Shown here: one piece after another, positions 1 to 64,000 of the stretch
How positions within the stretch are numbered: the stretch's first letter is position 1
How the letters are laid out: every line of letters begins with the position of its first letter
Source of the DNA: a virus
Lineage: Duplodnaviria > Caudoviricetes
Direction: 5' to 3' (one strand)
DNA: 64,000 bases
IMG/VR virus record: IMGVR_UViG_3300035703_002708
Notes under the pieces: generated by a model
Databases searched by the model: none
Seen by the model: the letters and a program-made list of their open reading frames with translations, nothing else
What the model was told of the DNA's origin: nothing
Translations under genes and position numbers: made by a program

Positions 1-231
1 GAATTTGATTCAGTTGAAGAGTCACAAGATGCAAGAGTTGCATTGGACGCCATGAAATGGAAGATGTCGATGTGGGACTTGGACCAAAAACTTCGCACGG
101 TCACAAAACACGGTATTAAATTTTCAAGTAACAACCAAGAAGCAACATCAGAAGAAATCGATTTTGCCGATAAAGTTCGTGAAGAAATCCGAGACATACT
201 TAATGGTTATGGTTTAAATTTAGAAGATTAA
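1..231 (+). CDS. hypothetical phage protein, 5'-truncated by window edge
   Basis: Frame 1 is open from base 1 to TAA at 229-231, so the tracked ATG at 43 is probably internal. Confidence 0.7.
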   Translation, partial: EFDSVEESQDARVALDAMKWKMSMWDLDQKLRTVTKHGIKFSSNNQEATSEEIDFADKVREEIRDILNGYGLNLED

Positions 232-234
232 GTT

Positions 235-558
235 ATGAACAGAGAAATTAAAAAAGGAAATCTTAACTATGACCAATCAGGTAGAGCATATCCTGATAAT
301 CCTGAAATTAAGGAAAATTGGGATTGTATTTGGGAAAATAATGGTAAATATTATGAGTTGGTTGGTGACAATGAACATAAGGAGTGGGAAGAAGTCAGTA
401 ATAGAATGAAAATCAACAGAGAAGAACTATACAAACTCTATATGGAGTGGGTGGAACAAGTTACGGAGGAATGTGATTGGAAGACTTCATTTGGTCCTGA
501 AGAAATAGTTGGAGCAATTGCTACCATTTTAGAAAATAATCCACATTTGTATGAGTAA
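235..558 (+). CDS. hypothetical protein
   Basis: 107-aa ORF in a tightly packed + strand run. Confidence 0.7.
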   Translation: MNREIKKGNLNYDQSGRAYPDNPEIKENWDCIWENNGKYYELVGDNEHKEWEEVSNRMKINREELYKLYMEWVEQVTEECDWKTSFGPEEIVGAIATILENNPHLYE

Positions 559-727
559 AGAATTAATCTCTAAACTTTTAAAGGCATCTCAAGAAATTGA
601 TAGAACACCCAAAGCCAATTACATCCATTTAACTACACACTTTATTCAAAGTGAGGCTGATAAAAATGGGGTTACATTTGATGAAATGGTTGAAATTATT
701 GAGAATGTCTTGAATCCAAAACAATAG
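551..727 (+). CDS. small hypothetical protein (58 aa, not in ORF track)
   Basis: ATG 551 to TAG 727 (MSKELISKLLK...) fills the gap and overlaps the previous stop. Confidence 0.6.
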   Translation: MSKELISKLLKASQEIDRTPKANYIHLTTHFIQSEADKNGVTFDEMVEIIENVLNPKQ

Positions 728-733
728 AAAGTT

Positions 734-949
734 ATGAATGATATAAATAAACTAATAGAACAAGGTAAAGAATTGGCTCGTAAACACGAAGAAATTCGTG
801 ATGAAATTCTAAACAATCCTGATATGGCTCAGGAATTAAAAGATATTATCATTAAAAATAGAATACCCGATGATAATGTTATCGATTTATCTGGGGGTAA
901 AAGAATAAAAAGAATAGACCCTGACACATTTGAAATTGAATATGAATAA
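734..949 (+). CDS. hypothetical protein
   Basis: 71-aa ORF whose stop overlaps the thyA start. Confidence 0.65.
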   Translation: MNDINKLIEQGKELARKHEEIRDEILNNPDMAQELKDIIIKNRIPDDNVIDLSGGKRIKRIDPDTFEIEYE

Positions 950-2072
950 CATCGATAAGCAATACCAAGCACTCCTACAAGACATACTTGACAATGGAGT
1001 TGAGAAGAAAGACCGCACAGGAACTGGTACCATTTCAGTGTTTGGTAGACAAATCCGTCATAAAATGTCTGATGGGTTTCCACTACTCACAACAAAGAAA
1101 ATGGCTTGGAAAACTATGGTAACAGAATTACTGTGGTTTTTAAAAGGTGATACTAATATCAAATACCTTGTTGATAATGATTGTCATATTTGGGATGGTG
1201 ATGCGTATAAGAACTTCAAGAGTAGATTTAGTCAAATGCCTGGCATTCAATCTTCGCTTCCTACAAAAGAAGAGTTTATCGATAAAATAAAAAATCAAGA
1301 TGGATATGCTGAATTGTGGGGTGAATTAGGACCAATTTATGGTAAACAGTGGAGAAAATGGGAAGTAAATGAACCCAAAGAAATTTTAAGAACTGAAAAT
1401 GTTACTTGGCCTTATGAACCAAACCCACACACATACCAACAAAGGGTAGGTACGTTCAAGATAAAACAAATAGACCAAATCCAAAATTTAATCAACAACC
1501 TTAAAACAAACCCAGACTCAAGACGATTAATGGTTAATGCTTGGAATGTAGGTGAATTGGACCAAATGGTTCTTCCACCCTGTCATTATGGATTTCAAGT
1601 TTATACAAGAGAGTTGAGTAGAGATGAACGATTTAGATTATATGTCAAAAGAGATAACCCATTATACCCTTTAAATGTTAAAGATGTTAACGAGTATTTA
1701 ACATTGATAGGAATACCTAAACGAGCAATCTCTTTAATGTGGAATCAACGTTCAGTAGATACATTCTTAGGTTTACCATTCAATATTGCTAGTTATGGTT
1801 TGCTGCTTGAAATTATTGCTAAGGAAATAAATATGGTACCTGATGAATTGATTGGAAACTTAGGTGATGTACATCTTTATAGTAACCATGTTGAACAGGC
1901 TAAGGAACAAATTAGTAGAAAACCATTTGAGTTGCCTAAATTAAATATTTTTGAACCAGCAATCGGTAAAGAAATATCTATACTGGATAATTTACATATA
2001 TGGTCACCTAATTGTTTTATTATAGAAAACTATCAATCACACCCCACCATTAAAGCACCTTTATCCAATTAA
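942..2072 (+). CDS. thyA: thymidylate synthase
   Basis: DRTGTGT, FPLLTTKK, ELLWFL, GPIYGKQWR, catalytic LPPCHY, QRSVD, GLPFNIASY and HPTIKAPLS end; ATG 942 preferred over TTG 930; carries in-frame insertions. Confidence 0.97.
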   Translation: MNNIDKQYQALLQDILDNGVEKKDRTGTGTISVFGRQIRHKMSDGFPLLTTKKMAWKTMVTELLWFLKGDTNIKYLVDNDCHIWDGDAYKNFKSRFSQMPGIQSSLPTKEEFIDKIKNQDGYAELWGELGPIYGKQWRKWEVNEPKEILRTENVTWPYEPNPHTYQQRVGTFKIKQIDQIQNLINNLKTNPDSRRLMVNAWNVGELDQMVLPPCHYGFQVYTRELSRDERFRLYVKRDNPLYPLNVKDVNEYLTLIGIPKRAISLMWNQRSVDTFLGLPFNIASYGLLLEIIAKEINMVPDELIGNLGDVHLYSNHVEQAKEQISRKPFELPKLNIFEPAIGKEISILDNLHIWSPNCFIIENYQSHPTIKAPLSN

Positions 2073-2074
2073 TC

Positions 2075-2659
2075 ATGGAACAACAAACAGATTTTCAAGA
2101 AATCTTAAAACTTATGACCCTCAAGTTAAATAATGTCTCATACAACAACGGTGATATATCAGACATAGGTAATGAAGTTGGGTTAGCAATTGGGTCAATT
2201 TTGGAAAATATGACCGATGAAGAAATAGATGACTTTGTAAGTGGATTTAGACACGGAGTAAGTTTAACAAATGGAACACATTAAATTATGAAAACAGAAT
2301 TAGAAATCAAACAAAAGTATGACGAAATGTTAAAACATACTGAATACTTGATGGGTCTTATAGAAAATTCGCCAGACTTAACTAATGACCAAATTAAAGA
2401 AATAATTTGTGAGCAAAACGCTCAACATCAGATGAATGCCTTGATGAGGTGGGTATTGAACATTAAACAATAAATTAATATATTTTGTATTATGGCAAAA
2501 CTTGAAACGCAATACGAAAACTATTTGAAGGAGGTACCAACCTCAACTTACTCATTTGATGAATGGTTAACCGAAGTTTGGGAACCTGAGATTGATGAAC
2601 TAAAGGAGTGGGATGTCACTTTATCAGATGGATTGGACGATACTGAAAAATGGAACTAA
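2075..2659 (+). CDS. three small hypothetical proteins (2075-2284, 2288-2473, 2492-2659)
   Basis: Consecutive short ATG ORFs with minimal spacing; the third was read by eye. Confidence 0.6.
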
Positions 2660-2774
2660 CAAAAATAAACTTAAATAAACAAAACCGAATGTTACGGATT
2701 GGTTTTGGGAAACACTATGGAACTTGGTTTTTCAGAATTGATTTGTGGTTCTTCGGTATAAGATTAAATTAATT

Positions 2775-3623
2775 ATGAAATTACAAGAATTATTAACAGA
2801 AATTCTCACATCAGGAGAATTTACCAAACCAAAGGACAAATTTGGAATTACTAATGAAACAATTTACGGAGAAGAATTAGAACAATTCAAAGACCGAATT
2901 TTACAAACAGAAGAGTTTGCCGACTGTGAAGAATTGATTATAATGAAACATCCAGTCAATCAAAACGAACTCGGAGAAGTAATCCACCCAAAGATGTATA
3001 AAGTAAGTAGCGAGGATAAACACACATTCAAAGGGAAGTGTTATTTGTTATCGTTAGCACTTACACCTGAAATGTATGACCCCAAGAAATTACACGAACC
3101 TGTATTGGAAGGTGCTTGTATTACACCAACTATTTATGACCAACAAACTTTTGAACCAAAAAAGAAAATTGTTTTAGAATTTTCTCCTGAATTGGCACAA
3201 GACCAACATATATATGATTTGGGTAATCCATCTATGATTGAGGATGCCGAAAAAAACGGAGAAACAATTTTAAGAAAACAATTACACGAAAAACTTGATA
3301 AGATTTTAGACAATCCTGAAAATTATAAAGTTAAAGGTGAAAAAGGTATGTTGGTGAGAGGTCTTTTTGAAGAAGTTAATAACAAAAATACAAATTCCAA
3401 AACCGACCTTTTAGGACTTCAAACAGAAAAACAAACTCACACAACAGTTTATTTCTTTGAAAAAGACGAAAAAAACTCAACCGAAGGTCAAGTTAGTCTC
3501 AAACTATCAACTATTCCAATTCCAATCGAACTTCGTGATAAATTTGTGGAAGAAGTAGGTTCCGACCCAATGAAAATAACAAGACAAGAAATAGAAGATT
3601 TCTTAAAAAGAAATGAAAAATAA
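2775..3623 (+). CDS. hypothetical protein
   Basis: ATG 2775 (MKLQELLTE) in the tracked 292-aa frame. Confidence 0.75.
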   Translation: MKLQELLTEILTSGEFTKPKDKFGITNETIYGEELEQFKDRILQTEEFADCEELIIMKHPVNQNELGEVIHPKMYKVSSEDKHTFKGKCYLLSLALTPEMYDPKKLHEPVLEGACITPTIYDQQTFEPKKKIVLEFSPELAQDQHIYDLGNPSMIEDAEKNGETILRKQLHEKLDKILDNPENYKVKGEKGMLVRGLFEEVNNKNTNSKTDLLGLQTEKQTHTTVYFFEKDEKNSTEGQVSLKLSTIPIPIELRDKFVEEVGSDPMKITRQEIEDFLKRNEK

Positions 3624-3810
3624 ATCTCCGAGATATATATAAATAATCAACCTAATCAAATTCAGAAATGAAAGATAACTTGGAAGATAAATTATCAAAA
3701 TATAAATTCAGAATGGAATTATTGCGGACTGGTATTGGTGTGGTAGTATTAATCATTCAATTAATCATATTAAACCATTTGCTCAGTCAATAAACATTAA
3801 AACCACCTTT

Positions 3811-4008
3811 ATGGATTCGATTCCCCTGTATAGTTACATCGCAAATTTTTCACCCAACCCAATAGGAATAACACTTTACGACAATCATAATCAAGAGATT
3901 GGTCAATTTTTAGGAACAGACATTATTGATGGGTATGTATTCGTTCACGATGGAACAGAATTATATACCAAAGATATGAAAGAGTGTTTCGTAATGGAGG
4001 GAGCATAG
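3811..4008 (+). CDS. hypothetical protein
   Basis: 65-aa ORF. Confidence 0.5.
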   Translation: MDSIPLYSYIANFSPNPIGITLYDNHNQEIGQFLGTDIIDGYVFVHDGTELYTKDMKECFVMEGA

Positions 4009-4051
4009 ATATCTGAATTTAAGTGACCCATAGATATTTATGTAATAAATT

Positions 4052-4387
4052 ATGGGTTACACACATTTAGATAAATTGTTAAACGTTGTATTAAAACTCA
4101 AATACGATTGGATATCAAAAATAGATATTCCATATCATTATGAAACTGCACACGGTGATGTGTATTATGTTCATTTATATGTGAATGACGATATATTAAA
4201 AATATTAGATGACCCAAAACTCTTTCCAAAAAATCAATATAAAATTCCCCTTGATGAGTTTGAAAAGAAAACCAAAACAAAATTCAAATCATTAAGAAGA
4301 GATATTGATGACTTGTTTCGTTCACAAATATTATCAGGTCAGGTTGAGCAGGACATATGGATTTTCGTACCAGAACATTTAAGATAA
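4052..4387 (+). CDS. hypothetical protein (dispersed paralog family)
   Basis: LDKLLNVVLKLKYDWISKIDI resembles the N-terminal domains of 20524 and 21551; TATTTAT at 4035-4041. Confidence 0.7.
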   Translation: MGYTHLDKLLNVVLKLKYDWISKIDIPYHYETAHGDVYYVHLYVNDDILKILDDPKLFPKNQYKIPLDEFEKKTKTKFKSLRRDIDDLFRSQILSGQVEQDIWIFVPEHLR

Positions 4388-4409
4388 TTTGGAATACTAA
4401 TTGATATCT

Positions 4410-5393
4410 ATGAAAAAAATTATTCTTATGAAAACTATATTCTACCTTCTGTTAGTCATTTTTATGACATCTTGCTCGTTTTATAACGTAACGGGACAAT
4501 CACCATATCAATACACATCTGTGTCAGAACAAGTAATTGTAAATGACTTTTATGATGAACCATTCGATGTTCAAAATGTTTACATAAATTACACACCAAC
4601 ATTTTCATTTGTTGATTATTACTCTTGGTATTGGTGGAGACCAAACAGAAGATTTTATTATTGGATGTATCCGACAACCAATTATTGGGGTTGGAACTCT
4701 TGGAACGGATGGAATTATTATAATAGTTGGGGATGGAATAGTTGGAATTATTATGGTTGGAATAACTATGGGTATTATCCATATTACTTAAATAATTGGT
4801 CGTATTATAATAACATATACCATCCTTACACTTATAATCCATATTTTTACCATCCAAACAATTTCGGTGTAGGTTGCCATAGTCCATTTTATAAACAAAA
4901 TACACACAATTGGAAAAAGAGTTTGAACCAACCAACTGTAAATCTTCAAAAACTTGCTCACAACAAAACAAATTATACCTCAATAAAACCTGAACCAGTA
5001 AAAACCTTTTCAGGTAATTCTCCAAAAAGACCTGATAACCTTTCTCAAAGAAGTTATGATAGACCAAAACAAGATTTGAGAGTTTATAACGAACAAAGAT
5101 ATAATACACCAAGTCGTAATACTGAAACAAGAACCTATACAAAACCTGAAAGAGTTGAGTATAAAAGGGAAACTTACGAACCAACAAGGTCAACATATCA
5201 AAGGCAAGAAAGAACTAATCAGATTAGACCAAATTACGAAAGACCAAAATCAAATTATCGACCAAGTAACCAACCTTCAAGGTCATCATATCAACCAAGA
5301 ACAAATTACGGAGGAACAAGAAGTAATTTTGGTGGGTCAAGAGGAAATTCTCCAAGTCCAAGAAGTAATTTCGGTGTAAAAGGAGGAAGATAG
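4410..5393 (+). CDS. putative lipoprotein, W/Y/N-rich core and disordered R/S/G tail
   Basis: Hydrophobic signal ending MTS-C lipobox; low-complexity WGWNSWNxY repeats. Confidence 0.7.
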   Translation: MKKIILMKTIFYLLLVIFMTSCSFYNVTGQSPYQYTSVSEQVIVNDFYDEPFDVQNVYINYTPTFSFVDYYSWYWWRPNRRFYYWMYPTTNYWGWNSWNGWNYYNSWGWNSWNYYGWNNYGYYPYYLNNWSYYNNIYHPYTYNPYFYHPNNFGVGCHSPFYKQNTHNWKKSLNQPTVNLQKLAHNKTNYTSIKPEPVKTFSGNSPKRPDNLSQRSYDRPKQDLRVYNEQRYNTPSRNTETRTYTKPERVEYKRETYEPTRSTYQRQERTNQIRPNYERPKSNYRPSNQPSRSSYQPRTNYGGTRSNFGGSRGNSPSPRSNFGVKGGR

Positions 5394-5406
5394 CATATTT
5401 ATTAAC

Positions 5407-5865
5407 ATGGGAAGCATAGAAATAGACAAATTATCACCAAAGACAATCATAGTAATTTCTAAATTGGTTTATGAAAGTCAAGGTTCTGGCACTTTTGATT
5501 TAGATGATTTGAACAAGGCAATTAAAAAACTTGGTATCCACACAGATTTTAATTTAGATGTTAGTTTTGTTTATGAAGTTATACAACTTAATGAACAAAA
5601 ATTTCAAACTAATACAATTTCAATAGAAAACTTAATTTTACCTGAATTAAAAGATTTGGACGTTGAATACTATAAAACCTATTCAGAAATAGTGACATAT
5701 TATTACCAAAAAGACCTCCAATCATACTCGAAAAAGAAAGCGATTGTAGATAATTTTTTCAGATATGAAGGAAGTGATTATGTTGATATTGATTATGCAA
5801 CAGAATATGACAAAGATTATGGTGATTCAGAATATTTGGATGGAGGAATTAATAATATCAATTGA
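5407..5865 (+). CDS. hypothetical protein
   Basis: 152-aa ORF after TATTTAT 5396-5402. Confidence 0.7.
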   Translation: MGSIEIDKLSPKTIIVISKLVYESQGSGTFDLDDLNKAIKKLGIHTDFNLDVSFVYEVIQLNEQKFQTNTISIENLILPELKDLDVEYYKTYSEIVTYYYQKDLQSYSKKKAIVDNFFRYEGSDYVDIDYATEYDKDYGDSEYLDGGINNIN

Positions 5866-5943
5866 CACTTTACAACCCCAATTTGTTTCATAAAATTAAT
5901 CAAACTATGAAACGAAATAAAAACATAAAACTTAACTTATAAT

Positions 5944-5972
5944 AAGTCCCTCATTTATTGAGGGATTTTTTT
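5944..5972 (+). terminator. intrinsic terminator
   Basis: TCCCTCA-TTTAT-TGAGGGA hairpin followed by T8. Confidence 0.7.
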
Positions 5973-6004
5973 TGCCCGTACATAAACAAATAAAAATAAA
6001 AAAA

Positions 6005-6814
6005 ATGGAAGACATTTTAATCTACAACGAATTAATTCAGAAACTCAGATTTTTCTTTCTGAAAAGGGGATATGTTGAGGTCCCAACACAATCAAACTTA
6101 TCAATCTTGGCGGCTTGTGAAAACCCACAGTCAATTGTCAAATATGTATTTGACGGACAAGAATGGCCTATGATTCAAACAGGTCAAATGGTATTAGAAG
6201 AAGTATTACTTAAAAATCCTGATTGGGAAGGAGTATTTTGTATCACAACATCTTATAGAGATGAGAAGGACCCAATACCTGGAAGACACAACAAAGTGTT
6301 CCCTATGTTTGAATTTGAATCAAAAGGTGGGTTTGAAGAGTTAAAGCAAGTAGAAAAAGAATTACTTGAATATCTAGGTTTCAGAACACCACTTGAAGTC
6401 ACATACGAAGATATGTGTAAAAAATATAACACAAGTATTGTTGAAGCAGAGCACGAGACAAAAATGTGGAGTAATCTCGGAACGTCAATCTCATTACAGA
6501 AGTTTCCTAAAAGAACATCACCTTTTTTCAATATGAAATCAGAAGATGGAGAAACATTTCAAAAGATTGATGTGATTCTTTTTGGTATGGAAACAATCGG
6601 AAGTGCGGTGAGAAGTTCTGACCCTGTTATGATGAGAAAAATGTTTTATGAAATCTCAGATGGTGAATATGCCGGTAAATTATTTGAGTTATTCGGCAGA
6701 GAAAGAGTTGAAAAAGAATTGGAAGAATTTTTATCTAACAAGTTCTTTGACAGGTTCGGTGCTGGTATTGGAATGACCAGATTAATGAGAGCGTACCAAT
6801 TACTAAAACAATAA
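6005..6814 (+). CDS. class IIb aminoacyl-tRNA synthetase catalytic-domain-only paralog (AsnRS/AspRS-like; AsnS2/EpmA-type architecture)
   Basis: Motif 1 FFLKRGYVEVPT, motif 2 YRDE...GRH..FPMFEFE, motif 3 GAGIGMTRL; no N-terminal OB anticodon-binding domain. Confidence 0.85.
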   Translation: MEDILIYNELIQKLRFFFLKRGYVEVPTQSNLSILAACENPQSIVKYVFDGQEWPMIQTGQMVLEEVLLKNPDWEGVFCITTSYRDEKDPIPGRHNKVFPMFEFESKGGFEELKQVEKELLEYLGFRTPLEVTYEDMCKKYNTSIVEAEHETKMWSNLGTSISLQKFPKRTSPFFNMKSEDGETFQKIDVILFGMETIGSAVRSSDPVMMRKMFYEISDGEYAGKLFELFGRERVEKELEEFLSNKFFDRFGAGIGMTRLMRAYQLLKQ

Positions 6815-6866
6815 CTTGTAAAACAAATATTACACTTAATCCGAATATTTATAGTTAAAAACTATA

Positions 6867-7118
6867 ATGTTAAAATTAACTTGGATATTCGGATTAATTT
6901 TACTTTTCTTCATTTTTTTATTTATCAATCACAAGTTGAATAAAAAAATAGAGTTATTCAAATCAATCCAAGAACCCACCAAAAAAGAAAAAATAAAGTT
7001 AATTTTATATTTAGGTTTAGATAAGTTATTAAGTTTCGTTTTACTTCTATATTTTATGGTGGTACTTTTGAGTATTGTGGGAATTATGGCTTTATTAACA
7101 ATTGCATTATTTAATTAA
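6867..7118 (+). CDS. small membrane protein (2 TM)
   Basis: Two hydrophobic stretches; TATTTAT 6846-6852. Confidence 0.65.
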   Translation: MLKLTWIFGLILLFFIFLFINHKLNKKIELFKSIQEPTKKEKIKLILYLGLDKLLSFVLLLYFMVVLLSIVGIMALLTIALFN

Positions 7119-7120
7119 AA

Positions 7121-7567
7121 ATGGAAAACAAAAATTTAAAAAAAATGGTTGAGTCCGAAATGAAAAAAAGAGGACTTATTGAACAAGAAATGATGGGTGA
7201 ATCAAACCCATTTGTTGAAATGATTTCAAAATTACGATTTTCAGTAGAACAAACACAAGTTTATCACTGGCAAAGTCAATCTTATGCTGAACATATCGCA
7301 CTTAACGAATATTATGATGGTATTCCTGCGATTGTTGATGGTATTGTTGAATCTTATCAGGGTAAATACGGCATCCAAAAAGGATACAGATTATTCGAAG
7401 TTAGAGATTATTCAACACCTGAAGAAGTAATTAACTTTCTAAAAAAATTGGACGAAGATGTCGAAATGCTCCGTCAACCAATCAAAGAAAGTTATATTCA
7501 AAATCAGATTGACAATGTTCTACAACTAATTGAAACAACGGTCTATAAATTAGAAAACCTTAAATAA
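7121..7567 (+). CDS. DUF5856 family (Dps/ferritin-like) protein
   Basis: QVYHWQ..SYAEHIALNEYYD...VDGIVESYQGKYG, ferritin-like His/Asp/Glu pattern. Confidence 0.75.
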   Translation: MENKNLKKMVESEMKKRGLIEQEMMGESNPFVEMISKLRFSVEQTQVYHWQSQSYAEHIALNEYYDGIPAIVDGIVESYQGKYGIQKGYRLFEVRDYSTPEEVINFLKKLDEDVEMLRQPIKESYIQNQIDNVLQLIETTVYKLENLK

Positions 7568-7602
7568 CAAAAAACCCCTCCAAAAAAGAGGGGTTTTGTT
7601 TT
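7568..7602. terminator. bidirectional intrinsic terminator between convergent genes
   Basis: AAAAAACCCCTC-CAAAAAA-GAGGGGTTTTGTTTT. Confidence 0.75.
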
Positions 7603-7616
7603 TATATATGTTGAGT

Positions 7617-8348
7617 TTAGAAATCTAATTTAACATCAAAGTCATAATTGTCAGAATAACCTTCTTCACCATTCATATTCATTTCTAATGACCAACTAAC
7701 TTTACCAGGTTCAGAGAAGTTAAGAATAATTTGTCCGTAACCACCCTCATTATTTTCCCAACCACCATAATGCTTTTCCAAAAGATTGTAACCAAAATCC
7801 TCAAATGTTGAGGGTAGTGTGACAGTTCCACCCAACTCGTTCTCACCATCAGCCTCAATATACCCACTATCACCGCCACCATCAAATTTCATGGTGATAA
7901 TATCTCCGTTGAGGTCATCTGAATCGTTTTTGGAGTTTATAAGCGCTTGTGCAATATCTTGTTTAGCCTCACCATCATTCTCCATATATGATGATTCATA
8001 ATAACTTACATCATGACCAAAATTTAATGTTTTGTTTTCGTAATTGAATTCACACCAAATTGAACCCCAACTTTCCTCACTTTGGTCGGCAAATGGTTGA
8101 TAAAAAGTGTCCATATTATCCTCTACAAATTCAAAAACCAAATCATATAGTGAATCATAATCTATATTTTTTGACCCACTTTCTGTTTCAATTGAACATT
8201 CAGGTCCGTGCCAGTCTTGTTCTAAACCACCACCTTGCTCAACTTGAAACCTCATATAAATTTCAGGTCGTTTAGGTTTATAAGATTTGGCAAGTAATGC
8301 TGCTCTCTTAAATAGTTTTTTGTGTTCGTCTGTTAAAATTACTTCCAT
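7617..8348 (-). CDS. DUF6878-like protein, apparently two tandem copies of the domain
   Basis: KFDGGGDSGYIE and GWENNEGGYG signature in the C-half; weaker QGGGLE...SWGSIW copy in the N-half. Confidence 0.65.
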   Translation of the reverse strand: MEVILTDEHKKLFKRAALLAKSYKPKRPEIYMRFQVEQGGGLEQDWHGPECSIETESGSKNIDYDSLYDLVFEFVEDNMDTFYQPFADQSEESWGSIWCEFNYENKTLNFGHDVSYYESSYMENDGEAKQDIAQALINSKNDSDDLNGDIITMKFDGGGDSGYIEADGENELGGTVTLPSTFEDFGYNLLEKHYGGWENNEGGYGQIILNFSEPGKVSWSLEMNMNGEEGYSDNYDFDVKLDF

Positions 8349-8372
8349 AAAAAAATTTTACTATAAATATTG

Positions 8373-8726
8373 TTAATCTTCCAAATTGATTTTCATAGTT
8401 TTCATCATCCAAATCGGTCGTTCATTTTTTTCTAAACAAACAATCCAATCCTTAGCCGATGGAATGAAGTTATTACAATCTTCTTTTACGTGCTGCTCAC
8501 CAATGTATCTGGTATATACAATTTTACCATCTGAGTTGGTAAAGTAACTACCAAATACTTTTTCACATTCAAATATTCCCTCACTATGATGACGAAACAC
8601 TCTATGGATAGAATGTCCATACCAAGCCTTAGTTTCATCAAACCATTCGTGGATTTTGATGTAGTCCTCAGGTTTTCCTCCAAATTGTTTTACAGATGAC
8701 TTAGCGTGAACTAATGGATGTGCCAT
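8373..8726 (-). CDS. DUF6915 family protein
   Basis: MAHPLVHAKSS..FGGKPEDY..IHEWFD..K....HR..RHHSEGIFE signature. Confidence 0.8.
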   Translation of the reverse strand: MAHPLVHAKSSVKQFGGKPEDYIKIHEWFDETKAWYGHSIHRVFRHHSEGIFECEKVFGSYFTNSDGKIVYTRYIGEQHVKEDCNNFIPSAKDWIVCLEKNERPIWMMKTMKINLED

Positions 8727-8742
8727 ACCAAATAAGTTTCAA

Positions 8743-8774
8743 CAAAGATATATAATCTAACTTCAAATATCAAA
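8743..8774 (-). promoter_or_regulatory. Bacteroidota housekeeping-type promoter (TTTG-N20-TATCTTTG)
   Basis: Matches the -33/-7 consensus just upstream of the DUF6915 ATG. Confidence 0.75.
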
Positions 8775-8797
8775 CAAATATTGATATATTTATTAAT

Positions 8798-9265
8798 ATG
8801 CCAAAAACAGAAAAGTCATTAAAGTCGGAGAAAATAATTGAAAAGTTAATCAACATGAACAACGTTTTAGAAGTTGAAGATGTTGATGCGATGGGTCAAG
8901 ATGTTTTGGTTAAAGTGACAATCAAGTTTGACCCAGAAACAAGTATTGATGAAATTGATGAAGATTATATAGAAAGACATAATAGTGTTCATGCTCATGG
9001 TCCATACGGTAATTTAAGTAGAATAAAAGAAGGTGTTAAATTTTATGGTACGGTAAAGGTAAGAGTTGTAAAATTAGTTGAGATGTGGTTCGATGAAGAT
9101 GATGTAGAACAGGAATCAACAAATATAAATCCACAAAAAGACGATTTAAGTTGGGGAGTAAGAGATGGAATTTATGACCAACTCATTACGAGATTATATA
9201 AATTTCTACCTGATAGTCTATACGATATAGATGTAGATTTTACTTTCAAAAAATATGGAATATAA
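8798..9265 (+). CDS. hypothetical protein
   Basis: 155-aa ORF after TATTTAT 8787-8793. Confidence 0.7.
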   Translation: MPKTEKSLKSEKIIEKLINMNNVLEVEDVDAMGQDVLVKVTIKFDPETSIDEIDEDYIERHNSVHAHGPYGNLSRIKEGVKFYGTVKVRVVKLVEMWFDEDDVEQESTNINPQKDDLSWGVRDGIYDQLITRLYKFLPDSLYDIDVDFTFKKYGI

Positions 9266-9689
9266 AGTAGGAAACGATTATCAGTGGGGTCATTGTCATT
9301 TCTTTGCGAGATATGTAAAGAAAGTATTCCAAAAGTTATTATCAAACAAAGAAATAAAGTTTTATTTGTTGTTGGCGAATAGAATTGATGACGATGATGA
9401 AGTGATTGATGAGGTATTGATACATGCTTACTTGAAAATTGATGATTACTATATTGATTCCGAAGGTGTGTTTGATAAAGAAGAGACCGAAAGAAGAGTT
9501 ATGGAGTGGGCGGATAGAGAAAAAGACTTAACACCAGATGGGTATGACTTTGAAACTTGGGAAGATGTCACAGACGAAATTCCTGAAATATTTTTTAATA
9601 GGTTTTGTTCAACCAAACATTTGGAACAAGATGTAAAACAATTTATGAAACGACCTGATATTGTGTCGTTAATAAAATCTTTAAAATAA
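9255..9689 (+). CDS. hypothetical protein (YxWGxCHFFA...HAY motif)
   Basis: 144-aa ORF; the Cys...His pattern could be a papain-like fold but is unverified. Confidence 0.6.
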   Translation: MEYKVGNDYQWGHCHFFARYVKKVFQKLLSNKEIKFYLLLANRIDDDDEVIDEVLIHAYLKIDDYYIDSEGVFDKEETERRVMEWADREKDLTPDGYDFETWEDVTDEIPEIFFNRFCSTKHLEQDVKQFMKRPDIVSLIKSLK

Positions 9690-9690
9690 T

Positions 9691-9721
9691 TTTGTTTATT
9701 AGAAAACTTTGCATACCTTTG
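9691..9721 (+). promoter_or_regulatory. Bacteroidota housekeeping-type promoter (TTTG-N19-TACCTTTG)
   Basis: Exact consensus spacing upstream of ATG 9740. Confidence 0.75.
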
Positions 9722-9739
9722 TTAATTAAATAAAAGGTC

Positions 9740-9952
9740 ATGGAAATATTCAATCAATTTGGAAGGTTCTTGGGTTCTATCATCCGTACATCGGTTTGGT
9801 TTGCCATATTCATCATAGTGTTTGCCATCTACTTCATTCTATCAAATTTTGTGGAGTTGGTAATCTTCGGTGCCACCTGTATGGGTTTTTACCTTGTATA
9901 TAAGGGGGCAAATGTTTATTTCGACTACATTAGGAAGAAATATAACTTATAA
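9740..9952 (+). CDS. small membrane protein
   Basis: Two hydrophobic helices. Confidence 0.65.
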   Translation: MEIFNQFGRFLGSIIRTSVWFAIFIIVFAIYFILSNFVELVIFGATCMGFYLVYKGANVYFDYIRKKYNL

Positions 9953-9980
9953 TGAGATATTTATTATTAAAAATTTGTTA

Positions 9981-11075
9981 ATGAAACTTTTGGATATATT
10001 GAAAGAAAGTGTTGCGAATGACCCTATTTTTGAAAAGTGGTCAGAAAAGTATAAGAAAAGTATTAATTGTAAAAATCCAAAAGGGTTCTCACAGCGTGCT
10101 CATTGTCAAGGAAGAAAGAAAAAATTACAAGAGGATGAAGAAACATCAGACGCAGAAAAAATCAATTATGTTAATGATTACTCTTTCGATAAATTACGTA
10201 AAACAGATAAATACACAACATTCATGGGTTTAGATAAGGAGTATAACCCAGACCCCAATAAAGAAATAACTCTGACTCATGGTGAAGACATATACAAATT
10301 CAGTCCTAAGGATTTGAATTTGAGTTTTTATGATAAAAAAAATGTTTTCACCCCAAATCAAAAAGTAAAAAACAGAGGGGAAAAACCGACTTTCGACTCA
10401 AGAAATTTCAAACAAGCACTTCAAACAATTTTTCCAGGAAATTGGCATTCAGATAATCAAGAATTTACACCTGGTCTGAGAGGTATTCATCCTTTTGACG
10501 AAGACGACGATTGGTCAATTTTGAATTTTTTTGATACGAACCCTCACAGGATGAGAGAATTGAATATATTATTTACCGCATCTGATGACACAGACCCGAT
10601 TCTGTGGTTAAAAAAATTTCTTAACGATAACGAAAATCCTGCGTTGAGAAATATGTTAAGAAAACAAAAAAATGCTGTAGGTCGTTCAGACAAGGTTGAA
10701 AAAGACGCAATGTCTTTGATTACCAATAACATTCAAACATTCCCAAAAGGACATAAGAAAGATAGGTACGATGCTATTGATGCAATTGACTTAAATACAA
10801 ATCTTACTTATCAAATCAAAGCGACACAAAGTGTAGAAGAAATGGTTGATGAAGATACTGCAGAAATTATTTATGTTATCAAAGGAGATAAAAGTAGATT
10901 CAAAGATTATAAGAATAAAAAAGAATTAAATAAAATATTGTACTACATACCCAAAAAAAATAAGGCTTATGTATTCGATAATGATAATTACAAAGTTATT
11001 TCTAACGATGAAGTAATACATTATGGTGTTCCTACAGAATATACAAAAAAACCTTCTGATTTGAAAAAAAAATAA
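9981..11075 (+). CDS. hypothetical protein with LKE leader and Cys-pair micro-domain
   Basis: True start is probably ATG 9981 (MKLLDILKES) after TATTTAT 9958-9964; contains EKWSEKYKKSINCKNPKGFSQRAHCQGRKKK. Confidence 0.75.
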   Translation: MKLLDILKESVANDPIFEKWSEKYKKSINCKNPKGFSQRAHCQGRKKKLQEDEETSDAEKINYVNDYSFDKLRKTDKYTTFMGLDKEYNPDPNKEITLTHGEDIYKFSPKDLNLSFYDKKNVFTPNQKVKNRGEKPTFDSRNFKQALQTIFPGNWHSDNQEFTPGLRGIHPFDEDDDWSILNFFDTNPHRMRELNILFTASDDTDPILWLKKFLNDNENPALRNMLRKQKNAVGRSDKVEKDAMSLITNNIQTFPKGHKKDRYDAIDAIDLNTNLTYQIKATQSVEEMVDEDTAEIIYVIKGDKSRFKDYKNKKELNKILYYIPKKNKAYVFDNDNYKVISNDEVIHYGVPTEYTKKPSDLKKK

Positions 11076-11123
11076 TTTCCTATGTCACAAATATTATCTA
11101 AATTTGTGACATAACAAAAATAT

Positions 11124-11351
11124 ATGTCATTACTCGAAGATTTCGCCGATTTAAGAAGCAGAATGAACCAAGAAGGTTTCCATTACTGTTTTAAACATTA
11201 TTCAAGTTTCTCAGATATAGATGACCAAGAGTTTCATAAATTACGAAAAGCGTATTTATCTGCAGCAGACAAACTCGAAAAATATATCGTTGACAAAGCC
11301 GAACAATTTTATTTAGGTGGAGATGTAGAATTTGACGACGAACAATTTTAA
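11124..11351 (+). CDS. hypothetical protein
   Basis: 75-aa ORF after TAAATTTG 11099-11106. Confidence 0.65.
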   Translation: MSLLEDFADLRSRMNQEGFHYCFKHYSSFSDIDDQEFHKLRKAYLSAADKLEKYIVDKAEQFYLGGDVEFDDEQF

Positions 11352-11419
11352 CAATCTCTTAACACATATTTCACATTTTATCAATTTACTTTTTTTGTTG
11401 AACCTCCTAAATTTGGGTC

Positions 11420-11734
11420 GTGTTAAAAAAACTATTAATTTTTTGTCTATTTTTACTATCTGCAACAGGGTTTTCACAAATTTGGAAACCTATAAAAAAC
11501 TCAATTCAGGCAGATTACTTAATTTATCAAACTAATATTAAAGAAGAAGCGGACATAATCGCTTTCGAGGTCGAATCAGAACTTGGATGTACGAAACCTG
11601 GTATGATTTACCTCGCGCCAATTTATTACTCAAGAGGTAAAAAAGTAACATTCGTTTGTCACAAAGAAGAGGCAGACCTAATAGTATATTGGACAAAAAA
11701 TAAAAACGAAGTCAAATGGAAAATAAACAAATAA
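11420..11734 (+). CDS. secreted protein, DUF6150-like repeats
   Basis: Signal peptide (LLIFCLFLLSATGFS-Q); repeated ADxxxY/EADLIVY units; TAAATTTG 11408-11415 upstream. Confidence 0.6.
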   Translation: MLKKLLIFCLFLLSATGFSQIWKPIKNSIQADYLIYQTNIKEEADIIAFEVESELGCTKPGMIYLAPIYYSRGKKVTFVCHKEEADLIVYWTKNKNEVKWKINK

Positions 11735-11744
11735 CCAATTAAAT

Positions 11745-14700
11745 ATGAAAACAATTATTAATCTTATCAAAAACAAAGTCTCGTTAGTCACGGGTCTTAT
11801 TTTGATGTCCATATTAAGTTATGGGCAAATGTCATTAACAACAACGGGGGTTGCTGTAACACAAAATTTTAACTCAATAGGAAATACCGCTACCGCTAGT
11901 TTACCATCGGGATTTAGACTTGGACAAAACGTGGCTTATTCATCAGGTGTTTCCAATACTACAGCCGCGGCAGGAACCTCAGGTGCTGGTATAATTGCAA
12001 CAACTGGTGGGTATTACAATTTTGGAGATGGTGTCAATTCATCATCAACTGATAGGTCTGTCGGAGTTCTTACTTCTAGTGGATTTATTTCCCCAAGAGA
12101 TTTGATGTTACAAATTCAGAACAACACTGGTGGAATCGTTACTGATTTGGCTTTAACCTTTAAATACGAAAAATATAGGTCAGGTACGAGAATGTTTGAC
12201 ATCAAGTTTTTTGTTGGAACCGACGGTTCAACTTGGACACCACTAACTTCTGGTGACCAAAACTATCCTGCTGACGCTAATAACACGACAGTTTCCAATC
12301 CGCCAACTTCGATAACTAAAAACATCAATGTGACAGGTTTGAACATCACAAATGGAGGTTTTTATTACTTGAAATGGTCTATTATTGGTAATGGTGGTTC
12401 ATCAAATGGACAAGCTTTAGGTCTTGATGATATTTCAGTGACACCAACAACACCACAACCATCAATATCTATTTCATCAATACCTAATTTCTCAACTATC
12501 GGTGGAGTTACCGCACCTATTCAATCATACACAGTATCTGGTGCAAACCTCATTCAAAATCTTACAATACAACCATTCAATTCTAATTTTGAAATCTCGA
12601 CAGACGGAGTAAATTTTAGTGCCGGTGCAATTTTATTAACCCAATCAGGAGGAGTTGTTAATCCAACCACGATTTATGTAAAAATGGTTCCAACCACTGT
12701 AGGAACATTTACAGGTTCTATTTCACATAGTTCAAGTGGTGCAACATTACAGACACAAAATTTAACTGGTACTGTTGTTCCATCAACTTGGTATTCTGTT
12801 GCTTCAGGAAATATTAATGGTGCCGCAGTTTGGTCATCAACACCAACAGGAAGTCCTGACCCAATTGCTTATTCTAAATTCAGAACAGATGTAAGTTTGA
12901 TTATTCAAAACGGACACACAATCGCACTTCCCTCATCATTGGGTGCTACAAACGTAAAAGATTTGACAATAAATTCAGGTGGTAAGTTATGGAGAAATTC
13001 ATCATCAACCGCTAATATGGTCTATTTAAATGTTTATGGAAATATCGTAAATAACGGAGAGATTGGTAATGGAACTACTTTTGATGCTTGTGGATTCAAC
13101 ATCGAAGGAAATTGTTCGGTCCAAGGAACAGGTATTTTCAATTTAGGTCGTGTAAGAAAAAACACAACTTCACCAATATCTTCACTAACAATCCAAACTG
13201 ACTCAGTTAATGTTAGATTCCCTGGTCTTGCACTTTATAATGCTGTAGACAACACATCACTTACCGTTACAGTTCCAACAGGAAAAAAACTTTTACTTCC
13301 TCAAGGAGAGTTTTCTTTGACCTCAACAAACGGTACTGGTAATAATTCTAATATGATTGTTTCTGTTAACGGAACCTTCACCGCACTTGGTTCAGGAACA
13401 TCATATATCATCAATTTATCTACCCTATCAATACCATCGGCACCTGTTGATAACACAAACCCTTGTTCATTTACTATGAATATCGGCTCAAAAGTTAGTA
13501 TCAGAAACTTGGATATTAGACAAACTACAGTATCTAATTTAAATATCAATGGGGGTAACTTATCTGTATTCGGAACTATGCGAGTTTTTGCGGGTTCAGT
13601 TTCAACCAACAATTGTTTAACAATAGAAAATGGTGGTAACTTACTTTCGGGTACAGGTTTTACATACCCATACGTACCTTCAGGTGGTGTTGTTACAGGA
13701 AATGTTAAAGTTAGAAAAACAGGTAATACAGGTTTTGGTGAATATAACTTTTGGTCATCACCAATTACAAATGCAACTTTAAATACCATAACTCAAAATG
13801 GTTCTTTAGCAGGTTCTCCTTTGAACACTTATGAGTATAATCCAACTTTAGTTACAACAGAAATTCAAGACGGATGGGTAAATGTTTCTCCATCATCAAC
13901 TATGTCAGTTGGTAAAGGTTATATCACAACAGGGGCGGGTTCTGTCGTATTTAATGGACCTGTAAATGATGGCACGGTAAATGCTCCAACACAGCAAGGA
14001 ATTGGAACCAACTTTAATTTGGTTGGTAACCCATATCCATCATCATTAACATCATCTACTTTTTTGACAACAAATGGTATTTCTGCTCTTTATCTTTGGG
14101 ACGACGACGCATCCAATGGAGTTGATTATCAAAGTGGAGACTATATTGTTGTTGGAACTCTAGGTGTCGTATCAGGAAGTCAATCAACACCATCACCAAC
14201 AATTAACTCAATTTCACCTTGTCAGGGATTTTTCGTTCAAACAAACTCATCATCTGTTACCTTTAATAACACTATGAGAAGTTCAGGAACTTCTACATTC
14301 TTCGAGGAAGACCCAATTCAAAGATTTTGGTTAAATGCAGTTTCACCTTCACAAGATTACAAAGAAACTCTAATAGCATTTAAAGAAGACGCAACCTTCA
14401 ATAAAGATACTGCTTATGACGCTGAGGTGTTCGGTTCTATCCCTAATCCACAATTTGATTTTTGGTCAAAGTCTCAGGATGATTTTAATTTGACAATTCA
14501 AGCAATTCCAAACACAGGATTCGATATGGAAATTCCACTCGGTTTCAATTCACAAGAACTCGGTGAACACGTAATTTCTTTGGGTAATGTAGAAAATTTG
14601 GATGGAACAACTTTGTTTATTTTGGAAGATAAAACATTAAACCTATTTCATTCATTAAGACAATCTCCATACATTTTCTCTATCACTCAACCTGAATTGG

Positions 14701-15422
14701 GTGACGATAGATTTGTTTTACATATCAAAAAACCTGTGAGTGTTAATGGTGGTTTAACAAATTGTATCGGAACAGGTGGAGATATTGTAATAGATGGTTC
14801 AAGTGATTGGACATACCTTGTAAATGACCAAGTTGGACAACTTAATGACACTTTGGTCACTACTATAGAAAATTTGGCAGCGGGTGATTATTTAGTATAT
14901 CTTTACCACGGCTCATATGTTATAACAAAATCAGTTACAATTGGAAGTTCAACACCAGTAAGTATTAATATTAATAACTTCATTTCACCTTTAGTGGTGG
15001 GAGAACCTTTTACACTCTCATTCGAAGTGGAAGGGGCGTTTAATCCACAGATTTGGTACGGTGATGAATCAGATATAACTGAATCACCTATCCATACTTA
15101 TAATGAACCAGGTGTTTATGTTATTACAATAATCGCTTCAAACGACTACTGCTCAGGTATCGGACAAATCGAAGTTTCCGTAATTGGTCAGACAACATCA
15201 ATTGACAATCCAACATTTAATTACGATTTTTATCCAAACCCCGCTAATCACATCATCAATTTCAAATCATACCAACAAAAAACAATCGTTGTATATAATT
15301 CAGTTGGTCAAGTGGTAAAAAATGAATTGGTTACAAATCAGTTATCATTAGAAGATTTGAATGAAGGTGTGTATATTTTATTAGTGGATGGAAAGACACA
15401 CAAATTAATCGTAAATAAATGA
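11745..15422 (+). CDS. large secreted beta-rich protein with PKD-like domain and T9SS type A C-terminal sorting domain
   Basis: Signal peptide (SYG-Q); S/T/G/N-rich beta domains; C-terminal YPNPA...VYNSVGQVV...LNEGVYILLV..THKLIVNK. Confidence 0.9.
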   Translation: MKTIINLIKNKVSLVTGLILMSILSYGQMSLTTTGVAVTQNFNSIGNTATASLPSGFRLGQNVAYSSGVSNTTAAAGTSGAGIIATTGGYYNFGDGVNSSSTDRSVGVLTSSGFISPRDLMLQIQNNTGGIVTDLALTFKYEKYRSGTRMFDIKFFVGTDGSTWTPLTSGDQNYPADANNTTVSNPPTSITKNINVTGLNITNGGFYYLKWSIIGNGGSSNGQALGLDDISVTPTTPQPSISISSIPNFSTIGGVTAPIQSYTVSGANLIQNLTIQPFNSNFEISTDGVNFSAGAILLTQSGGVVNPTTIYVKMVPTTVGTFTGSISHSSSGATLQTQNLTGTVVPSTWYSVASGNINGAAVWSSTPTGSPDPIAYSKFRTDVSLIIQNGHTIALPSSLGATNVKDLTINSGGKLWRNSSSTANMVYLNVYGNIVNNGEIGNGTTFDACGFNIEGNCSVQGTGIFNLGRVRKNTTSPISSLTIQTDSVNVRFPGLALYNAVDNTSLTVTVPTGKKLLLPQGEFSLTSTNGTGNNSNMIVSVNGTFTALGSGTSYIINLSTLSIPSAPVDNTNPCSFTMNIGSKVSIRNLDIRQTTVSNLNINGGNLSVFGTMRVFAGSVSTNNCLTIENGGNLLSGTGFTYPYVPSGGVVTGNVKVRKTGNTGFGEYNFWSSPITNATLNTITQNGSLAGSPLNTYEYNPTLVTTEIQDGWVNVSPSSTMSVGKGYITTGAGSVVFNGPVNDGTVNAPTQQGIGTNFNLVGNPYPSSLTSSTFLTTNGISALYLWDDDASNGVDYQSGDYIVVGTLGVVSGSQSTPSPTINSISPCQGFFVQTNSSSVTFNNTMRSSGTSTFFEEDPIQRFWLNAVSPSQDYKETLIAFKEDATFNKDTAYDAEVFGSIPNPQFDFWSKSQDDFNLTIQAIPNTGFDMEIPLGFNSQELGEHVISLGNVENLDGTTLFILEDKTLNLFHSLRQSPYIFSITQPELGDDRFVLHIKKPVSVNGGLTNCIGTGGDIVIDGSSDWTYLVNDQVGQLNDTLVTTIENLAAGDYLVYLYHGSYVITKSVTIGSSTPVSININNFISPLVVGEPFTLSFEVEGAFNPQIWYGDESDITESPIHTYNEPGVYVITIIASNDYCSGIGQIEVSVIGQTTSIDNPTFNYDFYPNPANHIINFKSYQQKTIVVYNSVGQVVKNELVTNQLSLEDLNEGVYILLVDGKTHKLIVNK

Positions 15423-15802
15423 AAAAAATCCTTTTAAGTGTTTTAATAACACTATGTTCTTTAATTTCTTATTCTCAAAATGTTTTTCAAAAGGCTTATG
15501 ACGCATCAATCGGAACAAGAGAAGATGCTAATAGTCCTGTTGAATGGTATGTAAAAAATAAAGAAGTTGATATTCTGATTTGTTATGAAAATGACAAAGT
15601 TAAGATTTTTGCTGATGAAACAAAAACCTACCGCTCAATCAAAGTTGTAGAAGATAATGAAGATTATACAAATTGGTTGATGGTTGATGATAAGGGACTG
15701 AAATGTTTTTTATCTGTTGGAGTTCATAAAGAGACAAAGTTATCTTATTTGAAGATAGAATATGTTGACACTGTGGTTCTGTATTTTACTAAACCAAACT
15801 AA
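15419..15802 (+). CDS. secreted protein
   Basis: MKKILLSVLITLCSLISYS-Q signal; ATGA overlap with the T9SS gene. Confidence 0.7.
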   Translation: MKKILLSVLITLCSLISYSQNVFQKAYDASIGTREDANSPVEWYVKNKEVDILICYENDKVKIFADETKTYRSIKVVEDNEDYTNWLMVDDKGLKCFLSVGVHKETKLSYLKIEYVDTVVLYFTKPN

Positions 15803-15847
15803 TTTTCGGGTCTGTGTGGTATTTATCTACACAGACCTTTTTTATAA

Positions 15848-16581
15848 ATGAAAACAGGATATCGTATTGCGGACTTAGTCCAAAGAATTATTGACAAGAA
15901 AAAAGAAAAATACCAATTTATAAAAAAAATTGAGATTTTATACAGAGAGAACATAGACACATATATGATTTATATATCGGTTAATAGGACCGATTTATTA
16001 GAAGAATATGAAAAGTTTTTATCTGACACGCCAACTGGATATTGGTATCACAAATTCAAAAACATCATAAAACATTCCCTTTCTGAACCGACTAATAATT
16101 ATTATGGCATACTCACTTTTGCGGATGTTGATGAAATAGATGAAATTCGCGGACATATAACCAAAATATTCCAAATGAGTGAAGTCCCTGAGGCGTATTT
16201 AGATTTTAGAGTAATATTAGAAGAATGAAAAGTTACGGAATTAATATAGAATTATTAAAAAAACTTATTGATAAATTAATAATCAGTAAGACAGAATTGT
16301 TTCAAGGATATGAAATCAATATGGATGATAATGGAAAAAAAATTTTCATATTCATGACATTTTATTTTGACAATAGAAAATTAGCATCTTTTGAAGATGA
16401 ATACTACGAAAACCTCACTCAACAATACGGAGATTTGGATAATGTACCTGAAGAAGAATATAGGTATTGCGATGATTATATTAGAACTGAAATGTTATAT
16501 GCACCGATACATAGATTACTTTTTTCAGTTATGGGATATGACAAAACTAAATACAGATTGAATATTGAAACTGTAGAATAA
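15848..16581 (+). CDS. two hypothetical proteins (15848-16228, 16225-16581), dispersed paralog family
   Basis: Overlapping ORFs after TATTTAT 15820-15826. Confidence 0.65.
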
Positions 16582-16603
16582 TTAGTTATATTTGTATTCA
16601 CAA

Positions 16604-17655
16604 ATGAGAGAAATAGATAACTTAATTGTTTTAGACAAATCACAAATAAAAAAACGTATTGAAAGTTTGAAAGTTCTTAGAAAAAAGGCGGTGGAAGAAC
16701 AAACTTTTGAAATTGCTCAGTGGATTGATGGTAAAATTGAATCTCTGAAATCTATATTGACTGATTGTGAGAGTTTGGAGACTTTTGTAACGGAATCATT
16801 TGATAAGGGGTGGGAATTATGTAGTCAATTAAATGTTAATTACAGTCAATCTTTGAACGAACATTTAGAACAAATCACATTAAAACAAACACATGACGAC
16901 TAAAGGTAAATTACATAAAGTTGATGAAAATTGGATGGTCAGATTGATTGAAGATAAAATGTCTGATTGTAAATTACATCCAAAGAATATAAATTTTGTT
17001 GAATCATTACTAACAGAAAACAAAATTAAAGAAGGTCAAGAACTAAATTTTCACGTAGGAATTGATTGTCTAAAAGATTGTATGGGTTTATGTGGCGAAT
17101 GTGATGGTATGCAAAAATACGCAACTTTAAGTGAATTAGATTATAAGTAATATGAAAGGTAAATTACATAAAAAAGGTGACCATTGGGTGATTAGATATA
17201 AAATGGAGGATGACCTAATCGCAACCGATGGCGGAGAATTGTCATTACACCCTGAAGATACCGATGAAATGTTGTTTTGTTTTCAAGGAAGGGAAGTTGA
17301 TTTTGAGATAGTTCCACATATGCATGACACATTTGTTGCTAAGGTTATTTATGGTGAGCCAAAAGTAAGTGATGACTTCCAAATAGGTCCTGATGGGGCT
17401 TACGAAAACGTAGATGAGTGGGACCCCGATTATGTGGATGGTCAAAACGAAGATACTTGGTTTGATGAATTAGACCTACCACCAAATTGGAAAAAACACC
17501 TAAAGAAATTCAACTTGTCTCCTGAAGTATTAAATGTTATATGTAGATTACATTATGGTGAGACAATCGCCTTGAAACAATCTATGGAAGACCAACTTAA
17601 TTGGATTCAGAAATACCACAGACTAAAAAAAGACATAAAAAATTTGTTGGATTAG
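16604..17655 (+). CDS. three hypothetical proteins (16604-16903, 16893-17150, 17152-17655); the last two share a KGKLHK N-terminus
   Basis: TATATTTG 16587-16594 promoter; coupled ORFs. Confidence 0.65.
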
Positions 17656-17688
17656 AAACTTTTCCGTAGTTTTGTAAAAAATCAAACT

Positions 17689-17907
17689 ATGGAAATCAAG
17701 ATTTGCTCAACCTGTCAAGGTCAAGGATTAGTAGTTGTTAAAGACCGCATCAATCTAGCCGACGAAATTAATTGTGATAAGTGTAATGGAACAGGACGTG
17801 TTATGGTAAGAACATTCACGGTTGAGGTTCCTTTTGGGTTCAATAAGTCAAAACTTACAACTGCCTGTGATACAATATTCAAAACTATTTTAGATTTGAG
17901 AAAATGA
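17689..17907 (+). CDS. DnaJ-type zinc-finger protein
   Basis: CSTCQGQG and CDKCNGTG; promoter TTTG-N20-TAGTTTTG at 17643-17674. Confidence 0.75.
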   Translation: MEIKICSTCQGQGLVVVKDRINLADEINCDKCNGTGRVMVRTFTVEVPFGFNKSKLTTACDTIFKTILDLRK

Positions 17908-19175
17908 TTTCTGAAAAGTTAAAAAACATACCAAAATTTGCGGGTTGCTACTTATTCAAGGACGATAAGGAGCAGGTTATCTATGTTGGTATGTCAAAAT
18001 ACTTACCAAAAAGAGTATCATCTTATTTTCAAAAGAAACACTCTGATTTCAAAACCAAACAATTGGTTGAAAATGCAAGAGATGTGGATTTTATGATTAC
18101 ATCTTCCGAGTCTGAGGCTTTATTGATGGAGGAAGAACTTATCAAATTATACAGACCAAAGTTCAATATCAAAGGTAAGGATGATAAGTCACGTAAGTGG
18201 TCCATTTGTTTCAGTGAAGAACCATTTCCTAAGTTGGAAGTGGTGAGAAACAAAGAAGATGATAGACCAAGTTTAGATTTTACAAATGGTCTTATCTGTT
18301 ATGAAATCTACGACCTTATTCACGATGCGTTTGAATTACGTAGTTGTTCTTATGAACTGACCGATGAGAATATTGAGAGTCAAAAGTTCAAAGCCTGTTT
18401 GGAGTATCAGATGAAAAGATGTCTTGCTCCTTGTTTGGGTCTTGCAACCAAGTTTCAGTATTTGAATCGTATTGAGCAAGTCAAAAGAATATTTGAGTTG
18501 AACTTCGAGAAAGTGAAATCGGACATCAAACGAGTTATGAAGTATCACTCTGGTAAATTGGAGTTCGAACTTGCACAAACACAACTACACAAACTAAAAG
18601 TTGTTGAAGAACTTGAACAAAAGTTGGAGGTTGTCAGATTGAGAAAATACAATAAGAAAGCCTTTGAAATCAAACGAGAACTAAACCTTGACAGATTACC
18701 TTTAATTATCGAGGCTTTTGACAACTCACACAATCAGGGAGATTCAAATGTTGCAGCTTCCGTAAGGTTTGTAAATGACAGACCAAACAAGAGTGACTAC
18801 CGTAAATACATTATCAAATCTTTTGAAGGTGTCAATGACTACGCTTCATTTGAAGAGGTCCTTACTCGTAGGTTCACTCGTATGTTGAAAGAAAAAACGC
18901 AGTTACCACACCTTGTTGTTATTGATGGAGGTAAAGGTCAGTTAAATGTTGCTATCAAAGTATTCGATGCTCTCAAACTACACGACAAGATTGATTTGAT
19001 TTCTATCTCCAAAGACGGTAATCACAAGTCATCACAGGTTCACACAAGAGACGGTAAGTCATTTGGTATTATGTCAAATCCAAACTTTGTTTTGTTGTCA
19101 AAAGTTCAAGAGGAAGTCCACAGATTTGCTATCAAGTTTCACCGAGATAAACAATCCAAAAAGTTGATATCGTAA
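17904..19175 (+). CDS. uvrC: UvrC-like excinuclease (GIY-YIG, Cys cluster, RNase H-like; no C-terminal HhH)
   Basis: GCYLFKD...IYVG, EALLMEEELIKLYRPKFN, IEAFDNSH, YRKY, LVVIDGGKGQL, ISISK, EEVHRFAI. Confidence 0.92.
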   Translation: MISEKLKNIPKFAGCYLFKDDKEQVIYVGMSKYLPKRVSSYFQKKHSDFKTKQLVENARDVDFMITSSESEALLMEEELIKLYRPKFNIKGKDDKSRKWSICFSEEPFPKLEVVRNKEDDRPSLDFTNGLICYEIYDLIHDAFELRSCSYELTDENIESQKFKACLEYQMKRCLAPCLGLATKFQYLNRIEQVKRIFELNFEKVKSDIKRVMKYHSGKLEFELAQTQLHKLKVVEELEQKLEVVRLRKYNKKAFEIKRELNLDRLPLIIEAFDNSHNQGDSNVAASVRFVNDRPNKSDYRKYIIKSFEGVNDYASFEEVLTRRFTRMLKEKTQLPHLVVIDGGKGQLNVAIKVFDALKLHDKIDLISISKDGNHKSSQVHTRDGKSFGIMSNPNFVLLSKVQEEVHRFAIKFHRDKQSKKLIS

Positions 19176-19228
19176 TTGATATTCGGTTCAATTTTTATTA
19201 TAGTTTTAACACACTAAAATGATAGATT

Positions 19229-19616
19229 ATGGAAAACGAACTACAAATTACGACAAACGAGAAAAATGATGTTATCATCACAAACCCCAACCGAAGATTG
19301 GTTTTAGAAAACGAAATGGGGGAACAAATTAAAATTAAAATAAAAGAAGGAAAGTTTGAGATTAAATTCCAAGACAAGAAAATTGTGATTTCAAATGGGT
19401 CATTCGAATTGAAAAACAAATCACTTCAAAAACATACTTATTGGATTTAATTATTGTTTTACCAAATATTATAATCAGTGTATTTATAGTATTATGGGAA
19501 AAACAAGAAAACCACTCAAACCGAAAGGTAACAGAAGCAACATAGTAAGAAACACCAAAAGGATTCAAAAAAACGAACAGGTGTTATCCGAACTGAAAAA
19601 AAAGTTATCCAAGTAG
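19229..19616 (+). CDS. two small hypothetical proteins (19229-19450; basic 40-aa ORF 19494-19616)
   Basis: The second ORF MGKTRKPLKPKG... follows TATTTAT 19481-19487 and precedes a terminator. Confidence 0.55.
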
Positions 19617-19618
19617 TT

Positions 19619-19646
19619 AAAACCCTCCATTTAGTGAGGGTTTTTT
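19619..19646 (+). terminator. intrinsic terminator
   Basis: AAAACCCTC-CATTTAGT-GAGGGTTTTTT. Confidence 0.7.
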
Positions 19647-19680
19647 GTTGCCAATTGTCAAAAATAGAATATTTATTGGG

Positions 19681-20136
19681 ATGAACCTGAAGGAATCAAT
19701 TAAGAGAATACTGAAAGAGGAAAATAATATCCTCAAGTTAAGTTCATATTTGGAAGTAGAGCCTTTTTATAAATTACCATATAAGTATAAAAAATCATTA
19801 ATGATATTCAGAAATGAAGGTGTAGTAAATGATGAAGATATAAAGGAATTAATTACTGATGAATTAAAAACTAAGTTTAAATATAAATCATTTTATATTG
19901 GGGACGTTCCGATGGATTTAATAAAAGAAGAGGTCACCAAAAGATTGGATTGGGATAATTTTGAGGATTACCATAAATGGTATGGCGACAAAAAAACAGA
20001 CCACGGTGACTCCATACTTCCAATAATTATAGATTTTGATGACGAGGAATTTATTATAGATGGTTGGCACAGATTTCATTCGTATGTCAGAAAAGGATTA
20101 AATAAAATACCTGTTTTAGGAATATACAGAGATTAA
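19681..20136 (+). CDS. ParB/Srx N-terminal-like domain protein with LKESIKRILKEE leader
   Basis: PIIID...IIDGWHRFHSY...KIPV; ATG 19681 follows TATTTAT 19670-19676. Confidence 0.75.
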   Translation: MNLKESIKRILKEENNILKLSSYLEVEPFYKLPYKYKKSLMIFRNEGVVNDEDIKELITDELKTKFKYKSFYIGDVPMDLIKEEVTKRLDWDNFEDYHKWYGDKKTDHGDSILPIIIDFDDEEFIIDGWHRFHSYVRKGLNKIPVLGIYRD

Positions 20137-20140
20137 AATT

Positions 20141-23100
20141 ATGAACCTAAAAGAATCCATAAAAAGAATATTAAAAGAAACCCGTGAAGAAAAGGTTAAG
20201 AACTTTATCTATTCAAAATTCGATAAAGTATTTGACGAATTGAATTTAGAGGTTGATTATGAGGAAAATAATTATGTTTATGGTAAATGGTCTGACAAAA
20301 ATAAACGAGAAGTATTCCACAGAAATGATTGGGGTTCTTTTTGGATTATCGAGTGCGAACCATACAGGACATTATACAGATATTCCAAATCCGTTGGTTT
20401 AGATTATGAAGAATTTGAAAAAATGCTTATTGACTATTTGAATGATAAATACAAAGAACAATTCCTTAACAAAAAATTCAAAAGTGTTGGGGATGAACTC
20501 TATTGTTTAGAAGATGAATCAATATGGAACTAAAAGAAGATAAACATTACGACTTCCTTTTTTTGGATTACAAATTCACAAAGGGTTTGGAGTTTGTAAT
20601 CAACAGGTTAATGAAAAGAAAGTTTGATTGGTTTAATTCATTCAAATTAAATTCGGTAATGGTCAATTCGATGAGTCCTTGGGAAGGAATACATGTATTT
20701 TATTTGGGAGTATTGAATGTTGATGAAAATTGGGGAGAGAAAATGTGGATTGAGGAAGGACAATATGGTAAATTTCCTGGTAATAGAGAATATGATTTTG
20801 ACAAATATAGTGGTGTATTACTTAACGAACTTGTAGGTTCAAGAATAATGTCAGAGATTTCTGAAGTGTTTAACTTTGCTTTCAGAGGAGTAAGACCAAT
20901 TGAAGATACACCGAGAGTGTCAAGAGTTGGAAGATTATTATTACATTTTGATAAAAGTAAAAAAGAAGATAATTTACAAGAAACAATCAAACGAGTATTG
21001 AAACAACAAACAGAACTAAAAGAAAGATGTTGGCCTGGTTATACTCAAAAAGGTATGAAAACTATGTTCGGTAAAAGATATCCTAACTGCGTAAAAAAGA
21101 AAAAGAAATGACACTCAGACAAACCATAAAAAAAGTCCTCAAAGAAAGCACCCGTGATGAGTTCATAGAAAAACTCAAAATCAAGCGAAAAGATTTGGGT
21201 TTGGTTAAAATGAGAAAACTTCTCGGAGGTTTCGATGAGTATATTAAGTTATTACACGACGGAGATTACGAGGACTTCTTCCAAAAAGAAATTAGAGATA
21301 AGTTTGATGATTATTTATCATTTTTAGTTAATAATTATTATGGACATCCTTGTGAATACGAAAACGAACATCAAATGATTGAAGTTATAAAATATGCCAT
21401 TATAGAGAGAATGTATTATGATTACTTTGGTGATTTAGATGATAACGGTAAAGAATGGAGAGAGATGTTTAATGTTATGGACGACCATATATATGGCAGT
21501 TGGGGCGAAAAACTCTCAGAGTATTACAATTTAAGATGCGGACATTATAAATGATGAGTAGTACAAGAAATGAATTAGATAAATCTGTCGTAAAAAAAAT
21601 GGAACTTGTATTAAACAGGTACCTGAAAAGATATGATTGGTTCAAAAAAATTGAACTTGAAACCATAGGTTACAGTCCATCTGAAAAGGTAAGTCATTTC
21701 GCACCTGTCGGAACAATATATGTTGATGGGGATTGGTTATATGAAAGATGGAGAGAATATCATTACGAAGGACCATTTCCTGATTTATATGATGAAGAAT
21801 TGGGGGTAAGTTTGGGTGATTTTATCGGTGGAGATTTATCAGAAAAATTAAGAGGTGAATTCATTACGACTTTTGTTGCCGTAACTGGCTATCTAAGACC
21901 AAAATACATTAGTTGGAGTTGGTTAAAAGTCAGAACAAAAGACGATGAAACACAAAATTTGAGAGAGTCAATCAGAAGAGTTTTGAAAGAGAATACACAA
22001 AGAGTTAGAATAGAAAAATTGATTGATAAAGTTGGTTTCGAAAACGCTTGTAAATCAGTTGGAGGTATTCAACAAATAGCGAAAATAATGGATGTTAGAC
22101 CAATTGAATTATTAGAAAAGTATTTCATCGGTAACAAGTTATCAACTCAAGATATAGACAAAGATGTTCCTGTTGGTGGATATGATTTTGATTTCAAACC
22201 AACCGCTATTTCAGAAAATTATATGGAGGGAATTTATATTGATTATACAATAACAAAAGGAACAATACATTTAATTTATGGTACTGGTGAAACATTTGAT
22301 TTATTTGACCCCTCTTTAAGAAAAAAAGAATATTGGTGGGAAATAGAATATGAATTACAAGATATTTTCAGAGATTATTCTATGATTTATTTGAGGAGAT
22401 TAAATTATAATATGGATGATGATACTGCGATATTTATTGAAGTTAATTTTGATGACAAGGCATGAAACTGAGACAGACCATAAAAAAAGTATTAAGGGAA
22501 TCAATTGAACTTGACCATTCAATCAGAAGAAGATTGAATGTAAATCAACAAGAAATGATTGACAGATATAAAAAAGAAGTCTTAAGAAATTTCAAATACG
22601 AAAAAGATTTGAAATTAATTATAGATAAATCATCGAGAGACGCTGCATTTGAAATCTTGGATTACATCGAAGCATGGCGTGATTTACCACAAGCAAAGGC
22701 TATGGATGAACTTTTAATTTTGAGTAAATACCTTTATAAGAATTATGGAGATATGATGATGGATTTTATTAGAAACACATTTGACGAAAATCATAAAGGT
22801 TTTGATGACTTTACATATGTGTTTCACAAACACTCAAACAGAAATGGTACAGGAAATGGATTTTCAGATGGATACCAAACTTGGTTCGAACTCCTCAAAG
22901 ATAAGGCAAGTTGGTTTTCCGATTTGAATTGGAATGAAATTAAATCTAAGTTAGACAAACAAAATGGACCTGCAAGTGTGCTCATCAAAAGTCCTGGCGA
23001 TGAAGGAAATATGTATAACTATTATTTCAGTATAAGAAAAGAACCAAGAAGATGAACCTACAAGAATCCATAAGAAGAATATTAAGGGAGGAAACTCGTT

Positions 23101-24527
23101 TTAACAAAATGGGGGAAGAAAGATATAAATCTTGTTCTATGTCAGATATTACTAGAATGGAAATAATAGATAATTTTCTAAAAAAAGTGGAAACAAACTC
23201 AAAGTATAATGAGGAAGAACCAAACTATGATATGTTACTTGATGATTGGGATGGGTATGATGACCAAGTTTATATTCAAAATCAATTAGACAAAGGGAAA
23301 ATTATATTCTATGAAGGGTGGGTTGATTCTTGTTGGTCTGCCGTATATAAAAAACCACAATATAAAGGGATGGATGAAGAAGAAGTTATTGATAATATAA
23401 TAACAAAAAGATTCCCAAGAATTGCCGAAGAGTTTAATATGACAATTGATGATTATGGGTATTTTAATAATGGTGATGGATATATAATGTATATAGTATT
23501 TAAAAGAATCTAATATGAACCTCAGAAACACCATAAAAAAAGTATTAGTTCAAGAAAGTAGAGCGCTTGAAACAATCAAGAACTATGTTGAAAAATATGG
23601 TTTATTGAGAACTTCTGAAATATTAGGATTATCTTTAACAGAAATTGTCAAAATAACAAATCATCCGATTAATACCGAGTTAGCCAACGAGTTGATTGTT
23701 GAAAACTTCAAAAATGGTAATTTAGACAGAACTTATAAAGAGTTCAAACTATCACTTGAATATGGTGATGTAATAGGTTGGTTTGGACAATTTGATAACG
23801 GACCTTTCGGAAATTATGTTGAGCAGTATTTTATTTACGCAACACCATATTACGATTATAAACAACAAATACCAGTAGATGTTTCTTGGTGTGATTTATT
23901 GAATCAAGATGATGGTAGTGTGAAAAGTATTGAAGGGGAGGGTAATTACTTTTTTAGTATAAATGTCCAAGATAATTTCAAATCGGTGGAACATTTATTT
24001 GATTGGTATAATAACTTTTATCTTCCTTTAACCTACGATGTAATAATGACTAAATTAGTTCCTGAAGTGAGAGATGACTTAGAATGGAAATACTTTGGTA
24101 AAAAATTCTAAATATGACAAAACAAGAAAAATTAAGAGATAAGTTAAGATTAATGACCAAAACAATTGGTGTGATTCAGATGATGAAATCAATTGGTCTC
24201 AAAGATTTATTAGAAAAAACTGAAGGTTTTGATTTCCTTACAGAAGAAGAGCTCGCAAAATCAATCCAAGAATGTGTTGATATTACAGGACCGATGCAAT
24301 ATAACGAATTGGGTATTCAACCAATATTGTGGAGAGAAACAAGAGATGAAATACACCAATTAGAATATTTCTCGGGAACAAGAGCGGTGGTCCAAGTATG
24401 GGAAGGATATAATTACGATACTGATGGAGGAGAATATCAAGTTTTTTATCATAGTATGAACAAAGACCAACTAATGTTAATTTTGTATGGTTTTTTAGAT
24501 TTTATAGAAACCGAAATGACTTTGTAA
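20141..24527 (+). CDS. tandem array of 8 mosaic hypothetical proteins (20141, 20524, 21108, 21551, 22462, 23052, 23515, 24114) sharing leader and other modules
   Basis: Coupled ORFs; most begin with or contain LxE(S/T)I(K/R)(K/R)(I/V)L(K/R)E. Confidence 0.8.
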
Positions 24528-24556
24528 AAAAAAAGTTTTATATTTGCCAATATCTT

Positions 24557-27500
24557 ATGAAACCAAAAGATAAGGCAATAGAATTAATCACCACTTTTGA
24601 TAAAATGTTATCACAAAGACACTACAAACCTGATGTAGAAACAAAGTTGTGTGCCTTAAAAGTTGTGGATGAGATTATAAAAAGTCGTCAAGAAGATAGT
24701 TCATTTGATGATAAAATGTTATCTTTGTCTGAATATCATTCACCTCACCCGATGTATTTGAGTTATTGGACACAAGTCAAACAAGAAATAAATAATCTAT
24801 TATGAGTGGAGGACATTTTAATTATAAACAATATGAAATTGGTCACATCGCTGAATCAATACAATCCGTAATTGAAAAAAACGGAAGGAAAAAGACCGAA
24901 GAAGAACTAAAAGATGAAAGGTGGGGATATTACGAACCTGACTATTACAAGAAATATCCTGAAGAATTATACCACTTCAAACATTCAGACGAGATTATAG
25001 AGAAATTCAAAGAGGCGGTTGATATATTACGAAAGGCTGAGGTTTATGCTCAAAGAATTGATTGGTATTTGTCAGGTGATGATGGAGATGAAACATTTAT
25101 AACACGACTTAAAGAAGATTTGGAAAAGTTATGAAAAAAGAATTTTTAACATACGAACAATCTCTCGATATGAGAGCGATAGGTTTTAATGAACCTTGTT
25201 TGGCGTATTACGACAAAGACGGAGATTTCTTGGGCGACATCTCAGTTAATGAAGATACTGACAATTTATATACAAACGCAGATTTTGTGATGTATCAGGA
25301 TTTCAAAGTTGCAGATGTATCGGCACCAACAATAACACAAGCACATAGATGGTTAAGACAAAAACATAATCTATATGGATGGACCTATACGAGTGATGGT
25401 GTTAAGTTTTTTTACACAGTATTATCAGATGGAAGATATGTCAGAGAAAATGGAAGTGGCGAAACTTTTGATGAAGCAGAACAGGAATGTTTAAACAAGC
25501 TAATTGAAATTGTAAAAAATAAATAATATGGAAAAAGAATTTGTGTCATATCAACAAGCATTAGAACTTAAAGAATTAGGATTTGATGAACCTTGTTTTG
25601 GGTGGTACGCTTCAGATAAGTCTCTGATAAAAGATTATGTGATAAAAATGCATTTGTTAGCACCAACATTCTCACAAGCATTTAGGTGGTTTAGGGAGAA
25701 GCATAAAATAGGAACTTGGATTCATCATTATTTTAACATGGATAAAGGTAATTTTGAATATAGTTTTGTAATAACATTACCATATAAAGATGATGGATAT
25801 GTTTATGAAAAACACGAAGAAGCAGAACTTGCCTGTTTAAACAAACTAATAGAAATTGTAAAAAATGAAATTAATAAAAATTGACACAGACCACTACATT
25901 ATTGTAGATGATTCAGAGATTAAAATTGGGGATTGGACACATAACATTTCGAGCAAAACTATCTTTATAGCAACAAATTCGTTAATTAATTTAATTAACT
26001 GCCCGAATGTTGTTCTAACCACAAACAAAAAAATCACTCACTCCACACAACCTTTAGGTGATAATAAAGACACTCAATATTTTCCAAATCAACCATATTA
26101 CCAAAAAAATGGTAGGTTGTCTCTCCAAGAAGTAAAAGAACTAATTGGTGAGGTTGAGCCCTTAAAGAATATGTGGTACGAAAGAAATGTACAAAATCCT
26201 TATCCAACAACTACTACATCATACACAGGTTTTAATAAAGGTTTTGAACTCGGTTACAACCAAGCCCTTGAAGATAACAAGGATAAGAAATATACAGAGG
26301 AGGATTTGAAGTATATGTTTGAATGCGGTAGAAACTATCAGAATAATGCTGAGATAACTTTTAAGGTGTCTATGGAATACCTCCAACCAAAAACAGAATG
26401 GGAAGTAGAATTTTTTGATGGTAAATTAAAAATTAAATAATATGAATAATTGGATGGGAGTGTTATTAACACTAATTGTTTTTTTTGGAATAATGTTTAT
26501 AGCATATTATTTAGACGAAATCAGAAAGAGTATTGATAAACTCAATAAATAAAAACATATGAACAAAGATAGAATTCAAATAGACGGAGTTTGGTATGTT
26601 AGAGAGGACAACCGAGAAGATGAACCAATTAAATTGGATGTTGTTGAGACACAAGGATGTGTTGCAGAAAACGAGGACTTTTGTTATGAAGCAACAATAA
26701 TTGCTAACGGTAAAGGTGGTTTTTATGATAGTGTCGATATCAAAGTTACCGATAAAAGACAAAAACCTTGGAAAGAAGACCATTGGGATAACAATAGTTG
26801 GATGTTAGGGATATTAGAAAATAATCCTGACTCATTAGAAGAGTTGGGATACTATACAAGAGACAATTTCAAATTTCTCCAAGCGTTTTTACAATACCTA
26901 AAAGATAAGGAGTGGTTATGAAAGATTGGACAACATTTAACGTAAAATATTTGGCAATACCATTTACTATGTTGGTGTTTGGTATGGTAATAGGATTCGG
27001 TTTATCTGAATCAAAAAAGAAACCGTCAAAAAAATATCCGATAGAAGTTCAGTGTTATTGGGCAACAAATGGATATGTAAGTTATCCAACTATGGAGTGT
27101 GACTCAATCAAAGGTGACACAATATGGAAAGACGGGAACAAAGTGGTAAATAAGAACATTATTAATATATCATTCCAATGACAGAAGAAAAATTTAAGGA
27201 GATTAAAGAACTCCAATCAAAAATTGAGAAAAAGCAAACAAACCTAAGAACAATTGATGGACTTCTTCAAAGTTGTGGTGTCGGGTGTAAAATAACGGGA
27301 ACACCAAGAAATTCTTTCAATTTCAAATTAGAATATCAATTTTCCGATAAATCACTTATAGTTCAAATATTAGAGTCCGAAAAAGAAAAAATATCAAATG
27401 AACTCAAAGAATTACAAAACCTTTTTGAAACATACTAATAAATAATAATATGAAAACTATTGACGATTTCATAAAAGAGTTGCAACGAATAAGTGAAGAT

Positions 27501-29843
27501 AAACGAAAGTTGCCATTAGTAATCCAAACTCCAAATGGGGAACTAACCTCACCATCCATAAAAATGATGTGGGATGAACCACTTATGATGTTTGAAAAAG
27601 AACCAGACAAAATGTTTATTGATTGGAGGTAATTATTTTATTATGAAAACAATATTAATCAAGGTTATATTCACATTACCATTTATGGTATTAGACATAA
27701 TTGTTTTACCCGTTCAGTTGATATATTGGATTTTTTCAGGTAAACTTTTAACGCCATTCACACAACAATTATGGGAAGCGGAGTAAAACCAAAAAATAAA
27801 CGAAAATGATAATTGAATTTCATAAGAACAAATTGGATGACCACGAATGGTGGTTTGATTTAGGTTTGGGTTATCAAAATACCGATTACTACGAATACAA
27901 AAAAGTATTCACCATAGGATTAGGTCTTGTAACAATTTATTTTAGATGGGGGAAACGATGACAGCAAAAGAAAGAGCAGAAGATTTGGTAAGTAAGTTTT
28001 TCTTCTTAACAGAAAATTTGGAAAATCAAAAAAAATGTGCTTTGACAACTGCGGACCAAATCATTTTGGAACAGTGTAAAAGTAGCGAAAAAAAAGATGC
28101 AAAATATCAAGATGAAAGATTGTCATATTGGTTTGAGGTAAAAAGAGAAATAGAAAATATATGAAAAAACAAACAGCAGTAGATTACCTGATAGAACAAT
28201 TAGAAGCGCCATGCAGAGGTATTCCATCTTTCATAATAGAAAAAGCAAGAGGAATTCAAAAAGAACAAATGAGATTGATATACGAAGGTATTTTACAAAA
28301 CGTGGGAACCTCAATCAAACAATCTGATTTACCAACATTTGAACAATACTATAATCGTTATTACGAAAATGAACCATAACCCATTCGGTCTCAAAGTAGG
28401 AGACACCGCAATTTTGGATAACCAAAGATGTGTAAAAATTATAAGTCAAACACCAAACGATATGTTTAGTGAAGTTAGGCCATTAGCATATTTCCTATCA
28501 ACAGAAGGAAAGTGGGAAAACTTGGACAATTATGAAGTTATGACAAACAGATTAACTCCATATTTCGGGACACATAAAGAACTCACAGTTAATAATGAGA
28601 TTTCAGATGAGGAGATACATAAAGCGGCAACCAATTATTCAAACTTTTATTATGAATTTAGAGCGGGTGCTCAGTGGTATAAAGAACAATTGAAAAACAT
28701 ATAACGAAACTTATGTATAAATCTTTCAAATTAACAAAACGACATAGTATAGCGTTTAATACTTTTCCTAAATCGGCCAAAAGTATCAAGACCAAAGTAC
28801 CTGCATATCACACAGGTATATGTAAATCAACGGATGAAATTAACCAATTTGATACTTATTTTTTTGTATTGGGTAGATTTAGAATAATGTGGTATGTTCA
28901 ACATAAACATAAATGTAGATTAACTAATGGGTAATAATAAACAAACGGCAGTAGAATGGTTAGAAAAAATATGTAATGATAGAGGTTATCATTTAATGGA
29001 AGACTATTTCAAACAAGCCAAAGCAATGGAGCGTGAGCAGATTGAAGAGGCTTATTATTCAGGAACTGCACAATTTGCAAATGACGCAAGGATAGATTAC
29101 CCTAAAACATCAGAAGAATACTACAACGAAACATACAAAGGAGGTTCAAATGAGTAAGATATTATGCTTTTTTGGTTGGCATAACTGGAGTACAACTTTA
29201 CAAGATTACTTAGATGAATATGGCACTTTGCCACTTGATGCTAAAATATCTTCAAAGTCAAAATGTTCAAGATGTGGCATAACATATAAAGGAGGTGAGC
29301 AATGAATAAACAAACAGCAGTTGAATGGTTAGAGAAAAAAATAAGTGACTTAGTGTCTGAGTATGTTTTAAAAAATTTATTTGAACAAGCCAAACAAATG
29401 GAGAAGGAGCAGATAATTGAATCCAATTACGATGGTCAGTCACTTCATGCGAAGTCCGTAACCAGTTTGATGATGAAAGATAATGCAGAACAATACTACA
29501 ACGAATTGTATAACAAATGAAACCCGAATATATAACTTGTGCGGCAATTTGGTATAAAGACCTACCAACTCAAACTTATCTACCAAAAAACATAGATAAG
29601 GGAATCGTTGTGTGTGGTCATAGACACAATAACTGTATTGATATTGTCAAAACTTTATCAGAGTTAAGGACCGTAAGATTTTCACCTGATGGAGTGGGTG
29701 AATCAATCCAAGGATTTATGACAAGTTATAATAGATTTGTGGATAGACAAGAAGCGATGGGAATCGCAAAAACAACAGGACAAATAGATGAATCAAAACT
29801 ATATAATCCAATGACAGGATTATTTTCAGAAGATATATATTAA
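24557..29843 (+). CDS. operon-like run of about 20 small hypothetical proteins with local paralog sets
   Basis: TATATTTG 24539-24546 at the head; ATGA overlaps; paralogs KEFxxYxQ...APTxxQAxRW (25131, 25528), KQTAVEWL (28161, 28927, 29302), and CAL..VDEII..YW..VK.EI (24557, 27946). Confidence 0.75.
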
Positions 29844-29849
29844 TTCTTA

Positions 29850-29881
29850 TTTGATTAGTTCGGAAATTATATATACATTTG
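29850..29881 (+). promoter_or_regulatory. Bacteroidota-type promoter of the + strand RNA operon (TTTG-N20-TACATTTG)
   Basis: Consensus match 9 nt upstream of tRNA-like RNA 1. Confidence 0.8.
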
Positions 29882-29890
29882 TGATGTAAT

Positions 29891-29999
29891 GGTCAGGTGG
29901 CGAAATGGTAGACGCATAGTGTTAGGTCTAATTAGACACGTTTGAAACAGAACTCCACTATTGTAGACGTACATACAGGTTCGAATCCTGTTCTGACCA
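29891..29999 (+). ncRNA. tRNA-like RNA 1 (class II frame, 34-nt expanded anticodon loop)
   Basis: Acceptor GGTCAGG/TCTGACC+A; D arm GCGAAATGGTAGACGC; stem ATAGTG/CACTAT; variable arm TGTA-GACG-TACA; T arm ACAGG-TTCGAAT-CCTGT; no encoded CCA. Confidence 0.8.
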
Positions 30000-30000
30000 C

Positions 30001-30214
30001 AATGAGTTAGAGATACTCAGCAGTCTTTGGTCCAAGACTCATTTAACAATGGACTCGCTCAAACCGGACAGCGGAACGCCGGTTCTTGGGGATAAAGGCG
30101 GCAGCACACCCCCTCCCAAGTAGTGTGGCTGTTTTAATGAGGGATGCCTCGGAGGTTTTTAAGAGAATAGAAAACCCAAATAACTACTCACCCGTAATCT
30201 CAAGGTGGGGAAAT
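30001..30214 (+). ncRNA. structured RNA(s) between tRNA-like 1 and 2
   Basis: GC-elevated chain of hairpins plus an H-type pseudoknot candidate (see findings). Confidence 0.55.
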
Positions 30215-30302
30215 GGTCAGATGGCGGAATTGGATAGACGCTACCCTATATTTGGGGGAGAGGTGAAAGAAACTCATACAGGTTCGAGACCTGTTCTGAC
30301 CA
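30215..30302 (+). ncRNA. tRNA-like RNA 2 (class II frame, degenerate anticodon arm)
   Basis: GGTCAGA/TCTGACC+A; GCGGAATTGGATAGACGC; CCCT-ATATTTG-GGGG; variable arm GAG..CTC; ACAGG-TTCGAGA-CCTGT. Confidence 0.75.
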
Positions 30303-30312
30303 CTATAACGCT

Positions 30313-30336
30313 CCTAAGATATATTTAGGTTTTCTT
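30313..30336 (+). terminator. weak intrinsic terminator closing the + RNA operon
   Basis: CCTAA-GATATAT-TTAGG followed by TTTTCTT. Confidence 0.5.
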
Positions 30337-30359
30337 ATATTTATATATAAAACAAAATT

Positions 30360-30608
30360 ATGGAACACGAAATGAGAAAATACATAGACACTTTCAAACA
30401 GAAACTAACTGAATCAGAAAACTTGAATATAACTGATGATATGTTTAGTTTTTCTGATATGATAGGATTCACAAGATGGATTCTTCAAGGTGATGATTTT
30501 GGTAATATAACACGTTATATTTACATAGAAACGAAAGATGATTTCATTGATGACGATGGTAATAGATACTCTTGGGAAGATTTATATAAGATATATCAGG
30601 AAAATTGA
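30360..30608 (+). CDS. hypothetical protein with LTESE leader
   Basis: TATTTAT 30338-30344 upstream. Confidence 0.65.
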   Translation: MEHEMRKYIDTFKQKLTESENLNITDDMFSFSDMIGFTRWILQGDDFGNITRYIYIETKDDFIDDDGNRYSWEDLYKIYQEN

Positions 30609-30633
30609 TTATAACGTCTGATAAATAATAGAT

Positions 30634-30951
30634 ATGAAAAACTCGCTAATAATTTTATTCGGTATTATTATATTAATGTCGTGTAATGTCGGGAAAACCA
30701 AAATAAATAAAATCACTAAGAAAGAAATGTCCGAATACAATATCATTCGAGACACCGTATATCACAATAACGAAAAAATTGCATATCTTAATCTAATTGA
30801 GTGGGAATATTTTAATGGTAATCTTATTCAAGAAATATCAATTGTTCAATTTAATCCATCGGAACAAGATAAGACAATCAAACTTATTTCATACGTTCAT
30901 ACAAAACACCCCAAAGCAAAAATCGAAGTCAAATTTAAGAATGATAAGTAA
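30634..30951 (+). CDS. putative lipoprotein
   Basis: MKNSLIILFGIIILMS-C lipobox. Confidence 0.7.
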   Translation: MKNSLIILFGIIILMSCNVGKTKINKITKKEMSEYNIIRDTVYHNNEKIAYLNLIEWEYFNGNLIQEISIVQFNPSEQDKTIKLISYVHTKHPKAKIEVKFKNDK

Positions 30952-30953
30952 AA

Positions 30954-31262
30954 TTAAATCTTACCACCACTATATTCATAACCCTCTCCACAATTAAAAT
31001 AACAATTCACACTCTTTTTTTCAGAGAAGGGATTATCTTGGTCGGGGAAATATCGTATTAGAAAATTAACTTCCTTGTAGATTTGATTTTGCATTTCAGA
31101 AGATAAACATTCTTCGGTTGTAAATAATACATTGTAATGAATCCCAAGGAAATTAGAAAAAAAACTTATACCTTCCATTTGGTCCTGAACAATAACATTA
31201 GTTAAAACGGGATATTTTCGTAAAATCACTTTGCGGATGGCATTTTCATATACTTCAATCAT
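30954..31262 (-). CDS. hypothetical protein (dispersed paralog family)
   Basis: Start is likely ATG 31262 (MIEVYENAIRKVILRKYP). Confidence 0.65.
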   Translation of the reverse strand: MIEVYENAIRKVILRKYPVLTNVIVQDQMEGISFFSNFLGIHYNVLFTTEECLSSEMQNQIYKEVNFLIRYFPDQDNPFSEKKSVNCYFNCGEGYEYSGGKI

Positions 31263-31266
31263 AACA

Positions 31267-31280
31267 ATAAATATATTTAT
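31267..31280. promoter_or_regulatory. palindromic bidirectional TATTTAT element
   Basis: ATAAATATATTTAT is a perfect 14-bp palindrome between divergent ATGs 31262 and 31296. Confidence 0.6.
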
Positions 31281-31295
31281 ATCATAAAAGAAGTA

Positions 31296-31712
31296 ATGAA
31301 ACAATTAAGAAAGTCCATCAAATCTATAATAAGACAATACCTGACCGAGAGTTACAATAATCCACACTTAATAGAAGTAAAACCAAATAAGTATGTTTAT
31401 CATACATCCAACCCTTTATTCAGAGATAAAATAGCAGAACAAGGATTAACACCGAAAGGTAAAAGTGAAAGTTGGTTAGAAGATACAAAAATAGAAGGAA
31501 AAGTAATATTTGCGGTTAACAGTAATGACAGAAATTATATGTGGGATTCAACTTATGATGATGATATATATAGAATCAATACAACTAAACTAAATAATAC
31601 TTGGTATAACGACCCCAATTTCGATGAAGACGGAATACATATCATTACATTCGAAAGTATACCAAGAAACGCAATCAAACTAATTTATAAAGGAACAGGG
31701 AAATGGTCGTAG
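31296..31712 (+). CDS. ADP-ribosyltransferase-fold-like protein with LTE leader
   Basis: YVYHTS....DKI..QGLTP strand-1 motif and VIFA strand, typical of small ART/KptA-like domains. Confidence 0.55.
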   Translation: MKQLRKSIKSIIRQYLTESYNNPHLIEVKPNKYVYHTSNPLFRDKIAEQGLTPKGKSESWLEDTKIEGKVIFAVNSNDRNYMWDSTYDDDIYRINTTKLNNTWYNDPNFDEDGIHIITFESIPRNAIKLIYKGTGKWS

Positions 31713-31816
31713 GGTTATTTAAGGTAAATCATTCACTCACCCCACTTCGGTAGTTGTTCCCCCATAAAGGGGTCACAAAACCTCCGTTCATTCGTTCATA
31801 ATTTACCTTAAAACCC
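31712..31816. repeat. inverted-repeat element
   Basis: TTTAAGGTAAAT 31718-31729 pairs with ATTTACCTTAAA 31801-31812, extended by GGGT/ACCC; internal CATTCACTCAC, CGTTCATTCGTTCAT and CCCC-ATAAA-GGGG. Confidence 0.65.
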
Positions 31817-31853
31817 CCACTTATATAATACACCAAAAAGAGGGGTCCATTAA

Positions 31854-31970
31854 TTATACCTATCGGTATTATACCATTTGGTATAAGTAAATCTTTTGTA
31901 ATGGTTATTGATTACCCGATGGGGTATAATATTAACCACAATGACAGATTTATACTAGAACGGGTATAAT
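31854..31970. repeat. cluster of four TAC..GGTAT(A/T)A palindromic boxes
   Basis: TTATACCTATCGGTATTA, TTATACCATTTGGTATAA, ATTACCCGATGGGGTATAA, TTATACTAGAACGGGTATAA. Confidence 0.6.
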
Positions 31971-32431
31971 AATCCAATTAAGTAAATCTATATCTTTACT
32001 TATACATTAAACTTGTCAAGTTATATCTTTACTAAATAAAAGAGATTTGTATGGGGGATTTATTTACAAGGACCATTAAGTGGTGTAAATTTAGGGTCAG
32101 ATAACAAGGGGTCTCGTTGAAGAGTATTATTTTACGATTCTAACAACACTAAAGTGTCTTCCCCCCAGTTACTCTATAAACGTAATTTTATTTGCTGGGA
32201 AATAGATATAGTAAAAAAAGTGGTCATAGGACTATCAGGAACAAGGAAAAGTTGACACTACACTCTCAGAACGACAATTTCACCTATAAATGGTGGGAGT
32301 AAATTAGTGGTTAAAAGTGACGAAGGGGATTATCCCCCCTATCAAAGGACCTGACATAATGACATTTTCAAGAAAAATAATAAAAAGTTATTAACAATAT
32401 TTCCCCCCTCACAACACTAATACACAGGATT

Positions 32432-32758
32432 ATGAGTAAATTTATCAACAGACTAAATGTCATGTTTTCCCATGTGGAAGCAGAACCCCCACTTTTTACC
32501 ACCATATATGATTATGAAGGTGCAAGAGGTGAGGTAATTTATGAACTGACATATATGGTGGGAGTAAAGAAACCTTTAAGACAGGAGTTTCTAATTACGT
32601 TGTCTGCAAATATGACACGTATTATTGATTTTATTAATAATGAAACCCCCCTGACAGAAGATGATTTGTCAAAAATTAGATACGATATTATGGAACATTC
32701 AAAAATGATGGTGGAAAATTATCGAATTAATAATCAAACCACAAGGTTATATTATTAA
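32432..32758 (+). CDS. hypothetical protein
   Basis: 108-aa ATG ORF. Confidence 0.55.
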   Translation: MSKFINRLNVMFSHVEAEPPLFTTIYDYEGARGEVIYELTYMVGVKKPLRQEFLITLSANMTRIIDFINNETPLTEDDLSKIRYDIMEHSKMMVENYRINNQTTRLYY

Positions 32759-33159
32759 TTATTCAAAGAAGGGGGAGTATTATTACGAATAATGGAAATC
32801 TTCTTTATTCTAACATTATTACTTTTATGAGCGGTAAACATGGAAGACTTCAAAATAAGGGAATCCAAAATACCACACCAATAAATTCTTGTTTTAATAG
32901 CCTTAACAATATTACGGTCTGCACCATAACGGAATAATCCAAGACTACCCTCATAAGTGGGGATGGTAACTTCAAGGTCAATTTCAAATTGATACCTTTC
33001 ACCCCATTCTTGGGGAATTGTATTATCAACATACATTCTGACATTGGTAACACGAACAGGTAATTCTGCCATACCGTGAAATGAACAAATATAGTCAGAT
33101 GACTTATAAGCCTTATTAAGAATTTGTCTTAACTTTCCTTTAACGAGTGTGAGTGCCAT
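32755..33159 (-). CDS. hypothetical protein
   Basis: Start is likely ATG 33159 (MALTLVKG) after TTTG-N19-TATATTTG (33163-33193). Confidence 0.65.
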   Translation of the reverse strand: MALTLVKGKLRQILNKAYKSSDYICSFHGMAELPVRVTNVRMYVDNTIPQEWGERYQFEIDLEVTIPTYEGSLGLFRYGADRNIVKAIKTRIYWCGILDSLILKSSMFTAHKSNNVRIKKISIIRNNTPPSLNN

Positions 33160-33199
33160 ATACAAATATAGAAATAATATTTGACTCCACAAAAATAAA

Positions 33200-33221
33200 T
33201 GTGGGGGAATTAACCCCCACA
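33200..33221 (-). terminator. intrinsic terminator of the - strand RNA operon
   Basis: TGTGGGGG/CCCCCACA 8-bp stem followed on the - strand by TTTATTTTTG. Confidence 0.7.
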
Positions 33222-33268
33222 AATAATTGGGACCATAAAGGTCGCTCCACCAATCTGATAAACAGATG

Positions 33269-33338
33269 TAGTCAGGACAGGATTCGAACCTGCATCTCCC
33301 GTACCAATACGAGGCGTTACCAATTACGCCACCTGACT
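33269..33338 (-). tRNA. tRNA-like RNA 3 / pseudo-tRNA (anticodon ambiguous: TTG or TGG; 6-nt loop)
   Basis: AGTCAGG/CCTGACT+A; GCGT-AATTGGTA-ACGC; CTCGT-ATTGGT-ACGGG; GCAGG-TTCGAAT-CCTGT; 70 nt. Confidence 0.7.
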
Positions 33339-33394
33339 AACCCCTTTGTTTTACTTCAGAGACGGGTACTCTTGCATAACATTTAATCTGTTAG

Positions 33395-33503
33395 CAGTCA
33401 GGACAGGATTCGAACCTGTATGATAAGTAGTAAAGTTATGGAAGTGACAATGTACTTACTTATCTATTCACTTCTAGCGTCTAACCAATTCCGCCACCTG
33501 ACT
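33395..33503 (-). ncRNA. tRNA-like RNA 4 (class II frame, extended anticodon arm)
   Basis: AGTCAGG/CCTGACT+G; GCGGAATTGGTTAGACGC; GAAGTGA/TCACTTC stem around 20 nt; ATAA/TTAT variable arm; ACAGG-TTCGAAT-CCTGT. Confidence 0.8.
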
Positions 33504-33508
33504 ATGTT

Positions 33509-33578
33509 ATCAATCGGTCACCTCCATGCTTCACGTACGAGTGGGAGGATTACTGAACCCGTGATATTACCGATTGAT
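33509..33578 (-). ncRNA. hairpin RNA at the head of the - strand RNA operon
   Basis: Perfect 10-bp ATCAATCGGT/ACCGATTGAT closing stem with inner CCTCC/GGAGG and CAC/GTG stems. Confidence 0.55.
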
Positions 33579-33585
33579 TACACCA

Positions 33586-33616
33586 CAAAGATAATATAAA
33601 TTATCATATTGACAAA
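33586..33616 (-). promoter_or_regulatory. Bacteroidota-type promoter of the - strand RNA operon (TTTG-N19-TATCTTTG)
   Basis: Consensus match with no ORF downstream, only structured RNAs. Confidence 0.8.
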
Positions 33617-34039
33617 ACATTCCCCACTTTTTTACGACTATTTTTTATTTAGTTATATGTCAAGTTATTACTATGATAATTTATGGTGGGGTTTATTATT
33701 AATATAATAAAGCAGGTTGGAGTATACGCTTACAAGGGACGCCTATTTCCCCAACCCTTACCTGAACTGAATCATTAGTACATAGTAAAGATAAAACTTT
33801 TCCCCCACACTAACAAACAAAATAGTTTCTAATAGTTATGAACATTACTTGACATTGTTAATGGACCCACATAATAAACTATAATGACGGGGAGGGGGTT
33901 AATTGTCAAATGGGGGGTGATATGGTCCCCCCTCTTACGGGATAGTGGTATACTACCCCCTCCCTCCCCCGTATCCGTCCTCCATATACTGACAAAATGA
34001 CGTGTTTTAGGGGGCTTAATCCCTTCTATCAAGTACGGA

Positions 34040-35576
34040 CCCCATATTCCCAAAAAAAATTCTGGAAAAAATTTCAGAAAAATCACTACATTTGTTTGAT
34101 AAAAATTATTTATTTTTGGAGTATAATCCCTATATTATATATATGGAAACAGAAAAAAAATGTAATAGATGTGGTTTGATTTTACCTGTTGATGAATTCT
34201 ATAAACGCAAAGATGGTAAGGTTAGAAACCCGTGTAAGAATTGTAAAAAAATTATTAATGCAATTTCAAATAAAAAATGGTCTCAAACTGATGAGGGGAA
34301 ATCAAAACAGAAATTATATAATAAGAAATATAAAATTAAGAAAAAGGAAGAAAATAGAATAATCAGGGAAGAAAAGAGACAAATAAAAATTAATGAACAA
34401 TTAGAAAAGAAACGTATTAAAGATTTAGTAAAACAGGAAAAACTACAACTCAAAATACAACTAAAAAATAAAAAAAAGGAAGAGTATATAAAAAAGTTAG
34501 AATATTATAAGAGTGATGAATACAAAGAATTAAAGAGGAAAAGAACTAATGCCAAAAACTATATCAGATGGAAGAAAAAATGGGAAACAAATACAACTTT
34601 TGCGATGAAAGTCAGATTGAGAAATTTAATTAGAAAATCTTTCATTAAAAGGGGATATTCCAAATCATCAAAAACTCAAGATATTTTGGGTATAGATTAC
34701 GAAGGTCTTGTTAAACATATAGAGAGTCAATTCAAAGACGGGATGACTTGGGAGAATAGAGGAGAATGGCACATAGACCACATAATTCCTCTTTCATCAG
34801 CAACATCTGAAGATGAACTCACAAAGTTATGTCATTATACCAATTTACAACCCTTATGGGAAAAAGATAACTTGGAAAAATCCAATAAGATACTTTAACA
34901 CCCCACTATTAAAAAAATTTTTGGAAAATTTCTGAGAATTTGTATCTTTGTCTTATGACCTTCAAAGAATCAGAAAAGTTTTTATTATCTCTTAATGTCG
35001 GTGAGGGATATAATGATGTTGTTGTAACCAAACGAACTGGTAAAAGAATATATCTCAACAACAAAAAGATTGTCCATATTAAAAATGGGGGAAACTTCTT
35101 ATATCTTGATGGTAAAAATATTAATCAGATTTTGAGAGATATTGAAGGGTATATGATTTATCTTATTCATCGGTAGATTTATTAATTTGGGGATATTTAT
35201 AACTAAAATTATATCATGAAAAAAGTTGTAAGATTAACTGAGTCAGAACTCGTTAGATTGGTTAAAAAAATTATTAATGAGTCTGAAATCAAAGACCAAT
35301 ATTATATTGTGGCATATCCCGACCATATTCGTGGTCGCGGGATGTTTATATACACAGGGGACGACGGATATAGCATGATACCAACTTCAATTGAGTTTAG
35401 AAGAAAAATGCATTTAGAAATGGATAATCCCCCAAAATCATATGACTCAAGGGAAGAGGCTATGAAGGATTTAAAGAAAGTAAAAAGAGGAACAAAAAAC
35501 AGACCTGACATTTCTTGGGAAGTTGTTAGGTTTTAAATAATACCCACACTATTAAAAAAAATTTTTTGGAAAATTT
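34040..35576 (+). repeat. three copies of a CCC-A-tract/T-tract motif (34040-34080, 34901-34931, 35543-35576)
   Basis: Copies 2 and 3 share CACTATTAAAAAAA(A)TTTTT(T)GGAAAATTT; each sits in an intergenic gap before a promoter motif. Confidence 0.65.
34143..34898 (+). CDS. HNH endonuclease with N-terminal Zn ribbon
   Basis: CNRC...CKNC; C-terminal WHIDHIIPLS...CHYTNLQPLW..DNLEKSNK; TACATTTG 34087-34094 upstream. Confidence 0.88.
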   Translation: METEKKCNRCGLILPVDEFYKRKDGKVRNPCKNCKKIINAISNKKWSQTDEGKSKQKLYNKKYKIKKKEENRIIREEKRQIKINEQLEKKRIKDLVKQEKLQLKIQLKNKKKEEYIKKLEYYKSDEYKELKRKRTNAKNYIRWKKKWETNTTFAMKVRLRNLIRKSFIKRGYSKSSKTQDILGIDYEGLVKHIESQFKDGMTWENRGEWHIDHIIPLSSATSEDELTKLCHYTNLQPLWEKDNLEKSNKIL

Positions 35577-35984
35577 GGGTATTTATCTTATATGAAAATA
35601 ATTTTATCTGAAAACCAAGTTGATAAAATACCAAGTGATAAATTGGAGAAAATATTTTTTGGATGGTTCAGCAGAAAATACCCCGACTATCATTTGAATG
35701 ATAAGGACATGATTGTTTCAAAATCAGATGACGGTCTTGAAAATATAATTCATTTTTATTTTGATGAAGATGATGATTTTTATGTGTCGATTTATTTGAT
35801 TGAATTATTCTTCAATAGAACAGGTATCAAAAGTTTTGACCATAGTTCAATTGTGAATAACCCAAGTCCGGCTAGAGCAAAATTCGATAATATAATGAGA
35901 ATTTTTGCAAAAGAAAATTTTGGAAGAAAGGTTTATAATGTTTATTTACATTTTTTGGATACAGTAGAAACTGATGGTTGGTAA
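34955..35984 (+). CDS. three hypothetical proteins (34955-35176; 35216-35536 with MKKVVRLTESEL leader; 35592-35984 with MKIILSENQ leader)
   Basis: TTTG-N19-TATCTTTG before the first; TATTTAT before the second and third. Confidence 0.7.
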
Positions 35985-36254
35985 CTCCCTTCACGGAGCA
36001 CACATCTCCCTAATTTTTAATGAGTTTAAAAAGATGTATAATTATATCGATATTAATGATAAAAGAAAAAGATTTGTTGGGGTTCAGTTTATGAATCGAA
36101 CTAATGGGTAAAGATTACCCTCGTATTTTGAATGGGGGTGTTTATTACCCTTATTTTTGGGGAAGAAAAAAAGAGAATTTCTAAAAATTTTTCGAACGAA
36201 ATACCCCCTACCCCCTTTTTTTGGTTTTGTGATATATTTATAAATAAAATTATT

Positions 36255-36515
36255 ATGAAAAAAGTTATAAGATTAACCGAAAGAGATTTAACAAGAATCG
36301 TTAAACGTGTCGTAAACGAAATGGACGGGGATTCAGATTATGAATTTTCATTTGATATTAAGTCTGTTAGGTGTGATGACGAAACATTTAAAGATGGTCA
36401 TGTTGATATAAAAGGAGACACTATTGTAATTAGATACTGTAAGGGGGATGATGATAGTTTAGAGTATTTAAAAAGAAAAGGAAAAAAATTATTTCTTTCT
36501 CAACACGGAATGTAA
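36255..36515 (+). CDS. hypothetical protein with MKKVIRLTERDL leader
   Basis: ATG 36255 follows TATTTAT 36235-36241. Confidence 0.7.
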   Translation: MKKVIRLTERDLTRIVKRVVNEMDGDSDYEFSFDIKSVRCDDETFKDGHVDIKGDTIVIRYCKGDDDSLEYLKRKGKKLFLSQHGM

Positions 36516-36585
36516 TATATAACATAATATTTTAATTAATACCCCTCTGTAATAAAGGAGGGGTTTTTTGTTATATTTATCTATT

Positions 36586-36924
36586 ATGAAACGATTTGAT
36601 TTCCTATTGGAGCTATTGAAAACCTATGATTTAAATAATGGGGAATATGCTGTATTTGGTTCTGCTCCCCTTGTTGTCACGGGGATGATTAAAGACGTTA
36701 ACGACCTTGATGTTATTATAAAACCCAGTTCTTGGAATTTTGAAACCGAAGGTGAATATAGAACTGAGGATATTGAATTTTTTGATAATTGGCCCGGTTT
36801 TGATGTTGATGATTTGATTGATAATCATACATTTGAATATAAGGGGGTTTTGTTTGTATATCCCGAAAAGGTGATTGAATATAAAAGAAACATGAATAGA
36901 TTAAAGGACCAAGATTTAATTTAA
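36586..36924 (+). CDS. minimal nucleotidyltransferase (Pol-beta superfamily)
   Basis: YAVFGS.......DVNDLDVII: GS plus DxD motif. Confidence 0.65.
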   Translation: MKRFDFLLELLKTYDLNNGEYAVFGSAPLVVTGMIKDVNDLDVIIKPSSWNFETEGEYRTEDIEFFDNWPGFDVDDLIDNHTFEYKGVLFVYPEKVIEYKRNMNRLKDQDLI

Positions 36925-36925
36925 T

Positions 36926-37998
36926 ATGGAAAAAATCATATCTAAGATTGTTAAGTATATTCTTGAAAAGAAATACCCCGAGTTTACTGATGTCCGAGTA
37001 ACAAATGAGCATGATTATGAACGTTCTTTTGCGGATAAGAAAAAAAGTATAAAATACAATATTTTTTTGACAATTGATTATTCTGACTTTGAACCCATTC
37101 GTATTTCTGGTGATTGGGATATACTCAAATCAGAAATTAGAAATACTGTTCGAATGTCAGGAATTGATAATAGTGTTAATGTTTATCTTAATTTTTCTGA
37201 CGAGGAGTAATATTTATAAAATATGAAAATAATAATATCAGAATCAAAACTCATAAATTTATTTAAACAAAGATTTGGGGTCGACTTTTCAGGTCGTGTG
37301 AAAAAAATAACTGACCACAATGATTTACCTAACAAATTTAAATGGTTTACTAAAAAAATGTTTGATGCTTATTTGAATTTTACTCCCGGACAAATCACTC
37401 CTTTTTATCTGATTGAGGCCGATGGTAAACTATATTTATATCAAAATAAAAAGATTCCGAGAGATATGGAAGAAAATATGCAAAGTGAGGAAATGGTTGA
37501 TGAAAGGGGTCGCATAGTTAATGTTGAGAGTTTTAGGAAAAGTAATAACATACCAAACATTGGCATATCTCTCCCAGATTTTTTTGATATGTATATCGAC
37601 GAACCAAGTGATGATGTGTTTTAAGTTATATTTTGTTCAGGAGTGATATTTATGATTAAAATTATATTATGAGAAAATTTATTATAACTGAAGAAGAGAG
37701 AAAATATATAATGGGTTTATATGAACAAACAGGTAATCCAAACGAGTCACAAATGATTGACTATGTAAAAACTAAATGGGGTGCGGACACTGAAATAGAA
37801 CAAAACAGTGCATTCATAGAAATAATAAACAACAAAACTGGTAGTACTATAAAATTTGACACACAAAAAGACCAAATATACTACAACAAAAATTTCGCAA
37901 TTGACCCAAATCCGATTCCCATTAATTCTAACCTTAATACCTTTAAAAAATGGTTTGATAGCCACAATAATTATAATCCACTTTCAGGTGTTAAATAA
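36926..37998 (+). CDS. three hypothetical proteins (36926-37210, 37223-37624, 37669-37998)
   Basis: The last two carry ISES/ITEEE leaders and TATTTAT. Confidence 0.7.
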
Positions 37999-38026
37999 TC
38001 ATATAAAATATCTATATAAAAAAATA

Positions 38027-38050
38027 AACCCCCTTTTGTTAGGGGGTTTT
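38027..38050. terminator. bidirectional terminator
   Basis: AAACCCCCTTTTGTTAGGGGGTTT hairpin between convergent genes. Confidence 0.7.
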
Positions 38051-38055
38051 AAGTT

Positions 38056-39201
38056 TTAGTCTACTGTAATTTTAAATCCTTTACCTGAGTCATAAATATA
38101 TATAAGTCTCTTATTAATACCCTTATTATATAAATCACGAATAGTATCTAAAGATTTCATAATTGAATTTGAACTCGGCCAAGAGTATTCAGGATGTAGA
38201 AGTTTTTGTTTAAGTCTCTTCCAATCTATTGATTCAACCATTGACATTTCAAAAAGTGCCTTCAAGTAATGTCTTTTTCCAACTCTCTCCTCTTTTAGTT
38301 TAACTAAGAACTCTTGTAAGAATTCACATTTTTCCCTCATCCATTCTGTATGTTCATCGTTAAGTTTAAGTTCACCATCTTTAAACTGTTGGAAAGATAA
38401 TTTACTCCTTTCAGGATGATTCTTCATCATATGAAAAAGAATTTCATGTTCAAATGGATAATCGGTTTTCAGTTTATGATAATTTACATAGTTTGGTTCC
38501 CCTAATGTTGCTTTTGAAACCATGAAACTTGAGACATCCCATGTTTCTGATGCGGTATTTAATAGTTCAACATCACATAAAGATTTACTAAAGTCATCAA
38601 TATCAAAGTCTTTTCTGATTGTATACGGAACAGGAAGACCTAAGTCCATACAGGCCTTATACCTATGTTGACCTTCAATAATTTTCAAGGGTCTACCGTC
38701 TCTAGGATTTGGGTCAAATCCCACAATCACACAAGCTTCTTTAATTTGTTTTGTCTTAAGCGATTCTCTAATTTTGTTAAGATTGCTTTGAACTAATTCT
38801 CTATTGGCTTTTATTCTACCAAACAGTTCATAATTGGTTGTCTCATAGATTTTTGTGTATTCTGATGATTGAGACAATACATCATCTAATGTAAATTTTG
38901 ATGAATCTTCAAAAACAATATAAGGGATAGTTAATTTCAAATCTTTGTAAATTTGAAATCTTTGTTGACCATCAACAATTCTGAAAATAGCTTTAGATGT
39001 TGGGTCAGGGTCATTCACTACGAATATTGGTGAAAATGGTTTATCTTCACCATATTTCTCCATTTCACTTTTAATCCTTTCTAAATTTTCTTTTGAAAGA
39101 TGTCTTACTGTTGAATTTGAATTGTAAAACAAGTTGTAGTCTTTTGTCTCTTTGATTTGTGACGATTGAGACAAAACGTCATCCAATGTTAAATTTTTCA
39201 T
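38056..39201 (-). CDS. protein with two tandem ParB/Srx N-terminal-like domains
   Basis: TLDDVLSQSS..ETxxYxLF occurs twice; RIVDGQQRF and KIIEGQHRY. Confidence 0.75.
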   Translation of the reverse strand: MKNLTLDDVLSQSSQIKETKDYNLFYNSNSTVRHLSKENLERIKSEMEKYGEDKPFSPIFVVNDPDPTSKAIFRIVDGQQRFQIYKDLKLTIPYIVFEDSSKFTLDDVLSQSSEYTKIYETTNYELFGRIKANRELVQSNLNKIRESLKTKQIKEACVIVGFDPNPRDGRPLKIIEGQHRYKACMDLGLPVPYTIRKDFDIDDFSKSLCDVELLNTASETWDVSSFMVSKATLGEPNYVNYHKLKTDYPFEHEILFHMMKNHPERSKLSFQQFKDGELKLNDEHTEWMREKCEFLQEFLVKLKEERVGKRHYLKALFEMSMVESIDWKRLKQKLLHPEYSWPSSNSIMKSLDTIRDLYNKGINKRLIYIYDSGKGFKITVD

Positions 39202-39370
39202 AAAAGATTTTTTTTTGGGCTCTTCCCCAGTCTATAGTACCGAGCTAGCCCCTGTTTATTTTAATGTCTTCGAAAACAATTAAAGTATAAAATAAAAAAA
39301 ATTGTCTGTAAAGTTTTTTATCAAAAAACAGTGATTAGTTTTAGTATTCAAATTTTTTTATATTTGTAAT

Positions 39371-39835
39371 ATGAAACTGAACAATAAACAACTCGTCAAA
39401 GTAGAAGAAACACTTAAAGATTTTATTTGTTTGGTGCCACGTTATTTGGAGGTTAAGAATAATCCTGTTCTATATGATATGTTTTTATCACGGAATCGGA
39501 ATCCACTTTTTGACCTTACCTTGAACAAGTTTTGGGAAACTGGTTTGTCGTCAAATGGTTTTAAATTAGGTCAAGGAAAAAAAGTTAAGGACCACTATAT
39601 CCCACGTAAATTGGCGATGGGTTTTATTATGAGGGAATTGTCCCTGAATCCGAACATTTCATTGGATGAGTTTATCGACCTATGTAAAAAATACGCTTCA
39701 ACGGTAAATCTTACAGAACAAGAACATAAACTTGTAACTAAAAAGGCAAAAAAGACGGGTAAACCAAATTACGAGTTTTATGAAAGTTGTGGAATTGTTG
39801 TTGAGGGACTCGATGAATTAATTTCCAAGTTTTGA
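39371..39835 (+). CDS. hypothetical protein, possible HNH-like fold
   Basis: KDHYIPR ... TVNLTEQEHK; TATATTTG 39359-39366 upstream. Confidence 0.55.
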   Translation: MKLNNKQLVKVEETLKDFICLVPRYLEVKNNPVLYDMFLSRNRNPLFDLTLNKFWETGLSSNGFKLGQGKKVKDHYIPRKLAMGFIMRELSLNPNISLDEFIDLCKKYASTVNLTEQEHKLVTKKAKKTGKPNYEFYESCGIVVEGLDELISKF

Positions 39836-39908
39836 TATGTTATTGACCCCATCCTACAAAGGTGGGGTTTTTTGTTTATATTATATTTATAAAATAACCA
39901 ACTAGTTA

Positions 39909-41270
39909 ATGAATAGTTTTAGATTCATATTGTTTTTACTTTTTTTAGTTCCTTTTGAATTAATTGGTCAAGGTTCCAATACCTGTGCGGGTGCAGCGGC
40001 TAATCAAATTACATTACCTTTTTTTACAAACAACCAAACCACTTGTGGTGACTTGAACGATTATACGGGTCTAAATGCTTGTGCTGCTCCAAACACCGGA
40101 AATTATTATGGAGGCCAGGATTGGATTTATAGTTTTACTCCAACGCAAAATGGATATGTTACAATTACATTAAATGATATTATTGCAACAGGACAAGCAT
40201 ATCCCACCGTTTCATTACTAACCGCTTGCCCTGGAACCGCAGGTGCTTGTTTGGGGTTCGTTCAATGCAGCCCTTTTGCTGGTGGAGGAACATTAGTAAA
40301 TTATGTTGAGGTTGGGCAAACATATTATATATTGGTGGATGCGTATACTTGGTCAAATGTTTTTAATAATTGTTATCAATTTGATTTAAGGGTTAATTTC
40401 AATCCTGTATTGGTTCAACCATCTTGTAATAATATGAATTTCAATAATGGGAATTTTACAGGTTGGTATGGAACAACAGGACTTTCTTTAATAGGTCCGG
40501 CAAATGCTATAACACCAAACTACACCGCAACTTTTTACGGAATAACACCTGGTCGTCAAACAATTATGACTAACGGTAATGACCCATGTGGAGGTTTTCC
40601 CCGTGTTGACCCTTTGGGTGGTCCTTTCTCAGTTAGATTGGGGAATAATAACGTTGATTCCGAAGCCGAACAATTAATGCAAACCTTTGTTGTTTCTGCT
40701 TCAAATAGTAGTTTTACTTATCGTTATGCTGTTGTATTGGAAGACCCTGGACATAACTCAAACGAGCAACCTTTTTTCAGAGCATTACTTCGGGACCAAA
40801 ATGGAAATATCATTCCTTGTTCAGATTTTGTTGTTTCAGCCGGAAGTAATCTACCGGGTTTTTTCAATTCACCAAACTGTACAGGTGTTGTTTATAAACC
40901 TTGGAGTTCAGTAAATGTCGATTTGACTGACTATATCGGTCAGCAAGTAACGGTAGAATTTACAACAGGAGATTGTAGTCAGGGTGCTCATTACGGGTAT
41001 GCCTATATTGATGCGGGATGTGCTCCATCAGTATTGGAATTGATGCCTGATACGATTTGTGAAGGGGAGACAATAACACTCCAAGCCCCATCAGGATATC
41101 AATCTTATTTATGGACACCGGGAGGACAAACCACACCATCAATAACGGTGACACCAAATGATGATACGGTTTATCAATTAAACTTGGTCGCATTTAACGG
41201 ATGCGTAAATTCCGTTCAAGTACCAATCACTGTTATACCATATCCTGTCGTTAGTGTTTTCACAAATTAA
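39909..41270 (+). CDS. secreted Cys-rich protein resembling the N-terminal part of Bacteroidota T9SS type B cargoes; no sorting domain
   Basis: Signal peptide; DWIYSFTP/YYILVDAY domain; FNNGNFTGW..SVRLGN..YAVVLEDPGH domain; ICEGETITL..YLWTPGGQTT repeat at the end. Confidence 0.7.
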   Translation: MNSFRFILFLLFLVPFELIGQGSNTCAGAAANQITLPFFTNNQTTCGDLNDYTGLNACAAPNTGNYYGGQDWIYSFTPTQNGYVTITLNDIIATGQAYPTVSLLTACPGTAGACLGFVQCSPFAGGGTLVNYVEVGQTYYILVDAYTWSNVFNNCYQFDLRVNFNPVLVQPSCNNMNFNNGNFTGWYGTTGLSLIGPANAITPNYTATFYGITPGRQTIMTNGNDPCGGFPRVDPLGGPFSVRLGNNNVDSEAEQLMQTFVVSASNSSFTYRYAVVLEDPGHNSNEQPFFRALLRDQNGNIIPCSDFVVSAGSNLPGFFNSPNCTGVVYKPWSSVNVDLTDYIGQQVTVEFTTGDCSQGAHYGYAYIDAGCAPSVLELMPDTICEGETITLQAPSGYQSYLWTPGGQTTPSITVTPNDDTVYQLNLVAFNGCVNSVQVPITVIPYPVVSVFTN

Positions 41271-41312
41271 TTTTCAACTAATTGTCATATTTATATCATA
41301 AAGAAAGTTATT

Positions 41313-41996
41313 ATGAAAAAAGAAATTCTAAATGAAGAAGAGAAAAATCGTATTTTAGAAATGCACAAAACCGCAACAAAGAATTTATATTTGTTGAGGG
41401 AAACAGTAGAACAAGATTTATCTATTTCTTTAGATAGTTTATCAAAAACAAAAAAAGATTGGACCAATGATTTCTATTTATCATACGGAGGTGCTCCTAA
41501 TACAATTAGTTTAAATCCTAAGAAAAATGGTAAAGTCCAACTTGGTGCAAAATATCAAATTTCTTTACCTGGTTCTGCACAAATTGTGGGAATTACTCAA
41601 AATCAATTAACAGGAAATTGGCCTGCCCCACAAATAAATATTACTTTTGGTAATTTGGACAAATTGGTAAATTTCAATTTATTATTTGGATTCATAGAAT
41701 ACAAACCAGATGGTGTTATTATGCAATTTTATTCAAAAAATGCTAAAGGGTTTCTAACTCACGAACAATCTTATAAAGTTTGGGATGAGACAGATGGTAG
41801 GGATAATGTTGCAAAAAAATTGGGCTATAGTTCTATGAATGAGGTTCCAATAAGATTTACAGTCTCTATGAATGATTCTGCTGCTATTTTGGTTAAACTA
41901 AATAAATTAAAAAACACTGGTTGGAAATCTATGAAGGATGGTATTAACATACCAGGTATTTTAAATATCTCCGTGACGGCTACAAAAGTTGGTTAA
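41313..41996 (+). CDS. hypothetical protein with ILNEEEKNRILEMH leader
   Basis: TATTTAT 41288-41294. Confidence 0.7.
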   Translation: MKKEILNEEEKNRILEMHKTATKNLYLLRETVEQDLSISLDSLSKTKKDWTNDFYLSYGGAPNTISLNPKKNGKVQLGAKYQISLPGSAQIVGITQNQLTGNWPAPQINITFGNLDKLVNFNLLFGFIEYKPDGVIMQFYSKNAKGFLTHEQSYKVWDETDGRDNVAKKLGYSSMNEVPIRFTVSMNDSAAILVKLNKLKNTGWKSMKDGINIPGILNISVTATKVG

Positions 41997-42060
41997 TTTA
42001 TATTTTTTAATTTACTATATCATTTTATTTCGTTATTAATTTCACATAAAAAAATTAATT

Positions 42061-42588
42061 ATGAAAAAAATGACTATTGATTACACCCACTCTGAAATTG
42101 GGTTTAAAGTGAGACACCTTATGATTTCTACCGTTAGAGGAAACTTCGGAACATTCGGTGGAGAAATTAATGAAAATGGAGAATTAAGTTTCTCTTTGGA
42201 TGTTGACTCCATTAACACAAACAACTCTGACCGTGATAACCATTTGAAGGGGGCCGATTTCTTTGATGTGGAAAATTATCCTCGGGTAACTTTTGTTGCA
42301 AAAAATGTTGACATCAAATCAGGTTCAGTTACAGGTGAACTTACAATCAAAGGTATTACAAAAGAAGTTACAATGACTTCTGAATATAATGGTGTAAGTG
42401 TTGACCCTTGGGGAAATACTAAACACGGTTTGGAAGTTACAGGAAAAGTGAATCGTTCTGACTTTGGTCTTACTTGGAACGCACCTTTGGAAACGGGTGG
42501 AGTCCTTGTAAGTGACGAAGTTACATTTAACATTGACCTACAACTATTGGAATCAGTTGAAACTCCAGTTTCGGAAATGGCTCAATAA
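42061..42588 (+). CDS. yceI: YceI family (polyisoprenoid-binding) protein
   Basis: IDYTHSEIGFKVRHLMISTVRGNF, SINTNNSDRDNHLKGADFFDVENYP, GELTIKGITKEV, DPWGN, NRSDFGLTWN. Confidence 0.92.
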   Translation: MKKMTIDYTHSEIGFKVRHLMISTVRGNFGTFGGEINENGELSFSLDVDSINTNNSDRDNHLKGADFFDVENYPRVTFVAKNVDIKSGSVTGELTIKGITKEVTMTSEYNGVSVDPWGNTKHGLEVTGKVNRSDFGLTWNAPLETGGVLVSDEVTFNIDLQLLESVETPVSEMAQ

Positions 42589-42788
42589 CTTTATGAAAAA
42601 TTTTTTTAAAAAGTACAGAAAACAAACTATAATTATTTTGTCAGTTTTGAGTTTACAACTAATATTTGGTTTTGACCCAAAATTTACAATTATAAATTTA
42701 ATTTGGTTGTTAATTTAAAAAAATAAAACCCACCCCCTAAAGGTGGGTTTCTTCAATTTTAATCATATTTATATAGAAAATTTGTATT

Positions 42789-43836
42789 ATGAAAAAAATT
42801 GTAAGATTAACAGAAAATGATTTAATACGTATAGTTAAACGAGTTATAAACGAACAAACTAGCGTCACAAATAACAGTATTATGATAAGTTGTGCTGAAG
42901 ATTTGTATAAAATTAATCCACCTGAAGACGACCCACAATCTACAGGAATACCTCTAATAGATATGATTGGGGAGGCCACTTTTTATTTTGATTCTAATGA
43001 TTGGGATGAAGAGGGTATAGTTAGAGCTTTAGAGGTTGGCAACCCTAATGAGTTAGAAAAATATCAAAACATATTAAGATGTAGTTTTAAAAAAATCGGT
43101 GGGCTCCCTTTACAAGAAAATAATCCATTGTTAACAATAGCAAGAAAAACATTCACAACGATGGGAATGACTGATTTCGGTGACAAAGAACTGAAGATGA
43201 GAGCTCAAAAAGCGTTATTTAGACTTGGAATCAAAATCAAAATATAATTTTGTAAAAGTTATAATACTTCATAATAAAAATCCAAACCACTAAAGGTGGG
43301 TTTTTTATTTTCGTAAATATTTATATGATATGAATATTATAATATCAGAATCTCAATTCAAAATGTTATGTGAACAACATGCGTTTGCAGCACAAGGAGT
43401 CCCTGATTGGTATAGAAAAAGTGTCGATGATTTTACGAAAACATATCCTAATCTTTCTAACTTAATTGGTGATTTAGCTTTGTGGATGGTACCTTATATA
43501 GGACCGTATTTGGTGTCCGCAAAAAATACAACAGAAGGAATACTTTTATACAAAAAAGGGAAAAAGGTCGAGGGAGTGATTTCCATATTGACCAGTCCTT
43601 TAGCCTTGATGAAAGTTGTAAAAATTTTGAAATATTTGGGCACGACAGGTAATGTAGTGGATATGTTAAATTTAATAAATAAATCGGGAATACCTATATT
43701 AGTTAATAAAGGACAAGAAGCTTTTCTGAATTGGGGTTGGAAACAATTTGGAAAAGATTTCAAGATATTTGTAGAATTTTTGAAAAACCAAAAACATATG
43801 AAACCTATTTTGGATGATATAGTTAAAAGTTTATAA
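42789..43836 (+). CDS. two leader-bearing hypothetical proteins (42789-43247, 43330-43836)
   Basis: MKKIVRLTENDL and MNIIISESQ starts, each after TATTTAT. Confidence 0.7.
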
Positions 43837-43838
43837 TT

Positions 43839-44732
43839 ATGAAAAAGAAAATAGAAATCTCAGAAACAGAATTAAACAGATTTTATCAATTGTTGGAAAG
43901 TGAAATTGGTGATGTTAAGCCATTGATAACTGAGCAGAGTCTCTCCTCATCCGTGTATAACTTAAAAACAAATCCACCTAGTTATTCACAATCCAAATTG
44001 AGCAATTATAAGACAAATGATAAATCATCATTGGGTGTAAAAACAGGGGATAACATAATCAAGGGAGGTAAAACACCCACAATCACAAGAAAGAAATTTG
44101 ATGTCGGAAAATGTGTTGACGAAGCCTTTATTTTACCTGTAGAGGATTTATTAAATAAAGGATATATTCCTAAGATTTTGAAAGCGGCTTTGGGAATTAT
44201 AGGAAGAGAAACTTCATTCGGAAAAGGATTGAGGTATCAAACATATGGGTCGGCAAAAAATCTATATAACAAATTAGGTGGAGACACTTCAGGTGGTTTA
44301 TCTCAGATGAAACCATCTACCGCACAAAGTGTTGGTGTTACAGACGATATTACCGAACCATACGGTGCTTTGAAAGCCTCTTACATGAACTTGAAAAAAC
44401 TATATGATGAGGCCATCAAAAACGGATATTCAACAAATCAACCTAGTTCTAACCTGACAACAGGAAGCGGAGATGCCGCTTTGGACCTCGCCATGGTTGG
44501 ATACAATCAAGGTATTTCTTTTGTTACCAAATATTGTGAGACAACTGACCCGAAGGTTAAAGGGCATTGTAAAAAAGCGAAAACAGATTCGGGTCTACAA
44601 ATCAATAAAAATAAAGTGGCACAAAATTATTTGCCTAATTATAAAACAAATAGCATTCATACTGGTGACTTATCTAGTCACGGATATGTCACTGAAGTGA
44701 GTGGGTACATGAAAAAATTTAATTGTTTCTGA
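43839..44732 (+). CDS. lytic transglycosylase (SLT/lysozyme-like) with leader
   Basis: GIIGRETSFG (catalytic Glu), GGLSQMKPSTA (GLMQ-like), AMVGYNQG (AYNxG-like). Confidence 0.7.
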   Translation: MKKKIEISETELNRFYQLLESEIGDVKPLITEQSLSSSVYNLKTNPPSYSQSKLSNYKTNDKSSLGVKTGDNIIKGGKTPTITRKKFDVGKCVDEAFILPVEDLLNKGYIPKILKAALGIIGRETSFGKGLRYQTYGSAKNLYNKLGGDTSGGLSQMKPSTAQSVGVTDDITEPYGALKASYMNLKKLYDEAIKNGYSTNQPSSNLTTGSGDAALDLAMVGYNQGISFVTKYCETTDPKVKGHCKKAKTDSGLQINKNKVAQNYLPNYKTNSIHTGDLSSHGYVTEVSGYMKKFNCF

Positions 44733-45047
44733 TTAGTAAATTTCTTTCCAAAAAATATTTTTCTGTAATGTATCAACATGGTCAATTTTCTTTAAATCAA
44801 CTACGTTAAATAGATTATAACTACGTTCGTATGATAGTTTCTGAGTTTGTCCATTCTTGAAGATAACTAAGTAAGTATTATATAAATTTGTGTCGCTAAC
44901 ATTTATAACTGTTTTTTCTACTTGATTAGGTAAAATAGTTATTACATTTATATTTTGTGTTTCGGTATTTATATTTTTTCTCGAAATACAAGAAGATAAT
45001 AAAATGGAAACGGAAAATAATGTGATGATTGAATTTTTCATTTTCAT
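44733..45047 (-). CDS. putative lipoprotein
   Basis: ILLSS-C lipobox; TTTG-N19-TACATTTG at 45061-45091. Confidence 0.7.
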   Translation of the reverse strand: MKMKNSIITLFSVSILLSSCISRKNINTETQNINVITILPNQVEKTVINVSDTNLYNTYLVIFKNGQTQKLSYERSYNLFNVVDLKKIDHVDTLQKNIFWKEIY

Positions 45048-45112
45048 CTGTTTTATATGACAAATGTAAAACAATTTTTCATTACCACAAACTATTTATT
45101 TAATAAAATTAC

Positions 45113-46749
45113 ATGGATATTAAGAAATTTTTGGTTACAGAATCCGAAAGAAAGGATATACTACTTCAGTACGGATTAATTAAAGAACAGGATGTGGTTA
45201 AGAAGTCTTTGGAATTAGATAAAAAGGTTGATTTTCCTGGCGGTTACTATAATCAAAAATACTTGGAGCCTATATTACAACCTGAAATAGAAAAAATAAA
45301 AACTTATCTATCGAATGGTGCTGGTAAAAGATTTTTGGTTACGGTTGAGATAACATCATCAGAATCACGTATACCAAATACAGATAACGAGGCCGGAGGT
45401 AAGAGAGTTGAGTCAGGTTATTTATCTCAAAAAAGAAATGAAACCATACAAAAATATATAACAGAACAATTACAAAGTTTTGTCGACGATAAACTTTTAG
45501 CAAGTTTACCATCATTTAAAGTTGCCAAACCTGAAATAAAGGGTCCTGAATGGAGAGGTCAACCCTTTTGTCCAGTAAATATGATTCCAAAAAACGACAA
45601 TCAGGGATATGAGTGTTTATCACCAAAATTCAATGCGGGACGCAATACCAATGGAAAACCTATCACAAATTGGGTCAATGGTAGAGGAAAAAGGGCAACC
45701 GATGGTACCTACGCCGGAGGATTATACTCTGATATTGCAAATGAATTCGTGGCCGCTCAAAGTATCACAGTAAAAATGATTTTGAAAGAATTACCTGACA
45801 TTAGTAAATGTTTAAACAACATGGTCATAGAGGTAAATTATACAAATTTGACAGAAAAACATAAATGTAATAATGCAACATATAATATATACATGACGGC
45901 AGGTAGTGCTACGGCACCCACAAATAGTGATTTATTATTCAGGACTGATGGAAAAAATTATGCTAGTTTAGATAATAATAATAGTAGTTATGATAATAAT
46001 CCTAATACTTGCGTTAACGCTAATAGTGAAAAATGTAAAAGGTATAATAAATTCATAATCTCACCTGAGATTGCAGAACGTATTTTGAAACAAGAAATAG
46101 ATAGTGGTAAAGAAACCGAAAAACCGACTTTCAAAATATGGGCCAGATGTATCGGTACCACCACACCACATCCTGAGTGGGGTACTGGTTGTCACAAATC
46201 AAAAAAAGACCCGAACTTCGGTGTAGGAGATGTAAAAATAACAAGCGGAACAAAAAATGTGAGTACTTTCGAAGTTAAAACACCATCCAAAAAAGACGAA
46301 ATTAAATTATTACAGACAATTTCTGCCTGTGGTACGGCACAATAAAAAATAAAAAAATTTAATAAATGAAAAAAATAGATTTAATTATTCAGAAAGTTTT
46401 GAGAGAAACAACTGAAGAAATGGAAGAGGGAATTTTCGACGACTTGAAAGATAAGTATAGAGGTCTAAAAGGTGTTAAGAGAGGGTATGGAATGGATTAC
46501 TTTGAGAACATGAGTAAACTACAAAGACTTGTTACCAAATTACAAAAGTTAGATGAACCAAATAGAGAAGTTATCAAAGAATTATCTATGTTGCAATCCA
46601 AAGTCCAAAGCCTAAACATGCCTCAACAAAGGAAAGATGCTCTTTTAACCCTTATTGATAGGTCAATTAAGTATTTCAATTATTATGACAGTGTCAATAC
46701 TCAGATTATAAAAAATATAGGTAATTTAAAGATTGATGATTGGTCTTAG
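45113..46749 (+). CDS. two hypothetical proteins (45113-46345, 410 aa, LVTESE..LIKEQ leader; 46366-46749, VLRE leader)
   Basis: TATTTAT 45093-45099; long intact ORFs. Confidence 0.7.
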
Positions 46750-46826
46750 GGATGATGAATCTTACAAAGTATTTATTGTTAGGATATTCAATATTTGATT
46801 TTACTTTTTTAAAAAATTTATAAAAA

Positions 46827-47759
46827 ATGATGCAGAAAAAAAGATTTTTGATTTTGTCAGAGTATAGGTTAGGTAATGTCAAACCTTTAATATGTGAGGA
46901 TGAGTCTCCATATAAAAAATTAAAGAATAATCCTAGTGCTAACGACATTGCTCAAGTAATTAAAGATTCGGATAAAAGTTTTTTTGGAAACGATACTGAG
47001 GCCTATGCGGAAGCCGCATTTTTTGCAATTAAGAATACGAGTTTGTATAATAAGGTAAAATTAATACTTGGTGCGGACCCATTTGAGTTTTTGAAAAGTT
47101 TTATGGATGTTAGTAAACCTTATCAAAACGAGGATAGTTATTCTACTATAGAAAATCATTATTACAAATTGTTTCCAAATTTACGTTCTAGTATGTGTTC
47201 ACCCGACGATATAAAGGTATCAACTTGGAAATCTTTATATTCTACTTTAGTGGAAAGAAATATGATTCAAAAAAATGAATCATTACTGATTGTTTGGGGT
47301 CCGACGCAAACTATGTACTATACAAAAGATGGTAAAAATTTGATTGGAAAATATAGTGTCTCCACGGCAAAAAAAGGATTTGGTAACTCTGTAGATAGTG
47401 ACAAAACATCTACAGGTTTACTAGAAGTTACAAATAAAATTAAAGGGAAAAATAATGAGGTTCTAATAGGAAAAAAACCTACTGGTAAATTATTAGGTCC
47501 TAATGTAGATTCAAACAGAATTGATAGTAAAGGAAGAACTCATGTTGCGGAAGTCCTTACTGGTATACTCGAATTAGATGGACTTGAGAAATGTAATGAA
47601 AATGCATTTTCAAGGAACATTTATATACATGGGACAAATAGAGAACAATTTTTAGGTTCAAAAAATTCTGGTGGTTGTATAAGAGTATCGAATGCGGTTA
47701 TAAATGAATTAATTAATTCTTTACAAATAGGAACAAAGGTATACGTGTACCCAACATAA
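46827..47759 (+). CDS. L,D-transpeptidase (YkuD) domain protein
   Basis: IYIHGT.......SGGCIRVSN catalytic His/Cys motif; YSVSTAKKGFG. Confidence 0.85.
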   Translation: MMQKKRFLILSEYRLGNVKPLICEDESPYKKLKNNPSANDIAQVIKDSDKSFFGNDTEAYAEAAFFAIKNTSLYNKVKLILGADPFEFLKSFMDVSKPYQNEDSYSTIENHYYKLFPNLRSSMCSPDDIKVSTWKSLYSTLVERNMIQKNESLLIVWGPTQTMYYTKDGKNLIGKYSVSTAKKGFGNSVDSDKTSTGLLEVTNKIKGKNNEVLIGKKPTGKLLGPNVDSNRIDSKGRTHVAEVLTGILELDGLEKCNENAFSRNIYIHGTNREQFLGSKNSGGCIRVSNAVINELINSLQIGTKVYVYPT

Positions 47760-47849
47760 TCAAGTTTTTGATAGGATGTTACGATTTTTTTATATTTTTT
47801 TGTGAGTTTTAAAAAATGTTTTATCTTTGTATGACCAAAAGAAAAAAAT

Positions 47850-48455
47850 ATGAACTCAAATCTTAAAAAAATAATTATTGGTGGGCTCGCGATGACCTCC
47901 GCAACTATACTTTCATCACAAAACATCCCAGTAACTAAGGTTTCTAATGGGATTAAAGTTCCTTGTGTAGTTGTAGATGGAGATACATTACCATCAATTA
48001 CATTATCTTATTTCGTGGTTTCTTCAGAAATGATATTCCCAAACAAAAGAAAAAAAGAGCAATGGGACAGATTGAAATATAACGTCAGGGTAGTTTTACC
48101 ATTAGCAAGGACCGCATCGTCAAAACTAAATGAGTATGAAATGACTCTCAGAAATTTACCTGATGAAAGGTCGAGAAAGAAATACTTGGAAAAAGCTGAG
48201 GAAGAACTCAAAAGAGATTTCGAGAAAAAAATCCGAGGTCTCAGCTTCAATCAAGGTATGATTCTTATCAAACTCATAGACAGAGAAACAGGTAACACTT
48301 CTTATAATTTGGTTAAACAACTTCGTGGTAACTTCAGTGCATTTATGTGGCAAGGTGTTGCGAGATTATTCGGTTCCAATCTCAAATCCGAATACGACTC
48401 GCAAGGTGAAGACAAGTTAATAGAATTAGCGGTCAATCAAATAGAAAATGAATAA
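47850..48455 (+). CDS. DUF4294 family protein (Bacteroidota)
   Basis: GDTLP, QGMILIKLIDRETG.TSY.LVK.LRG.FSAF.WQ..ARLFG.NLK..YD; promoter TTTG-N19-TATCTTTG 47799-47829. Confidence 0.8.
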   Translation: MNSNLKKIIIGGLAMTSATILSSQNIPVTKVSNGIKVPCVVVDGDTLPSITLSYFVVSSEMIFPNKRKKEQWDRLKYNVRVVLPLARTASSKLNEYEMTLRNLPDERSRKKYLEKAEEELKRDFEKKIRGLSFNQGMILIKLIDRETGNTSYNLVKQLRGNFSAFMWQGVARLFGSNLKSEYDSQGEDKLIELAVNQIENE

Positions 48456-48542
48456 AATTTAAACCCCATTCTACAAAGGTGGGGTTTTTTACTTCAATAA
48501 TTTACTTTGGATTCAAATGTGTGACATTTATTTAAAAAAATT

Positions 48543-49310
48543 ATGAATTTATTAGAGGGAATGAGGTCCGACTGTGGAGAAGGTAATATCAGTTGGTTCG
48601 AAAATAGACAACAAAAATTAATTGAATTAATTTCTGAAATCAAACCAGAAAAAATAATGGAAATAGGTTTCAATATGGGACACTCGGCTTTGTTGATTTG
48701 CCAAACAATTATAAATTTGAAATCTATTGACCCATCTTATAAAACCAAAAAAATTGAATTTTACATATTCGATATTTGTCAACATGAATGTGTAAAGTCG
48801 AATCTAAGTATTTTGGAAAAAGAGTTCGGAAATGAAATTGTTTTTAAGCTTTTCGAAGGGGATAGTCTGATTACATTGAATTCTTTCTTCGATAGGAATA
48901 AAGTAAATTTCGATTTCATAGAGATAGATGGATGTCATACATATGAATGTGTTCGTTCAGATACATTTAATACTATTAAAAATCTATCAGGAGAAGGTGT
49001 AATATATATTGATGATTATAAATCAGAAGTGTTCCCAATAATTGAAGTTGATAGAGGAGTAGATAGTATGGATTGGTCTGATTTTGATACAAACTATATT
49101 GATGGTGTTTTCTGGGGTAAGAAAAAATACAAAACCGAAAAATATGAACCTATCTTGGAAGATAACAACGAAATTTTCAATAATAGTAAATTTTTAAATT
49201 TTTTGGAATTAACTAATAACTTACTTAGAGAGGATGATTTGGATATATTATATATCAATATAGACCACCTTAAAAGAGTAACTAACCTGATGATAGAAAA
49301 AATAAAATAG
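48543..49310 (+). CDS. class I SAM-dependent methyltransferase (Methyltransf_24-like)
   Basis: IMEIGFNMGHSA, EGDS, FDFIEIDGCHTYE, IYIDDY. Confidence 0.85.
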   Translation: MNLLEGMRSDCGEGNISWFENRQQKLIELISEIKPEKIMEIGFNMGHSALLICQTIINLKSIDPSYKTKKIEFYIFDICQHECVKSNLSILEKEFGNEIVFKLFEGDSLITLNSFFDRNKVNFDFIEIDGCHTYECVRSDTFNTIKNLSGEGVIYIDDYKSEVFPIIEVDRGVDSMDWSDFDTNYIDGVFWGKKKYKTEKYEPILEDNNEIFNNSKFLNFLELTNNLLREDDLDILYINIDHLKRVTNLMIEKIK

Positions 49311-49372
49311 TTTTTGAATCTAAGCCCAATCCAATACTGTGGGGTTTTTTGTTTTTAACTATATTTATAGAA

Positions 49373-51475
49373 ATGAAAACAAAATACTTTTTTGGATGGG
49401 ACAATATCAAGTGGGGTATCAAAGAACTCATCAACATTTACTCAAGTAAAACTTCTTACTTTTCTAAAAAACGAATCGAGTCAGGAATTGCATTTTTGAT
49501 TGCACAGTGGGGTATGGTTTATTTCTTACATCAACACCACGATAAATTAACTATGGGTGAATTTTTGTTGTGGGCGGCAGCCGAATTTGCAGTTTCAGGA
49601 TATATGATTAATCAAATCCAAAAAGAGAAAAAAGAAAAATTGGAGTCATCGTCTAACGAAAACAATTCTGATGTAATTTTATGAAAGTTTTAATTTCCGA
49701 ATCACAAGTAGAAAGACTCAAAAGTATTTACTCATCTTTGTATAATGTAAATGATTATGAAGGTGTTTGTCGTATAATGGTCGATTACGATGAGGAATTT
49801 AACAAAATTGTTTTAAATGTATTTTTTGATAGAAAGTTTGCAATAAAAAATGGTAGGTCCTTCAATAAAATAAAAAATTCTGTTATAGATAATATGGGGA
49901 CAAAAGCAAGAAATTGGATGAAAACAACTCCTTGGATATATTTACACTTTGAAAATTGTGATGAAACTAATAATTAACGAAAACCAAAAAGAAAAAGTCA
50001 ATAATTTGATTTATCAAACAATCGATGGTATGTTTGATATTGATGAAATGATACCTGTGGATAGAGAGGATTATGAACACGAACCAATCGAAGTCATTTC
50101 ACCTGATTATGACAAATTTTTTGTGGTTTATCTTCCTCAATATTGGTCGGACGAAACTAACGAAGGAATATATCAAAAAAAACGTTCTCCGATTTTACAA
50201 CTTGAAAGAGAGTATGAAGACAACCTGAATTCTAAATTTGGTTCATTATGGCACGACCAAATGATAAAGTGGGTAGAAGATAATTTTCCATTTTTACCAA
50301 AAATCAAATCAGTGGGATTTTAACTATGAGAAAAGAAGCGGCATCAAAATTAGAAAAGATACTTGAAAAACTTTTGACAAGTAAATTGAAAGAACTAAAT
50401 ACGCCTGAAAACTTTGATAGTGTTAAAATAGATATTTACCCATCTGAATATGGAATCAATTGTCATATTTCATATCTTATGAAAAAACCATTTTCAAGGG
50501 AAGACTCGGATTTTTTTAATTACCTTGGATTTCCTATATCTTTCATAAAAAGTGTTGCTGGAGATATCTTCAATGGAGGTATCCAATCAGGACAATCTAC
50601 TGTTGCACATTATAATGACAGAACAGGTGACTGGTATGAAATGCAAAAAGAACGTTTTGAATAGGATATTCTTTTAAATATTTTTTATTATATTTTCATC
50701 AAAACATATTATGACATATCAAGAAAAAGCGGTAAAATACGGTGAGTTGTTAAATTTACACACACGAATTCAAAATAAGATAGCCGAAATCAGAGGACAG
50801 GACATTGACCTCAACCAACAACAACTTTCTGAAATCAGAAAATACGAAAACCAACTTATCCAAATTACAAACGAGATTCAAAAGATTATGATATGAGTGA
50901 TTATAACTATAGAGTTATTGTTGATGTAGAATCATCCGAAGGTCGTTCCAACATTTCTATCGGTTATCCCAAAAACCAACCTCTGTTATCGGTAAAGGAC
51001 ACCTCACATATTTTGGCAGGGGCAATTTCTTTACTTATCAAAACCGCATCGAAAGGAGATAAGTATAAAGATTATGAACTAATACAAGAAGTTATTAATC
51101 ATCTCAACAGTGAGTTTATAGATACAGATTCATTTTCTGACGCTTATGTCAATCCTAAAATAGTTTAATTTATATTTATAACATATGAAAATTGTTATAA
51201 GTGAAAGTCAATCAGACAGAATGGTTGATATTATAAAGATGGTTGTGTCCACAATAGATTTCGAGGGTGGAGTCAAAGATTTTGAGGTATATCCCCCCGA
51301 TTATGAAGATGAGTTTCCAACTTATGATATTATGTTAAATCTAAATTACGATTGGATTCAAGAGAATGAATTTCATGCTCAACAATATCTGAGAAACGTA
51401 AGGGCTGGCGTTAAAGACAAAGTCAAAGAACTAACAGGATTGAAAAATATTTACGTAGGAACTACGATGAAATAA
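49373..51475 (+). CDS. run of small hypothetical proteins (49373-49684 2-TM; 49681, 49961, 50326, 50711, 50893, 51185)
   Basis: Coupled ORFs; three carry ISESQ/INENQ leaders. Confidence 0.7.
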
Positions 51476-51499
51476 AAAAGGGACCGAAGTCCCTTTTTT
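51475..51499. terminator. bidirectional terminator
   Basis: AAAAAAGGGAC-CGAA-GTCCCTTTTTT. Confidence 0.8.
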
Positions 51500-51505
51500 C
51501 ATTTA

Positions 51506-52258
51506 CTACAACATAGTTTCAGATAGTTCCCACAACTTGGTGTTGATTTTGTTTGACACTTGAATGTCTTTGATTGTCCGTAGTTGAGTTTTACGACCCT
51601 TACTTGATGAATAACTCACACCACCACGGATGAACTTTTCTTGAACCACGTTGAAGGTCTGCCACAAAGAGTCACCATTATCTTCCACACGATTTGGAAT
51701 AAGAAGTTGTTCGTAGTTAAGATTGGTTGGAACTTGACCCATAAACCAACGAATTTCTGATGCACTTTTGGCGAATTTTAATTTTTCATCCATATTAAGT
51801 TGGCGTTCCATCATTTTATTAACGGAGTTCTGTAATACGGGGAGAGTTTTTGAGAAATCTTCTGTAACCCTTTTTACATCATCCAAATTGAATCCTGAGT
51901 GACGAACTTTGAACTCTTGTGCCGATGAAGTTGGAACCGTAAGACCATTAGAACATACCAAACGAAATAGTCCTGTTTGAATATTCAAAGTAGAAAGTCC
52001 GTTGTGTGAGTTTGAGATGATTGCCTCAATTAGAGTGTCACCTACCTTTGGTAATTCTTGGTGACGAAAACGAAGTTGGTGTAATGAGTGGATACCTGAA
52101 CCACGTTGAGTTGCGCTTGATACTTGCCAACCTTCACGTTCGAAGTTTTCCAAGATTTCAAATGTTGGGACAAATGAATACTTATTTGACAATTTAGAAG
52201 ATGGAGAAGTTGCGAATACCGCTGGTGCTACCGATTTGATTTCTGCGAGTGTCATCAT
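51506..52258 (-). CDS. DUF932 (DUF945) family protein
   Basis: SNKYSFVPTFEILENFEREGW, HQLRFR, NSHNG, GLFRLVCSNG, LWQTFNVVQEKFIRGG; promoter TTTG-N19-TATATTTG 52280-52310. Confidence 0.85.
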   Translation of the reverse strand: MMTLAEIKSVAPAVFATSPSSKLSNKYSFVPTFEILENFEREGWQVSSATQRGSGIHSLHQLRFRHQELPKVGDTLIEAIISNSHNGLSTLNIQTGLFRLVCSNGLTVPTSSAQEFKVRHSGFNLDDVKRVTEDFSKTLPVLQNSVNKMMERQLNMDEKLKFAKSASEIRWFMGQVPTNLNYEQLLIPNRVEDNGDSLWQTFNVVQEKFIRGGVSYSSSKGRKTQLRTIKDIQVSNKINTKLWELSETML

Positions 52259-52346
52259 ATGTTTAGTTGTTTTGTTTGACAAATATAGAAAGGATTTTTG
52301 AATCCACAAAATTATTTTGATATATTTATAAGGAAATATTAAAATT

Positions 52347-53756
52347 ATGAAAAAGATTGTGAAACTAACTGAATCTGACCTACAAAGAATTATAGAAAAG
52401 GTTATAAGTGAAGAAAAAACGCCATCAGAAGAGAAAAAAAAATTGGCAATGAAACATTTAAGAAAAATTTCTGAGTATTTGAAAAATTATGATATCGAAA
52501 AGGAGGATTTTCCTGGTGCGGATATGACTTATCTAATCAATATGTTCGAGAAAATCGCTGACCACCAAGATATTAAGTTGTAATGACAAAAAAACAAGAG
52601 GCATTATTAAAAATTGTTGAAAGGTTCGGAGTTGAGAGGGCCGCCAAATCAACAGGTTTAAGTTTGTTTGAAATTTATAATGAACTTGATGGTCATTTGG
52701 AATTTACCCCTGAAATTTGTTTGGAACTTTTGGAAGATATGTTTAATAATACTTCGTTATTAAAACAAAGTGATGAAAATATTAGTTTAGAGTGGGGTGT
52801 TTTTACCGATGGTATTTGTACTTGGTATTATATCAATAGAAAGACTGGAGAAAAACTAACAGTTGCCGCAACCCCATTTTGGGATGGAGAACCTAATGTC
52901 CCTGTAAATTTAGAAGATTATGTTGTTGATAAATTTGACCCGAATACAAAAGAATGGACTATTGTATACCAAGAATATGCTGATATGTATGATACATTAG
53001 AATATGAAGATGTACCTGAAAAATTTGAAAGATTAAGTCATCTAATAAATTGGTTTAACGAAGTTTATTTTGAAGATGTCAAAGAGATTATATATGACGG
53101 ATTAAAATACCTAAGAAATAACGCAAAAAGAAAAGGAGTATGATATCTGAAAATATGACACAATTTCTGTATAGGTATCTTGATACTATATTTCATAAAT
53201 CTCAATTCAATAAAGAGGAGTTTGAAGATGAAAATGTTTATGAAATATTTTCTGAAGAATTCCATATTTCAATAGTGAAACTTACAACTAGAATAAGAGT
53301 TAGTGCAGATTTATTCCATAAAATGCATGGATTGTTTGGTGTAAGTTACGGTGATTTGGGAGATGTTATTAGAGATTACCTCTCTATGAAATTAGATTAC
53401 GATTTTACTTATTACCCTACTATACCATCCTAATGAAAATAATACTAACCGATAATAAATTAGAAAAAATAATGTTAAGGTATATCCAAGACATTATGAA
53501 AGTGGATTTAGAACCAACCGTTGATGGTGATAATCTCTACTATAGAGATAGTAATGGTGATATATTCCTAAAAGTTGATATGACGTTTCCACGGTCAATA
53601 GATGTTTTACTTTCCTATGACTTCTATATCAAAATGTTTAGATATTTCAAAGCAGACCCAACTGAATATCACAGATTACTCAAATCAGTTATAGAAAAAA
53701 TAACAAAATTAGAAGTTAAAGAAATTATACCATCTTTGATGGGTTATGAAGATTAA
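52347..53756 (+). CDS. four hypothetical proteins (52347 LTESDL leader; 52583, paralog of 23515; 53140; 53433)
   Basis: TATTTAT 52323-52329; 52583 shares GLSLxEI, ATP(Y/F)xD and LxxW(Y/F)N with 23515. Confidence 0.7.
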
Positions 53757-54565
53757 CTCAAAAGTTTGTAAAAGGTTTTGAACTCTTTAAGTCTATGGTC
53801 AAGACCTATCGTACCACCATTTACTCTTTTAGTAACAGATGTAACAACCTCATCAGTCGCACCTCTATCACAAATCGACCAAAGGTTATTATTATTAAAG
53901 AAAAATGCCGCTGAGGCTAGTGGATATTTTGTTGCCACTAAATCAGGATTAGCAACACAATCTTCACCTATAAACTTAGTGAAAGTTTTATAATTGTCTT
54001 TTCCTGTGAGCTGGATATAGCCCCTCCCTCGAAACTTATACCCTTCTTTTGATGCCTCATCACCATTACCCATTCTTCCACCATATACTTTTGACGCAAT
54101 CTTCTCAGGTTGTTTAGCATATGACTCGGCTAAGTTGCCAGGGAAATATTTACCAAATATTTTTTTCAGTCCATCAACTGAATAATTCAAATTTTCACTT
54201 GTTACTTTAAATCCACCACTTTCGTGAGAACACTGAGCCAAAAAGTGAGCCAATCTTAAATTGTTTGTTATATTAAATTTTGATGCGGTTTCAGAAATCT
54301 GAACCAATACTGAGTCAGGAATATGACCTTTTAATTTATCAATATTTAATCCTGTTACAGGTTGAATTACCACATCTTCTTTTAATATTATACCAAGTTT
54401 TGATAATGTCGTAGGACCAGCAACTCCATCAGCGGTTAGACCATTTTTTGTTTGCCATTCTTTTAATGCCTTTTCAGTTTTGGGACCGAAATCACCGTCA
54501 GCAACTAAACCTAATTTTTCTTGTAACAATTTAACTTCGTTACTTTTCATTCCAAGTTTTAACAT
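53753..54565 (-). CDS. endolysin: peptidoglycan-binding domain plus glycoside hydrolase family 19
   Basis: ADGDFGPKT..WQ..GLTADGVAGPTT; LAHFLAQCSHESGGF..ENLNYS; FRGRGYIQLTGKDNY; TKRVNGGTIGL. Confidence 0.93.
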   Translation of the reverse strand: MLKLGMKSNEVKLLQEKLGLVADGDFGPKTEKALKEWQTKNGLTADGVAGPTTLSKLGIILKEDVVIQPVTGLNIDKLKGHIPDSVLVQISETASKFNITNNLRLAHFLAQCSHESGGFKVTSENLNYSVDGLKKIFGKYFPGNLAESYAKQPEKIASKVYGGRMGNGDEASKEGYKFRGRGYIQLTGKDNYKTFTKFIGEDCVANPDLVATKYPLASAAFFFNNNNLWSICDRGATDEVVTSVTKRVNGGTIGLDHRLKEFKTFYKLLS

Positions 54566-54634
54566 AACATAATTTTTATCATAAATATTTTACGATTATG
54601 ATATTTTTAAGTATTTATGGAAAAATAATACTTA

Positions 54635-56395
54635 ATGACAAAGTTCCAAAGAAGAAGCATTTACTTATCCGCTTTAATTACGATATTATTTCTCCTTTAC
54701 AAATACTCATTAACATCTGGGTTTATAAATCATAATAGATATACTGATTTATTTGAGGTAATTTACTTCATTTCAACATCCATTATAACTTTCAAGTTGT
54801 TTCACGATTTAATAACAAGAAACAGAAAATACGAACAAAACCAACTTAATTCTAAGAAATTTAATGGGGTTTTATTAAATCAATCTTATAACCCCGATTA
54901 CTATAGTGGTGATATTAACCAAGCGGCAAAAACTATGACCAAAGAAGCGGTAGAAACTCTAAATGCCGACAGATGTTCAATTTGGTTATATAATAAAAGT
55001 AAATCTTCAATATCTTGTGTTGAATTATATGTAAAATCAGAACTACTTTGGTATCAAGATATTAAGTTATATAAAAAAGATTACAAACCCTATTTTGATT
55101 ATATCGAAGGAAACCCAATTATAGTTGCAGATAATGCCGAAACTCACCCTGGTACAGAATGTTTTACAGAAAGTTATTTAAGACCACTAGGTATCAAATC
55201 TATGTTAGATGTTCCAATTATTTTCAAGGGTAATGTTATGGGGGTTGTTTGTATTGAATCATATGACCAAAGAAATTGGACTACTGAAGAATTAAATTTT
55301 GCTCAGATGTTATCTTCGTTCTTTTCTTTTTCATATTCAATTAAGGAAAACTTAAAACTAAATGACCAATTTGAAAAGTTTGACAATTTTGTTGATTACT
55401 CTGTTTTGATTAGTAGAACTGACAGACAAGGAAAAATAACATATGTTAATAATAAGTTTGAGCAAGTCTCAGGATATTCCTTAGAAGAGGTTTTGGGTAA
55501 AGACCATAAGATATTAAATTCAGGACAACACCCAAGGGATTATTGGACAAATATGTATAAAGTTGTTGTCAAAGACAAACTTATTTGGAATGATATTGTA
55601 ACGAATAGAAATAAGGATGGAAATTTATATTGGGTTGATTCGTATATAAAAGGTGAGTTCGATAGTAATGGTAGGTTGACAGGTTTTGTATCATTAAGAT
55701 ATGATGTTACGGATTTGATAAAAAAATCACATGAGATAGAAAAAAAGAATACTTACTTAGAACACGCAGCAAAAATCATTAGACACGATATGCATTCTGG
55801 TATAAATACATACATACCAAGAGGTGTTAGTTCGTTAGAAAGAAGGTTAAAACCCGAAGATATTCAAAATTTGAAGATTGAATCTCCACTCAAAATGATA
55901 AGAGAGGGATTGGTCCATACCCAAAAAGTTTATAAAGGAGTTTATGAATTTACCAACTTGGTTAAAAAAGATGCGGTATTTCATACATCAACTCATGACT
56001 TGAAAGAAATATTAACAAATTATTTAAATTCTACATCTTATAAAAGTCAAGTATTAATTTCTGACTTGGTAACAACAAATGTTAATGAATCACTTTTTTG
56101 CACTGCGGTGGATAACCTGATACGCAATGGTCTAAAATATAATGATTCGGACACAAAAGTCGTAAAAATATTTATGGAATCTGACAATGTCATAGCAATA
56201 CAAGATAACGGTAGAGGTATGTCTCAGATGGATTTCGAATATTTATCTAAACCATATGTTAGAAAAGAAGGTCAAAGAGAATCCGGTACTGGTCTTGGAT
56301 TGAATATTTGTTTGGCAATTATGGAAGAACACGGATTTGAACTTACCTGTGAAAAAAATAACATAGGTACAAAAATGAAAATAAAAATTAAATAA
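54635..56395 (+). CDS. membrane sensor histidine kinase (2 TM - GAF - PAS - HisKA - HATPase)
   Basis: GAF (IKSMLDVPI), PAS (ITYVNNKF..SGYSLEEVLGKDH..RNKDGNLYWV), H-box IIRHDMH, N-box DNLIRNGLKY, DNGRGM, GTGLGL. Confidence 0.93.
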   Translation: MTKFQRRSIYLSALITILFLLYKYSLTSGFINHNRYTDLFEVIYFISTSIITFKLFHDLITRNRKYEQNQLNSKKFNGVLLNQSYNPDYYSGDINQAAKTMTKEAVETLNADRCSIWLYNKSKSSISCVELYVKSELLWYQDIKLYKKDYKPYFDYIEGNPIIVADNAETHPGTECFTESYLRPLGIKSMLDVPIIFKGNVMGVVCIESYDQRNWTTEELNFAQMLSSFFSFSYSIKENLKLNDQFEKFDNFVDYSVLISRTDRQGKITYVNNKFEQVSGYSLEEVLGKDHKILNSGQHPRDYWTNMYKVVVKDKLIWNDIVTNRNKDGNLYWVDSYIKGEFDSNGRLTGFVSLRYDVTDLIKKSHEIEKKNTYLEHAAKIIRHDMHSGINTYIPRGVSSLERRLKPEDIQNLKIESPLKMIREGLVHTQKVYKGVYEFTNLVKKDAVFHTSTHDLKEILTNYLNSTSYKSQVLISDLVTTNVNESLFCTAVDNLIRNGLKYNDSDTKVVKIFMESDNVIAIQDNGRGMSQMDFEYLSKPYVRKEGQRESGTGLGLNICLAIMEEHGFELTCEKNNIGTKMKIKIK

Positions 56396-56406
56396 CCTAA
56401 CCTAAA

Positions 56407-56841
56407 ATGATTGAATCAATATTATTAGTTGACGATGAAGACCTGTTTCATTTGGTATTTGAAGACGCATGCTCTTTATTGGAGATAAGTTTGTCTTTAA
56501 AATCTGTAAATAGTTCAGATGAGGCTGCGAGAATGTTTAAGCAGTGGTATGAAACAAGTAGTAAAGAAAAACCTGAATGTGTGTTTGTTGACCTAAACAT
56601 AGTAGGTTCCTCTTTTGATGGAATTGAATTGATTAGAAAAATAAATTTTGAATATGGAAACCACGTTATTATCGGAATAATCTCATCATCAAACGAACCA
56701 GAAGAACAAGCAAAGGCAATCAAAGCAGGTGCTCAATTTTGGATTATAAAATCTGATGATATTGAACCAAGATTAGAGGAGTTCAAAAAGGATTACGAAG
56801 GATATAAAAATAGAACCGCACCATTTAAGATTTACAAATGA
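56407..56841 (+). CDS. single-domain response regulator
   Basis: LLVDDED, phospho-Asp FVDLN, DGIELIR, ISSS, IIKSD. Confidence 0.93.
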   Translation: MIESILLVDDEDLFHLVFEDACSLLEISLSLKSVNSSDEAARMFKQWYETSSKEKPECVFVDLNIVGSSFDGIELIRKINFEYGNHVIIGIISSSNEPEEQAKAIKAGAQFWIIKSDDIEPRLEEFKKDYEGYKNRTAPFKIYK

Positions 56842-57515
56842 TAACTTTTAACAAACAAACTAAACAACAATTAATTAATATTTGTAAGACAAGGAACATT
56901 TGTCTTGAGGGGAATATTATCAGAGTTATTGATTATTCAGGTGATACTGAATTTGAACAATATGTGAAAACTTGTTTGGAAAAAGATAAGGAAATGAGAA
57001 AAAAAAGATTGGAGATTACAAAACAAGTCCAATCTAAAAATAATGAATTAGAGTCATTAAACAAAGAAAATCAAAGGATTTTGGAAGAATTGACAGAGAG
57101 TTTGAAATCTGTTGAGGAATCCAAAATACAATACGAGGTTCAAAATAGGGAACTCATTCTTTGGAAAGAAGAAAACGAAAAAATTAGTTTGGAATTACAA
57201 CAAGAAATGTTAAAATCTGAACAAGCAAGAGTTGAGGCTGAAAATGCTAAAAAAACTGCAGAAAACGATTTAGATGTTTTACAAAAGAGAACTCAAACTC
57301 AACTGATTGAAAGGATTGTCAAAGTATCGTTGGGTGTTATTATTACTGTTGGTTTGATTACCACAATTATGTATGGAATTGCTTTATTTACTGAAAAAGA
57401 TACTCAGATTATCGGTTCAACTTGGGCCAATATGTTTGGTATATTACTTACAAATGCATTTAGTATTATTGGAACAATAATGGGTGTTAAATACGCATCT
57501 AAAGAAACAGAATAA
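56838..57515 (+). CDS. coiled-coil protein with two C-terminal TM helices
   Basis: E/K/Q heptad region followed by two hydrophobic helices; ATGA-coupled to the receiver gene. Confidence 0.75.
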   Translation: MITFNKQTKQQLINICKTRNICLEGNIIRVIDYSGDTEFEQYVKTCLEKDKEMRKKRLEITKQVQSKNNELESLNKENQRILEELTESLKSVEESKIQYEVQNRELILWKEENEKISLELQQEMLKSEQARVEAENAKKTAENDLDVLQKRTQTQLIERIVKVSLGVIITVGLITTIMYGIALFTEKDTQIIGSTWANMFGILLTNAFSIIGTIMGVKYASKETE

Positions 57516-59144
57516 TTATTTCATGAATTCAGATAATCTATCTGATAACATTTCGTTAAAATAATTTTCATTTGCGTCTGGAATATAACTGTCATCAAAA
57601 TTCCATCTCGGTTTGTCAAAACCATAATCATCAACAACAATTCCGTCAAAAATACATCCATAATCTGTGTCACCGCAATTCTCTAATAATTCAAAAAACC
57701 ATTCATCATTTGAAACATGATTATCAACAAAAGATTGTAAATCAATTTGGAGTACAGCACCCTCATCATTTAGTTTCAAGACTGTTCCATATTCTTCTAA
57801 TCTTGACTTCAAATGTTCTCTCAGAGTATCAATATAATCATCCGCCTCAGCGTCATTAACTGACGAAGATATAGCATTTCTCACTTCATAATCATTATCG
57901 AACTCCTCTATCAAACTAGTTGTTGAGTCCTCTTTATGTTCTTCGGGATTTTCTGACAAAGAAATCAAATACTCTCTAATTTTTTTCTCGTTCTTGTCAT
58001 TCAAATAATAACTCACCGCACCTTCCCAATCAGCATTATCAAAATTTTGCCATATTTCCCAAGGGTCGGTAAGTAATGTTTCGAAAAAATATGACTTAGA
58101 TTCTCTTTTAAATCCTTGAGCGTCAGTCCATTTTCTTCTACTCATAACCCAATTTCCATCAACATAATTGTCGATTTGTTCAACAGGTATTTCTAATGTA
58201 AAAGTTGGAAAACTTGGTAATTCAATCAGACCCATCTCTTTAAGTTTTTTTCTCAAAGAATATGATTCAAAAAGTTCAGGTCTTTGTTCATAAAGTTCTT
58301 TAATTGTCTCATCAGGTAAATCTGTAATCTTAAAATCTAAGTTTGATGCATATTCAGAACCAAAACCTTGTATGAGGTAATCTTCTTGTTCTCCACCACC
58401 ACCTAAAACAAAAAATAAAGGTAAAATATATTGGTGGAACTCTTCTTGTGGTTTGCTATTTTTGGGTCCTTTTAATTGATATAAAATACCATCATTACCG
58501 ATAGATGCGGTCAAATGACTTCTATTGAGTGTAAATTTTCCACCAGGTAATTTTTTTGTTTCTCTTAAAGAATATAGATTATTATTAGAACCTGTTCTTC
58601 CGCAGTGACCCATTCTTTTACATTCTTCATCAGAAGAGTTCGTATTCAAATCAACCCAATAAAACCCTTCTCCATTTTCGTTTCTGAAATCTTTAACGAT
58701 TGTATTTTCTTCAATATAATTAATATCTCCTTGACCCAAACTTAATGAGTCGTGCCACTCTCTTGATTTATCGTATAATTCTGAAAATTCTAAATTTTGG
58801 TATTGATTTAATCTACCATTAAGACCGACTCTAACCCAATCCATTATTGATTGAATTCGTTGTCTATCTGATGATGGGATATTTTTTAGTTTATTTATCT
58901 GAACAATCACATCTTTCTCAGTAGTACCCTCTTGATATTGCGAAATAGTGTCTAAAAACCTTTTCATCCATTTTTTGAACATTATAACTGCTAAACCGCC
59001 ACAAGTTCTATCGAACCATTCTGCAATTTCAGGGTCAAGACCAATTTTATTTATTAATACATCTTTTTTGGATGCTTCGGTAATCAAATTACGAACACCC
59101 ATTATTTTTTGTATCTTGACTATATTTTTATCTAACTTTTTCAA
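57516..59144 (-). CDS. PcfJ-like domain protein with LITE leader
   Basis: SREWHDSL, EECKRMGHCG, LYSLRE, QLKGPKNSKP. Confidence 0.6.
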   Translation of the reverse strand: MKKLDKNIVKIQKIMGVRNLITEASKKDVLINKIGLDPEIAEWFDRTCGGLAVIMFKKWMKRFLDTISQYQEGTTEKDVIVQINKLKNIPSSDRQRIQSIMDWVRVGLNGRLNQYQNLEFSELYDKSREWHDSLSLGQGDINYIEENTIVKDFRNENGEGFYWVDLNTNSSDEECKRMGHCGRTGSNNNLYSLRETKKLPGGKFTLNRSHLTASIGNDGILYQLKGPKNSKPQEEFHQYILPLFFVLGGGGEQEDYLIQGFGSEYASNLDFKITDLPDETIKELYEQRPELFESYSLRKKLKEMGLIELPSFPTFTLEIPVEQIDNYVDGNWVMSRRKWTDAQGFKRESKSYFFETLLTDPWEIWQNFDNADWEGAVSYYLNDKNEKKIREYLISLSENPEEHKEDSTTSLIEEFDNDYEVRNAISSSVNDAEADDYIDTLREHLKSRLEEYGTVLKLNDEGAVLQIDLQSFVDNHVSNDEWFFELLENCGDTDYGCIFDGIVVDDYGFDKPRWNFDDSYIPDANENYFNEMLSDRLSEFMK

Positions 59145-59452
59145 AATCTTTCTTTTTTTGCTTGGAAAAATTCAAAATCCCACCCTGACCCGTATTTCCA
59201 AACGTCTAAACTAAAGTACGATTCAACCTTTTCAATAATTTCCTTTTTCAGTGTCTTCAAATCGTACCAATTCTTTTGACTTTTCAAATTATTAATTGTA
59301 ACAATAATTCTAATGACCTCTATTGTTCTTTCTTCTTCAGGAAGTTCAGGGGATGAACCCAAATAAGAATTAACTTTCTCAAAATCAACATCCATAACTT
59401 CAGGAAAAGACCTTAAAATAACTTGTTCAATAAGTGGAACTAATTTATGCAT
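59141..59452 (-). CDS. hypothetical protein (dispersed paralog family)
   Basis: LIEQVILRSFPEVMDV resembles 30954 and 36926. Confidence 0.65.
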   Translation of the reverse strand: MHKLVPLIEQVILRSFPEVMDVDFEKVNSYLGSSPELPEEERTIEVIRIIVTINNLKSQKNWYDLKTLKKEIIEKVESYFSLDVWKYGSGWDFEFFQAKKERF

Positions 59453-59454
59453 AA

Positions 59455-60603
59455 TTACACTCTATACTTATTTTCATATTTAGGTTTCGGCAACATATCC
59501 ATATGTAAATCCCACTCCTTGATTGACTTTTTCTCACCAATTAAAGAGTATAGTTTTGACAATTTCTTCAACATTTCAGAAGATACTTGTTTTAATTTTT
59601 TTTCCTCAAACTTAAAGAAATTTAAAGGATTGTCTTTAAATTTTGTGACCTCATTTGAGAAATTAATAATCAATTCTTGTTTGTCAGGACCATAAATACC
59701 GAACAATTGCTCGAAAAAATCCGTAGTTATCAAATGTTTGTAATTACTTACTATACTATTACTTAGATTTATATAAAATAGTTCAAGTGCTCTTTTTATT
59801 TTTTCTTCGTCTGTTTTGTAATTTTGTAATTCACCAACCTGTTCCAATAGTTCATCGATTTTATCCATATAATTTGACATATCACTAATCAGTCCTTCTA
59901 ATGAAAACCTGTTAATTTCTTGATACATTTTATATGTTTGATTCGACAATAAAAAATCGTGGAACATATCTCTAGACACTCCTAGTTTCTTAATATGTGA
60001 ATGAACTTCTGCCGGTCTCACAATATTTTCAGTCATAGATGCGTAATATAAATAATGAGTAAATTTCCTTAATGGTGGAATATCAAATCTTGTTTCTTGA
60101 ACACCTGAATACCTTGCCCTTCCTTTAATTGTTTCGTGAGGTCTTTTAAAATCGTCGTAAGCGTGCATCAATTCGTGACTGAAAGACGATTGTATTTCAG
60201 GTTCCTCAATTTGAATTAATTCCAAAACTTGTGAAAATTTTGTTGGTTTTTGTTCAGGAATCGCAATACGAACCGATAGTGTTAAATCTTTGGACTTTGA
60301 AGTGATTAATTTATTTGGTAGTTCTGGTTGAGATGACATATGAATTCCCATACCATAAAACAGTGGTTCATCTATGTCATCACTTGTGGGAAAACTTAAA
60401 TTTATTGTGACTGATTTGAAATTGAAATCCCCAATTTTGAATCTTCCTTGTAATTCAAATGGATAGTTTTCAGTTGGGTCGATTATGTTATCACCCTCGT
60501 TTTCTACTTCTCTTTCAAAAGATTTGAAAATTCTTTTTGAGACGTTTTCTATGTTAGCGGGAACTCCTACCGCTTCAAATATATCTTGTTTTGAAATTCG
60601 CAT
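59455..60603 (-). CDS. putative zincin metallopeptidase
   Basis: SHELMHAYD (HExxH) plus downstream Glu; ATAAATA 60620-60626 upstream. Confidence 0.6.
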   Translation of the reverse strand: MRISKQDIFEAVGVPANIENVSKRIFKSFEREVENEGDNIIDPTENYPFELQGRFKIGDFNFKSVTINLSFPTSDDIDEPLFYGMGIHMSSQPELPNKLITSKSKDLTLSVRIAIPEQKPTKFSQVLELIQIEEPEIQSSFSHELMHAYDDFKRPHETIKGRARYSGVQETRFDIPPLRKFTHYLYYASMTENIVRPAEVHSHIKKLGVSRDMFHDFLLSNQTYKMYQEINRFSLEGLISDMSNYMDKIDELLEQVGELQNYKTDEEKIKRALELFYINLSNSIVSNYKHLITTDFFEQLFGIYGPDKQELIINFSNEVTKFKDNPLNFFKFEEKKLKQVSSEMLKKLSKLYSLIGEKKSIKEWDLHMDMLPKPKYENKYRV

Positions 60604-60626
60604 AATTTACCTTATTGAGATAAATA

Positions 60627-60782
60627 TTACAAATTTTCCTTTTGTTCTGTATTAATTTCGTGTAGATTACCTATTTTACGTAATCTTTCTATGTCTTCAG
60701 ATGTGACAATTGCGGTCTGCCCATCATCTGACATAACCATAAAAGTGTCATCGTCTATTTTTTCTAATATTGTTACTTTCAT
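60627..60782 (-). CDS. small hypothetical protein (51 aa, not in track)
   Basis: MKVTILEKIDDDTFMVMSDDG... ORF fills the gap. Confidence 0.55.
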   Translation of the reverse strand: MKVTILEKIDDDTFMVMSDDGQTAIVTSEDIERLRKIGNLHEINTEQKENL

Positions 60783-60796
60783 AACTTAACTATATA

Positions 60797-60828
60797 AAAA
60801 ACCCCGATTTTAGGTCGGGGTTTTATTG
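60797..60828 (-). terminator. intrinsic terminator
   Basis: AAAAACCCCGA-TTTTAGG-TCGGGGTTTT. Confidence 0.7.
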
Positions 60829-60830
60829 AT

Positions 60831-61256
60831 TTACATCACCTCAACTACCTCTAAGTCAAAAAATAATTTCTTACCTGCCAAAGGATGATTTGCGTCCAAC
60901 ACAGCGGTGGTCTCTTTAATCTCTTTTACTAAGACATTAAACACTCCTTGAGGACCATTAGCCTGTAACATCATTCCTTCAAAAATATCTTCAGGAAGAA
61001 CTGATTTCTCAACTTCTTGATACATCTCCTCATTTACATCTCCGTATGCTTCATTCGGTTCAATCTCAATAGTTTTGGTTTCTCCGACCGTCATATCAAT
61101 TAATCCTTTTTCGAAGCCAGGGATAAGTTGTCCTTGACCCAAAGTTACGGTTAGTGGTTGCCTACCTTCAACCATAGATGAATCAAATACAGAACCATCT
61201 TCAAATTTACCTGTGTAATTTACCTTTACGGTATCCCCGTTTTCAATTTTTTTCAT
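60831..61256 (-). CDS. slyD: FKBP-type peptidyl-prolyl isomerase, SlyD-like without His tail
   Basis: GDTVKVNYTG..EDGSVFDSS, GQLIPGFEKGL, AYG, LDANHPLAGKKLFFDLEV. Confidence 0.92.
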   Translation of the reverse strand: MKKIENGDTVKVNYTGKFEDGSVFDSSMVEGRQPLTVTLGQGQLIPGFEKGLIDMTVGETKTIEIEPNEAYGDVNEEMYQEVEKSVLPEDIFEGMMLQANGPQGVFNVLVKEIKETTAVLDANHPLAGKKLFFDLEVVEVM

Positions 61257-61319
61257 ATTTCTAATTTTTAAGAAACATACTAATAAATTTATTCATTATC
61301 AACCCCTATGTGAATATTA

Positions 61320-61778
61320 TTATAACCATTCAGGTTTATAACCTGTTTTCCACACCAAAATATCTTTCTTTGCATTCCTATAATAGTTTCTGTAAGATTC
61401 AACTACATCATCCACTTTGTATTCATCAGGCATCGCTTTCGGTTGAGGAGTCAATCCGATATCAGGAATATTTGGTCGATTTACCAAACACCAATCTAAT
61501 ATGGCTTTACTCTTATGAATTTTACCATATCGGTTTTGATACTCGTTACACAAAGCAAATCCCAAATCTGTTAACCAAACATAATTAGAATACGACTCAC
61601 GAGCCCAAATAGCACAAGGGTGGTTTTTGTGACTTAATAAGTAAGGTGCTTCACCACCTGTTGCCCAATGAACACCACATAAAAGTTGGGCGGTTTCCAA
61701 TATCATTTTAACACAATGTTTGTCACAGTGGTCTTTTGCACACTTCTCGATGTCGGTATCTAATACGAAAATATTCAT
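61320..61778 (-). CDS. pyrimidine dimer DNA glycosylase / endonuclease V-like
   Basis: MNIF.LD....CA..HCDKH.VKMILETAQLL, SHKNHPCAIW, YRYG-like RYGKIHKS, AMPDEYK; TACATTTG 61783-61790 upstream. Confidence 0.75.
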   Translation of the reverse strand: MNIFVLDTDIEKCAKDHCDKHCVKMILETAQLLCGVHWATGGEAPYLLSHKNHPCAIWARESYSNYVWLTDLGFALCNEYQNRYGKIHKSKAILDWCLVNRPNIPDIGLTPQPKAMPDEYKVDDVVESYRNYYRNAKKDILVWKTGYKPEWL

Positions 61779-61864
61779 AGCACAAATGTAAGTTTTCTTT
61801 TGTTAACAAACAAGAAAATCGGTCAAAATCTCAAATTATATCAAAAATTTTGATATTTATAGGT

Positions 61865-62749
61865 ATGAGAACTCTACTTACCCTAATTTTAGTATTTACT
61901 TTTTCGGTATTTGGTTTAGCACAACACAGCCAATTATCGAACATTCAAATGCTATCAAGTAGTCCCATGACTTCTATGTGCGACTCAACGATAGGGCCAA
62001 TGTACCAAAGTGCCACACCTATACCCACATATGGGTATTTGGAGACAAACGGTTATTGCTACTTTTTACCTCAACCTCAAATTACATTCACACTATGTTT
62101 CCATTTTGTGGCGATATCAAGTGGTGTATATTTGAATTCCGGATTTACTGCTTTGGGGTGCTCCACAGTAACATTCAGTTCATTACAACTTTGTGATAAA
62201 ACAGATGGTGTAATTGTAGGTCAAGGACAATTTTTTAATAACTTAATAGTTGGACACGAATATGTTTGGTGTGTTGTTGGAAACACATCAGGTTTGTTCT
62301 GTCAAGGATTGACTACTATTTGTCCTTATTGGACTGAAGCGTCTTTATTACCCGTAGAATTGACATTATTTACCGCAACTCCTACAAATAACGGAATTCT
62401 TCTTCGTTGGACTACTATGAGCGAATCAAATTCTGATTATTTTATTTTGGAAAGGTCAAAAGATTTATATACCTTTACCGAAGTTACAAGAATGAAGTCA
62501 TCGGTGTATAGTAATGCAAAAATTGACTATGAATTTTTGGATAGAGTACCTTATGATGGGGTTTCTTATTACAGATTAGTTCAAGTTGATTTGAATGGTG
62601 CAAGGAAAATATATGACCCAATATTCGCAAACATAACTTTCAAAAAACCTGTTAAAGTTTTAGATGTTTTGGGAAATAGAGTTGATATGAATTACAACGG
62701 AATGAAGATTTTAATTTTTGAAGACGGGAGTGCTGTAAAGTACTATTAA
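61865..62749 (+). CDS. secreted protein with LPVEL beta-domain and short T9SS-like tail
   Basis: Signal peptide; LLPVELTLF..WTT.SE.NSDYF.LERS..YYRLVQVDLNG; KVLDVLGNRV...IFEDGS. Confidence 0.75.
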   Translation: MRTLLTLILVFTFSVFGLAQHSQLSNIQMLSSSPMTSMCDSTIGPMYQSATPIPTYGYLETNGYCYFLPQPQITFTLCFHFVAISSGVYLNSGFTALGCSTVTFSSLQLCDKTDGVIVGQGQFFNNLIVGHEYVWCVVGNTSGLFCQGLTTICPYWTEASLLPVELTLFTATPTNNGILLRWTTMSESNSDYFILERSKDLYTFTEVTRMKSSVYSNAKIDYEFLDRVPYDGVSYYRLVQVDLNGARKIYDPIFANITFKKPVKVLDVLGNRVDMNYNGMKILIFEDGSAVKYY

Positions 62750-62762
62750 CATATTTATCTGT

Positions 62763-63376
62763 ATGAGATTTATAATTACAGAAGCAGAAAAAGAGGACAT
62801 TTTATCAAAATATAAAGATAATACCGACGACAGATTACTAACATATCTTCGTAGGAATTATCCTGTTTCAACCGTAAAGTTTCCCAAATACAATCCTGAA
62901 ACTTTAGATTATGATGATATCCCAACTCCTATGATTTCTGTGGATTATAAGTCATATTTTGTTGAGGACAATAAAAAGTTGTTGGTTAATAAAATTTTTA
63001 ATACTTTAGAGGACAATTTTACAGATATTTCTGATGATGTCAAAAGAAGGACAATTAAGAAGTATTTGGACATGATTAATTTAACTGACTTCTAATGGAA
63101 AATATTGGTAAAATCCAAAAATTGATGGACATAGTTGAGAAAAAATATCTTTCAAAGATGTTTGAAAACCCTATTGAGTTTGAGGTAGGTGAAATCAAAG
63201 TCATCAAAGGAAAACACTATGTTATTGATATTCTCATTCCTTCTTTTTATCTCAAAAATGAACCATACCAGCCAAAACTTAACGAGTGGTGGGATAAATT
63301 ATTGAAAGTTCAGGAGTTTTACCACCACATGAATGAGGAGGGCTCAGTTAATTTTCAACCCATAGAAAAAAAATAG
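62763..63376 (+). CDS. two hypothetical proteins (62763-63095 with IITEAE leader; 63095-63376)
   Basis: TATTTAT 62752-62758. Confidence 0.7.
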
Positions 63377-63441
63377 TTTCACTTTCAGTCAGTTGAAATT
63401 TATCGTTTTTTTGTCTCAAGTCTTATCTATATCTTTGGGGT

Positions 63442-63828
63442 ATGAAAAAGATAAGGAACAAAAAACAGATTATTGAAGCAACCTACGAATGGTGTTGTGA
63501 TAAGTTTGGTACTCCCCTTAAGACAAAACAATATCCTACTTTGGGTGTGGTCTCTCGTAGCAAATGTCGTGACTATGGTCAGTATGATTCTCGTCATATT
63601 CAAATCAATACCGCTCGTTGTAAGACCGTATCTTCACTTATTCGAGTGGTCATTCACGAATACACGCACTTTTTACAGATGCCAAAACTTCCTGACATGA
63701 ATAAATACGCAAAGTTGTACGATATCTACGGATACAAAGACCATCCTATGGAAATCGAGGCATACCAAGCAGAACTTAAGCACTTTCGTAATTGTTTGAA
63801 GTATTTACAAAGGAGAAACATTATCTAA
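63442..63828 (+). CDS. small zincin metallopeptidase-like protein
   Basis: VIHEYTHFLQ (HExxH) and PMEIEAY; TATCTTTG 63430-63437. Confidence 0.75.
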   Translation: MKKIRNKKQIIEATYEWCCDKFGTPLKTKQYPTLGVVSRSKCRDYGQYDSRHIQINTARCKTVSSLIRVVIHEYTHFLQMPKLPDMNKYAKLYDIYGYKDHPMEIEAYQAELKHFRNCLKYLQRRNII

Positions 63829-63829
63829 T

Positions 63830-64000
63830 ATGAGCGACATCGTAAATTATAAAAGTCAGTTTGAACCCACAGTAGATGTGTTCCTTCTTTTTAAGGAAAA
63901 CGAAATCTACGATAAAATGAAACTGCTATTTGACGAGTTAGGTCATGGGTTCGCATCGGCTGAGGATAGAATGGTCTTTTTGGATGGTGAATCAGTAACC
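63830..64000 (+). CDS. hypothetical protein, 3'-truncated by window edge
   Basis: ATG 63830, open to the window end. Confidence 0.6.
   Translation, partial: MSDIVNYKSQFEPTVDVFLLFKENEIYDKMKLLFDELGHGFASAEDRMVFLDGESVT

What the first reader, a model, noticed from the sequence alone, without database searches (positions are those of the whole stretch)
6005..6814. Anticodon-blind aaRS paralog in a genome with anticodon-degenerate tRNA mimics
Seen: an intact class II motif 1-2-3 core of about 270 aa with no anticodon-binding domain. Known: such truncated class IIb paralogs act as asparagine synthetase (archaeal AsnS2 type) or as the EF-P lysyl ligase EpmA. Inference: either amino-acid metabolism or protein modification, or, speculatively, the enzyme that acylates the mimics whose only conserved determinants are acceptor and elbow. 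The 24-kb distance gives no direct linkage.
Basis: partly seen in the sequence, partly recalled or inferred. Interest (0 to 1): 0.6.

Follow-up and report, generated by a model that had tools for sequence, protein, structure and literature searches.

The report
Headless AsnRS-like enzyme of viruses
This phage gene encodes only the catalytic half of an asparagine-type tRNA-charging enzyme. It belongs to a large untested family of phages, giant viruses and tiny bacteria, which in marine phages always sits beside an odd asparagine tRNA, but it is not tied to this phage's own tRNA look-alikes.

Summary
Window 6005-6814 (+) encodes a 269-aa class IIb synthetase core with intact motifs and no anticodon-binding domain (AlphaFold pLDDT 96.9).

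It belongs to PHROG 29758 ("unknown function"), called "tRNA ligase" in cyanophages P-SSM2 and P-SSM7. It is closest to AsnRS and falls far below the curated cut-offs for AsnRS, archaeal asparagine synthetase and EpmA. The family has over 7,000 sequences in phages, giant viruses and, sporadically, CPR bacteria. The active site is nearly invariant and AsnRS-like.

The proposed link to the window's tRNA mimics fails its own test. Seven near-complete phages with the mimic frame lack the enzyme, and four of six near-complete enzyme carriers lack the frame.

Unexpectedly, in marine phages the gene is followed within 10-240 nt by a dedicated long-variable-arm tRNA-Asn (73 of 73 P-SSM7-like loci, plus further clades). 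This tRNA has invariant U1-A72, G73 and a GUUU loop. Giant viruses instead fuse or place the gene beside PyrD and PyrF. The window's clade has no such tRNA.

Best reading (about 0.4): an anticodon-blind AsnRS-type enzyme serving an Asn-rich proteome. The main rival is asparagine synthetase.

First readers of this scan flagged similar genes in at least seven other genomes.

The parts
6005..6814 (+). Gene for a 269-aa stand-alone class IIb aaRS-like catalytic core (stop codon included); PHROG 29758
6116..6127 (+). C38-E39-N40-P41. E39 aligns with the Glu of AsnRS 'VEGG', which by textbook class IIb chemistry binds the amino acid's alpha-amino group. C38 is invariant in the family.
   Evidence: aligned to AsnRS; C38, E39 and P41 are 100% conserved in all six groups compared.
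6176..6199 (+). Q58-T-G-Q61-M-V-L64-E65, the counterpart of AsnRS 'QSSQLYLE'. L64 sits at the AspRS Lys position, as in AsnRS.
   Evidence: The AspRS residue equivalences come from my knowledge of E. coli AspRS numbering.
6239..6319 (+). Motif 2: C79...S83-Y-R85-D-E87, loop K-D-P-I-P-G, R94-H95, then F99-P-M-F-E103-F-E105. E103 sits at the AspRS Asp233 position, and is Glu as in AsnRS.
6590..6616 (+). E196-T-I-G-S-A-V202-R203-S, the counterpart of AsnRS 'GEIVGGSMR'. V202 replaces the family's Glu in this sub-lineage only.
6752..6781 (+). Motif 3: R250-F-G252-A-G-I-G256-M-T-R259
5944..5978 (+). Terminator-like hairpin plus T-run ending the upstream unit. It shows that the TTG at 5972 is not the start codon.

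Best explanation
The gene encodes an active adenylate-forming class IIb enzyme whose pocket is of the asparagine type. The most likely function is a minimal, anticodon-blind AsnRS-type enzyme. It would activate Asn with ATP and pass it to the 3' end of a tRNA-Asn that it recognises only by its acceptor end. In marine phages the family travels with its own dedicated tRNA. That tRNA has a type-II (tRNA-Leu-like) body, a long variable arm, a GUU anticodon, U37, U1-A72 and G73. The window's freshwater jumbo-phage clade has lost, or never had, that tRNA, so here the enzyme would act on the host's tRNA-Asn. The benefit would be extra Asn-tRNA for a proteome that is 7% Asn.

Shown: the fold, the intact catalytic residues, the AsnRS-like pocket residues, the tRNA-Asn pairing in relatives, and the lack of linkage to the mimics. 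Inferred: that Asn is the substrate, that a tRNA is the acceptor, and that the window's copy does the same job as the marine copies.

For: (2) The pocket positions are AsnRS-like, not AspRS- or LysRS-like (L64-E65, E103, R203, E39, Q58, E87). They are 100% conserved in freshwater phages, marine phages, giant viruses and fused forms.

(3) All 73 P-SSM7-like marine loci with downstream sequence have a long tRNA-Asn(GUU) 10-22 nt after the gene. So do P-SSM2 and P-SSM5, a clade only 60% identical (L197-L200, 47 nt), and further clades at 11-239 nt. P-SSM2 and P-SSM7 have different flanking genes, so the pair moves as one cassette.

(4) That tRNA is a real cloverleaf: 18 of 24 pairs show compensatory changes. 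U1-A72, G73 and the GUUU loop are invariant.

(5) By blastn, this tRNA occurs among 50,697 phage records only in P-SSM2, P-SSM5 and P-SSM7, which carry the enzyme. The two other hits are ordinary tRNA-Leu.

(6) In CPR bacteria the gene sits directly after tRNA-dihydrouridine synthase in 4 loci, with SerRS, CysRS and RF1 nearby. Sixteen of 20 such genomes lack a canonical AsnRS, so a free-Asn synthetase would not serve translation there.

(7) Carriers are Asn-rich: the window 7.2% Asn, G001 7.0%, giant-virus loci 8-12.5%.
Against: No activity has been measured.

The only characterised stand-alone Asp/AsnRS-like cores (AsnA and archaeal AS-AR) are asparagine synthetases.

Most carriers have no dedicated tRNA. 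These include the window's clade, the complete 322-kb relative G001 (5 tRNAs, none Asn), huge phages, giant viruses and CPR bacteria. Yet they keep the same active site and motif-2 loop. That fits a small-molecule substrate common to bacterial and eukaryotic hosts.

Without an anticodon domain, discrimination against other G73 tRNAs is unexplained.

Giant viruses fuse the core to dihydroorotate dehydrogenase in at least 8 clusters, fuse it once to OMP decarboxylase, and place it beside PyrD or UMPS-like genes. Aminoacylation does not explain this.

All 20 CPR carriers have GatB, so they already make Asn-tRNA.

The window's sub-lineage has changed several near-invariant second-shell residues (W63V, E202V, P57I, W175F).
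Confidence: 0.4

Rival explanations
1. tRNA-independent asparagine synthetase, working like archaeal AS-AR or bacterial AsnA. It would adenylate the beta-carboxylate of Asp and amidate it with ammonia, raising the Asn pool for an Asn-hungry, AT-rich virus. The adjacent tRNA-Asn of marine phages would then be the second half of an 'Asn supply' cassette charged by the host AsnRS.
Against: The family is nearer AsnRS than AS-AR by profile and fold, and far below the AS-AR model's cut-off (18.8 bits against 389). The residues that hold the alpha-amino group next to the adenylate in true synthetases (E39, Q58, E87) are invariant. Sixteen of 20 CPR carriers lack a canonical AsnRS, as do all 10 carriers among 301 sampled genomes of one CPR class, so free Asn would not reach their ribosomes. 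This reading gives no reason for the tRNA's long arm, U37 and exclusive occurrence with the enzyme.
Confidence: 0.25
2. A ligase of pyrimidine metabolism. The Asn-shaped pocket would bind an Asp- or Asn-like pyrimidine precursor (carbamoyl-aspartate, dihydroorotate or orotate; dihydroorotate is chemically a carbonyl-bridged asparagine). One possible reaction is an ATP-driven ring closure of carbamoyl-aspartate, replacing dihydroorotase.
For: Fusions recur: class-1 dihydroorotate dehydrogenase plus core in P0273-P0277, P0279, P0280 and P0134, and core plus OMP decarboxylase in P0164. In giant-virus loci the immediate neighbours include OMP decarboxylase twice, DHODH once and a phosphoribosyltransferase once, out of 67. 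L244 has pyrD, a UMPS-like gene and the enzyme in a row. The active site of fused and unfused forms is the same. In the window, thymidylate synthase lies 4 kb upstream.
Against: It does not explain the strict pairing with tRNA-Asn in marine phages. Twelve of 20 CPR carriers have no DHODH-family gene. Most giant-virus copies are unfused and not next to pyr genes. No class II aaRS-like enzyme is known to do this chemistry (my knowledge).
Confidence: 0.12
3. An aminoacyl transferase to something other than a tRNA 3' end. It could work like GluQRS, which puts Glu on queuosine-34 of tRNA-Asp, or like EpmA, which puts beta-lysine on EF-P.
For: Both precedents are synthetase paralogs that lost the anticodon domain. 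In the marine partner tRNA the loop GUUU is invariant while positions 32, 33 and 38 vary, and U33 is not conserved. That looks like a recognition site rather than a standard anticodon loop. CPR copies follow Dus, and giant-virus copies are fused to a related flavoenzyme that acts on the uracil ring.
Against: The EpmA models score 16-19 bits against cut-offs of 264-287, and the pocket is not Lys-type. No conserved partner protein lies next to the gene across clades. There is no direct evidence for base modification.
Confidence: 0.1
4. One reading: the enzyme acylates the four anticodon-less tRNA mimics of this phage.
For: Both are in the window. The mimics keep a constant acceptor stem and elbow. 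The two complete genomes of the window's own clade have both (G001, G020).
Against: None of 7 near-complete phage genomes with the mimic frame has the enzyme. Four of 6 near-complete enzyme carriers lack the frame. The motif-2 loop is the same as in clades whose tRNA has U1-A72/G73, whereas the mimics have G1-C72 or A1-U72 and mostly A73. The mimics have a tRNA-Leu-type body and A73. Ordinary tRNA-Leu scores higher than they do with the same model. The host's anticodon-blind LeuRS is therefore a simpler candidate (inference).
Confidence: 0.04

Closest known systems
Asparaginyl-tRNA synthetase (AsnRS, class IIb; e.g. PDB 8H53, 2XTI, 1X54, 9SH8)
   Different: No N-terminal OB-fold anticodon-binding domain. 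It scores 23-27 bits against curated cut-offs of 343-414. It has its own invariant residues (C38, M62, N176-M177, K187). Its partner tRNA, where present, has a type-II body and U37.
Archaeal asparagine synthetase A (AS-AR / 'AsnRS2'; PDB 3P8T, 3REU, 1NNH) and bacterial AsnA
   Different: The sequence relation is weaker than to AsnRS (E 1.6e-7, a partial match). It scores 18.8 bits against a cut-off of 389. There is no Pfam AsnA hit. The family occurs in viruses and CPR bacteria, often where no AsnRS exists to use free Asn. No activity is known.
EpmA / GenX / PoxA (EF-P beta-lysine ligase; PDB 3A5Y, 3A5Z)
   Different: EpmA is LysRS-derived and this family is AsnRS-like. The scores are 16-19 bits against cut-offs of 264-287, and there is no EF-P context.
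'tRNA ligase' T4-GC 194 of Prochlorococcus phages P-SSM2, P-SSM5 and P-SSM7 (PMC3037559); PHROG 29758
   Same: The same family (52-53% identity; PHROG E 1.4e-89).
   Different: Those copies are followed at once by the long-arm tRNA-Asn, and the window's copy is not. Neither source assigns a tested function.
GluQRS (YadB), the truncated GluRS that glutamylates queuosine-34 of tRNA-Asp
   Same: A synthetase paralog that lost its anticodon domain yet still acts on a specific tRNA.
   Different: GluQRS is a class I enzyme. There is no evidence here for base modification. This is an analogy only, from my own knowledge.

Membership tests
Class II aaRS catalytic core, subclass IIb (Pfam PF00152 tRNA-synt_2) | Match above the gathering score with motifs 1-3 and the antiparallel-sheet fold | tested here: met
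Canonical AsnRS (TIGR00457 / NF003037) | Whole-protein score over the curated cut-off | tested here: not met
   23.4 bits against 342.6, and 27.2 against 414.
Canonical AsnRS (TIGR00457 / NF003037) | N-terminal OB-fold anticodon-binding domain | tested here: not met
   The protein starts at the core. The upstream terminator excludes a longer ORF. No relative fused to such a domain was found among longer proteins.
Canonical AsnRS | Asn-type amino-acid pocket | tested here: met
   The alignment to AsnRS shows L64-E65, E103, R203, E39 and Q58. The reading of these positions rests on my knowledge of AspRS and AsnRS structures.
Canonical AsnRS | Aminoacylation of tRNA-Asn | not testable with these tools
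   Only indirect evidence: strict adjacency to tRNA-Asn(GUU) in marine relatives.
Archaeal asparagine synthetase A (NF005055 / NF005052; PDB 3P8T) | Score over the curated cut-off | tested here: not met
   18.8 bits against 389. The profile against 3P8T gives E 1.6e-7 over part of the protein only.
Archaeal asparagine synthetase A | Asp + NH3 + ATP gives Asn, with no tRNA | not testable with these tools
   This needs an enzyme assay.
Bacterial AsnA (Pfam AsnA) | Pfam match | tested here: not met
   PF00152 was the only family reported at E up to 1.
EpmA / GenX (TIGR00462, NF006828) | Score over the curated cut-off and a LysRS-type pocket | tested here: not met
   18.7 bits against 286.9, and 16.4 against 264. 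The pocket residues are AsnRS-like.
PHROG 29758 (phage family, unknown function) | Full-length profile match | tested here: met
   E 1.4e-89, residues 7-264 on profile positions 10-265 of 267.
Marine 'core + long-arm tRNA-Asn' cassette | Long-variable-arm tRNA(GUU, U37, U1-A72, G73) within about 250 nt downstream | tested here: not met
   No tRNA follows the window gene. In the window, model R1 finds only the four mimics (39-43 bits, against 85-105 bits for true partners). There is none in 54 related freshwater or huge-phage loci, nor in the complete relative G001.
   The enzyme is in 0 of 7 near-complete frame carriers. The frame is in 2 of 6 near-complete enzyme carriers.

The most novel reading that the evidence does not exclude
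The family is the synthetase half of a natural orthogonal pair. It would be an anticodon-blind, AsnRS-derived enzyme that recognises a tRNA built on a type-II (tRNA-Leu-like) body with a GUU anticodon, U37 and G73. Marine phages move this pair around as a two-gene cassette. Copies without the tRNA (this window, giant viruses, CPR bacteria) would be retargeted descendants.
Probability: 0.3. Interest if true: 0.8.

Novelty: new variant of a known kind. Interest (0 to 1): 0.6.

Why it matters
Stand-alone synthetase cores are a classic route to new chemistry (AsnA, EpmA, GluQRS, HisZ). This one is a very large family, with over 7,000 sequences at 90% clustering and 616 clusters at 50%. It is spread across phages, giant viruses and CPR bacteria, and no function has been tested.

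If it charges tRNA, it would be the smallest known AsnRS-type enzyme. With the long-arm tRNA-Asn it would form a natural orthogonal pair, of interest both for how viruses feed AT-rich, Asn-rich proteomes and for genetic-code engineering.

If it is an asparagine synthetase, it is a widespread viral auxiliary metabolic gene that annotation now calls "tRNA ligase" or "Asp/Asn-tRNA synthetase".

For this window, the practical result is that the attractive enzyme-mimic story should be dropped.

Tried and rejected
(1) Enzyme acylates the window's mimics. Rejected by the co-occurrence test.

(2) The blastn 'co-occurrence' of the partner tRNA in huge phages LR756501 and LR756503. The hit is an ordinary tRNA-Leu(CAA), so it only shows that the partner tRNA has a Leu-type body.

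(3) Model R1 as a specific detector of a shared mimic/partner family. Ordinary tRNA-Leu scores 50-63 bits, more than the mimics at 39-43. The similarity is generic.

(4) A conserved neighbour in the window's clade. Only a DUF6878/DUF6915 pair recurs, within 2-5 kb in 21 of 80 loci and on either side of the gene. Pfam tallies of 150 neighbours gave no consistent partner.

(5) A small upstream protein acting as a separate anticodon-binding subunit. The small ORFs upstream in P-SSM2 and L197/L200 are unrelated.

(6) The enzyme as the missing AsnRS of CPR bacteria. It is present in only 10 of 301 sampled genomes of one class, and all 20 carriers have GatB. It is an accessory gene, not the sole route.

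(7) Redundancy tests in carrier phages. AsnB is present in 1 of 14, and a second full-length class IIb enzyme in 1 of 14. Not decisive.

(8) An alignment-based locus search failed because no stretch was conserved enough. P0164 has no relative in viral contigs.

(10) No whole genome is held for the window. I used the complete 322-kb relative G001 instead.

(11) Literature searches found only the name 'tRNA ligase' (PMC3037559). They found no description of the long-arm tRNA-Asn or of the family's function.

(13) I could not test whether Prochlorococcus NATL1A or NATL2A has an AsnRS.

Full report
**1. What is at the coordinates**

The open frame runs 5972-6814 on the + strand. Its first 33 bases overlap a terminator-like hairpin and T-run at 5944-5978. 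The start is therefore the ATG at 6005, and the product is 269 aa.

Pfam finds only PF00152 (class II D/K/N synthetase core). It matches residues 7-261 to profile positions 25-289 of 308, E 3e-9. NCBIfam gives weak partial hits to asnS, archaeal asparagine synthetase A, EpmA and lysS, all at 12-27 bits against cut-offs of 264-468. PHROG 29758, "unknown function", matches end to end at E 1.4e-89.

An AlphaFold2 model built on 60 family members has pLDDT 96.9. All 269 residues superpose on the catalytic domains of AsnRS and archaeal or eukaryotic AspRS. No anticodon-binding domain is present. A search restricted to longer proteins found none fused to one.

**2. The family**

The word-indexed search returned more than 7,000 relatives, nearly all 265-300 aa, on contigs up to 505 kb. 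The exhaustive search found 616 clusters at 50% identity, 379 of them with E up to 1e-10.

Among 50,697 phage records the protein occurs only in Prochlorococcus phages P-SSM2, P-SSM5 and P-SSM7, where it is annotated "tRNA ligase", and in three huge phages. The only literature I found is its listing as T4-like gene cluster 194 (PMC3037559).

Relatives also fill giant-virus MAGs at GC 0.20-0.35, flanked by NCLDV capsid and poly(A) polymerase genes. Twenty-two loci in cellular MAGs are almost all CPR/Patescibacteria, on contigs up to 1.5 Mb. In one CPR class the gene is sporadic, found in 10 of 301 sampled genomes.

First readers of this scan flagged look-alikes in at least seven other genomes, with no follow-up shown.

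**3. Which known enzyme it resembles**

|---|---|---|
| AsnRS | 4e-16 | 28.1 |
| Archaeal AspRS | 7e-13 | 26.9 |
| Archaeal asparagine synthetase AS-AR | 1.6e-7 (partial) | 24.7 |
| EpmA | 6e-4 | 23.9 |

In the alignments to AsnRS the family has:
- C-E-[DN]-P where AsnRS has V-E-G-G;
- Q-T-G-Q-M-W-L-E where AsnRS has Q-S-S-Q-L-Y-L-E;
- S-Y-R-x-E ... G-R-H ... F-E-F-E for motif 2;
- E-T-I-G-S-A-E-R where AsnRS has E-I-V-G-G-S-M-R;
- G-G-G-I-G-x-x-R for motif 3.

From my knowledge of AspRS and AsnRS structures, Leu64 takes the place of the AspRS lysine and Glu103 takes the place of AspRS Asp233. Both are AsnRS traits.

These residues are 100% conserved in freshwater phages (55 sequences), marine tRNA-linked phages, other marine phages, giant viruses (40) and fused forms (5). 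One chemistry therefore probably serves all of them.

The window's own sub-lineage (the window plus P0001-P0003, partly P0004) has changed several otherwise near-invariant second-shell residues: W63V, P57I, E67V, W175F and E202V.

**4.

The four mimics are real (Rfam tRNA and my model R1). They share a frame: (A/G)GUCAGG ... ACAGGUUCGAAUCCUGUYCUGACY. I searched for that frame in whole records.

- Among enzyme carriers at least 90% complete, the frame is in G001 and G020. Both belong to the window's clade. It is absent from G022, G023, P-SSM7 and G028.
- The frame occurs in at least 120 IMG/VR contigs.
- Among 26 of the longer ones, only 2 carry the enzyme. None of the 7 that are at least 90% complete (62-271 kb) does.

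Each element is therefore common without the other. The mimics have a tRNA-Leu-type D arm and mostly A73. Ordinary phage tRNA-Leu scores higher than the mimics with the same model. The host's anticodon-blind LeuRS is a simpler candidate for charging them, although this is an inference.

**5. The unexpected link: a dedicated tRNA-Asn**

In P-SSM2, P-SSM5 and P-SSM7 the gene is followed within about 10 nt by an 86-88-nt "tRNA-Asn(GTT)". In P-SSM2 this is the only tRNA-like hit in the whole genome.

In 80 IMG/VR loci of that clade, 72 of the 73 with enough downstream sequence show the tRNA by ARAGORN. Model R1 finds it in the remaining locus at 89.7 bits.

Several other clades have it too:
- a clade whose enzyme is only 60% identical (L197-L200), 47 nt downstream and with CCA encoded;
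- further clades at 11-239 nt;
- a marine contig binned as Chloroflexota.

The RNA is a well-supported type-II cloverleaf: 18 of 24 pairs show compensatory changes. U1-A72, G73 and the loop GUUU are invariant. That means a GUU anticodon followed by U37, while positions 32, 33 and 38 vary. The flanking genes differ between P-SSM2 and P-SSM7, so gene and tRNA move as one cassette.

The chance that an AsnRS-like enzyme keeps an Asn-anticodon tRNA at its 3' end without a functional tie to asparagine is small.

**6. The window's clade lacks that tRNA**

No tRNA follows the window gene. No partner-like RNA scores above the mimics in the window, and none lies near the gene in 54 related loci. The complete 322-kb relative G001, whose enzyme is 64% identical, has only tRNA-Glu, Arg, Leu, Met and Met. 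Giant-virus and CPR loci also lack it.

**7. Other context**

Giant viruses:
- at least eight clusters fuse a class-1 dihydroorotate dehydrogenase to the core;
- one protein fuses the core to OMP decarboxylase;
- one fuses a GIY-YIG domain to the core;
- neighbours include PyrF twice, PyrD once and a phosphoribosyltransferase once, out of 67;
- L244 has pyrD, a UMPS-like gene and the enzyme in a row.

CPR bacteria:
- the gene directly follows tRNA-dihydrouridine synthase in 4 loci, with SerRS and HolB upstream;
- 20 of 20 carriers have GatB, and only 4 have a canonical AsnRS;
- 12 of 20 lack any DHODH-family gene.

Carrier viruses are Asn-rich: the window 7.2%, G001 7.0%, giant-virus loci 8-12.5%, against about 4% in the CPR loci.

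**8. Weighing the readings**

The Asn link is strong. It rests on the nearest homolog, the pocket, the paired tRNA and the Asn-rich proteomes.

Between charging a tRNA and making free Asn, three things favour charging:
- the exclusive, tightly linked and structurally odd tRNA;
- the retained alpha-amino-binding residues;
- the CPR carriers that have no AsnRS to use free Asn.

Two things favour a synthetase:
- the precedent of AsnA and AS-AR;
- the many carriers, in hosts from two domains of life, that have no special tRNA.

The pyrimidine fusions are unexplained by either reading and keep a third reading alive.

I put the anticodon-blind AsnRS-type enzyme at about 0.4, asparagine synthetase at 0.25, a pyrimidine-linked ligase at 0.12, GluQRS- or EpmA-like transfer at 0.10, and mimic acylation at 0.04.

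**9. Limits**

No genome is held for the window. I built no explicit tree with AS-AR, AsnA or EpmA references. Several giant-virus records could not be searched whole. The completeness values are CheckV estimates.

Noticed in passing
L002:6779-6863; L001:6787-6872; alignment A1; model R1: Marine phages carry a distinct tRNA family: a type-II (tRNA-Leu-like) body with a long variable arm, a GUU anticodon, invariant U37, non-conserved position 33, U1-A72 and G73. It always lies just 3' of the headless AsnRS-like gene. I found no description of it in the papers I could search.
   Followed up: yes
proteins P0273-P0277, P0279, P0280, P0134, P0164, P0272; loci L227, L244: Giant-virus relatives are fused to class-1 dihydroorotate dehydrogenase (at least 8 clusters). 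One protein is fused to OMP decarboxylase and one to a GIY-YIG nuclease domain. L244 has pyrD, a UMPS-like gene and the enzyme in a row.
   Followed up: partly
loci L420-L441 (CPR/Patescibacteria MAGs): The family occurs sporadically in CPR bacteria (10 of 301 genomes of one class). In four loci it lies directly downstream of tRNA-dihydrouridine synthase, with SerRS and HolB upstream. Those genomes have GatB but mostly no canonical AsnRS.
   Followed up: partly
window 29891-29999 (+), 30215-30302 (+), 33269-33338 (-), 33395-33503 (-): The four tRNA mimics have a tRNA-Leu-type D arm, and three of the four have discriminator A73. Mimic B (30215-30302) has a 7-nt loop AUAUUUG, that is an AUU 'anticodon' with U37, like the GUUU loop of the marine partner tRNA. 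Host LeuRS is a plausible charging enzyme (inference only).
   Followed up: partly
IMG/VR loci L300-L379 (e.g. L312, seven copies in 5 kb): The mimic frame GGTTCGANTCCTGTYCTGACT occurs in at least 120 viral contigs, including near-complete genomes of 62-271 kb that lack the enzyme. Some contigs hold arrays of up to seven copies.
   Followed up: partly
window 930-2072 (+): A thymidylate synthase of 380 aa against a 266-position profile, so it carries insertions. A 149-nt patch is 94% identical to Flavobacterium phage vB_FspM_immuto, which is a clue to a Flavobacteriia-type host.
   Followed up: no
window 4401-5393 (+): A 330-aa ORF with a signal or lipoprotein-like start (…LLVIFMTSCS…), followed by an extremely Asn/Tyr/Trp-rich low-complexity region and an Arg/Ser/Pro-rich tail. 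It has no Pfam match.
   Followed up: no
window 7617-8726 (-): A DUF6878 + DUF6915 gene pair. The same pair lies within 2-5 kb of the enzyme gene in 21 of 80 related freshwater loci, on either side. Its function is unknown.
   Followed up: partly
window 6005-6814, residues 57, 63, 67, 175, 202: The window's sub-lineage (with P0001-P0003) has replaced residues that are 95-100% conserved elsewhere in the family (P57I, W63V, E67V, W175F, E202V). This could mean a shifted specificity.
   Followed up: partly
relatives L046, L051, L062, L064, L072, L015 (freshwater clade): In six non-redundant relatives a phage-encoded Hsp70/DnaK gene is among the two nearest ORFs on one side of the enzyme gene.
   Followed up: no

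Follow-up and report, generated by a model that had tools for sequence, protein, structure and literature searches.

Capsid targeting sequences of bacteriophage T4 were reportedly treated by Mullaney and Black in 1996, and for comparison we used the peptide MKTYQEFIAE, which we take to be one of them. The capsid targeting sequence (CTS) of IPI, IPII and IPIII, all internal proteins, and of Alt is removed by the prohead protease gp21 (PMC9026906, PMC5694885). Its cuts fall behind L/I-x-E, often between Glu and Ala; gp21 itself has LIE-9 (PMC9026906). In the jumbo phages phiKZ, 201phi2-1 and SPN3US, gp21-like proteases remove propeptides from head and ejection proteins by cutting after (S/A/G)-x-E (PMC5694885, PMC7411985, PMC10052503). 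These phages have many internal head proteins, and their propeptides are thought to target proheads and contain several cleavage sites each. The tag-carrying phages described below are jumbo phages as well, and the SPN3US paralogues gp53 and gp54, with their common conserved N-termini, can be compared with them. However, phiKZ-type propeptides are mostly at least 100 aa long, family-specific and cut at another motif, and no one short tag is common to many unrelated proteins in those phages.

We analyzed a stretch of 64,000 nucleotides of DNA of an uncultured giant freshwater phage (the window), in which 24 of the 123 genes, about a fifth, encode proteins with one of four types of N-terminal leader (tag). 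The leaders are 7–22 aa long and begin at Met1. All 24 N-termini listed in the original prediction read as claimed at the claimed starts in the window ORFs. The tagged genes, two internal motif copies and one untagged gene are given below; a slash stands before the first residue after the leader.

35216..35536, + strand: type a, MKKVVRLTESELVRLVKKIINE/S; 106 aa; TATTTAT box 15 nt upstream
36255..36515, + strand: type a, MKKVIRLTERDLTRIVKRVVNE/M; 86 aa
42789..43247, + strand: type a, MKKIVRLTENDLIRIVKRVINE/Q; 152 aa; database-search query
52347..52583, + strand: type a, MKKIVKLTESDLQRIIEKVISE/E; 78 aa
19681..20136, + strand: type b, MNLKESIKRILKE/E; ParB/Srx-like DGWHR motif at cargo end (by eye)
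20141..20533, + strand: type b, leader peptide same as in 19681, with 7 of 13 codons differing
20974..21006, + strand: internal type b, LQETIKRVLKQ at residue 151 of 20524-21111, then mini-cargo CWPGYTQKGMKTMFGKRYPNCV
21108..21554, + strand: type b, MTLRQTIKKVLKE/S
21959..21991, + strand: internal type b, LRESIRRVLKE at residue 137 of 21551-22465, a domain junction
22462..23055, + strand: type b, MKLRQTIKKVLRE/S
23052..23513, + strand: type b, MNLQESIRRILRE/E
23515..24111, + strand: type b, MNLRNTIKKVLVQ; cargo a paralogue of leaderless 52583-53143
31296..31712, + strand: loose type b, MKQLRKSIKSIIRQYLTE/S; cargo with ART fold (Tpt1/KptA-like)
46366..46749, + strand: loose type b, MKKIDLIIQKVLRE/T
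9981..11075, + strand: short leader (listed as loose type b), MKLLDILKE/S; 364-aa protein
35592..35984, + strand: type c, MKIILSENQ
37223..37624, + strand: type c, MKIIISESK
43330..43836, + strand: type c, MNIIISESQ
49681..49977, + strand: type c, MKVLISESQ
49961..50323, + strand: type c, MKLIINENQ; cargo alignable to that of type-b gene 20141
51185..51475, + strand: type c, MKIVISESQ
53433..53756, + strand: type c, MKIILTDNK; weakest type-c member
37669..37998, + strand: type d, MRKFIITEEERKYIM
41313..41996, + strand: type d, MKKEILNEEEKNRILEMH
45113..46345, + strand: type d, MDIKKFLVTESERKDIL; 410 aa; homologue in the relative G001 likewise type d
62763..63095, + strand: type d, MRFIITEAEKEDIL
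53753..54565, - strand: GH19/PG-binding endolysin, untagged; TATTTAT box in front

Regular expressions for types a, b, c and d, drawn up post hoc from these same data, matched 4, 8, 7 and 4 of the 123 called proteins, respectively, against 0.00–0.09 expected from shuffles. The enrichment was independently reproduced in a complete relative, G001 (15, 6, 8 and 4 matches), so that the four predicted types are real. For 36255 and 9981, the starts originally chosen lie 13–16 nt 3' of a TATTTAT box and are better than the longer ORF starts.

A type-a profile matched 8,970 metagenome protein clusters (clusters at 50% identity) at E<=1e-3, or 1,131 when the cutoff was E<=1e-10. The best 150 matching proteins contained 151 motif copies, of which 135 (about 90%) were N-terminal, 6 lay no more than 25 residues in, owing to start miscalls, and 10 were internal. 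The type-a tag was nearly missing from cellular genomes, and no tag match was found among 50,697 records of cultured phages. The tagged proteins scanned against Pfam and PHROGs gave no match, and searches of the literature text with leader motif strings found no description of the tag. All tag-carrying viral records examined were, by appearance, whole genomes or fragments of phages of about 300 kb. G001 carries all four tag classes, and its DNA has otherwise almost nothing in common with that of the window. The tag-carrying phages are probably of the same clade as the freshwater Bacteroidetes 'bS21 phages' of Chen et al. 2022 (PMC9723584), which have genomes of up to about 330 kb, come from freshwater and are predicted to have Bacteroidetes hosts; the tag is not mentioned in the passages of that paper that were consulted. 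In those phages, as in G001, the portal and prohead protease genes flank a bS21 gene that runs on the opposite strand.

The protease and head genes were studied in tag-carrying relatives. Of 14 tag-carrying viral records, 10 encode a Peptidase S77 (T4 gp21-type) prohead protease, and both complete genomes are among these; the records without S77 are 22–48% fragments. The head genes of G001 (Terminase_6N, Portal_T4 [gp20], S77 and Gp23 capsid) constitute a T4-type module. When endings were compared in up to 10 relatives, a conserved protein adjoining the capsid gene was found to carry a type-b tag ending xE/ATS; its leader varies in length, and all versions end in [IV][IL]xE/ATS or INE/ATS. The capsid protein has an invariant LINE/A near residue 60, and the prohead protease has GIL[IV]E close to its N-terminus.

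A TATTTAT box was present upstream of 17 of the 24 tagged genes versus 19 of the 99 other window genes (p=2.6e-6). Within the window it is taken as a late-type box because the GH19 endolysin gene sits behind one; in G001 it stands in front of the terminase, protease and scaffold-position genes. Equal frequency of leaders on early host-promoter genes had been named beforehand as an outcome against the predicted role, and it was not observed: the host-type TAnnTTTG box lies upstream of 1 of the 24 tagged and 16 of the 99 other genes. The boxes suggest that the tagged genes are late-type and grouped with head and lysis genes; among RNA runs, none clearly contained this region.

The type-a consensus of 22 residues, MKKIIRLTESDLxRIVKRVINE, reads as a beta-strand-like segment (MKKIIRL) that leads into an amphipathic helix (TESDLxRIVKRVINE). 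Its only invariant residues are M1, L7, E9, L12 and E22, corresponding to two L/I-x-E sites. Conservation ends directly after the final Glu (E22), with an entropy of 0 bits at residue 22, 2.35 at residue 23 and 3.2–4.0 from residue 24 onward; in type b it ends at [IV][LI]xE(E). The tripeptide [IL]xE by itself is little informative because it is frequent in the window proteome (1.4 per 100 aa). Types c and d stay conserved for 2–10 residues beyond the first [ILV]xE, so that this site may serve as a helix N-cap and not be cleaved. The leaders are amphipathic (muH 1.86 versus 0.88 in shuffles) and charged. Sec, Tat and lipoprotein signal peptides were rejected, since the leaders have no hydrophobic core of at least 10 residues and contain Lys, Arg, Glu and Asp throughout. 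Genuine signal peptides exist within the window, e.g., in 39909 and 61865, and are unlike the leaders. A ribbon-helix-helix domain, whose strand and helix A type a resembles, was also rejected: such a domain (about 45 aa) would go on with a conserved turn and helix B, but entropy stays at background from residue 24 onward, and a Pfam scan of the tagged proteins gave no match.

The necessary features of capsid targeting with gp21-type cleavage, as originally predicted, appear to hold wherever they were tested, and the prediction is partly supported in this respect. Because of these features, the promoter box and the xE/ATS junction, the best reading is that the leaders are capsid-targeting propeptides that are cleaved and load varied cargo into the head, a reading that in our judgment stands about evenly between right and wrong. 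The leaders and the T4 CTS (10–19 aa) are both short N-terminal peptides with an L/I-x-E end, carried by otherwise unrelated, non-essential proteins, and both cargo sets vary among related phages. T4 and the tag-carrying phages also share a gp21-family protease, a T4-type head module and, as the promoter box here suggests, probably late expression, and the packaged T4 enzyme Alt is ART-like, as is the 31296 cargo. By eye, however, only the Met-Lys start and the I-x-E end are common to the T4 CTS and the leaders, and no alignment is possible; the relation is put forward as analogy, and no homology is claimed. At 22 aa, type a exceeds the T4 CTS in length, and its conservation is far stronger; there are four leader classes rather than one. 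Tagged proteins number 24 of 123 in the window and 33 or more in G001, compared with five in T4. Tagging of 8–20% of genes would be an unusually large packaged set, which counts against packaging. Gln is what mostly follows the proposed cut (62% of type-a tags), whereas T4 sites are typically Glu-Ala. The cargos are mostly acidic (median pI 5.3), in common with the other window proteins, whereas T4 internal proteins are basic.

These last differences also bear on an alternative that we consider rather unlikely, namely that the leader is an uncleaved strand-helix handle for docking or oligomerization, which would gather assorted late proteins of the infected cell at one shared partner or place, such as the membrane, the nucleoid, the ribosome, an assembly factory or a hub protein of the phage, while the cargo stays outside the capsid. 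Gln rather than Ala after the Glu, acidic cargos and the conservation past the Glu in types c and d would suit such a handle, as would the amphipathic character and protein-level conservation of the segment. Furthermore, in types a, c and d alike a hydrophobic strand leads into a capping box, [ST]-E-x-[DEQ], which appears structural. However, a handle leaves unexplained the exact stop of type-a and type-b conservation at [ILV]xE and the tie to S77-encoding T4-like phages, and it gives no account of an xE/ATS junction that is kept while the head-module leader varies in length.

The junction, which fits the specificity of the head protease family, likewise disfavors a role of the leader as recognition peptide for another phage machine (a chaperone, a modifying enzyme or an activating protease outside the prohead), comparable to the leader peptides of modified peptides or to zymogen propeptides. 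We consider this improbable, although a conserved leader with a hypervariable downstream part is the pattern of leader-guided modification systems: the cargos are folded domains of 56–500 aa with different folds rather than short core peptides, and the window has no consistently adjacent modifying-enzyme gene.

The downstream domains had been described as unrelated. This was true of type-a cargos, which show no similarity past residues 22–29 and have lengths of 56 to about 480 aa, but several type-b and type-c proteins proved to be weak full-length paralogues arrayed in tandem, and tag arrays are present in relatives too (9 copies in L027). Such arrays would be expected if the tagged proteins were fast-evolving paralogous families whose N-terminal helix is the most constrained part and has no addressing role. 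We give common descent of this kind only a small chance of being correct, since it conflicts with the type-a cargos, with a tag common to 8,970 clusters and with the following cases. The cargo of 31296 had been called ART-like, and this is supported by its fold, which is of the ADP-ribosyltransferase superfamily; its homologues (65–75% identical) have leaders that vary in kind and length, most of which end in [FIL][LI]xE directly before the domain, and a single conserved cargo family thus occurs with several different leaders. The mini-cargo CWxGYxQKGMKTMxGKRYPNCV follows a type-b motif in the window and type-a leaders elsewhere. In G001, the homologue of 9981 begins with a type-c-like leader in place of MKLLDILKE, and G001 homologues exist for only 3 of the 24 window cargos. 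Cargos are swapped among tag classes and among genomes. For the cargo of 19681, which had been called ParB-like, a DGWHR-type motif was recognized by eye.

Selection maintains the leader peptide rather than the DNA. As predicted, leader DNA differs at synonymous sites; the 13-aa leaders of 19681 and 20141 are identical in peptide sequence, yet 7 of their 13 codons differ. Across many contigs, 54 type-a leaders had a codon identity of 0.59 at their conserved residues, versus 0.51 expected from codon usage. Synonymous sites of type-a codons 7–22 are near saturation, and codons 2–6 are more uniform than expected (AAA AAA, AGA at 100%). It is therefore very improbable that the unit is a DNA cassette (late promoter plus first codons) that gene conversion maintains because it serves the shuffling of accessory genes, as a joint for recombination or as a translation-initiation region, with the peptide incidental: the uniform codons 2–6, the promoter and leader stretches as the sole parts of this region matching G001 DNA (75–90% identity) and metagenome contigs that often match this stretch only and then diverge (short sides, unreliable) favor it, but the saturation of codons 7–22, the identical peptides with different codons and the internal copies that retain the peptide without promoter or start codon oppose it, and the codon data largely refute it as sole explanation. 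A cassette may nevertheless contribute to cargo exchange.

If the leaders are capsid-targeting propeptides, the four classes would be portable N-terminal elements of a clade of T4-like jumbo phages of about 300 kb infecting freshwater Bacteroidota. In late infection, the leader would bind the assembling prohead core, and the cargo would become enclosed by the shell. The S77 prohead protease would then cut after the leader-final [ILV]-x-E, in type a at E22 and perhaps also after the invariant L7-T8-E9, thereby freeing the cargo inside the head; two-domain precursors with internal motif copies would be split likewise. Some of the cargo, e.g., the ART-fold protein of 31296, would probably be ejected with the DNA into the next host, in the manner of T4 Alt and the T4 internal proteins. 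We tentatively propose, at somewhat less than even confidence, a clade-wide addressing code in which four classes load dozens of exchangeable cargos per genome for delivery. It is possible, and held just as cautiously, that the main class of this code is a nearly invariant 22-residue tag serving thousands of cargo families across the clade.

Whatever its function, a tag found in about 9,000 protein clusters merits its own family description. If the packaging reading is true, injected phage effectors could be recognized in uncultured viruses by this tag from sequence alone, and a defined, portable packaging signal of 22 residues could be tested for loading foreign proteins into large capsids. 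The leaders would then represent a variation on the T4 capsid-targeting principle, extending it from the five proteins of T4 to a large set of interchangeable ones. The proteins that these abundant, uncultured jumbo phages carry into hosts could then be listed by a simple profile search; such proteins are likely to be counter-defense and host-takeover factors otherwise indistinguishable among hypothetical proteins.

The N-termini of all 24 tagged proteins in the window matched the spellings of the original prediction, which had sorted these short conserved leaders into four classes (types a, b, c and d). Pattern matches among the called proteins numbered 4, 8, 7 and 4 for types a to d, respectively, against a shuffled expectation of 0.00-0.09; two of the type-b matches were internal (residue 151 of 20524-21111 and residue 137 of 21551-22465). 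The core [ILVM]-x-[KRQN]-[ILVM]-[ILVM]-x-E was approximately 12 times commoner in residues 1-25 than elsewhere in the window, and likewise in an independent complete relative. All-against-all BLASTP limited the mutual similarity of the type-a proteins to residues 1-22/29, whereas some type-b and type-c proteins were weak paralogues across more of their length. Therefore, the proposal that the leaders stand on unrelated downstream domains (cargos) held for type a and was only partly right for types b and c. The type-b cargo of 19681-20136 (+ strand) ends in ...IIDGWHRFHSY..., a ParB/sulfiredoxin-like DGxHR motif recognized by eye, without HMM support. At 52347-53143 (+ strand), a 78-aa type-a protein is almost the leader alone; its gene overlaps 52583-53143 by one base (the A common to TAA and ATG), and 52583-53143 is a leaderless paralogue of the type-b protein 23515-24111.

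The conserved entity was the peptide rather than the DNA, as had been claimed: the leaders of 19681 and 20141 share the same 13 residues, and 7 of the codons differ. In a non-redundant set of 54 type-a leaders drawn from many contigs, conserved residues had a codon identity of 0.59, compared with 0.51 expected from codon usage, and codons 2-6 were the only ones clearly more uniform than expected. A pure DNA cassette was rejected because identical peptides were written in different codons, with synonymous sites near saturation over codons 7-22. A ribbon-helix-helix (RHH) domain was rejected for type a, since entropy was at background from residue 24 and no Pfam match was found, and a Sec-type signal was rejected because the leaders are charged and amphipathic.

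Residues 1-40 of the 42789 protein, used as the query of a word-seeded search, retrieved 133 proteins from metagenomes; these share the near-identical start MKKIVRLTE[NS]DLxRIVKRVIxE, after which they diverge completely. A profile built from 45 leaders and searched against 1.84 billion cluster representatives matched 8,970 proteins at a cut-off of E≤1e-3, of which 1,131 also passed E≤1e-10. In the best 150 proteins of this search, 135 of the 151 motif copies were N-terminal, 6 came shortly after a start that had been miscalled, and 10 were internal, 9 of these without a Met directly upstream. Entropy in the 54 leaders was 0 bits at positions 1, 7, 9 and 22, 2.35 at position 23 and at background (3.2-4.0) from position 24; the invariant residues M1, L7, E9, L12 and E22 give two L/I-x-E triplets. 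At least 52 viral contigs in IMG/VR bore the tag. Prokaryotes yielded just 8 matches among 185,579 species (one genome each), all in MAGs or bins and mostly on contigs of 1-7 kb. No match was found in 50,697 records of cultured phages by tblastn with a tagged protein or the bare leader, nor by megablast with 12 kb. Scans of the tagged proteins assigned the leader to no Pfam or PHROGs family and almost none of the cargos to one, and the motif strings were not found in the literature searched.

The tag-carrying phages examined appeared to be large. Above the curated cut-off, Peptidase_S77 (to which the T4 prohead protease gp21 belongs) was detected in 10 of 14 tag-carrying viral records. Both complete genomes, of 304 and 321 kb, were among the ten, and the four records without it were fragments, 22-48% complete. 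The completeness estimates all implied genomes of approximately 300 kb, and one window protein was also present on a 316,559-bp contig. In G001, a complete genome of a tag-carrying relative, the head module comprised the following:

T4-type large terminase
gp20 portal
238-aa protein
ribosomal protein bS21 (135003-135188 of G001, equal to 15003-15188 of the viral sequence L063; - strand, opposite to and between the portal and protease genes)
S77 protease at 135771-136499 of G001
acidic protein of 466 aa, occupying the scaffold position
gp23-type capsid protein

The same head-gene arrangement is described for freshwater 'bS21 phages' of Bacteroidetes (PMC9723584). Judged by the location of their bS21 gene, between those for the portal and the protease, the relatives probably belong to this bS21-phage clade (Chen et al. 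2022). G001 and the window had almost no common DNA except for promoter-plus-leader stretches. All four leader classes occurred in G001 (15 of type a, 6 of b, 8 of c and 4 of d), where homologues were found for 3 of 24 window cargos versus 20 of 99 other window proteins.

Head-module proteins of ten relatives contained junctions of the same kind as the leader ends. In a conserved 432-aa protein adjoining the capsid gene, leaders varying in length and sequence (MLNDIIKKILRE, MISKIKNIVKQILKE, MDRKINE, MIDDKRIKEIIRE and others) led into the same mature start, ATS/ATG, in 6 of 7 genomes. The capsid protein carried LINE|A without variation at about residue 60 (the bar marks the proposed cut), a position that probably corresponds to the Glu-Ala bond at which T4 gp23 is cut to remove its propeptide. 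Because similarity to T4 gp23 begins only at residue 293 and the N-terminus is not alignable, we infer LINE|A as the probable capsid-protein cleavage site from its position and conservation. The S77 protease of the relatives carried GIL[IV]E close to its N-terminus, which resembles LIE-9 of T4 gp21 (PMC9026906). T4 gp21 cuts after L/I-x-E, and propeptides of 10-19 residues target the T4 internal proteins to the prohead core (PMC9026906, PMC5694885).

Several points fitted such processing poorly. The final Glu of type a is followed by Gln (in 62% of the best 150 proteins), unlike the typical Glu-Ala bonds of T4. Conserved residues go on past the first [ILV]xE in type c (...SE(N/S)Q...L) and type d (ITEEEKxRILxxH); in these two types Ser/Thr-Glu may cap a helix, with any real cleavage possibly situated further along the chain. 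The cleavage tripeptide is common (1.4 per 100 residues), and the cargos are mostly acidic.

The window (64 kb, G+C 31%) holds approximately 123 ORFs, mostly small and nearly all on the + strand. Recognizable genes encode thymidylate synthase, a UvrC-like nuclease, a class II aminoacyl-tRNA synthetase-like protein, a DUF932 protein and a GH19/PG-binding endolysin, together with the following:

11745-15422, + strand: protein of 1,225 aa that carries a signal-like segment at the N-terminus and, at the C-terminus, a type IX secretion sorting domain (Por_Secre_tail, E 3.7e-8)
54635-56841, + strand: membrane GAF-PAS-HATPase histidine kinase with a late-type TATTTAT box upstream

The product of 11745-15422 would be a phage-encoded cargo of the type IX secretion system. 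The kinase gene is followed by a 144-aa ORF that appears receiver-domain-like by eye, and the two may form a phage two-component pair. Among the leader genes lies 38056-39201 (- strand), whose 381-aa product matched the N-terminal (DUF262-type) domain of GmrSD weakly, below the curated cut-off (E 1e-4). Another small-protein family, outside the four leader classes and with the common start ...I.K.IL.KYP...DV.V, was seen at 30954-31262 (- strand), 36926-37210 (+ strand) and 59141-59452 (- strand). ARAGORN called two odd tRNA-like genes, 30215-30303 (+ strand) and 33268-33338 (- strand); the anticodon was ATT for one and undetermined for the other.

Two upstream motifs were found in the window, a Bacteroidota-type TAnnTTTG box and a phage-specific TATTTAT box located 4-24 nt ahead of start codons. 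In the 60 nt upstream of the start, a TATTTAT-type box was present for 17 of 24 tagged genes versus 19 of 99 other genes (odds ratio 10, p=2.6e-6); tagged genes lacking one lay in arrays, behind a gene that had the box. The host-type box preceded 1 of 24 tagged and 16 of 99 other genes. TATTTAT also preceded the window endolysin gene and, in G001, the genes for terminase, protease, the scaffold-position protein and several tail-region proteins, and is best read from these placements as a putative late promoter. Since late-box genes without a tag exist (lysin, secreted proteins with signal peptides, kinase), the tag is no general property of late messages. Part of the region was contained in DNA runs from approximately 11 freshwater studies. 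The sequencing runs listed as containing it included no clear RNA run, two marked 'RNA?' being probably DNA, so that their contigs are unsuited to ranking expression; contig joints at leaders in those two runs had short sides and were unreliable.

The 31296 protein had many homologues, 65-75% identical across the domain, with N-terminal extensions that varied in kind and length (MKDLKQFIKTTIREFLNE, MRYIKLYE, MKHIKLFESFINE, nearly none and others). Most of these ended in [FIL][LI]xE a few residues ahead of the domain. The single-sequence AlphaFold model was useless (pLDDT 33); the alignment-based model was good (pLDDT 85) and had a separate N-terminal helix (residues 2-20). Tpt1/KptA ranked first among the structural matches of the latter, ahead of other proteins with the ADP-ribosyltransferase fold (Foldseek E 6e-4, TM 0.48), and PHROGs and Atlas leads concurred; the modeled fold thus supports the ART-like cargo proposed earlier, and is reminiscent of T4 Alt, a packaged protein that gp21 cleaves. 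A Cys-rich mini-cargo of approximately 25 aa, CWxGYxQKGMKTMxGKRYPNCV, followed the internal type-b motif of 20524-21111 (window 20974-21111) and stood directly behind type-a leaders in two other phages (viral sequences L007 and L050). The G001 homologue of 9981 had a type-c-like leader. For 45113 and 9981, the Atlas offered only low-score leads and no function.

These results confirmed the tags and extended them far beyond one window, to a family of portable N-terminal peptides spread across the clade; they are under strong protein-level selection, and the family is undescribed in the literature searched. Their best-supported reading, to which we give an even chance on the sequence evidence, is that they would target proteins to the prohead and then be removed by a gp21-type protease. 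The tags would accordingly represent a variant of the T4 capsid-targeting principle and not the family of the T4 capsid targeting sequence by descent. Delivery of the cargos into the host would be a further step, which we propose tentatively and consider somewhat less probable.

Follow-up and report, generated by a model that had tools for sequence, protein, structure and literature searches.

The question raised by this locus is what occupies the spacer between two tRNA-like genes (tRNA-like A and tRNA-like B) in the window, by which we mean the whole 64,000-nucleotide stretch of viral DNA analysed here. The initial annotation described the spacer as GC-richer than its flanks and almost fully pairable, and interpreted it as an undescribed non-coding RNA. 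Our analysis confirms the observation overall and supports the interpretation. The GC content, measured in 100-nt windows, is 47-58% in 30000-30200 against 25-35% in the AT-rich flanks. A search of Rfam 15 at gathering score, proposed in that annotation as a check on novelty, finds the flanking tRNAs only and nothing over 30000-30214, and a scan of 29700-30500 at E<=10 gives no Rfam match overlapping 30000-30214. As a single sequence the spacer folds no better than its shuffles (minimum free energy z = +0.51 for the RNA alone and -1.15 with both flanks), and the case for an RNA therefore rests on its relatives. Support for the fold is thus comparative and not thermodynamic, the shuffle test of minimum free energy being neutral either way. 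From the evidence set out below we consider it likely that 30000-30214 (+) encodes a stable non-coding RNA of ~215 nt, which belongs to a family outside Rfam found in large T4-like phages of fresh water within arrays of tRNA genes. The features discussed are collected in Table 1.

Table 1. Features at the locus and elements of the predicted RNA fold (positions in the window)
Feature	Position	Strand	Description
Bacteroidota-type promoter-like site	29850..29881	+	TTTG, about 19-20 nt, TACATTTG; pattern match only
tRNA-like A	29891..29999	+	Rfam tRNA 41.3 bits; about 32-34 nt extra or in place of the anticodon loop
Structured RNA	30000..30214	+	215 nt; from tRNA position 74 of tRNA-like A to the base preceding tRNA-like B
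P1 hairpin	30003..30019	+	TGAGT (30003-07) / ACTCA (30015-19)
Kissing helix, 5' half (proposed)	30010..30014	+	GAGAT, in P1 loop
Pseudoknot 1, P2	30022..30055	+	AGTCTT (30022-27) / AAGACT (30034-39)
Pseudoknot 1, P3	30022..30055	+	GGTCC (30029-33) / GGACT (30051-55)
Pseudoknot 2, P4	30056..30084	+	CGCT (30056-59) / AGCG (30070-73)
Pseudoknot 2, P5	30056..30084	+	AACCGG (30062-67) / CCGGTT (30079-84)
Pseudoknot 3, P6	30085..30131	+	CTTGGGG (30085-91) / TCCCAAG (30114-20); internal loop ATAAA
Pseudoknot 3, P6b	30085..30131	+	GGCGG (30097-101) / CCCCC (30109-13)
Pseudoknot 3, P7	30085..30131	+	hairpin loop CACAC (30105-09) / GTGTG (30123-27), after invariant GTA linker
P8 hairpin	30139..30150	+	GAGG (30139-42) / CCTC (30147-50), loop GATG
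P9 hairpin	30154..30176	+	GGTTTT (30154-59) / AAAACC (30171-76)
P10 hairpin	30187..30209	+	CTCACC (30187-92) / GGTGGG (30204-09)
Kissing helix, 3' half (proposed)	30197..30201	+	ATCTC, in P10 loop
tRNA-like B	30215..30303	+	89 nt, ARAGORN 'tRNA-Asn(att)'; tRNA-Leu-type scaffold
Weak AU-rich hairpin and U-run	30313..30336	+	possible transcript end; -3.9 kcal/mol, z = -0.41

A 3' motif common to the two flanking tRNA-like genes is found in more than 120 IMG/VR contigs, and seven of the loci with this motif have full-length look-alikes of the spacer, all seven lying directly between one tRNA 3' end and another tRNA 5' end. The conserved 5' hairpin word TGAGWDAGAGRTACTCA occurs in at least 120 additional contigs. 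A covariance model (R1) built from 16 sequences gives at least 96 matches (79 distinct) in 95 uncultured viral contigs, scoring 37-228 bits and nearly all full length; the spacer of the window scores 219 bits over 30000-30212. The strand (+) is set by U-G pairs in helix P10, where UG is present in 52 of 62 sequences. Across the family the RNA has been kept through ~70% sequence divergence. Five carrier contigs are 181-309 kb in size, two of them rated complete; each has a single copy of the RNA and all five have a T4-type major capsid gene (Gp23 family, PF07068, E 1e-62 to 1e-67). DNA runs from seven further studies (fresh water, drinking water, sediment) contain at least half of the sampled words of the stretch. 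Among GenBank phages there is no match to the RNA at E<=1e-5 or E<=10, and in bacterial and archaeal genomes (596 Gb) a 17-mer has at least 120 matches, which is about the chance level, none of those listed being a family member by HMM. Protein-coding neighbours are not conserved, the best protein family being present in 16 of the 95 loci only, and PHROG matches within the window are uninformative. The family is absent from Rfam 15; the 2023 IMG/VR motif catalogue (PMC10690425) was compared by description only. In that study of the same IMG/VR collection, Fremin et al. reported ~8,500 candidate structured RNAs, including tRNA-like and other intergenic motifs, which by their description are 29-151 nt long. 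The wording 'undescribed ncRNA' is upheld for Rfam 15, GenBank phages and the T4 RNAs rnaC and rnaD, none of which gives a match; the family has at least 79 distinct covarying members.

The predicted fold of the RNA is a 5' hairpin (P1) followed by three consecutive H-type pseudoknots (P2/P3, P4/P5 and P6-P6b/P7) and 3' hairpins (P8-P10). In a model-based alignment of the 79 distinct sequences, 90.9% of the cells of ten nested helices are paired and double changes are found at 36 of 41 pairs, so that the covariation among homologues suggested as a check is present. When P2, P4 and the loop-loop helix discussed below are added, in an alignment of 62 sequences, 91.5% of cells are paired and 40 of 56 pairs have double changes; the alignments used for both counts had been fitted to the model. 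For the ten nested helices none of 500 shuffles equals any of five fold measures, and with partners slid by 1-3 columns 44-53% of cells are paired. An alignment made by MAFFT alone misplaces P4-P7 (49-68% paired), and for this reason model-based alignments were used instead. As the model leaves loops unaligned, the crossing helices were tested independently of any alignment, the duplex energy of each sequence's own segments being compared with that of permuted partners. In this test cognate strands are distinguished for P7 (z = -10.2), P4 (z = -8.4) and P2 (z = -5.7), with z = -18.6 for the positive control P3 and values from -1.3 to +1.0 for three negative controls. All three crossing pairs have the H-type order 1-2-1'-2' with compensating changes.

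Seven of the eight stems named in the initial annotation (P2, P5, P6, P8, P9, P10 and the crossing P7) are kept with compensating changes in homologues, and the H-type pseudoknot proposed there is borne out as pseudoknot 3 (P6/P7), although there are three pseudoknots and not one. The eighth, a long-range AATGAGT/ACTCATT stem, is not conserved and was rejected: it overlaps and conflicts with the AAGACT strand of P2, and its 3' strand is partly deleted in many homologues, while TGAGT pairs locally with ACTCA in P1. P1 itself, the pseudoknots P2/P3 and P4/P5, the P6b extension and the loop-loop complementarity go beyond what had been described.

In P1, 98% of cells are paired and divergent members have double changes to AU and UA; its local fold has z = -2.5 and its 7-nt loop, TAGAGAT, is nearly invariant in the family. 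In pseudoknot 1 all five pairs of P3 have double changes (93-94% paired), as do four of the six pairs of P2 (89% paired), and the third loop is A-rich and 11 nt long. In pseudoknot 2 double changes are present at all six pairs of P5 (92-96% paired), and the outer pair of P4 is CG in 19 sequences, GC in 15 and AU in 11. As read from the sequence, the loop lengths of these two pseudoknots are classical, at 1/0/11 nt and 2-3/2/5-7 nt. By the same reading pseudoknot 3 departs from the classical form, since a linker of 3 nt (GUA) follows a P6-P6b stem of ~10 bp. P6 and P6b covary across the family, and P7 is formed by at least 20 different complementary strand pairs, including GACAC/GUGUU, GGUUC/GAACU, AAUCCU/AGGAUU and CCAACAC/GUGUUGG; C30109 is counted in P6b as well as in P7. 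A 3-nt linker cannot span a straight 10-bp P6-P6b stack, so that the stem would have to turn sharply at its internal loop, ATAAA. We therefore suggest that the conserved five-base AUAAA bends the P6-P6b stem. Three of the four pairs of P8 have double changes, the family switching between GGGAUGCC and GGUAAGAC. P9 is 88-89% paired, with alternation of UA and GC at one pair, and has a variable loop that is enlarged in some members. P10 is 94-95% paired with double changes at five of six pairs, and its loop includes an invariant AATCTCA. Two further ideas considered from the sequence, a U-tract/P9 triple helix and a similarity to preQ1-type pseudoknots, were dropped because they lacked support.

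Some members of the family are 260-290 nt long (L137, L130, L202, L124, L156, L186, L122, L054, L164, L229 and L190) owing to insertions of 50-80 nt, which are located in pseudoknot 2, the P8 loop or the P9 loop. This suggests that these are peripheral sites where additional sequence is tolerated.

The pattern of substitution also bears on whether the locus encodes a protein. An open reading frame of 80 codons with a TTG start is present at 30086-30328, and its translation would offer a coding explanation of the 3' part of the spacer. This frame, however, runs on through tRNA-like B, and an open frame over the 3' 60% of the RNA is kept in only 11 of 75 members. Substitutions in the helices are compensatory, and the homologues frequently differ by indels of 1, 2 and 4 nt. 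We give a coding function practically no credence.

Conservation in the RNA is highest in the loops of P1 (AAGAGAU) and P10 (..UAAUCUCA.), and the words GAGAU and AUCUC within them, in hairpins at opposite ends of the molecule, are exact complements. The GAGAU/AUCUC helix is selected unprompted by RNAalifold. At its four inner pairs, among the 79 distinct sequences, A is changed to G in five and C to U in two, wobble pairing being kept in each case, and at the end pair one of the 79 sequences has a U-U mismatch. Within the family (79 distinct sequences) this helix lacks any true double compensatory change, and for this reason two loops that were each kept for a third partner would look alike. 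A search for more diverged copies yielded one sister copy only (L168/L355). In this copy (L168:2438-2642) both loops have been replaced, by AACCGC and GGGGU, and four of the five positions can pair. These loop data favour a loop-loop contact, within one molecule or between two alike. We think it reasonably probable from the complementarity that GAGAU in P1 pairs with AUCUC in P10 of the same molecule, which would close it into a compact body.

The same pairing between molecules would give head-to-tail dimers, rings or larger RNA-only bodies, and would make the RNA a small counterpart of ROOL and GOLLD. The placement of GAGAU and AUCUC in hairpins at opposite ends, and their position in the most conserved parts, would suit such an arrangement. 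GOLLD (RF02032) and ROOL (RF03087) are likewise orphan, ornate RNAs, of phages and prophages, with pseudoknots and conserved kissing loops, often beside tRNA islands. They multimerise by kissing loops, and some of these loops were initially taken for intramolecular tertiary contacts (PMC12286853). However, the present data fit a contact within one molecule equally well, and the RNA is 3-4 times smaller than GOLLD or ROOL and has no detectable similarity to them, the RF02032 and RF03087 models giving no match to it at gathering score or at E<=10. Multimers, which have been shown for GOLLD and ROOL, are only a possibility for the structured RNA, and we regard intermolecular pairing as unlikely. 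Closure of a single molecule through its two end hairpins is the reading that we prefer.

How the RNA would be released is suggested by the precision of its junctions with tRNA genes. In the window, tRNA-like A has acceptor, D and T arms of the tRNA-Leu type and its discriminator, A29999, directly precedes the RNA, while tRNA-like B has a mismatched anticodon stem and the loop ATATTTG. Both have their acceptor and T arms in common with two minus-strand copies, at 33269-33338 and 33395-33503 (-). The initial annotation placed the RNA between two tRNA mimics. This holds for the window, where the neighbours are tRNA-Leu-shaped scaffolds, but the mimics do not define the layout, because most members of the family are flanked by ordinary tRNAs of varying identity. 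A T-loop motif is found just upstream of the RNA in 63 of 75 distinct contexts, and in 52 of the 75 it lies exactly 12 nt before the first base. This 12-nt interval is made up of the remainder of the T stem, the acceptor strand and the discriminator, and the RNA therefore starts at tRNA position 74. Its start is usually CAA, at the site where CCA would sit. ARAGORN calls a tRNA that ends at the RNA start in 37 of the 75 contexts and one that begins 0-8 nt past the RNA (mostly 2-5 nt) in 43; a tRNA is called upstream or downstream in 59. The junctions are thus those of a tRNA-punctuated RNA, at position 74 upstream and just before position 1 downstream. Ten or so different tRNA identities are found on each side, which indicates that the RNA is not associated with any single tRNA.

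In tRNA maturation an RNase Z-type cut is made after the discriminator, and RNase P cuts at the 5' end of the next tRNA. The RNA would be co-transcribed with its tRNA neighbours, in the window from a Bacteroidota-type promoter. A host tRNA 3'-end nuclease cutting after the discriminator would then generate its 5' end, and its 3' end would come from RNase P cleavage at the start of the following tRNA; both freed ends would adjoin hairpins. The earlier suggestion that the ends are cut out by tRNA-processing enzymes is supported by this geometry, seen in 52 of 75 upstream and 43 of 75 downstream junctions. Co-transcription with tRNAs, followed by release through a tRNA 3'-end nuclease and RNase P, is in our opinion quite likely.

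A host-type promoter and a terminator had been proposed as the transcription signals of the RNA. The promoter is plausible: the motif is present, ends 9 nt upstream of tRNA-like A, and belongs to a set of 17 sites of the form TTTG-N18-21-TAnnTTTG in the window, compared with 4.0 +/- 2.0 in shuffles, a further example being 33586-33616 (-). This excess of Bacteroidota-consensus motifs suggests a Bacteroidota host. The proposed terminator did not hold up, as the hairpin is no better than chance and is not picked up by a terminator scan.

Traces of the RNA are found in lake-water metatranscriptomes. Four studies contain contigs identical to 30012-30193, 30036-30186, 30035-30194 and 30015-30168, all four of which lie wholly within the RNA. 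In other contigs the conserved ends match and 81 other letters replace the 75-nt middle (joint 30053/30129; X16, X17), which indicates that these contigs come from relatives present in the same lake RNA libraries. Neither the flanking ORFs nor the middles peculiar to tRNA-like A and B are covered by any metatranscriptome contig, and the uncovered part is not to be taken as evidence. The contigs are assemblies and are silent on ends, strand and amount. Their ends fall at family-conserved segments, where an assembly graph would branch, and so do not map the ends of the RNA. We take these contigs as a hint of RNA accumulation.

The layout could also mean that the RNA has no function in trans and is a structured spacer, needed for the processing, folding or stability of the tRNA precursor and then degraded. 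The constant position of the RNA inside tRNA arrays, with exact junctions, is what such a spacer would have, and since the flanking tRNAs vary, the RNA behaves as a movable module of the array. A spacer would not, however, need three covarying pseudoknots and two invariant loops over ~70% divergence. Most adjacent tRNAs in the same arrays are a few bases apart without such an element, and contigs of the RNA occur in RNA libraries. We find it quite improbable that the RNA is a spacer of this kind. Its position upstream of other genes, together with the existence of pseudoknot-rich aptamers, might also suggest a riboswitch or another cis-acting leader, here controlling either the tRNA-like gene that follows or the ORF at 30360. 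Against this, the downstream neighbours vary among phages, with ten tRNA identities, and there is no expression platform: the RNA is followed after 2-5 nt by a tRNA and not by a terminator or ribosome-binding site. A cis-acting leader is hardly credible on these grounds. The reading that we retain is that of an RNA set free from the tRNA transcript.

Small non-coding RNAs in the tRNA cluster of a T4-type phage have precedents in T4 itself, namely rnaC (species 1, 139 nt) and rnaD (species 2, 119 nt). The rnaD gene adjoins the 3' end of tRNA-Arg, as the structured RNA adjoins its upstream tRNA. Differences are that the structured RNA is nearly twice as long and has three pseudoknots, and that it lacks the T-arm and acceptor-like module found at the end of rnaC. 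The T4 tRNA-Arg/rnaD/rnaC region gave no match with R1, nor with nhmmer with filters off. The structured RNA thus shares with rnaC and rnaD its location, in a T4-type tRNA cluster beside a tRNA, and does not share detectable homology; it falls into the same category of RNA, in the same type of virus, and is unrelated by the tests used. The roles of T4 RNAC and RNAD are still unknown (PMC3014915, PMC9697503). In T4 (AF158101, L234 2054-2172 (-)), the CCA of tRNA-Arg is immediately followed by rnaD, whose first bases are AAUGAG. UGAGUAAG and UAAUCU occur within it, and words of this set are characteristic of P1 and the P10 loop in the present family as well. Because there is no profile or covariance-model similarity to rnaD, these shared words may be due to chance.

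Tandem H-type pseudoknots beside tRNA-shaped RNA are also known from PK2-PK4 of tmRNA and from the 3' end of tobacco mosaic virus, with its three upstream pseudoknots. In those RNAs the pseudoknots and the tRNA-like part are in one molecule, whereas the geometry of the present locus points to removal of the tRNAs by cleavage. The structured RNA also differs from tmRNA in having separate end hairpins (P1 and P10), no ARAGORN call and no conserved frame. It could nevertheless be a very divergent form of a known RNA, that is, of T4 species 2 RNA (rnaD), of a tmRNA pseudoknot string or of a reduced RNase P RNA. The T4-like nature of the carriers, the position, AAUGAG start and shared words of rnaD, and the several H-type pseudoknots of tmRNA are compatible with such an origin. 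R1 and an unfiltered HMM, however, find nothing in the T4 region, and the relatives of rnaC and rnaD are limited to close kin of T4 with at least 80% identity. ARAGORN reports no tmRNA, the Rfam models of tmRNA and RNase P give nothing at E<=10, and neither an acceptor nor a T-arm module forms part of the RNA itself. It is very improbable, in our judgement, that the RNA is a disguised member of one of these classes. We regard it as an RNA of well-defined fold that belongs to a new family inside a category already known yet unexplained.

As to function, we tentatively put forward, as a possibility, that the RNA acts in trans and not as a cis regulator, perhaps as a stable RNA that binds a protein of the translation or tRNA machinery, of host or phage origin, and serves as its scaffold or decoy. 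A bolder proposal takes in the tRNA-Leu-shaped scaffolds, which occur together with the RNA in 44 of the 95 loci. The RNA might then be the smallest self-assembling phage RNA, forming rings or cages via GAGAU/AUCUC, and with the scaffolds might constitute an RNA-only toolkit directed at the tRNA and translation machinery of the host. We consider this decidedly unlikely.

Since the work on T4 in the 1970s it has been known that phage tRNA clusters hold small stable RNAs of unknown role. The family described here provides a large and diverse data set for this old puzzle, with a 215-nt fold fixed by covariation, exact junctions and traces in RNA libraries. A compact and pseudoknot-rich RNA that is probably closed by a loop-loop contact should be tractable for structure determination and for pull-downs, and any partner found would show what use is made of the non-tRNA part of the 'RNA islands' of large phages. 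RNA engineering employs tRNA-flanked expression cassettes, and the exact tRNA-RNA-tRNA arrangement of the family is also a natural version of these.

The tRNA-Leu-shaped scaffolds form a family of their own, with 162 distinct copies in the loci analysed (L001-L120) and the window. The acceptor, D arm and T arm of tRNA-Leu type are kept in these copies and the discriminator is A in 146 of the 162; a hypervariable region replaces the anticodon and variable arms, and the total length is 74-169 nt. Of the 162 copies, 131 are not recognised as tRNAs by ARAGORN, and as many as nine lie within 5 kb (L013). The copies resemble natural tRNA scaffolds with variable cargo. The sister copy of the structured RNA at L168:2438-2642 (+), found also at L355:399-603, scores 54 bits and shares a tRNA array with a normal copy; in it the 5' hairpin has been replaced, and it has its own terminator-like hairpin at its end. 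Two further stretches of the L168 contig (2018-2150 and 2251-2363), each ORF-free, longer than 100 nt and situated amid tRNA genes, match neither the family nor tRNA, and may be other RNAs carried by these arrays.

Follow-up and report, generated by a model that had tools for sequence, protein, structure and literature searches.

A lineage of giant, uncultured phages of Bacteroidota-type bacteria carries an intact histidine kinase-receiver pair together with a dedicated membrane protein, here called the hairpin protein, as the first-pass annotation of this DNA had proposed. The link of these genes to a GH19 lysin gene is no accident of one genome, since it survives four rearrangements of gene order and complete turnover of the flanking genes. 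On balance we favour the view, drawn from sequence comparison, that the three genes would constitute a phage phosphorelay gating a holin-like or holin-regulating membrane protein, and that they form part of the lysis gene set. Such a relay would be lineage-specific, a property of T4-like jumbo phages with Bacteroidota-type hosts, and it probably reads the internal state of the host to time cell bursting.

Organisation of the locus and its control region

The window, that is, the whole 64-kb stretch of DNA analysed here, is part of a 316-kb contig. Its open reading frames between positions 53753 and 57515 match the layout described earlier, in which a kinase, a receiver and a coiled-coil/two-TM gene stand opposite a GH19 endolysin. 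The endolysin gene (53753..54565, minus strand; ORF call, with PG_binding_1 and GH19 domains) is divergent to a three-gene operon on the plus strand, comprising the sensor histidine kinase gene (54635..56395, 586 aa) and the stand-alone receiver gene (56407..56841, 144 aa), both ORF calls with Pfam support, and the hairpin protein gene (56838..57515, 225 aa; ORF call), whose product is the candidate effector. The divergent control region (54566..54634) is 69 bp by sequence, the length first given for it. Only 11 nt separate the kinase stop from the receiver start, the receiver stop and the hairpin gene start overlap as ATGA, and no internal terminator was found in the operon.

Two inverted (A)TATTTAT copies occupy the control region, one on the plus strand (54612-54618), 16 nt before the kinase start codon, and the other on the minus strand (54581-54587), 15 nt before the endolysin start codon. 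The assignment of a box to each direction was sound: both ATATTTAT copies are genuine and fall within the most enriched upstream motif of the window. Among sense-strand 7-mers upstream of window genes, TATTTAT ranks second in enrichment, behind the overlapping ATATTTA; it precedes 25 of 111 genes, against 3.2 expected, with a modal spacing of 15-19 nt before ATG, and both spacer boxes are kept in six relatives (L001-L005 and L007). A T4-type late promoter (TATAAATA) was considered as the identity of the box and rejected, TATTTAT occurring in the sense orientation before 25 genes and as the complement before 13. For this reason we do not infer 'late' timing from the box. Sigma-70-like sites were no more frequent than in shuffled sequence.

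The endolysin itself combines an N-terminal PG_binding_1 domain (Pfam, 1.5e-12) with a Glyco_hydro_19 catalytic domain (1.3e-10) and matches PHROG 181, 'endolysin', at E 6e-66. A hydrophobic-segment scan found neither a signal peptide nor a TM segment, and a membrane lesion would therefore be required for the enzyme to reach the wall. When the DNA of the region was compared with 50,697 GenBank phages, the lysin gene alone was matched, at about 73% identity; the two phages concerned are uncultured and huge, at 462 and 635 kb.

Components of the putative relay

The kinase, encoded throughout on the plus strand, begins with two weakly hydrophobic segments (aa 7-32 and 41-61), so that its initial description as a '2TM' protein is borderline: the segments exist, but their hydrophobicity is moderate (Kyte-Doolittle maxima of 1.58 and 1.46). 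They are followed by a GAF domain (aa 93-231, nt 54911-55327; Pfam, 3.5e-20), a flavin-type PAS domain (aa 253-361, nt 55391-55717; PAS_9/PAS_3, 2e-11, and solved relatives) and a DHp region with HATPase_c (aa 369-586, nt 55739-56392; Pfam and motifs), HATPase_c scoring 9.8e-14, above its cut-off. The HisKA assignment is tentative: the H-box RHDMHSG, with H384, is conserved in 61 members, and the DHp region aligns to the HK853 and YF1/FixL chains, but Pfam HisKA was unmatched at E<=0.01. Together with the H-box, the N box (497), G1 (DNGRG, 524) and G2 (GLGL, 551-556) are at least 95% conserved across the 61 members.

Among solved chains the PAS domain is closest to MmoS PAS-A (3ewk, 5.7e-25), Aer (8dik, 2.4e-16) and NifL (2gj3, 1.1e-11), in keeping with its original identification as a flavin redox sensor of the Aer/NifL type. 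The flavin-pocket residues T18, H53, N85 and R115 of Aer correspond to T103, H132, N164 and R195 of MmoS (PMC9668731), and in HMMER alignments the Aer residues map to S256, H291, N324 and R355 of the kinase, S256 being a conservative change. The domain thus belongs to the MmoS/Aer/NifL clade with its pocket residues kept, and is predicted to bind flavin. Across phage relatives the kinase core is 57-94% identical while the sensor part is shuffled; the closest relatives carry a swapped PAS of 27% identity, still within the MmoS/Aer/NifL clade, and further relatives have other sensor sets. Judged from this domain content, the sensed input varies across the lineage, and since the sensor part differs even between close relatives, 'redox' may hold for this phage only.

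The receiver matches Response_reg (PF00072) at 38.7 bits, against a cut-off of 30.2, and its nearest solved chain is the receiver 3ilh. All of the catalytic residues that the first-pass annotation had recognised are present (D9, D10, D62, S93/S94 and K115) and invariant in 53 homologues, the alignment of which (A2, 53 sequences) has a mean column identity of 86%. It was also correctly described as lacking an output domain: of its 144 residues, Pfam leaves beyond the receiver only a conserved C-terminal extension of 29 aa (116-144). Having no output or DNA-binding domain, the receiver must act by protein contact. A co-fold of the receiver (A2) with residues 1-155 of the hairpin protein (A3), run without controls, scored 0.26 against a mark of 0.32 and is counted neither for nor against contact between them.

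Both TM helices of the coiled-coil/two-TM gene are clear in its 225-aa product, at aa 159-186 and 199-217. The protein opens with a small N-terminal domain (aa 1 to about 71, plus strand) with invariant E24, G25, F39, Y42, R57, Q65, N68 and L71, and its AF2 model (pLDDT 85.9) has a single long helix from residue 37 to 185 that continues into TM1. The TM1-loop-TM2 hairpin (aa 159-222, nt 57312-57503, plus strand) contains invariant W196, N198, TNAFSI and G212/G216; TM2 has conserved small and polar residues (T205, N206, S209, G212 and G216), and the C-terminal tail, KYASKETE, is charged. The soluble part is taken to be cytoplasmic on two grounds: it precedes the hairpin in the chain, and in relatives cytoplasmic PAS or GAF domains take its place.

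The family comprises 6185 clusters at 90% identity, and placing it by homology yielded little: Pfam gave no match, PHROG a single weak match to a family of unknown function, hhalign a probability of 0.5% against Phage_holin_10, and Foldseek nothing in the PDB at E<=0.001, the model being mostly one long helix and so little informative. By Pfam, PHROG and the hhalign comparison, the hairpin protein belongs to no described holin family. It has the holin traits of an inner-membrane protein with at least one TMD and a charged C-terminal tail, while its large cytoplasmic N-terminal part is atypical. It is also the only protein called within 5 kb of the endolysin to have a strong membrane prediction; a second membrane-protein match (58948-59214) lies inside a 542-aa ORF on the other strand and was taken as spurious. 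Some short proteins in which TM2, and no other part of the hairpin protein, is attached to a fragment of TsaD, GT2, SOUL or a permease were likewise excluded, since they are probably artefacts of assembly or gene calling.

Linkage to the lysin and distribution among phages

Synteny of the kinase, receiver, TM and lysin genes had been put forward as a check on the module, and we assessed it in 43 dereplicated loci, scoring the lysin as GH19 within 6 kb. The receiver gene is directly upstream of the hairpin gene in every locus, and a kinase core is also upstream in 41. Of the 43 loci, 30 have GH19 within 6 kb, whereas chance placement in a 300-kb genome would give about 4%; a position beside the endolysin, as expected of a lysis-cassette gene, is accordingly frequent but not universal. 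The linked lysins are divergent and upstream in 15 loci, on the same strand downstream in 8, on the same strand upstream in 6, and convergent in 1. In L043, L046, L067, L088 and L093 the lysin gene directly follows the hairpin gene on the same strand, which places the latter in the holin position. When 25 genes of the window (48.5-63.5 kb) were compared with ten distant loci, only the lysin, kinase, receiver and hairpin genes recurred nearby, and the quartet (or a lysin with a sensor-fused hairpin) appeared in four different orders.

These observations bear on a rather unlikely, though substantial, alternative: that the relay and hairpin control some other membrane process, such as superinfection exclusion, a block to DNA entry, or the regulation of membrane potential or transport over the long infection cycle of a jumbo phage, and that the lysin is near only through co-expression of envelope-directed genes. 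The 13 loci without GH19 within 6 kb are in its favour, as is a complete 181-kb genome in which a GAF-hairpin gene is about 90 kb from the sole GH19 match, and so too is the absence of the hairpin from any holin family. Relatives moreover have a separate Phage_holin_10 candidate, which adjoins the hairpin gene in G002 but lies 20 kb off in G001 and 119 kb off in G004, and the hairpin protein therefore need not be the holin; a tblastn search of the window with one Phage_holin_10 protein found none. Against this, the lysin alone accompanies the three genes through all four rearrangements and the full turnover of neighbours, sensor-fused hairpins likewise adjoin lysins, and the holin-family gene is itself beside the module in G002 and in L009, where one strand reads kinase, receiver, hairpin, lysin and Phage_holin_10.

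Variants of the module also indicate where its output lies. In sensor-hairpin fusions the hairpin is joined to a GAF domain (P0263), a PAS domain (P0281 and P0289) or two PAS domains (P0286), resembling those of the kinase itself, and two such fusions are situated 0.8-1.15 kb upstream of lysin genes in loci where no kinase or receiver was called. As these fusions dispense with any receiver, the hairpin is an output in its own right. In L102 and L103 the kinase and receiver genes are followed by one that encodes the N-terminal domain of the hairpin protein followed by HisKA and HATPase, the receiver stop and the next start overlapping by one base. Whatever the output, then, this N-domain always stands behind a receiver gene, in 43 of 43 loci as well as in L102 and L103.

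It is this evidence that makes it distinctly improbable that the true target of the receiver is a host protein (for example a kinase, a transcription factor or a part of the motility or secretion apparatus), with the hairpin serving as an anchor, phosphate sink or phosphatase-like modulator. Stand-alone receivers such as CheY, DivK and CpdR commonly have varied partners; the receiver is conserved far more strongly (70-98%) than the hairpin N-domain (37-94%); and the kinase-less variants L018 and L019, which retain only lysin, receiver and hairpin, suggest crosstalk with other kinases. Such a target is, however, hard to reconcile with direct sensor-hairpin fusions that need no receiver, with the strict position of the N-domain behind the receiver gene, or with the translational coupling of the receiver and hairpin genes.

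The hairpin module was found at no fewer than 581 IMG/VR loci, so that the earlier remark that intact signalling pairs are unusual phage cargo does not apply to this lineage. A count across 185,579 species genomes gave only 8 loci, every one of them on a MAG contig; these contigs, of 3-89 kb and from 8 different lineages, fit mis-binned phage DNA. In the ESM Atlas, 100% of the look-alike clusters are viral. Five hairpin-bearing records of 203-430 kb all encode the Gp23 capsid protein and one hairpin gene each; the relatives are T4-like (Gp23) contigs of about 200-430 kb, and the element is a phage. Within the window, Pfam and PHROG applied to the 20 larger ORFs identified thymidylate synthase, a ParB-like protein, YkuD and a T9SS sorting tail, and no structural gene among those scanned; the phage assignment therefore rests on the relatives.

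A recent capture from the host, or a cellular contig whose genes serve a bacterium, is in consequence extremely improbable. The domains are of bacterial type, and there are the eight loci in MAG bins, but the size and scatter of those contigs and the abundance of IMG/VR loci both point the other way. A search of 251 genomes sampled from the phylum to which a Flavobacteriales MAG belongs gave, for the kinase core, a best match of 49.5 bits with 23-43% identity, compared with 57-94% among phage copies. Of the findings named beforehand as fatal to a phage module, sporadic acquisition without linkage to lysins is contradicted by a module that is old, widespread in the phage lineage and lysin-linked, and a cellular origin by the Gp23 capsid genes of the relatives.

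A possible lysis relay and its relation to known systems

We propose a model in which the GAF and flavin-type PAS domains of the kinase would sense cytoplasmic signals, by homology most likely redox or energy state. The kinase, its motifs being intact and conserved, would then autophosphorylate on H384 and pass the phosphate to D62 of the receiver, which in turn would contact the N-terminal domain of the coupled 225-aa protein, as gene coupling and domain swaps suggest. The signal could pass down the cytoplasmic helix, about 120 residues long, to the hairpin and alter its assembly in the inner membrane. The hairpin might itself form a holin-like pore or might regulate the true holin, and would thereby set when the signal-less GH19 endolysin reaches the wall. 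Taken further, and more tentatively, these phages may possess a new class of lysis clock, in which a redox or energy phosphorelay, or a fused PAS/GAF sensor, gates holin-like hairpins post-translationally through a cytoplasmic helix.

Lysis timing determines phage fitness and burst size, and to our knowledge the sole well-understood case of signal-dependent lysis control is lysis inhibition of the T4 type, where superinfection is sensed periplasmically. In the present case a complete bacterial-style phosphorelay with swappable sensors appears to be wired to a lysis-cassette membrane protein, and the freshwater jumbo phages that carry it are a large group, abundant in the environment. If this is correct, such phages would gauge host physiology (redox, energy, small ligands) to decide the moment of lysis, and bursting would be set by the metabolic state of the host and not by holin accumulation alone. 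The membrane hairpin would represent a new output class of two-component signalling and a simple, modular sensor-to-membrane switch, and an unannotated family of more than 6000 clusters would gain a defined candidate function.

The components have partial analogues in several unrelated systems. Single-domain response regulators that act by contact include CheY (on FliM), DivK, CpdR and Spo0F; the phage receiver resembles them in being a receiver-only protein with the full catalytic set and a contact output, but its proposed partner is a phage-only coiled-coil hairpin and the whole pathway is virus-encoded. Class II holins, or pinholins, such as S21 68 have two TMDs in an N-in/C-in arrangement, and the hairpin protein shares with them two TM helices, conserved small and polar residues in TM2, a short loop, a short charged tail and a gene beside the endolysin. 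It differs in its N-terminal part, about 155 cytoplasmic residues of domain and coiled coil, which we know of in no described class II holin, and it is a putative holin-like protein that matches no known holin family. The closest solved relatives of the kinase PAS, MmoS, Aer and NifL (3ewk, 8dik and 2gj3; PMC9668731), serve quite different outputs, namely regulation of methane monooxygenase, aerotaxis and nif control.

Our reading of the literature turned up no account of a phage two-component system linked to lysis, nor of the hairpin family; in a survey of jumbo phages the only mention is of a divergent receiver that is in no case linked to histidine kinases (PMC7824862). The LytSR system of staphylococci, which is reported to sense when the membrane potential collapses and to adjust the activity of murein hydrolases, likewise places a two-component system beside holin-like membrane proteins, LrgAB and CidAB (PMC2996381). 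LytSR is cellular, however, and LytR is a DNA-binding regulator of lrgAB transcription, whereas the phage receiver has no DNA-binding domain, of the LytTR type or otherwise, by Pfam; the membrane proteins of the two systems are unrelated as well, LrgA and LrgB, like every other family, being unmatched in a Pfam scan of the hairpin protein.

A functional parallel is offered by T4 lysis inhibition, in which the holin T is controlled by the antiholins RI and RIII (PMC11413866), and by TeaA/ArrA of ICP1 (PMC7182436). Our proposal would share with these a phage-encoded, signal-dependent and post-translational control of lysis timing, exerted on a membrane protein of about 220 aa with a large soluble receiving domain, and the carriers of the present family are themselves T4-like (Gp23) phages. 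The membrane part would differ, being a two-helix hairpin from a family for which we found no description. In T4 a small secreted antiholin picks up the signal in the periplasm and binds a periplasmic domain of the holin, without phosphorylation; here, the soluble receiving domain is cytoplasmic and its input would come from a kinase-receiver pair or a fused PAS/GAF sensor.

Organisation of the locus and its products

The endolysin gene (53753-54565, minus strand) encodes a 270-aa protein with Pfam PG_binding_1 and Glyco_hydro_19 domains that matches PHROG 181, 'endolysin' (E 6e-66), and no hydrophobic segment was found in its sequence. On the opposite strand, 69 bp away, begins a kinase gene (54635-56395, plus strand), whose 586-aa product carries GAF (aa 93-231), PAS (aa 253-361) and HATPase_c (aa 487-585) domains according to Pfam. 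After a gap of 11 nt comes the gene for a 144-aa receiver (56407-56841, plus strand; Response_reg, exceeding the Pfam cut-off), and then that for a 225-aa 'hairpin protein' (56838-57515, plus strand), whose start overlaps the receiver stop codon as ATGA; no terminator-like site was found within this three-gene unit. The open reading frames are as the first-pass annotation had described them, in AT-rich DNA (G+C of the window about 31%) where short genes are densely packed and the plus strand predominates.

That annotation had also marked a TATTTAT box for each direction of the divergent spacer. One precedes the kinase start by 16 nt and the other, on the opposite strand, the lysin start by 15 nt. 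These boxes are real and not chance matches: the motif lies upstream of 25 of the 111 genes in the window where 3.2 would be expected, most often 15-19 nt ahead of the ATG; it is the second most enriched sense-orientation 7-mer upstream of window genes, after the overlapping ATATTTA, and both copies in the spacer are kept in six relatives. More generally, at no fewer than 17 window genes (e.g., 39909, 41313, 42789, 52347 and, on the minus strand, 59455) the start codon is preceded at about 15 nt by (A)TATTTAT(A), usually with an A-rich stretch after it; the box looks like a phage-specific class of promoter or initiation signal.

The Pfam HisKA model does not match the kinase, but the protein has an H-box, RHDMHSG (H384), and N, G1 and G2 boxes whose conservation among 61 family members reaches at least 95%, and the region can be aligned with the HK853 and FixL chains. 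The two transmembrane segments proposed for the N-terminus are only moderately hydrophobic. The PAS domain, which had been assigned to the flavin type, indeed has the FAD-binding PAS-A of MmoS as its best solved relative (E 6e-25), followed by Aer and NifL, and the four pocket residues highlighted for Aer and MmoS in the Aer structure paper (PMC9668731) map to S256, H291, N324 and R355 of the kinase. The receiver has the catalytic residues claimed for it (D9, D10, D62, S93/S94 and K115), all invariant in 53 homologues.

The hairpin protein has two clear transmembrane helices close to its C-terminus. Its AlphaFold2 model, built on 53 sequences (pLDDT 85.9), consists of a small N-terminal cap, a single helix (37-185) continuous with TM1, a four-residue loop and TM2. 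Conservation of the hairpin is strong: W196, F208 and I210 are invariant among 66 representatives, and N198, T205, N206, S209, G212 and G216 nearly so. Automatic names in the source annotations of this family are inconsistent (proteins P0130, P0136, P0184 and P0188; 'RNase H-like nuclease', 'Fe2+ transport protein B' and 'gamma-glutamylcysteine synthetase' are examples), and no domain match backs any of them.

Two further features of the window may be recorded here. The three convergent genes 3' of the module (57516-60603, minus strand; products of 542, 103 and 382 aa) show only 43-73% identity in relatives whose flanking genes show 90-98%, marking a fast-evolving block that perhaps has a role in host interaction; the 542- and 382-aa products match neither Pfam nor PHROG, and the 103-aa product has no match in PHROG, the sole database scanned for it. 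At 46827-47759 (plus strand) the phage encodes a YkuD L,D-transpeptidase domain protein (E 4.5e-14).

Exchange of domains and the predicted wiring

The input side of the kinase is not fixed. Its closest relatives (IMG/VR loci L001-L006, compared with 55391-55717) are 85-94% identical in the core and 83% in the GAF domain but only 27% in the PAS domain, which has therefore been swapped between close relatives; the replacement still falls within the flavin-PAS clade, and such a swap suggests that sensed inputs are exchanged as modules. Other relatives carry GAF-PAS-PAS, PAS-PAS, a bare 294-aa core or a tandem kinase pair. In relatives with a 707-aa kinase (L007:8001-13316), the receiver is preceded by two additional products, one of 208 aa and the other a second HATPase_c kinase of 496 aa, giving an operon of two kinases and one receiver. 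Lysin, receiver and hairpin protein are retained at two loci (L018 and L019) whose 15-kb and 36-kb contigs carry no kinase gene; in these variants (e.g., L019:4300-6306) the lysin lies 85 bp from, and divergent to, receiver and hairpin genes, and the flanking genes are those that flank the module in the window.

An exhaustive HMMER search showed the hairpin protein to be modular as well. The end of its coil, together with the hairpin, occurs in fusions with a GAF domain (P0263), a single PAS domain (P0281, P0289) or a PAS pair (P0286), the P0263 GAF and P0281 PAS being close in sequence to the kinase's own; two such sensor-hairpin fusions are encoded upstream of lysin genes, at a distance of 0.8-1.15 kb, and neither kinase nor receiver was called at those two loci. 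The N-domain is also found fused to HisKA+HATPase (P0360 and others), and at two loci (L102 and L103) a gene of this kind immediately follows kinase and receiver, with a one-base overlap between its start and the receiver stop. In these operons (e.g., L102:2675-6050) the third gene thus carries HisKA+HATPase in place of the membrane hairpin, a possible kinase-receiver-kinase cascade. To judge from these arrangements, the N-domain accompanies an upstream receiver irrespective of output, and the hairpin would take cytoplasmic-sensor input of any kind. Given this pairing and the sensor-hairpin fusions, we read the N-domain of the hairpin protein as the predicted target of the receiver, and the hairpin as the output.

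Association with lysis genes and with a phage lineage

Synteny was assessed in 43 dereplicated IMG/VR loci whose flanking DNA was long enough. The receiver gene lies directly upstream of the hairpin gene in all 43 and the kinase core directly upstream of the receiver in 41, while a GH19 lysin occurs within 6 kb in 30 (divergent upstream in 15, on the same strand downstream in eight or upstream in six, and convergent downstream in one); by chance, a given gene would fall inside a 12-kb neighbourhood of a 300-kb genome about 4% of the time. The strongest single linkage result comes from ten distant loci: when the 25 window genes at 48.5-63.5 kb were compared with the 6-kb neighbourhoods of these loci, only lysin, kinase, receiver and hairpin protein had homologues there, all other genes having turned over. 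One 228-kb contig (L009; kinase 61% identical) carries kinase, receiver, hairpin protein, GH19 lysin and Phage_holin_10 on one strand, and in five large records the distance between the only hairpin gene and the best GH19 match is 2-7 kb. The linkage is not universal. No GH19 gene was found within 6 kb in 13 of the 43 loci, in a complete 181-kb genome about 90 kb separate the GAF-hairpin gene from the only GH19 match, and in another record the two are about 12 kb apart.

The first-pass annotation had allowed for a recent host capture or a cellular contig, and the evidence contradicts both. Phage copies share 57-94% identity in the kinase catalytic core, against 23-43% (best match 49.5 bits) in a sample of 251 genomes from the phylum to which a Flavobacteriales MAG belongs, and the hairpin part occurs at 581 or more IMG/VR loci; on these comparisons the module appears old in the phage lineage and not captured from a host. 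A search of 185,579 species, each represented by one genome, found the hairpin part at only eight loci, all on MAG contigs (3-89 kb) and each from a different lineage, a pattern consistent with mis-binned phage DNA. The family comprises 6185 clusters at 90% identity and 218 representatives at 50%, and look-alike clusters in the Atlas are all viral. A T4-type Gp23 capsid protein is encoded in all five large module-bearing IMG/VR records (203-430 kb; one with terminal repeats), a kinase fragment identical to the corresponding part of the window's kinase is recorded on a 316,559-bp contig, and in six IMG/VR contigs 10-25 ORFs match the window in syntenic order around the module, nested opposite-strand ORFs included. 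The element is a phage, and its host is Bacteroidota-like: a 1225-aa ORF (11745-15422, plus strand) ends in a Por_Secre_tail domain for type IX secretion sorting (E 3.7e-8), which points to such a host, as this secretion system is, so far as is known, specific to Bacteroidota; the protein may be exported by it.

Possible role in lysis and comparison with known systems

The hairpin protein could itself form holes as a holin, or it could modulate another holin. In favour of a holin role, the endolysin lacks an export signal, and within 5 kb of it a strong membrane-protein prediction was accepted for the hairpin protein alone (a second call, 58948-59214, lying inside the 542-aa ORF on the other strand, was taken as spurious). 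Class II holins have an N-in/C-in two-helix topology and a short charged tail, and the predicted topology and tail of the hairpin protein resemble these, which again favours a holin. Against a holin role, it matches no holin family. A role as sole holin is also opposed by relatives in which Phage_holin_10 is a gene of its own, next to the hairpin gene in one genome but 20 kb and 119 kb from it in two more. We retain both hole formation and modulation as candidate roles.

Earlier, the locus had been interpreted as a phosphorelay that senses host energy or redox state and possibly sets lysis timing, and this is still the best-supported reading, its support being comparative. It is highly probable that the module works as a phosphorelay of the phage and has a membrane effector dedicated to it; that its job is the control of lysis is somewhat more likely than not. 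Kinase, receiver and flavin-PAS are orthodox members of their families. Our literature searches found no description of a phage kinase-receiver-hairpin-lysin arrangement. What is new is the encoding of the pathway by a virus, a membrane hairpin as its output and a place within a lysis gene set. The closest functional analogues would be T4 lysis inhibition (PMC11413866) and TeaA/ArrA of ICP1 (PMC7182436), both of which are periplasmic and operate without phosphorylation. Cellular LytSR-LrgAB resembles the module in setting a two-component system beside holin-like proteins, but differs from it in acting on transcription (PMC2996381).
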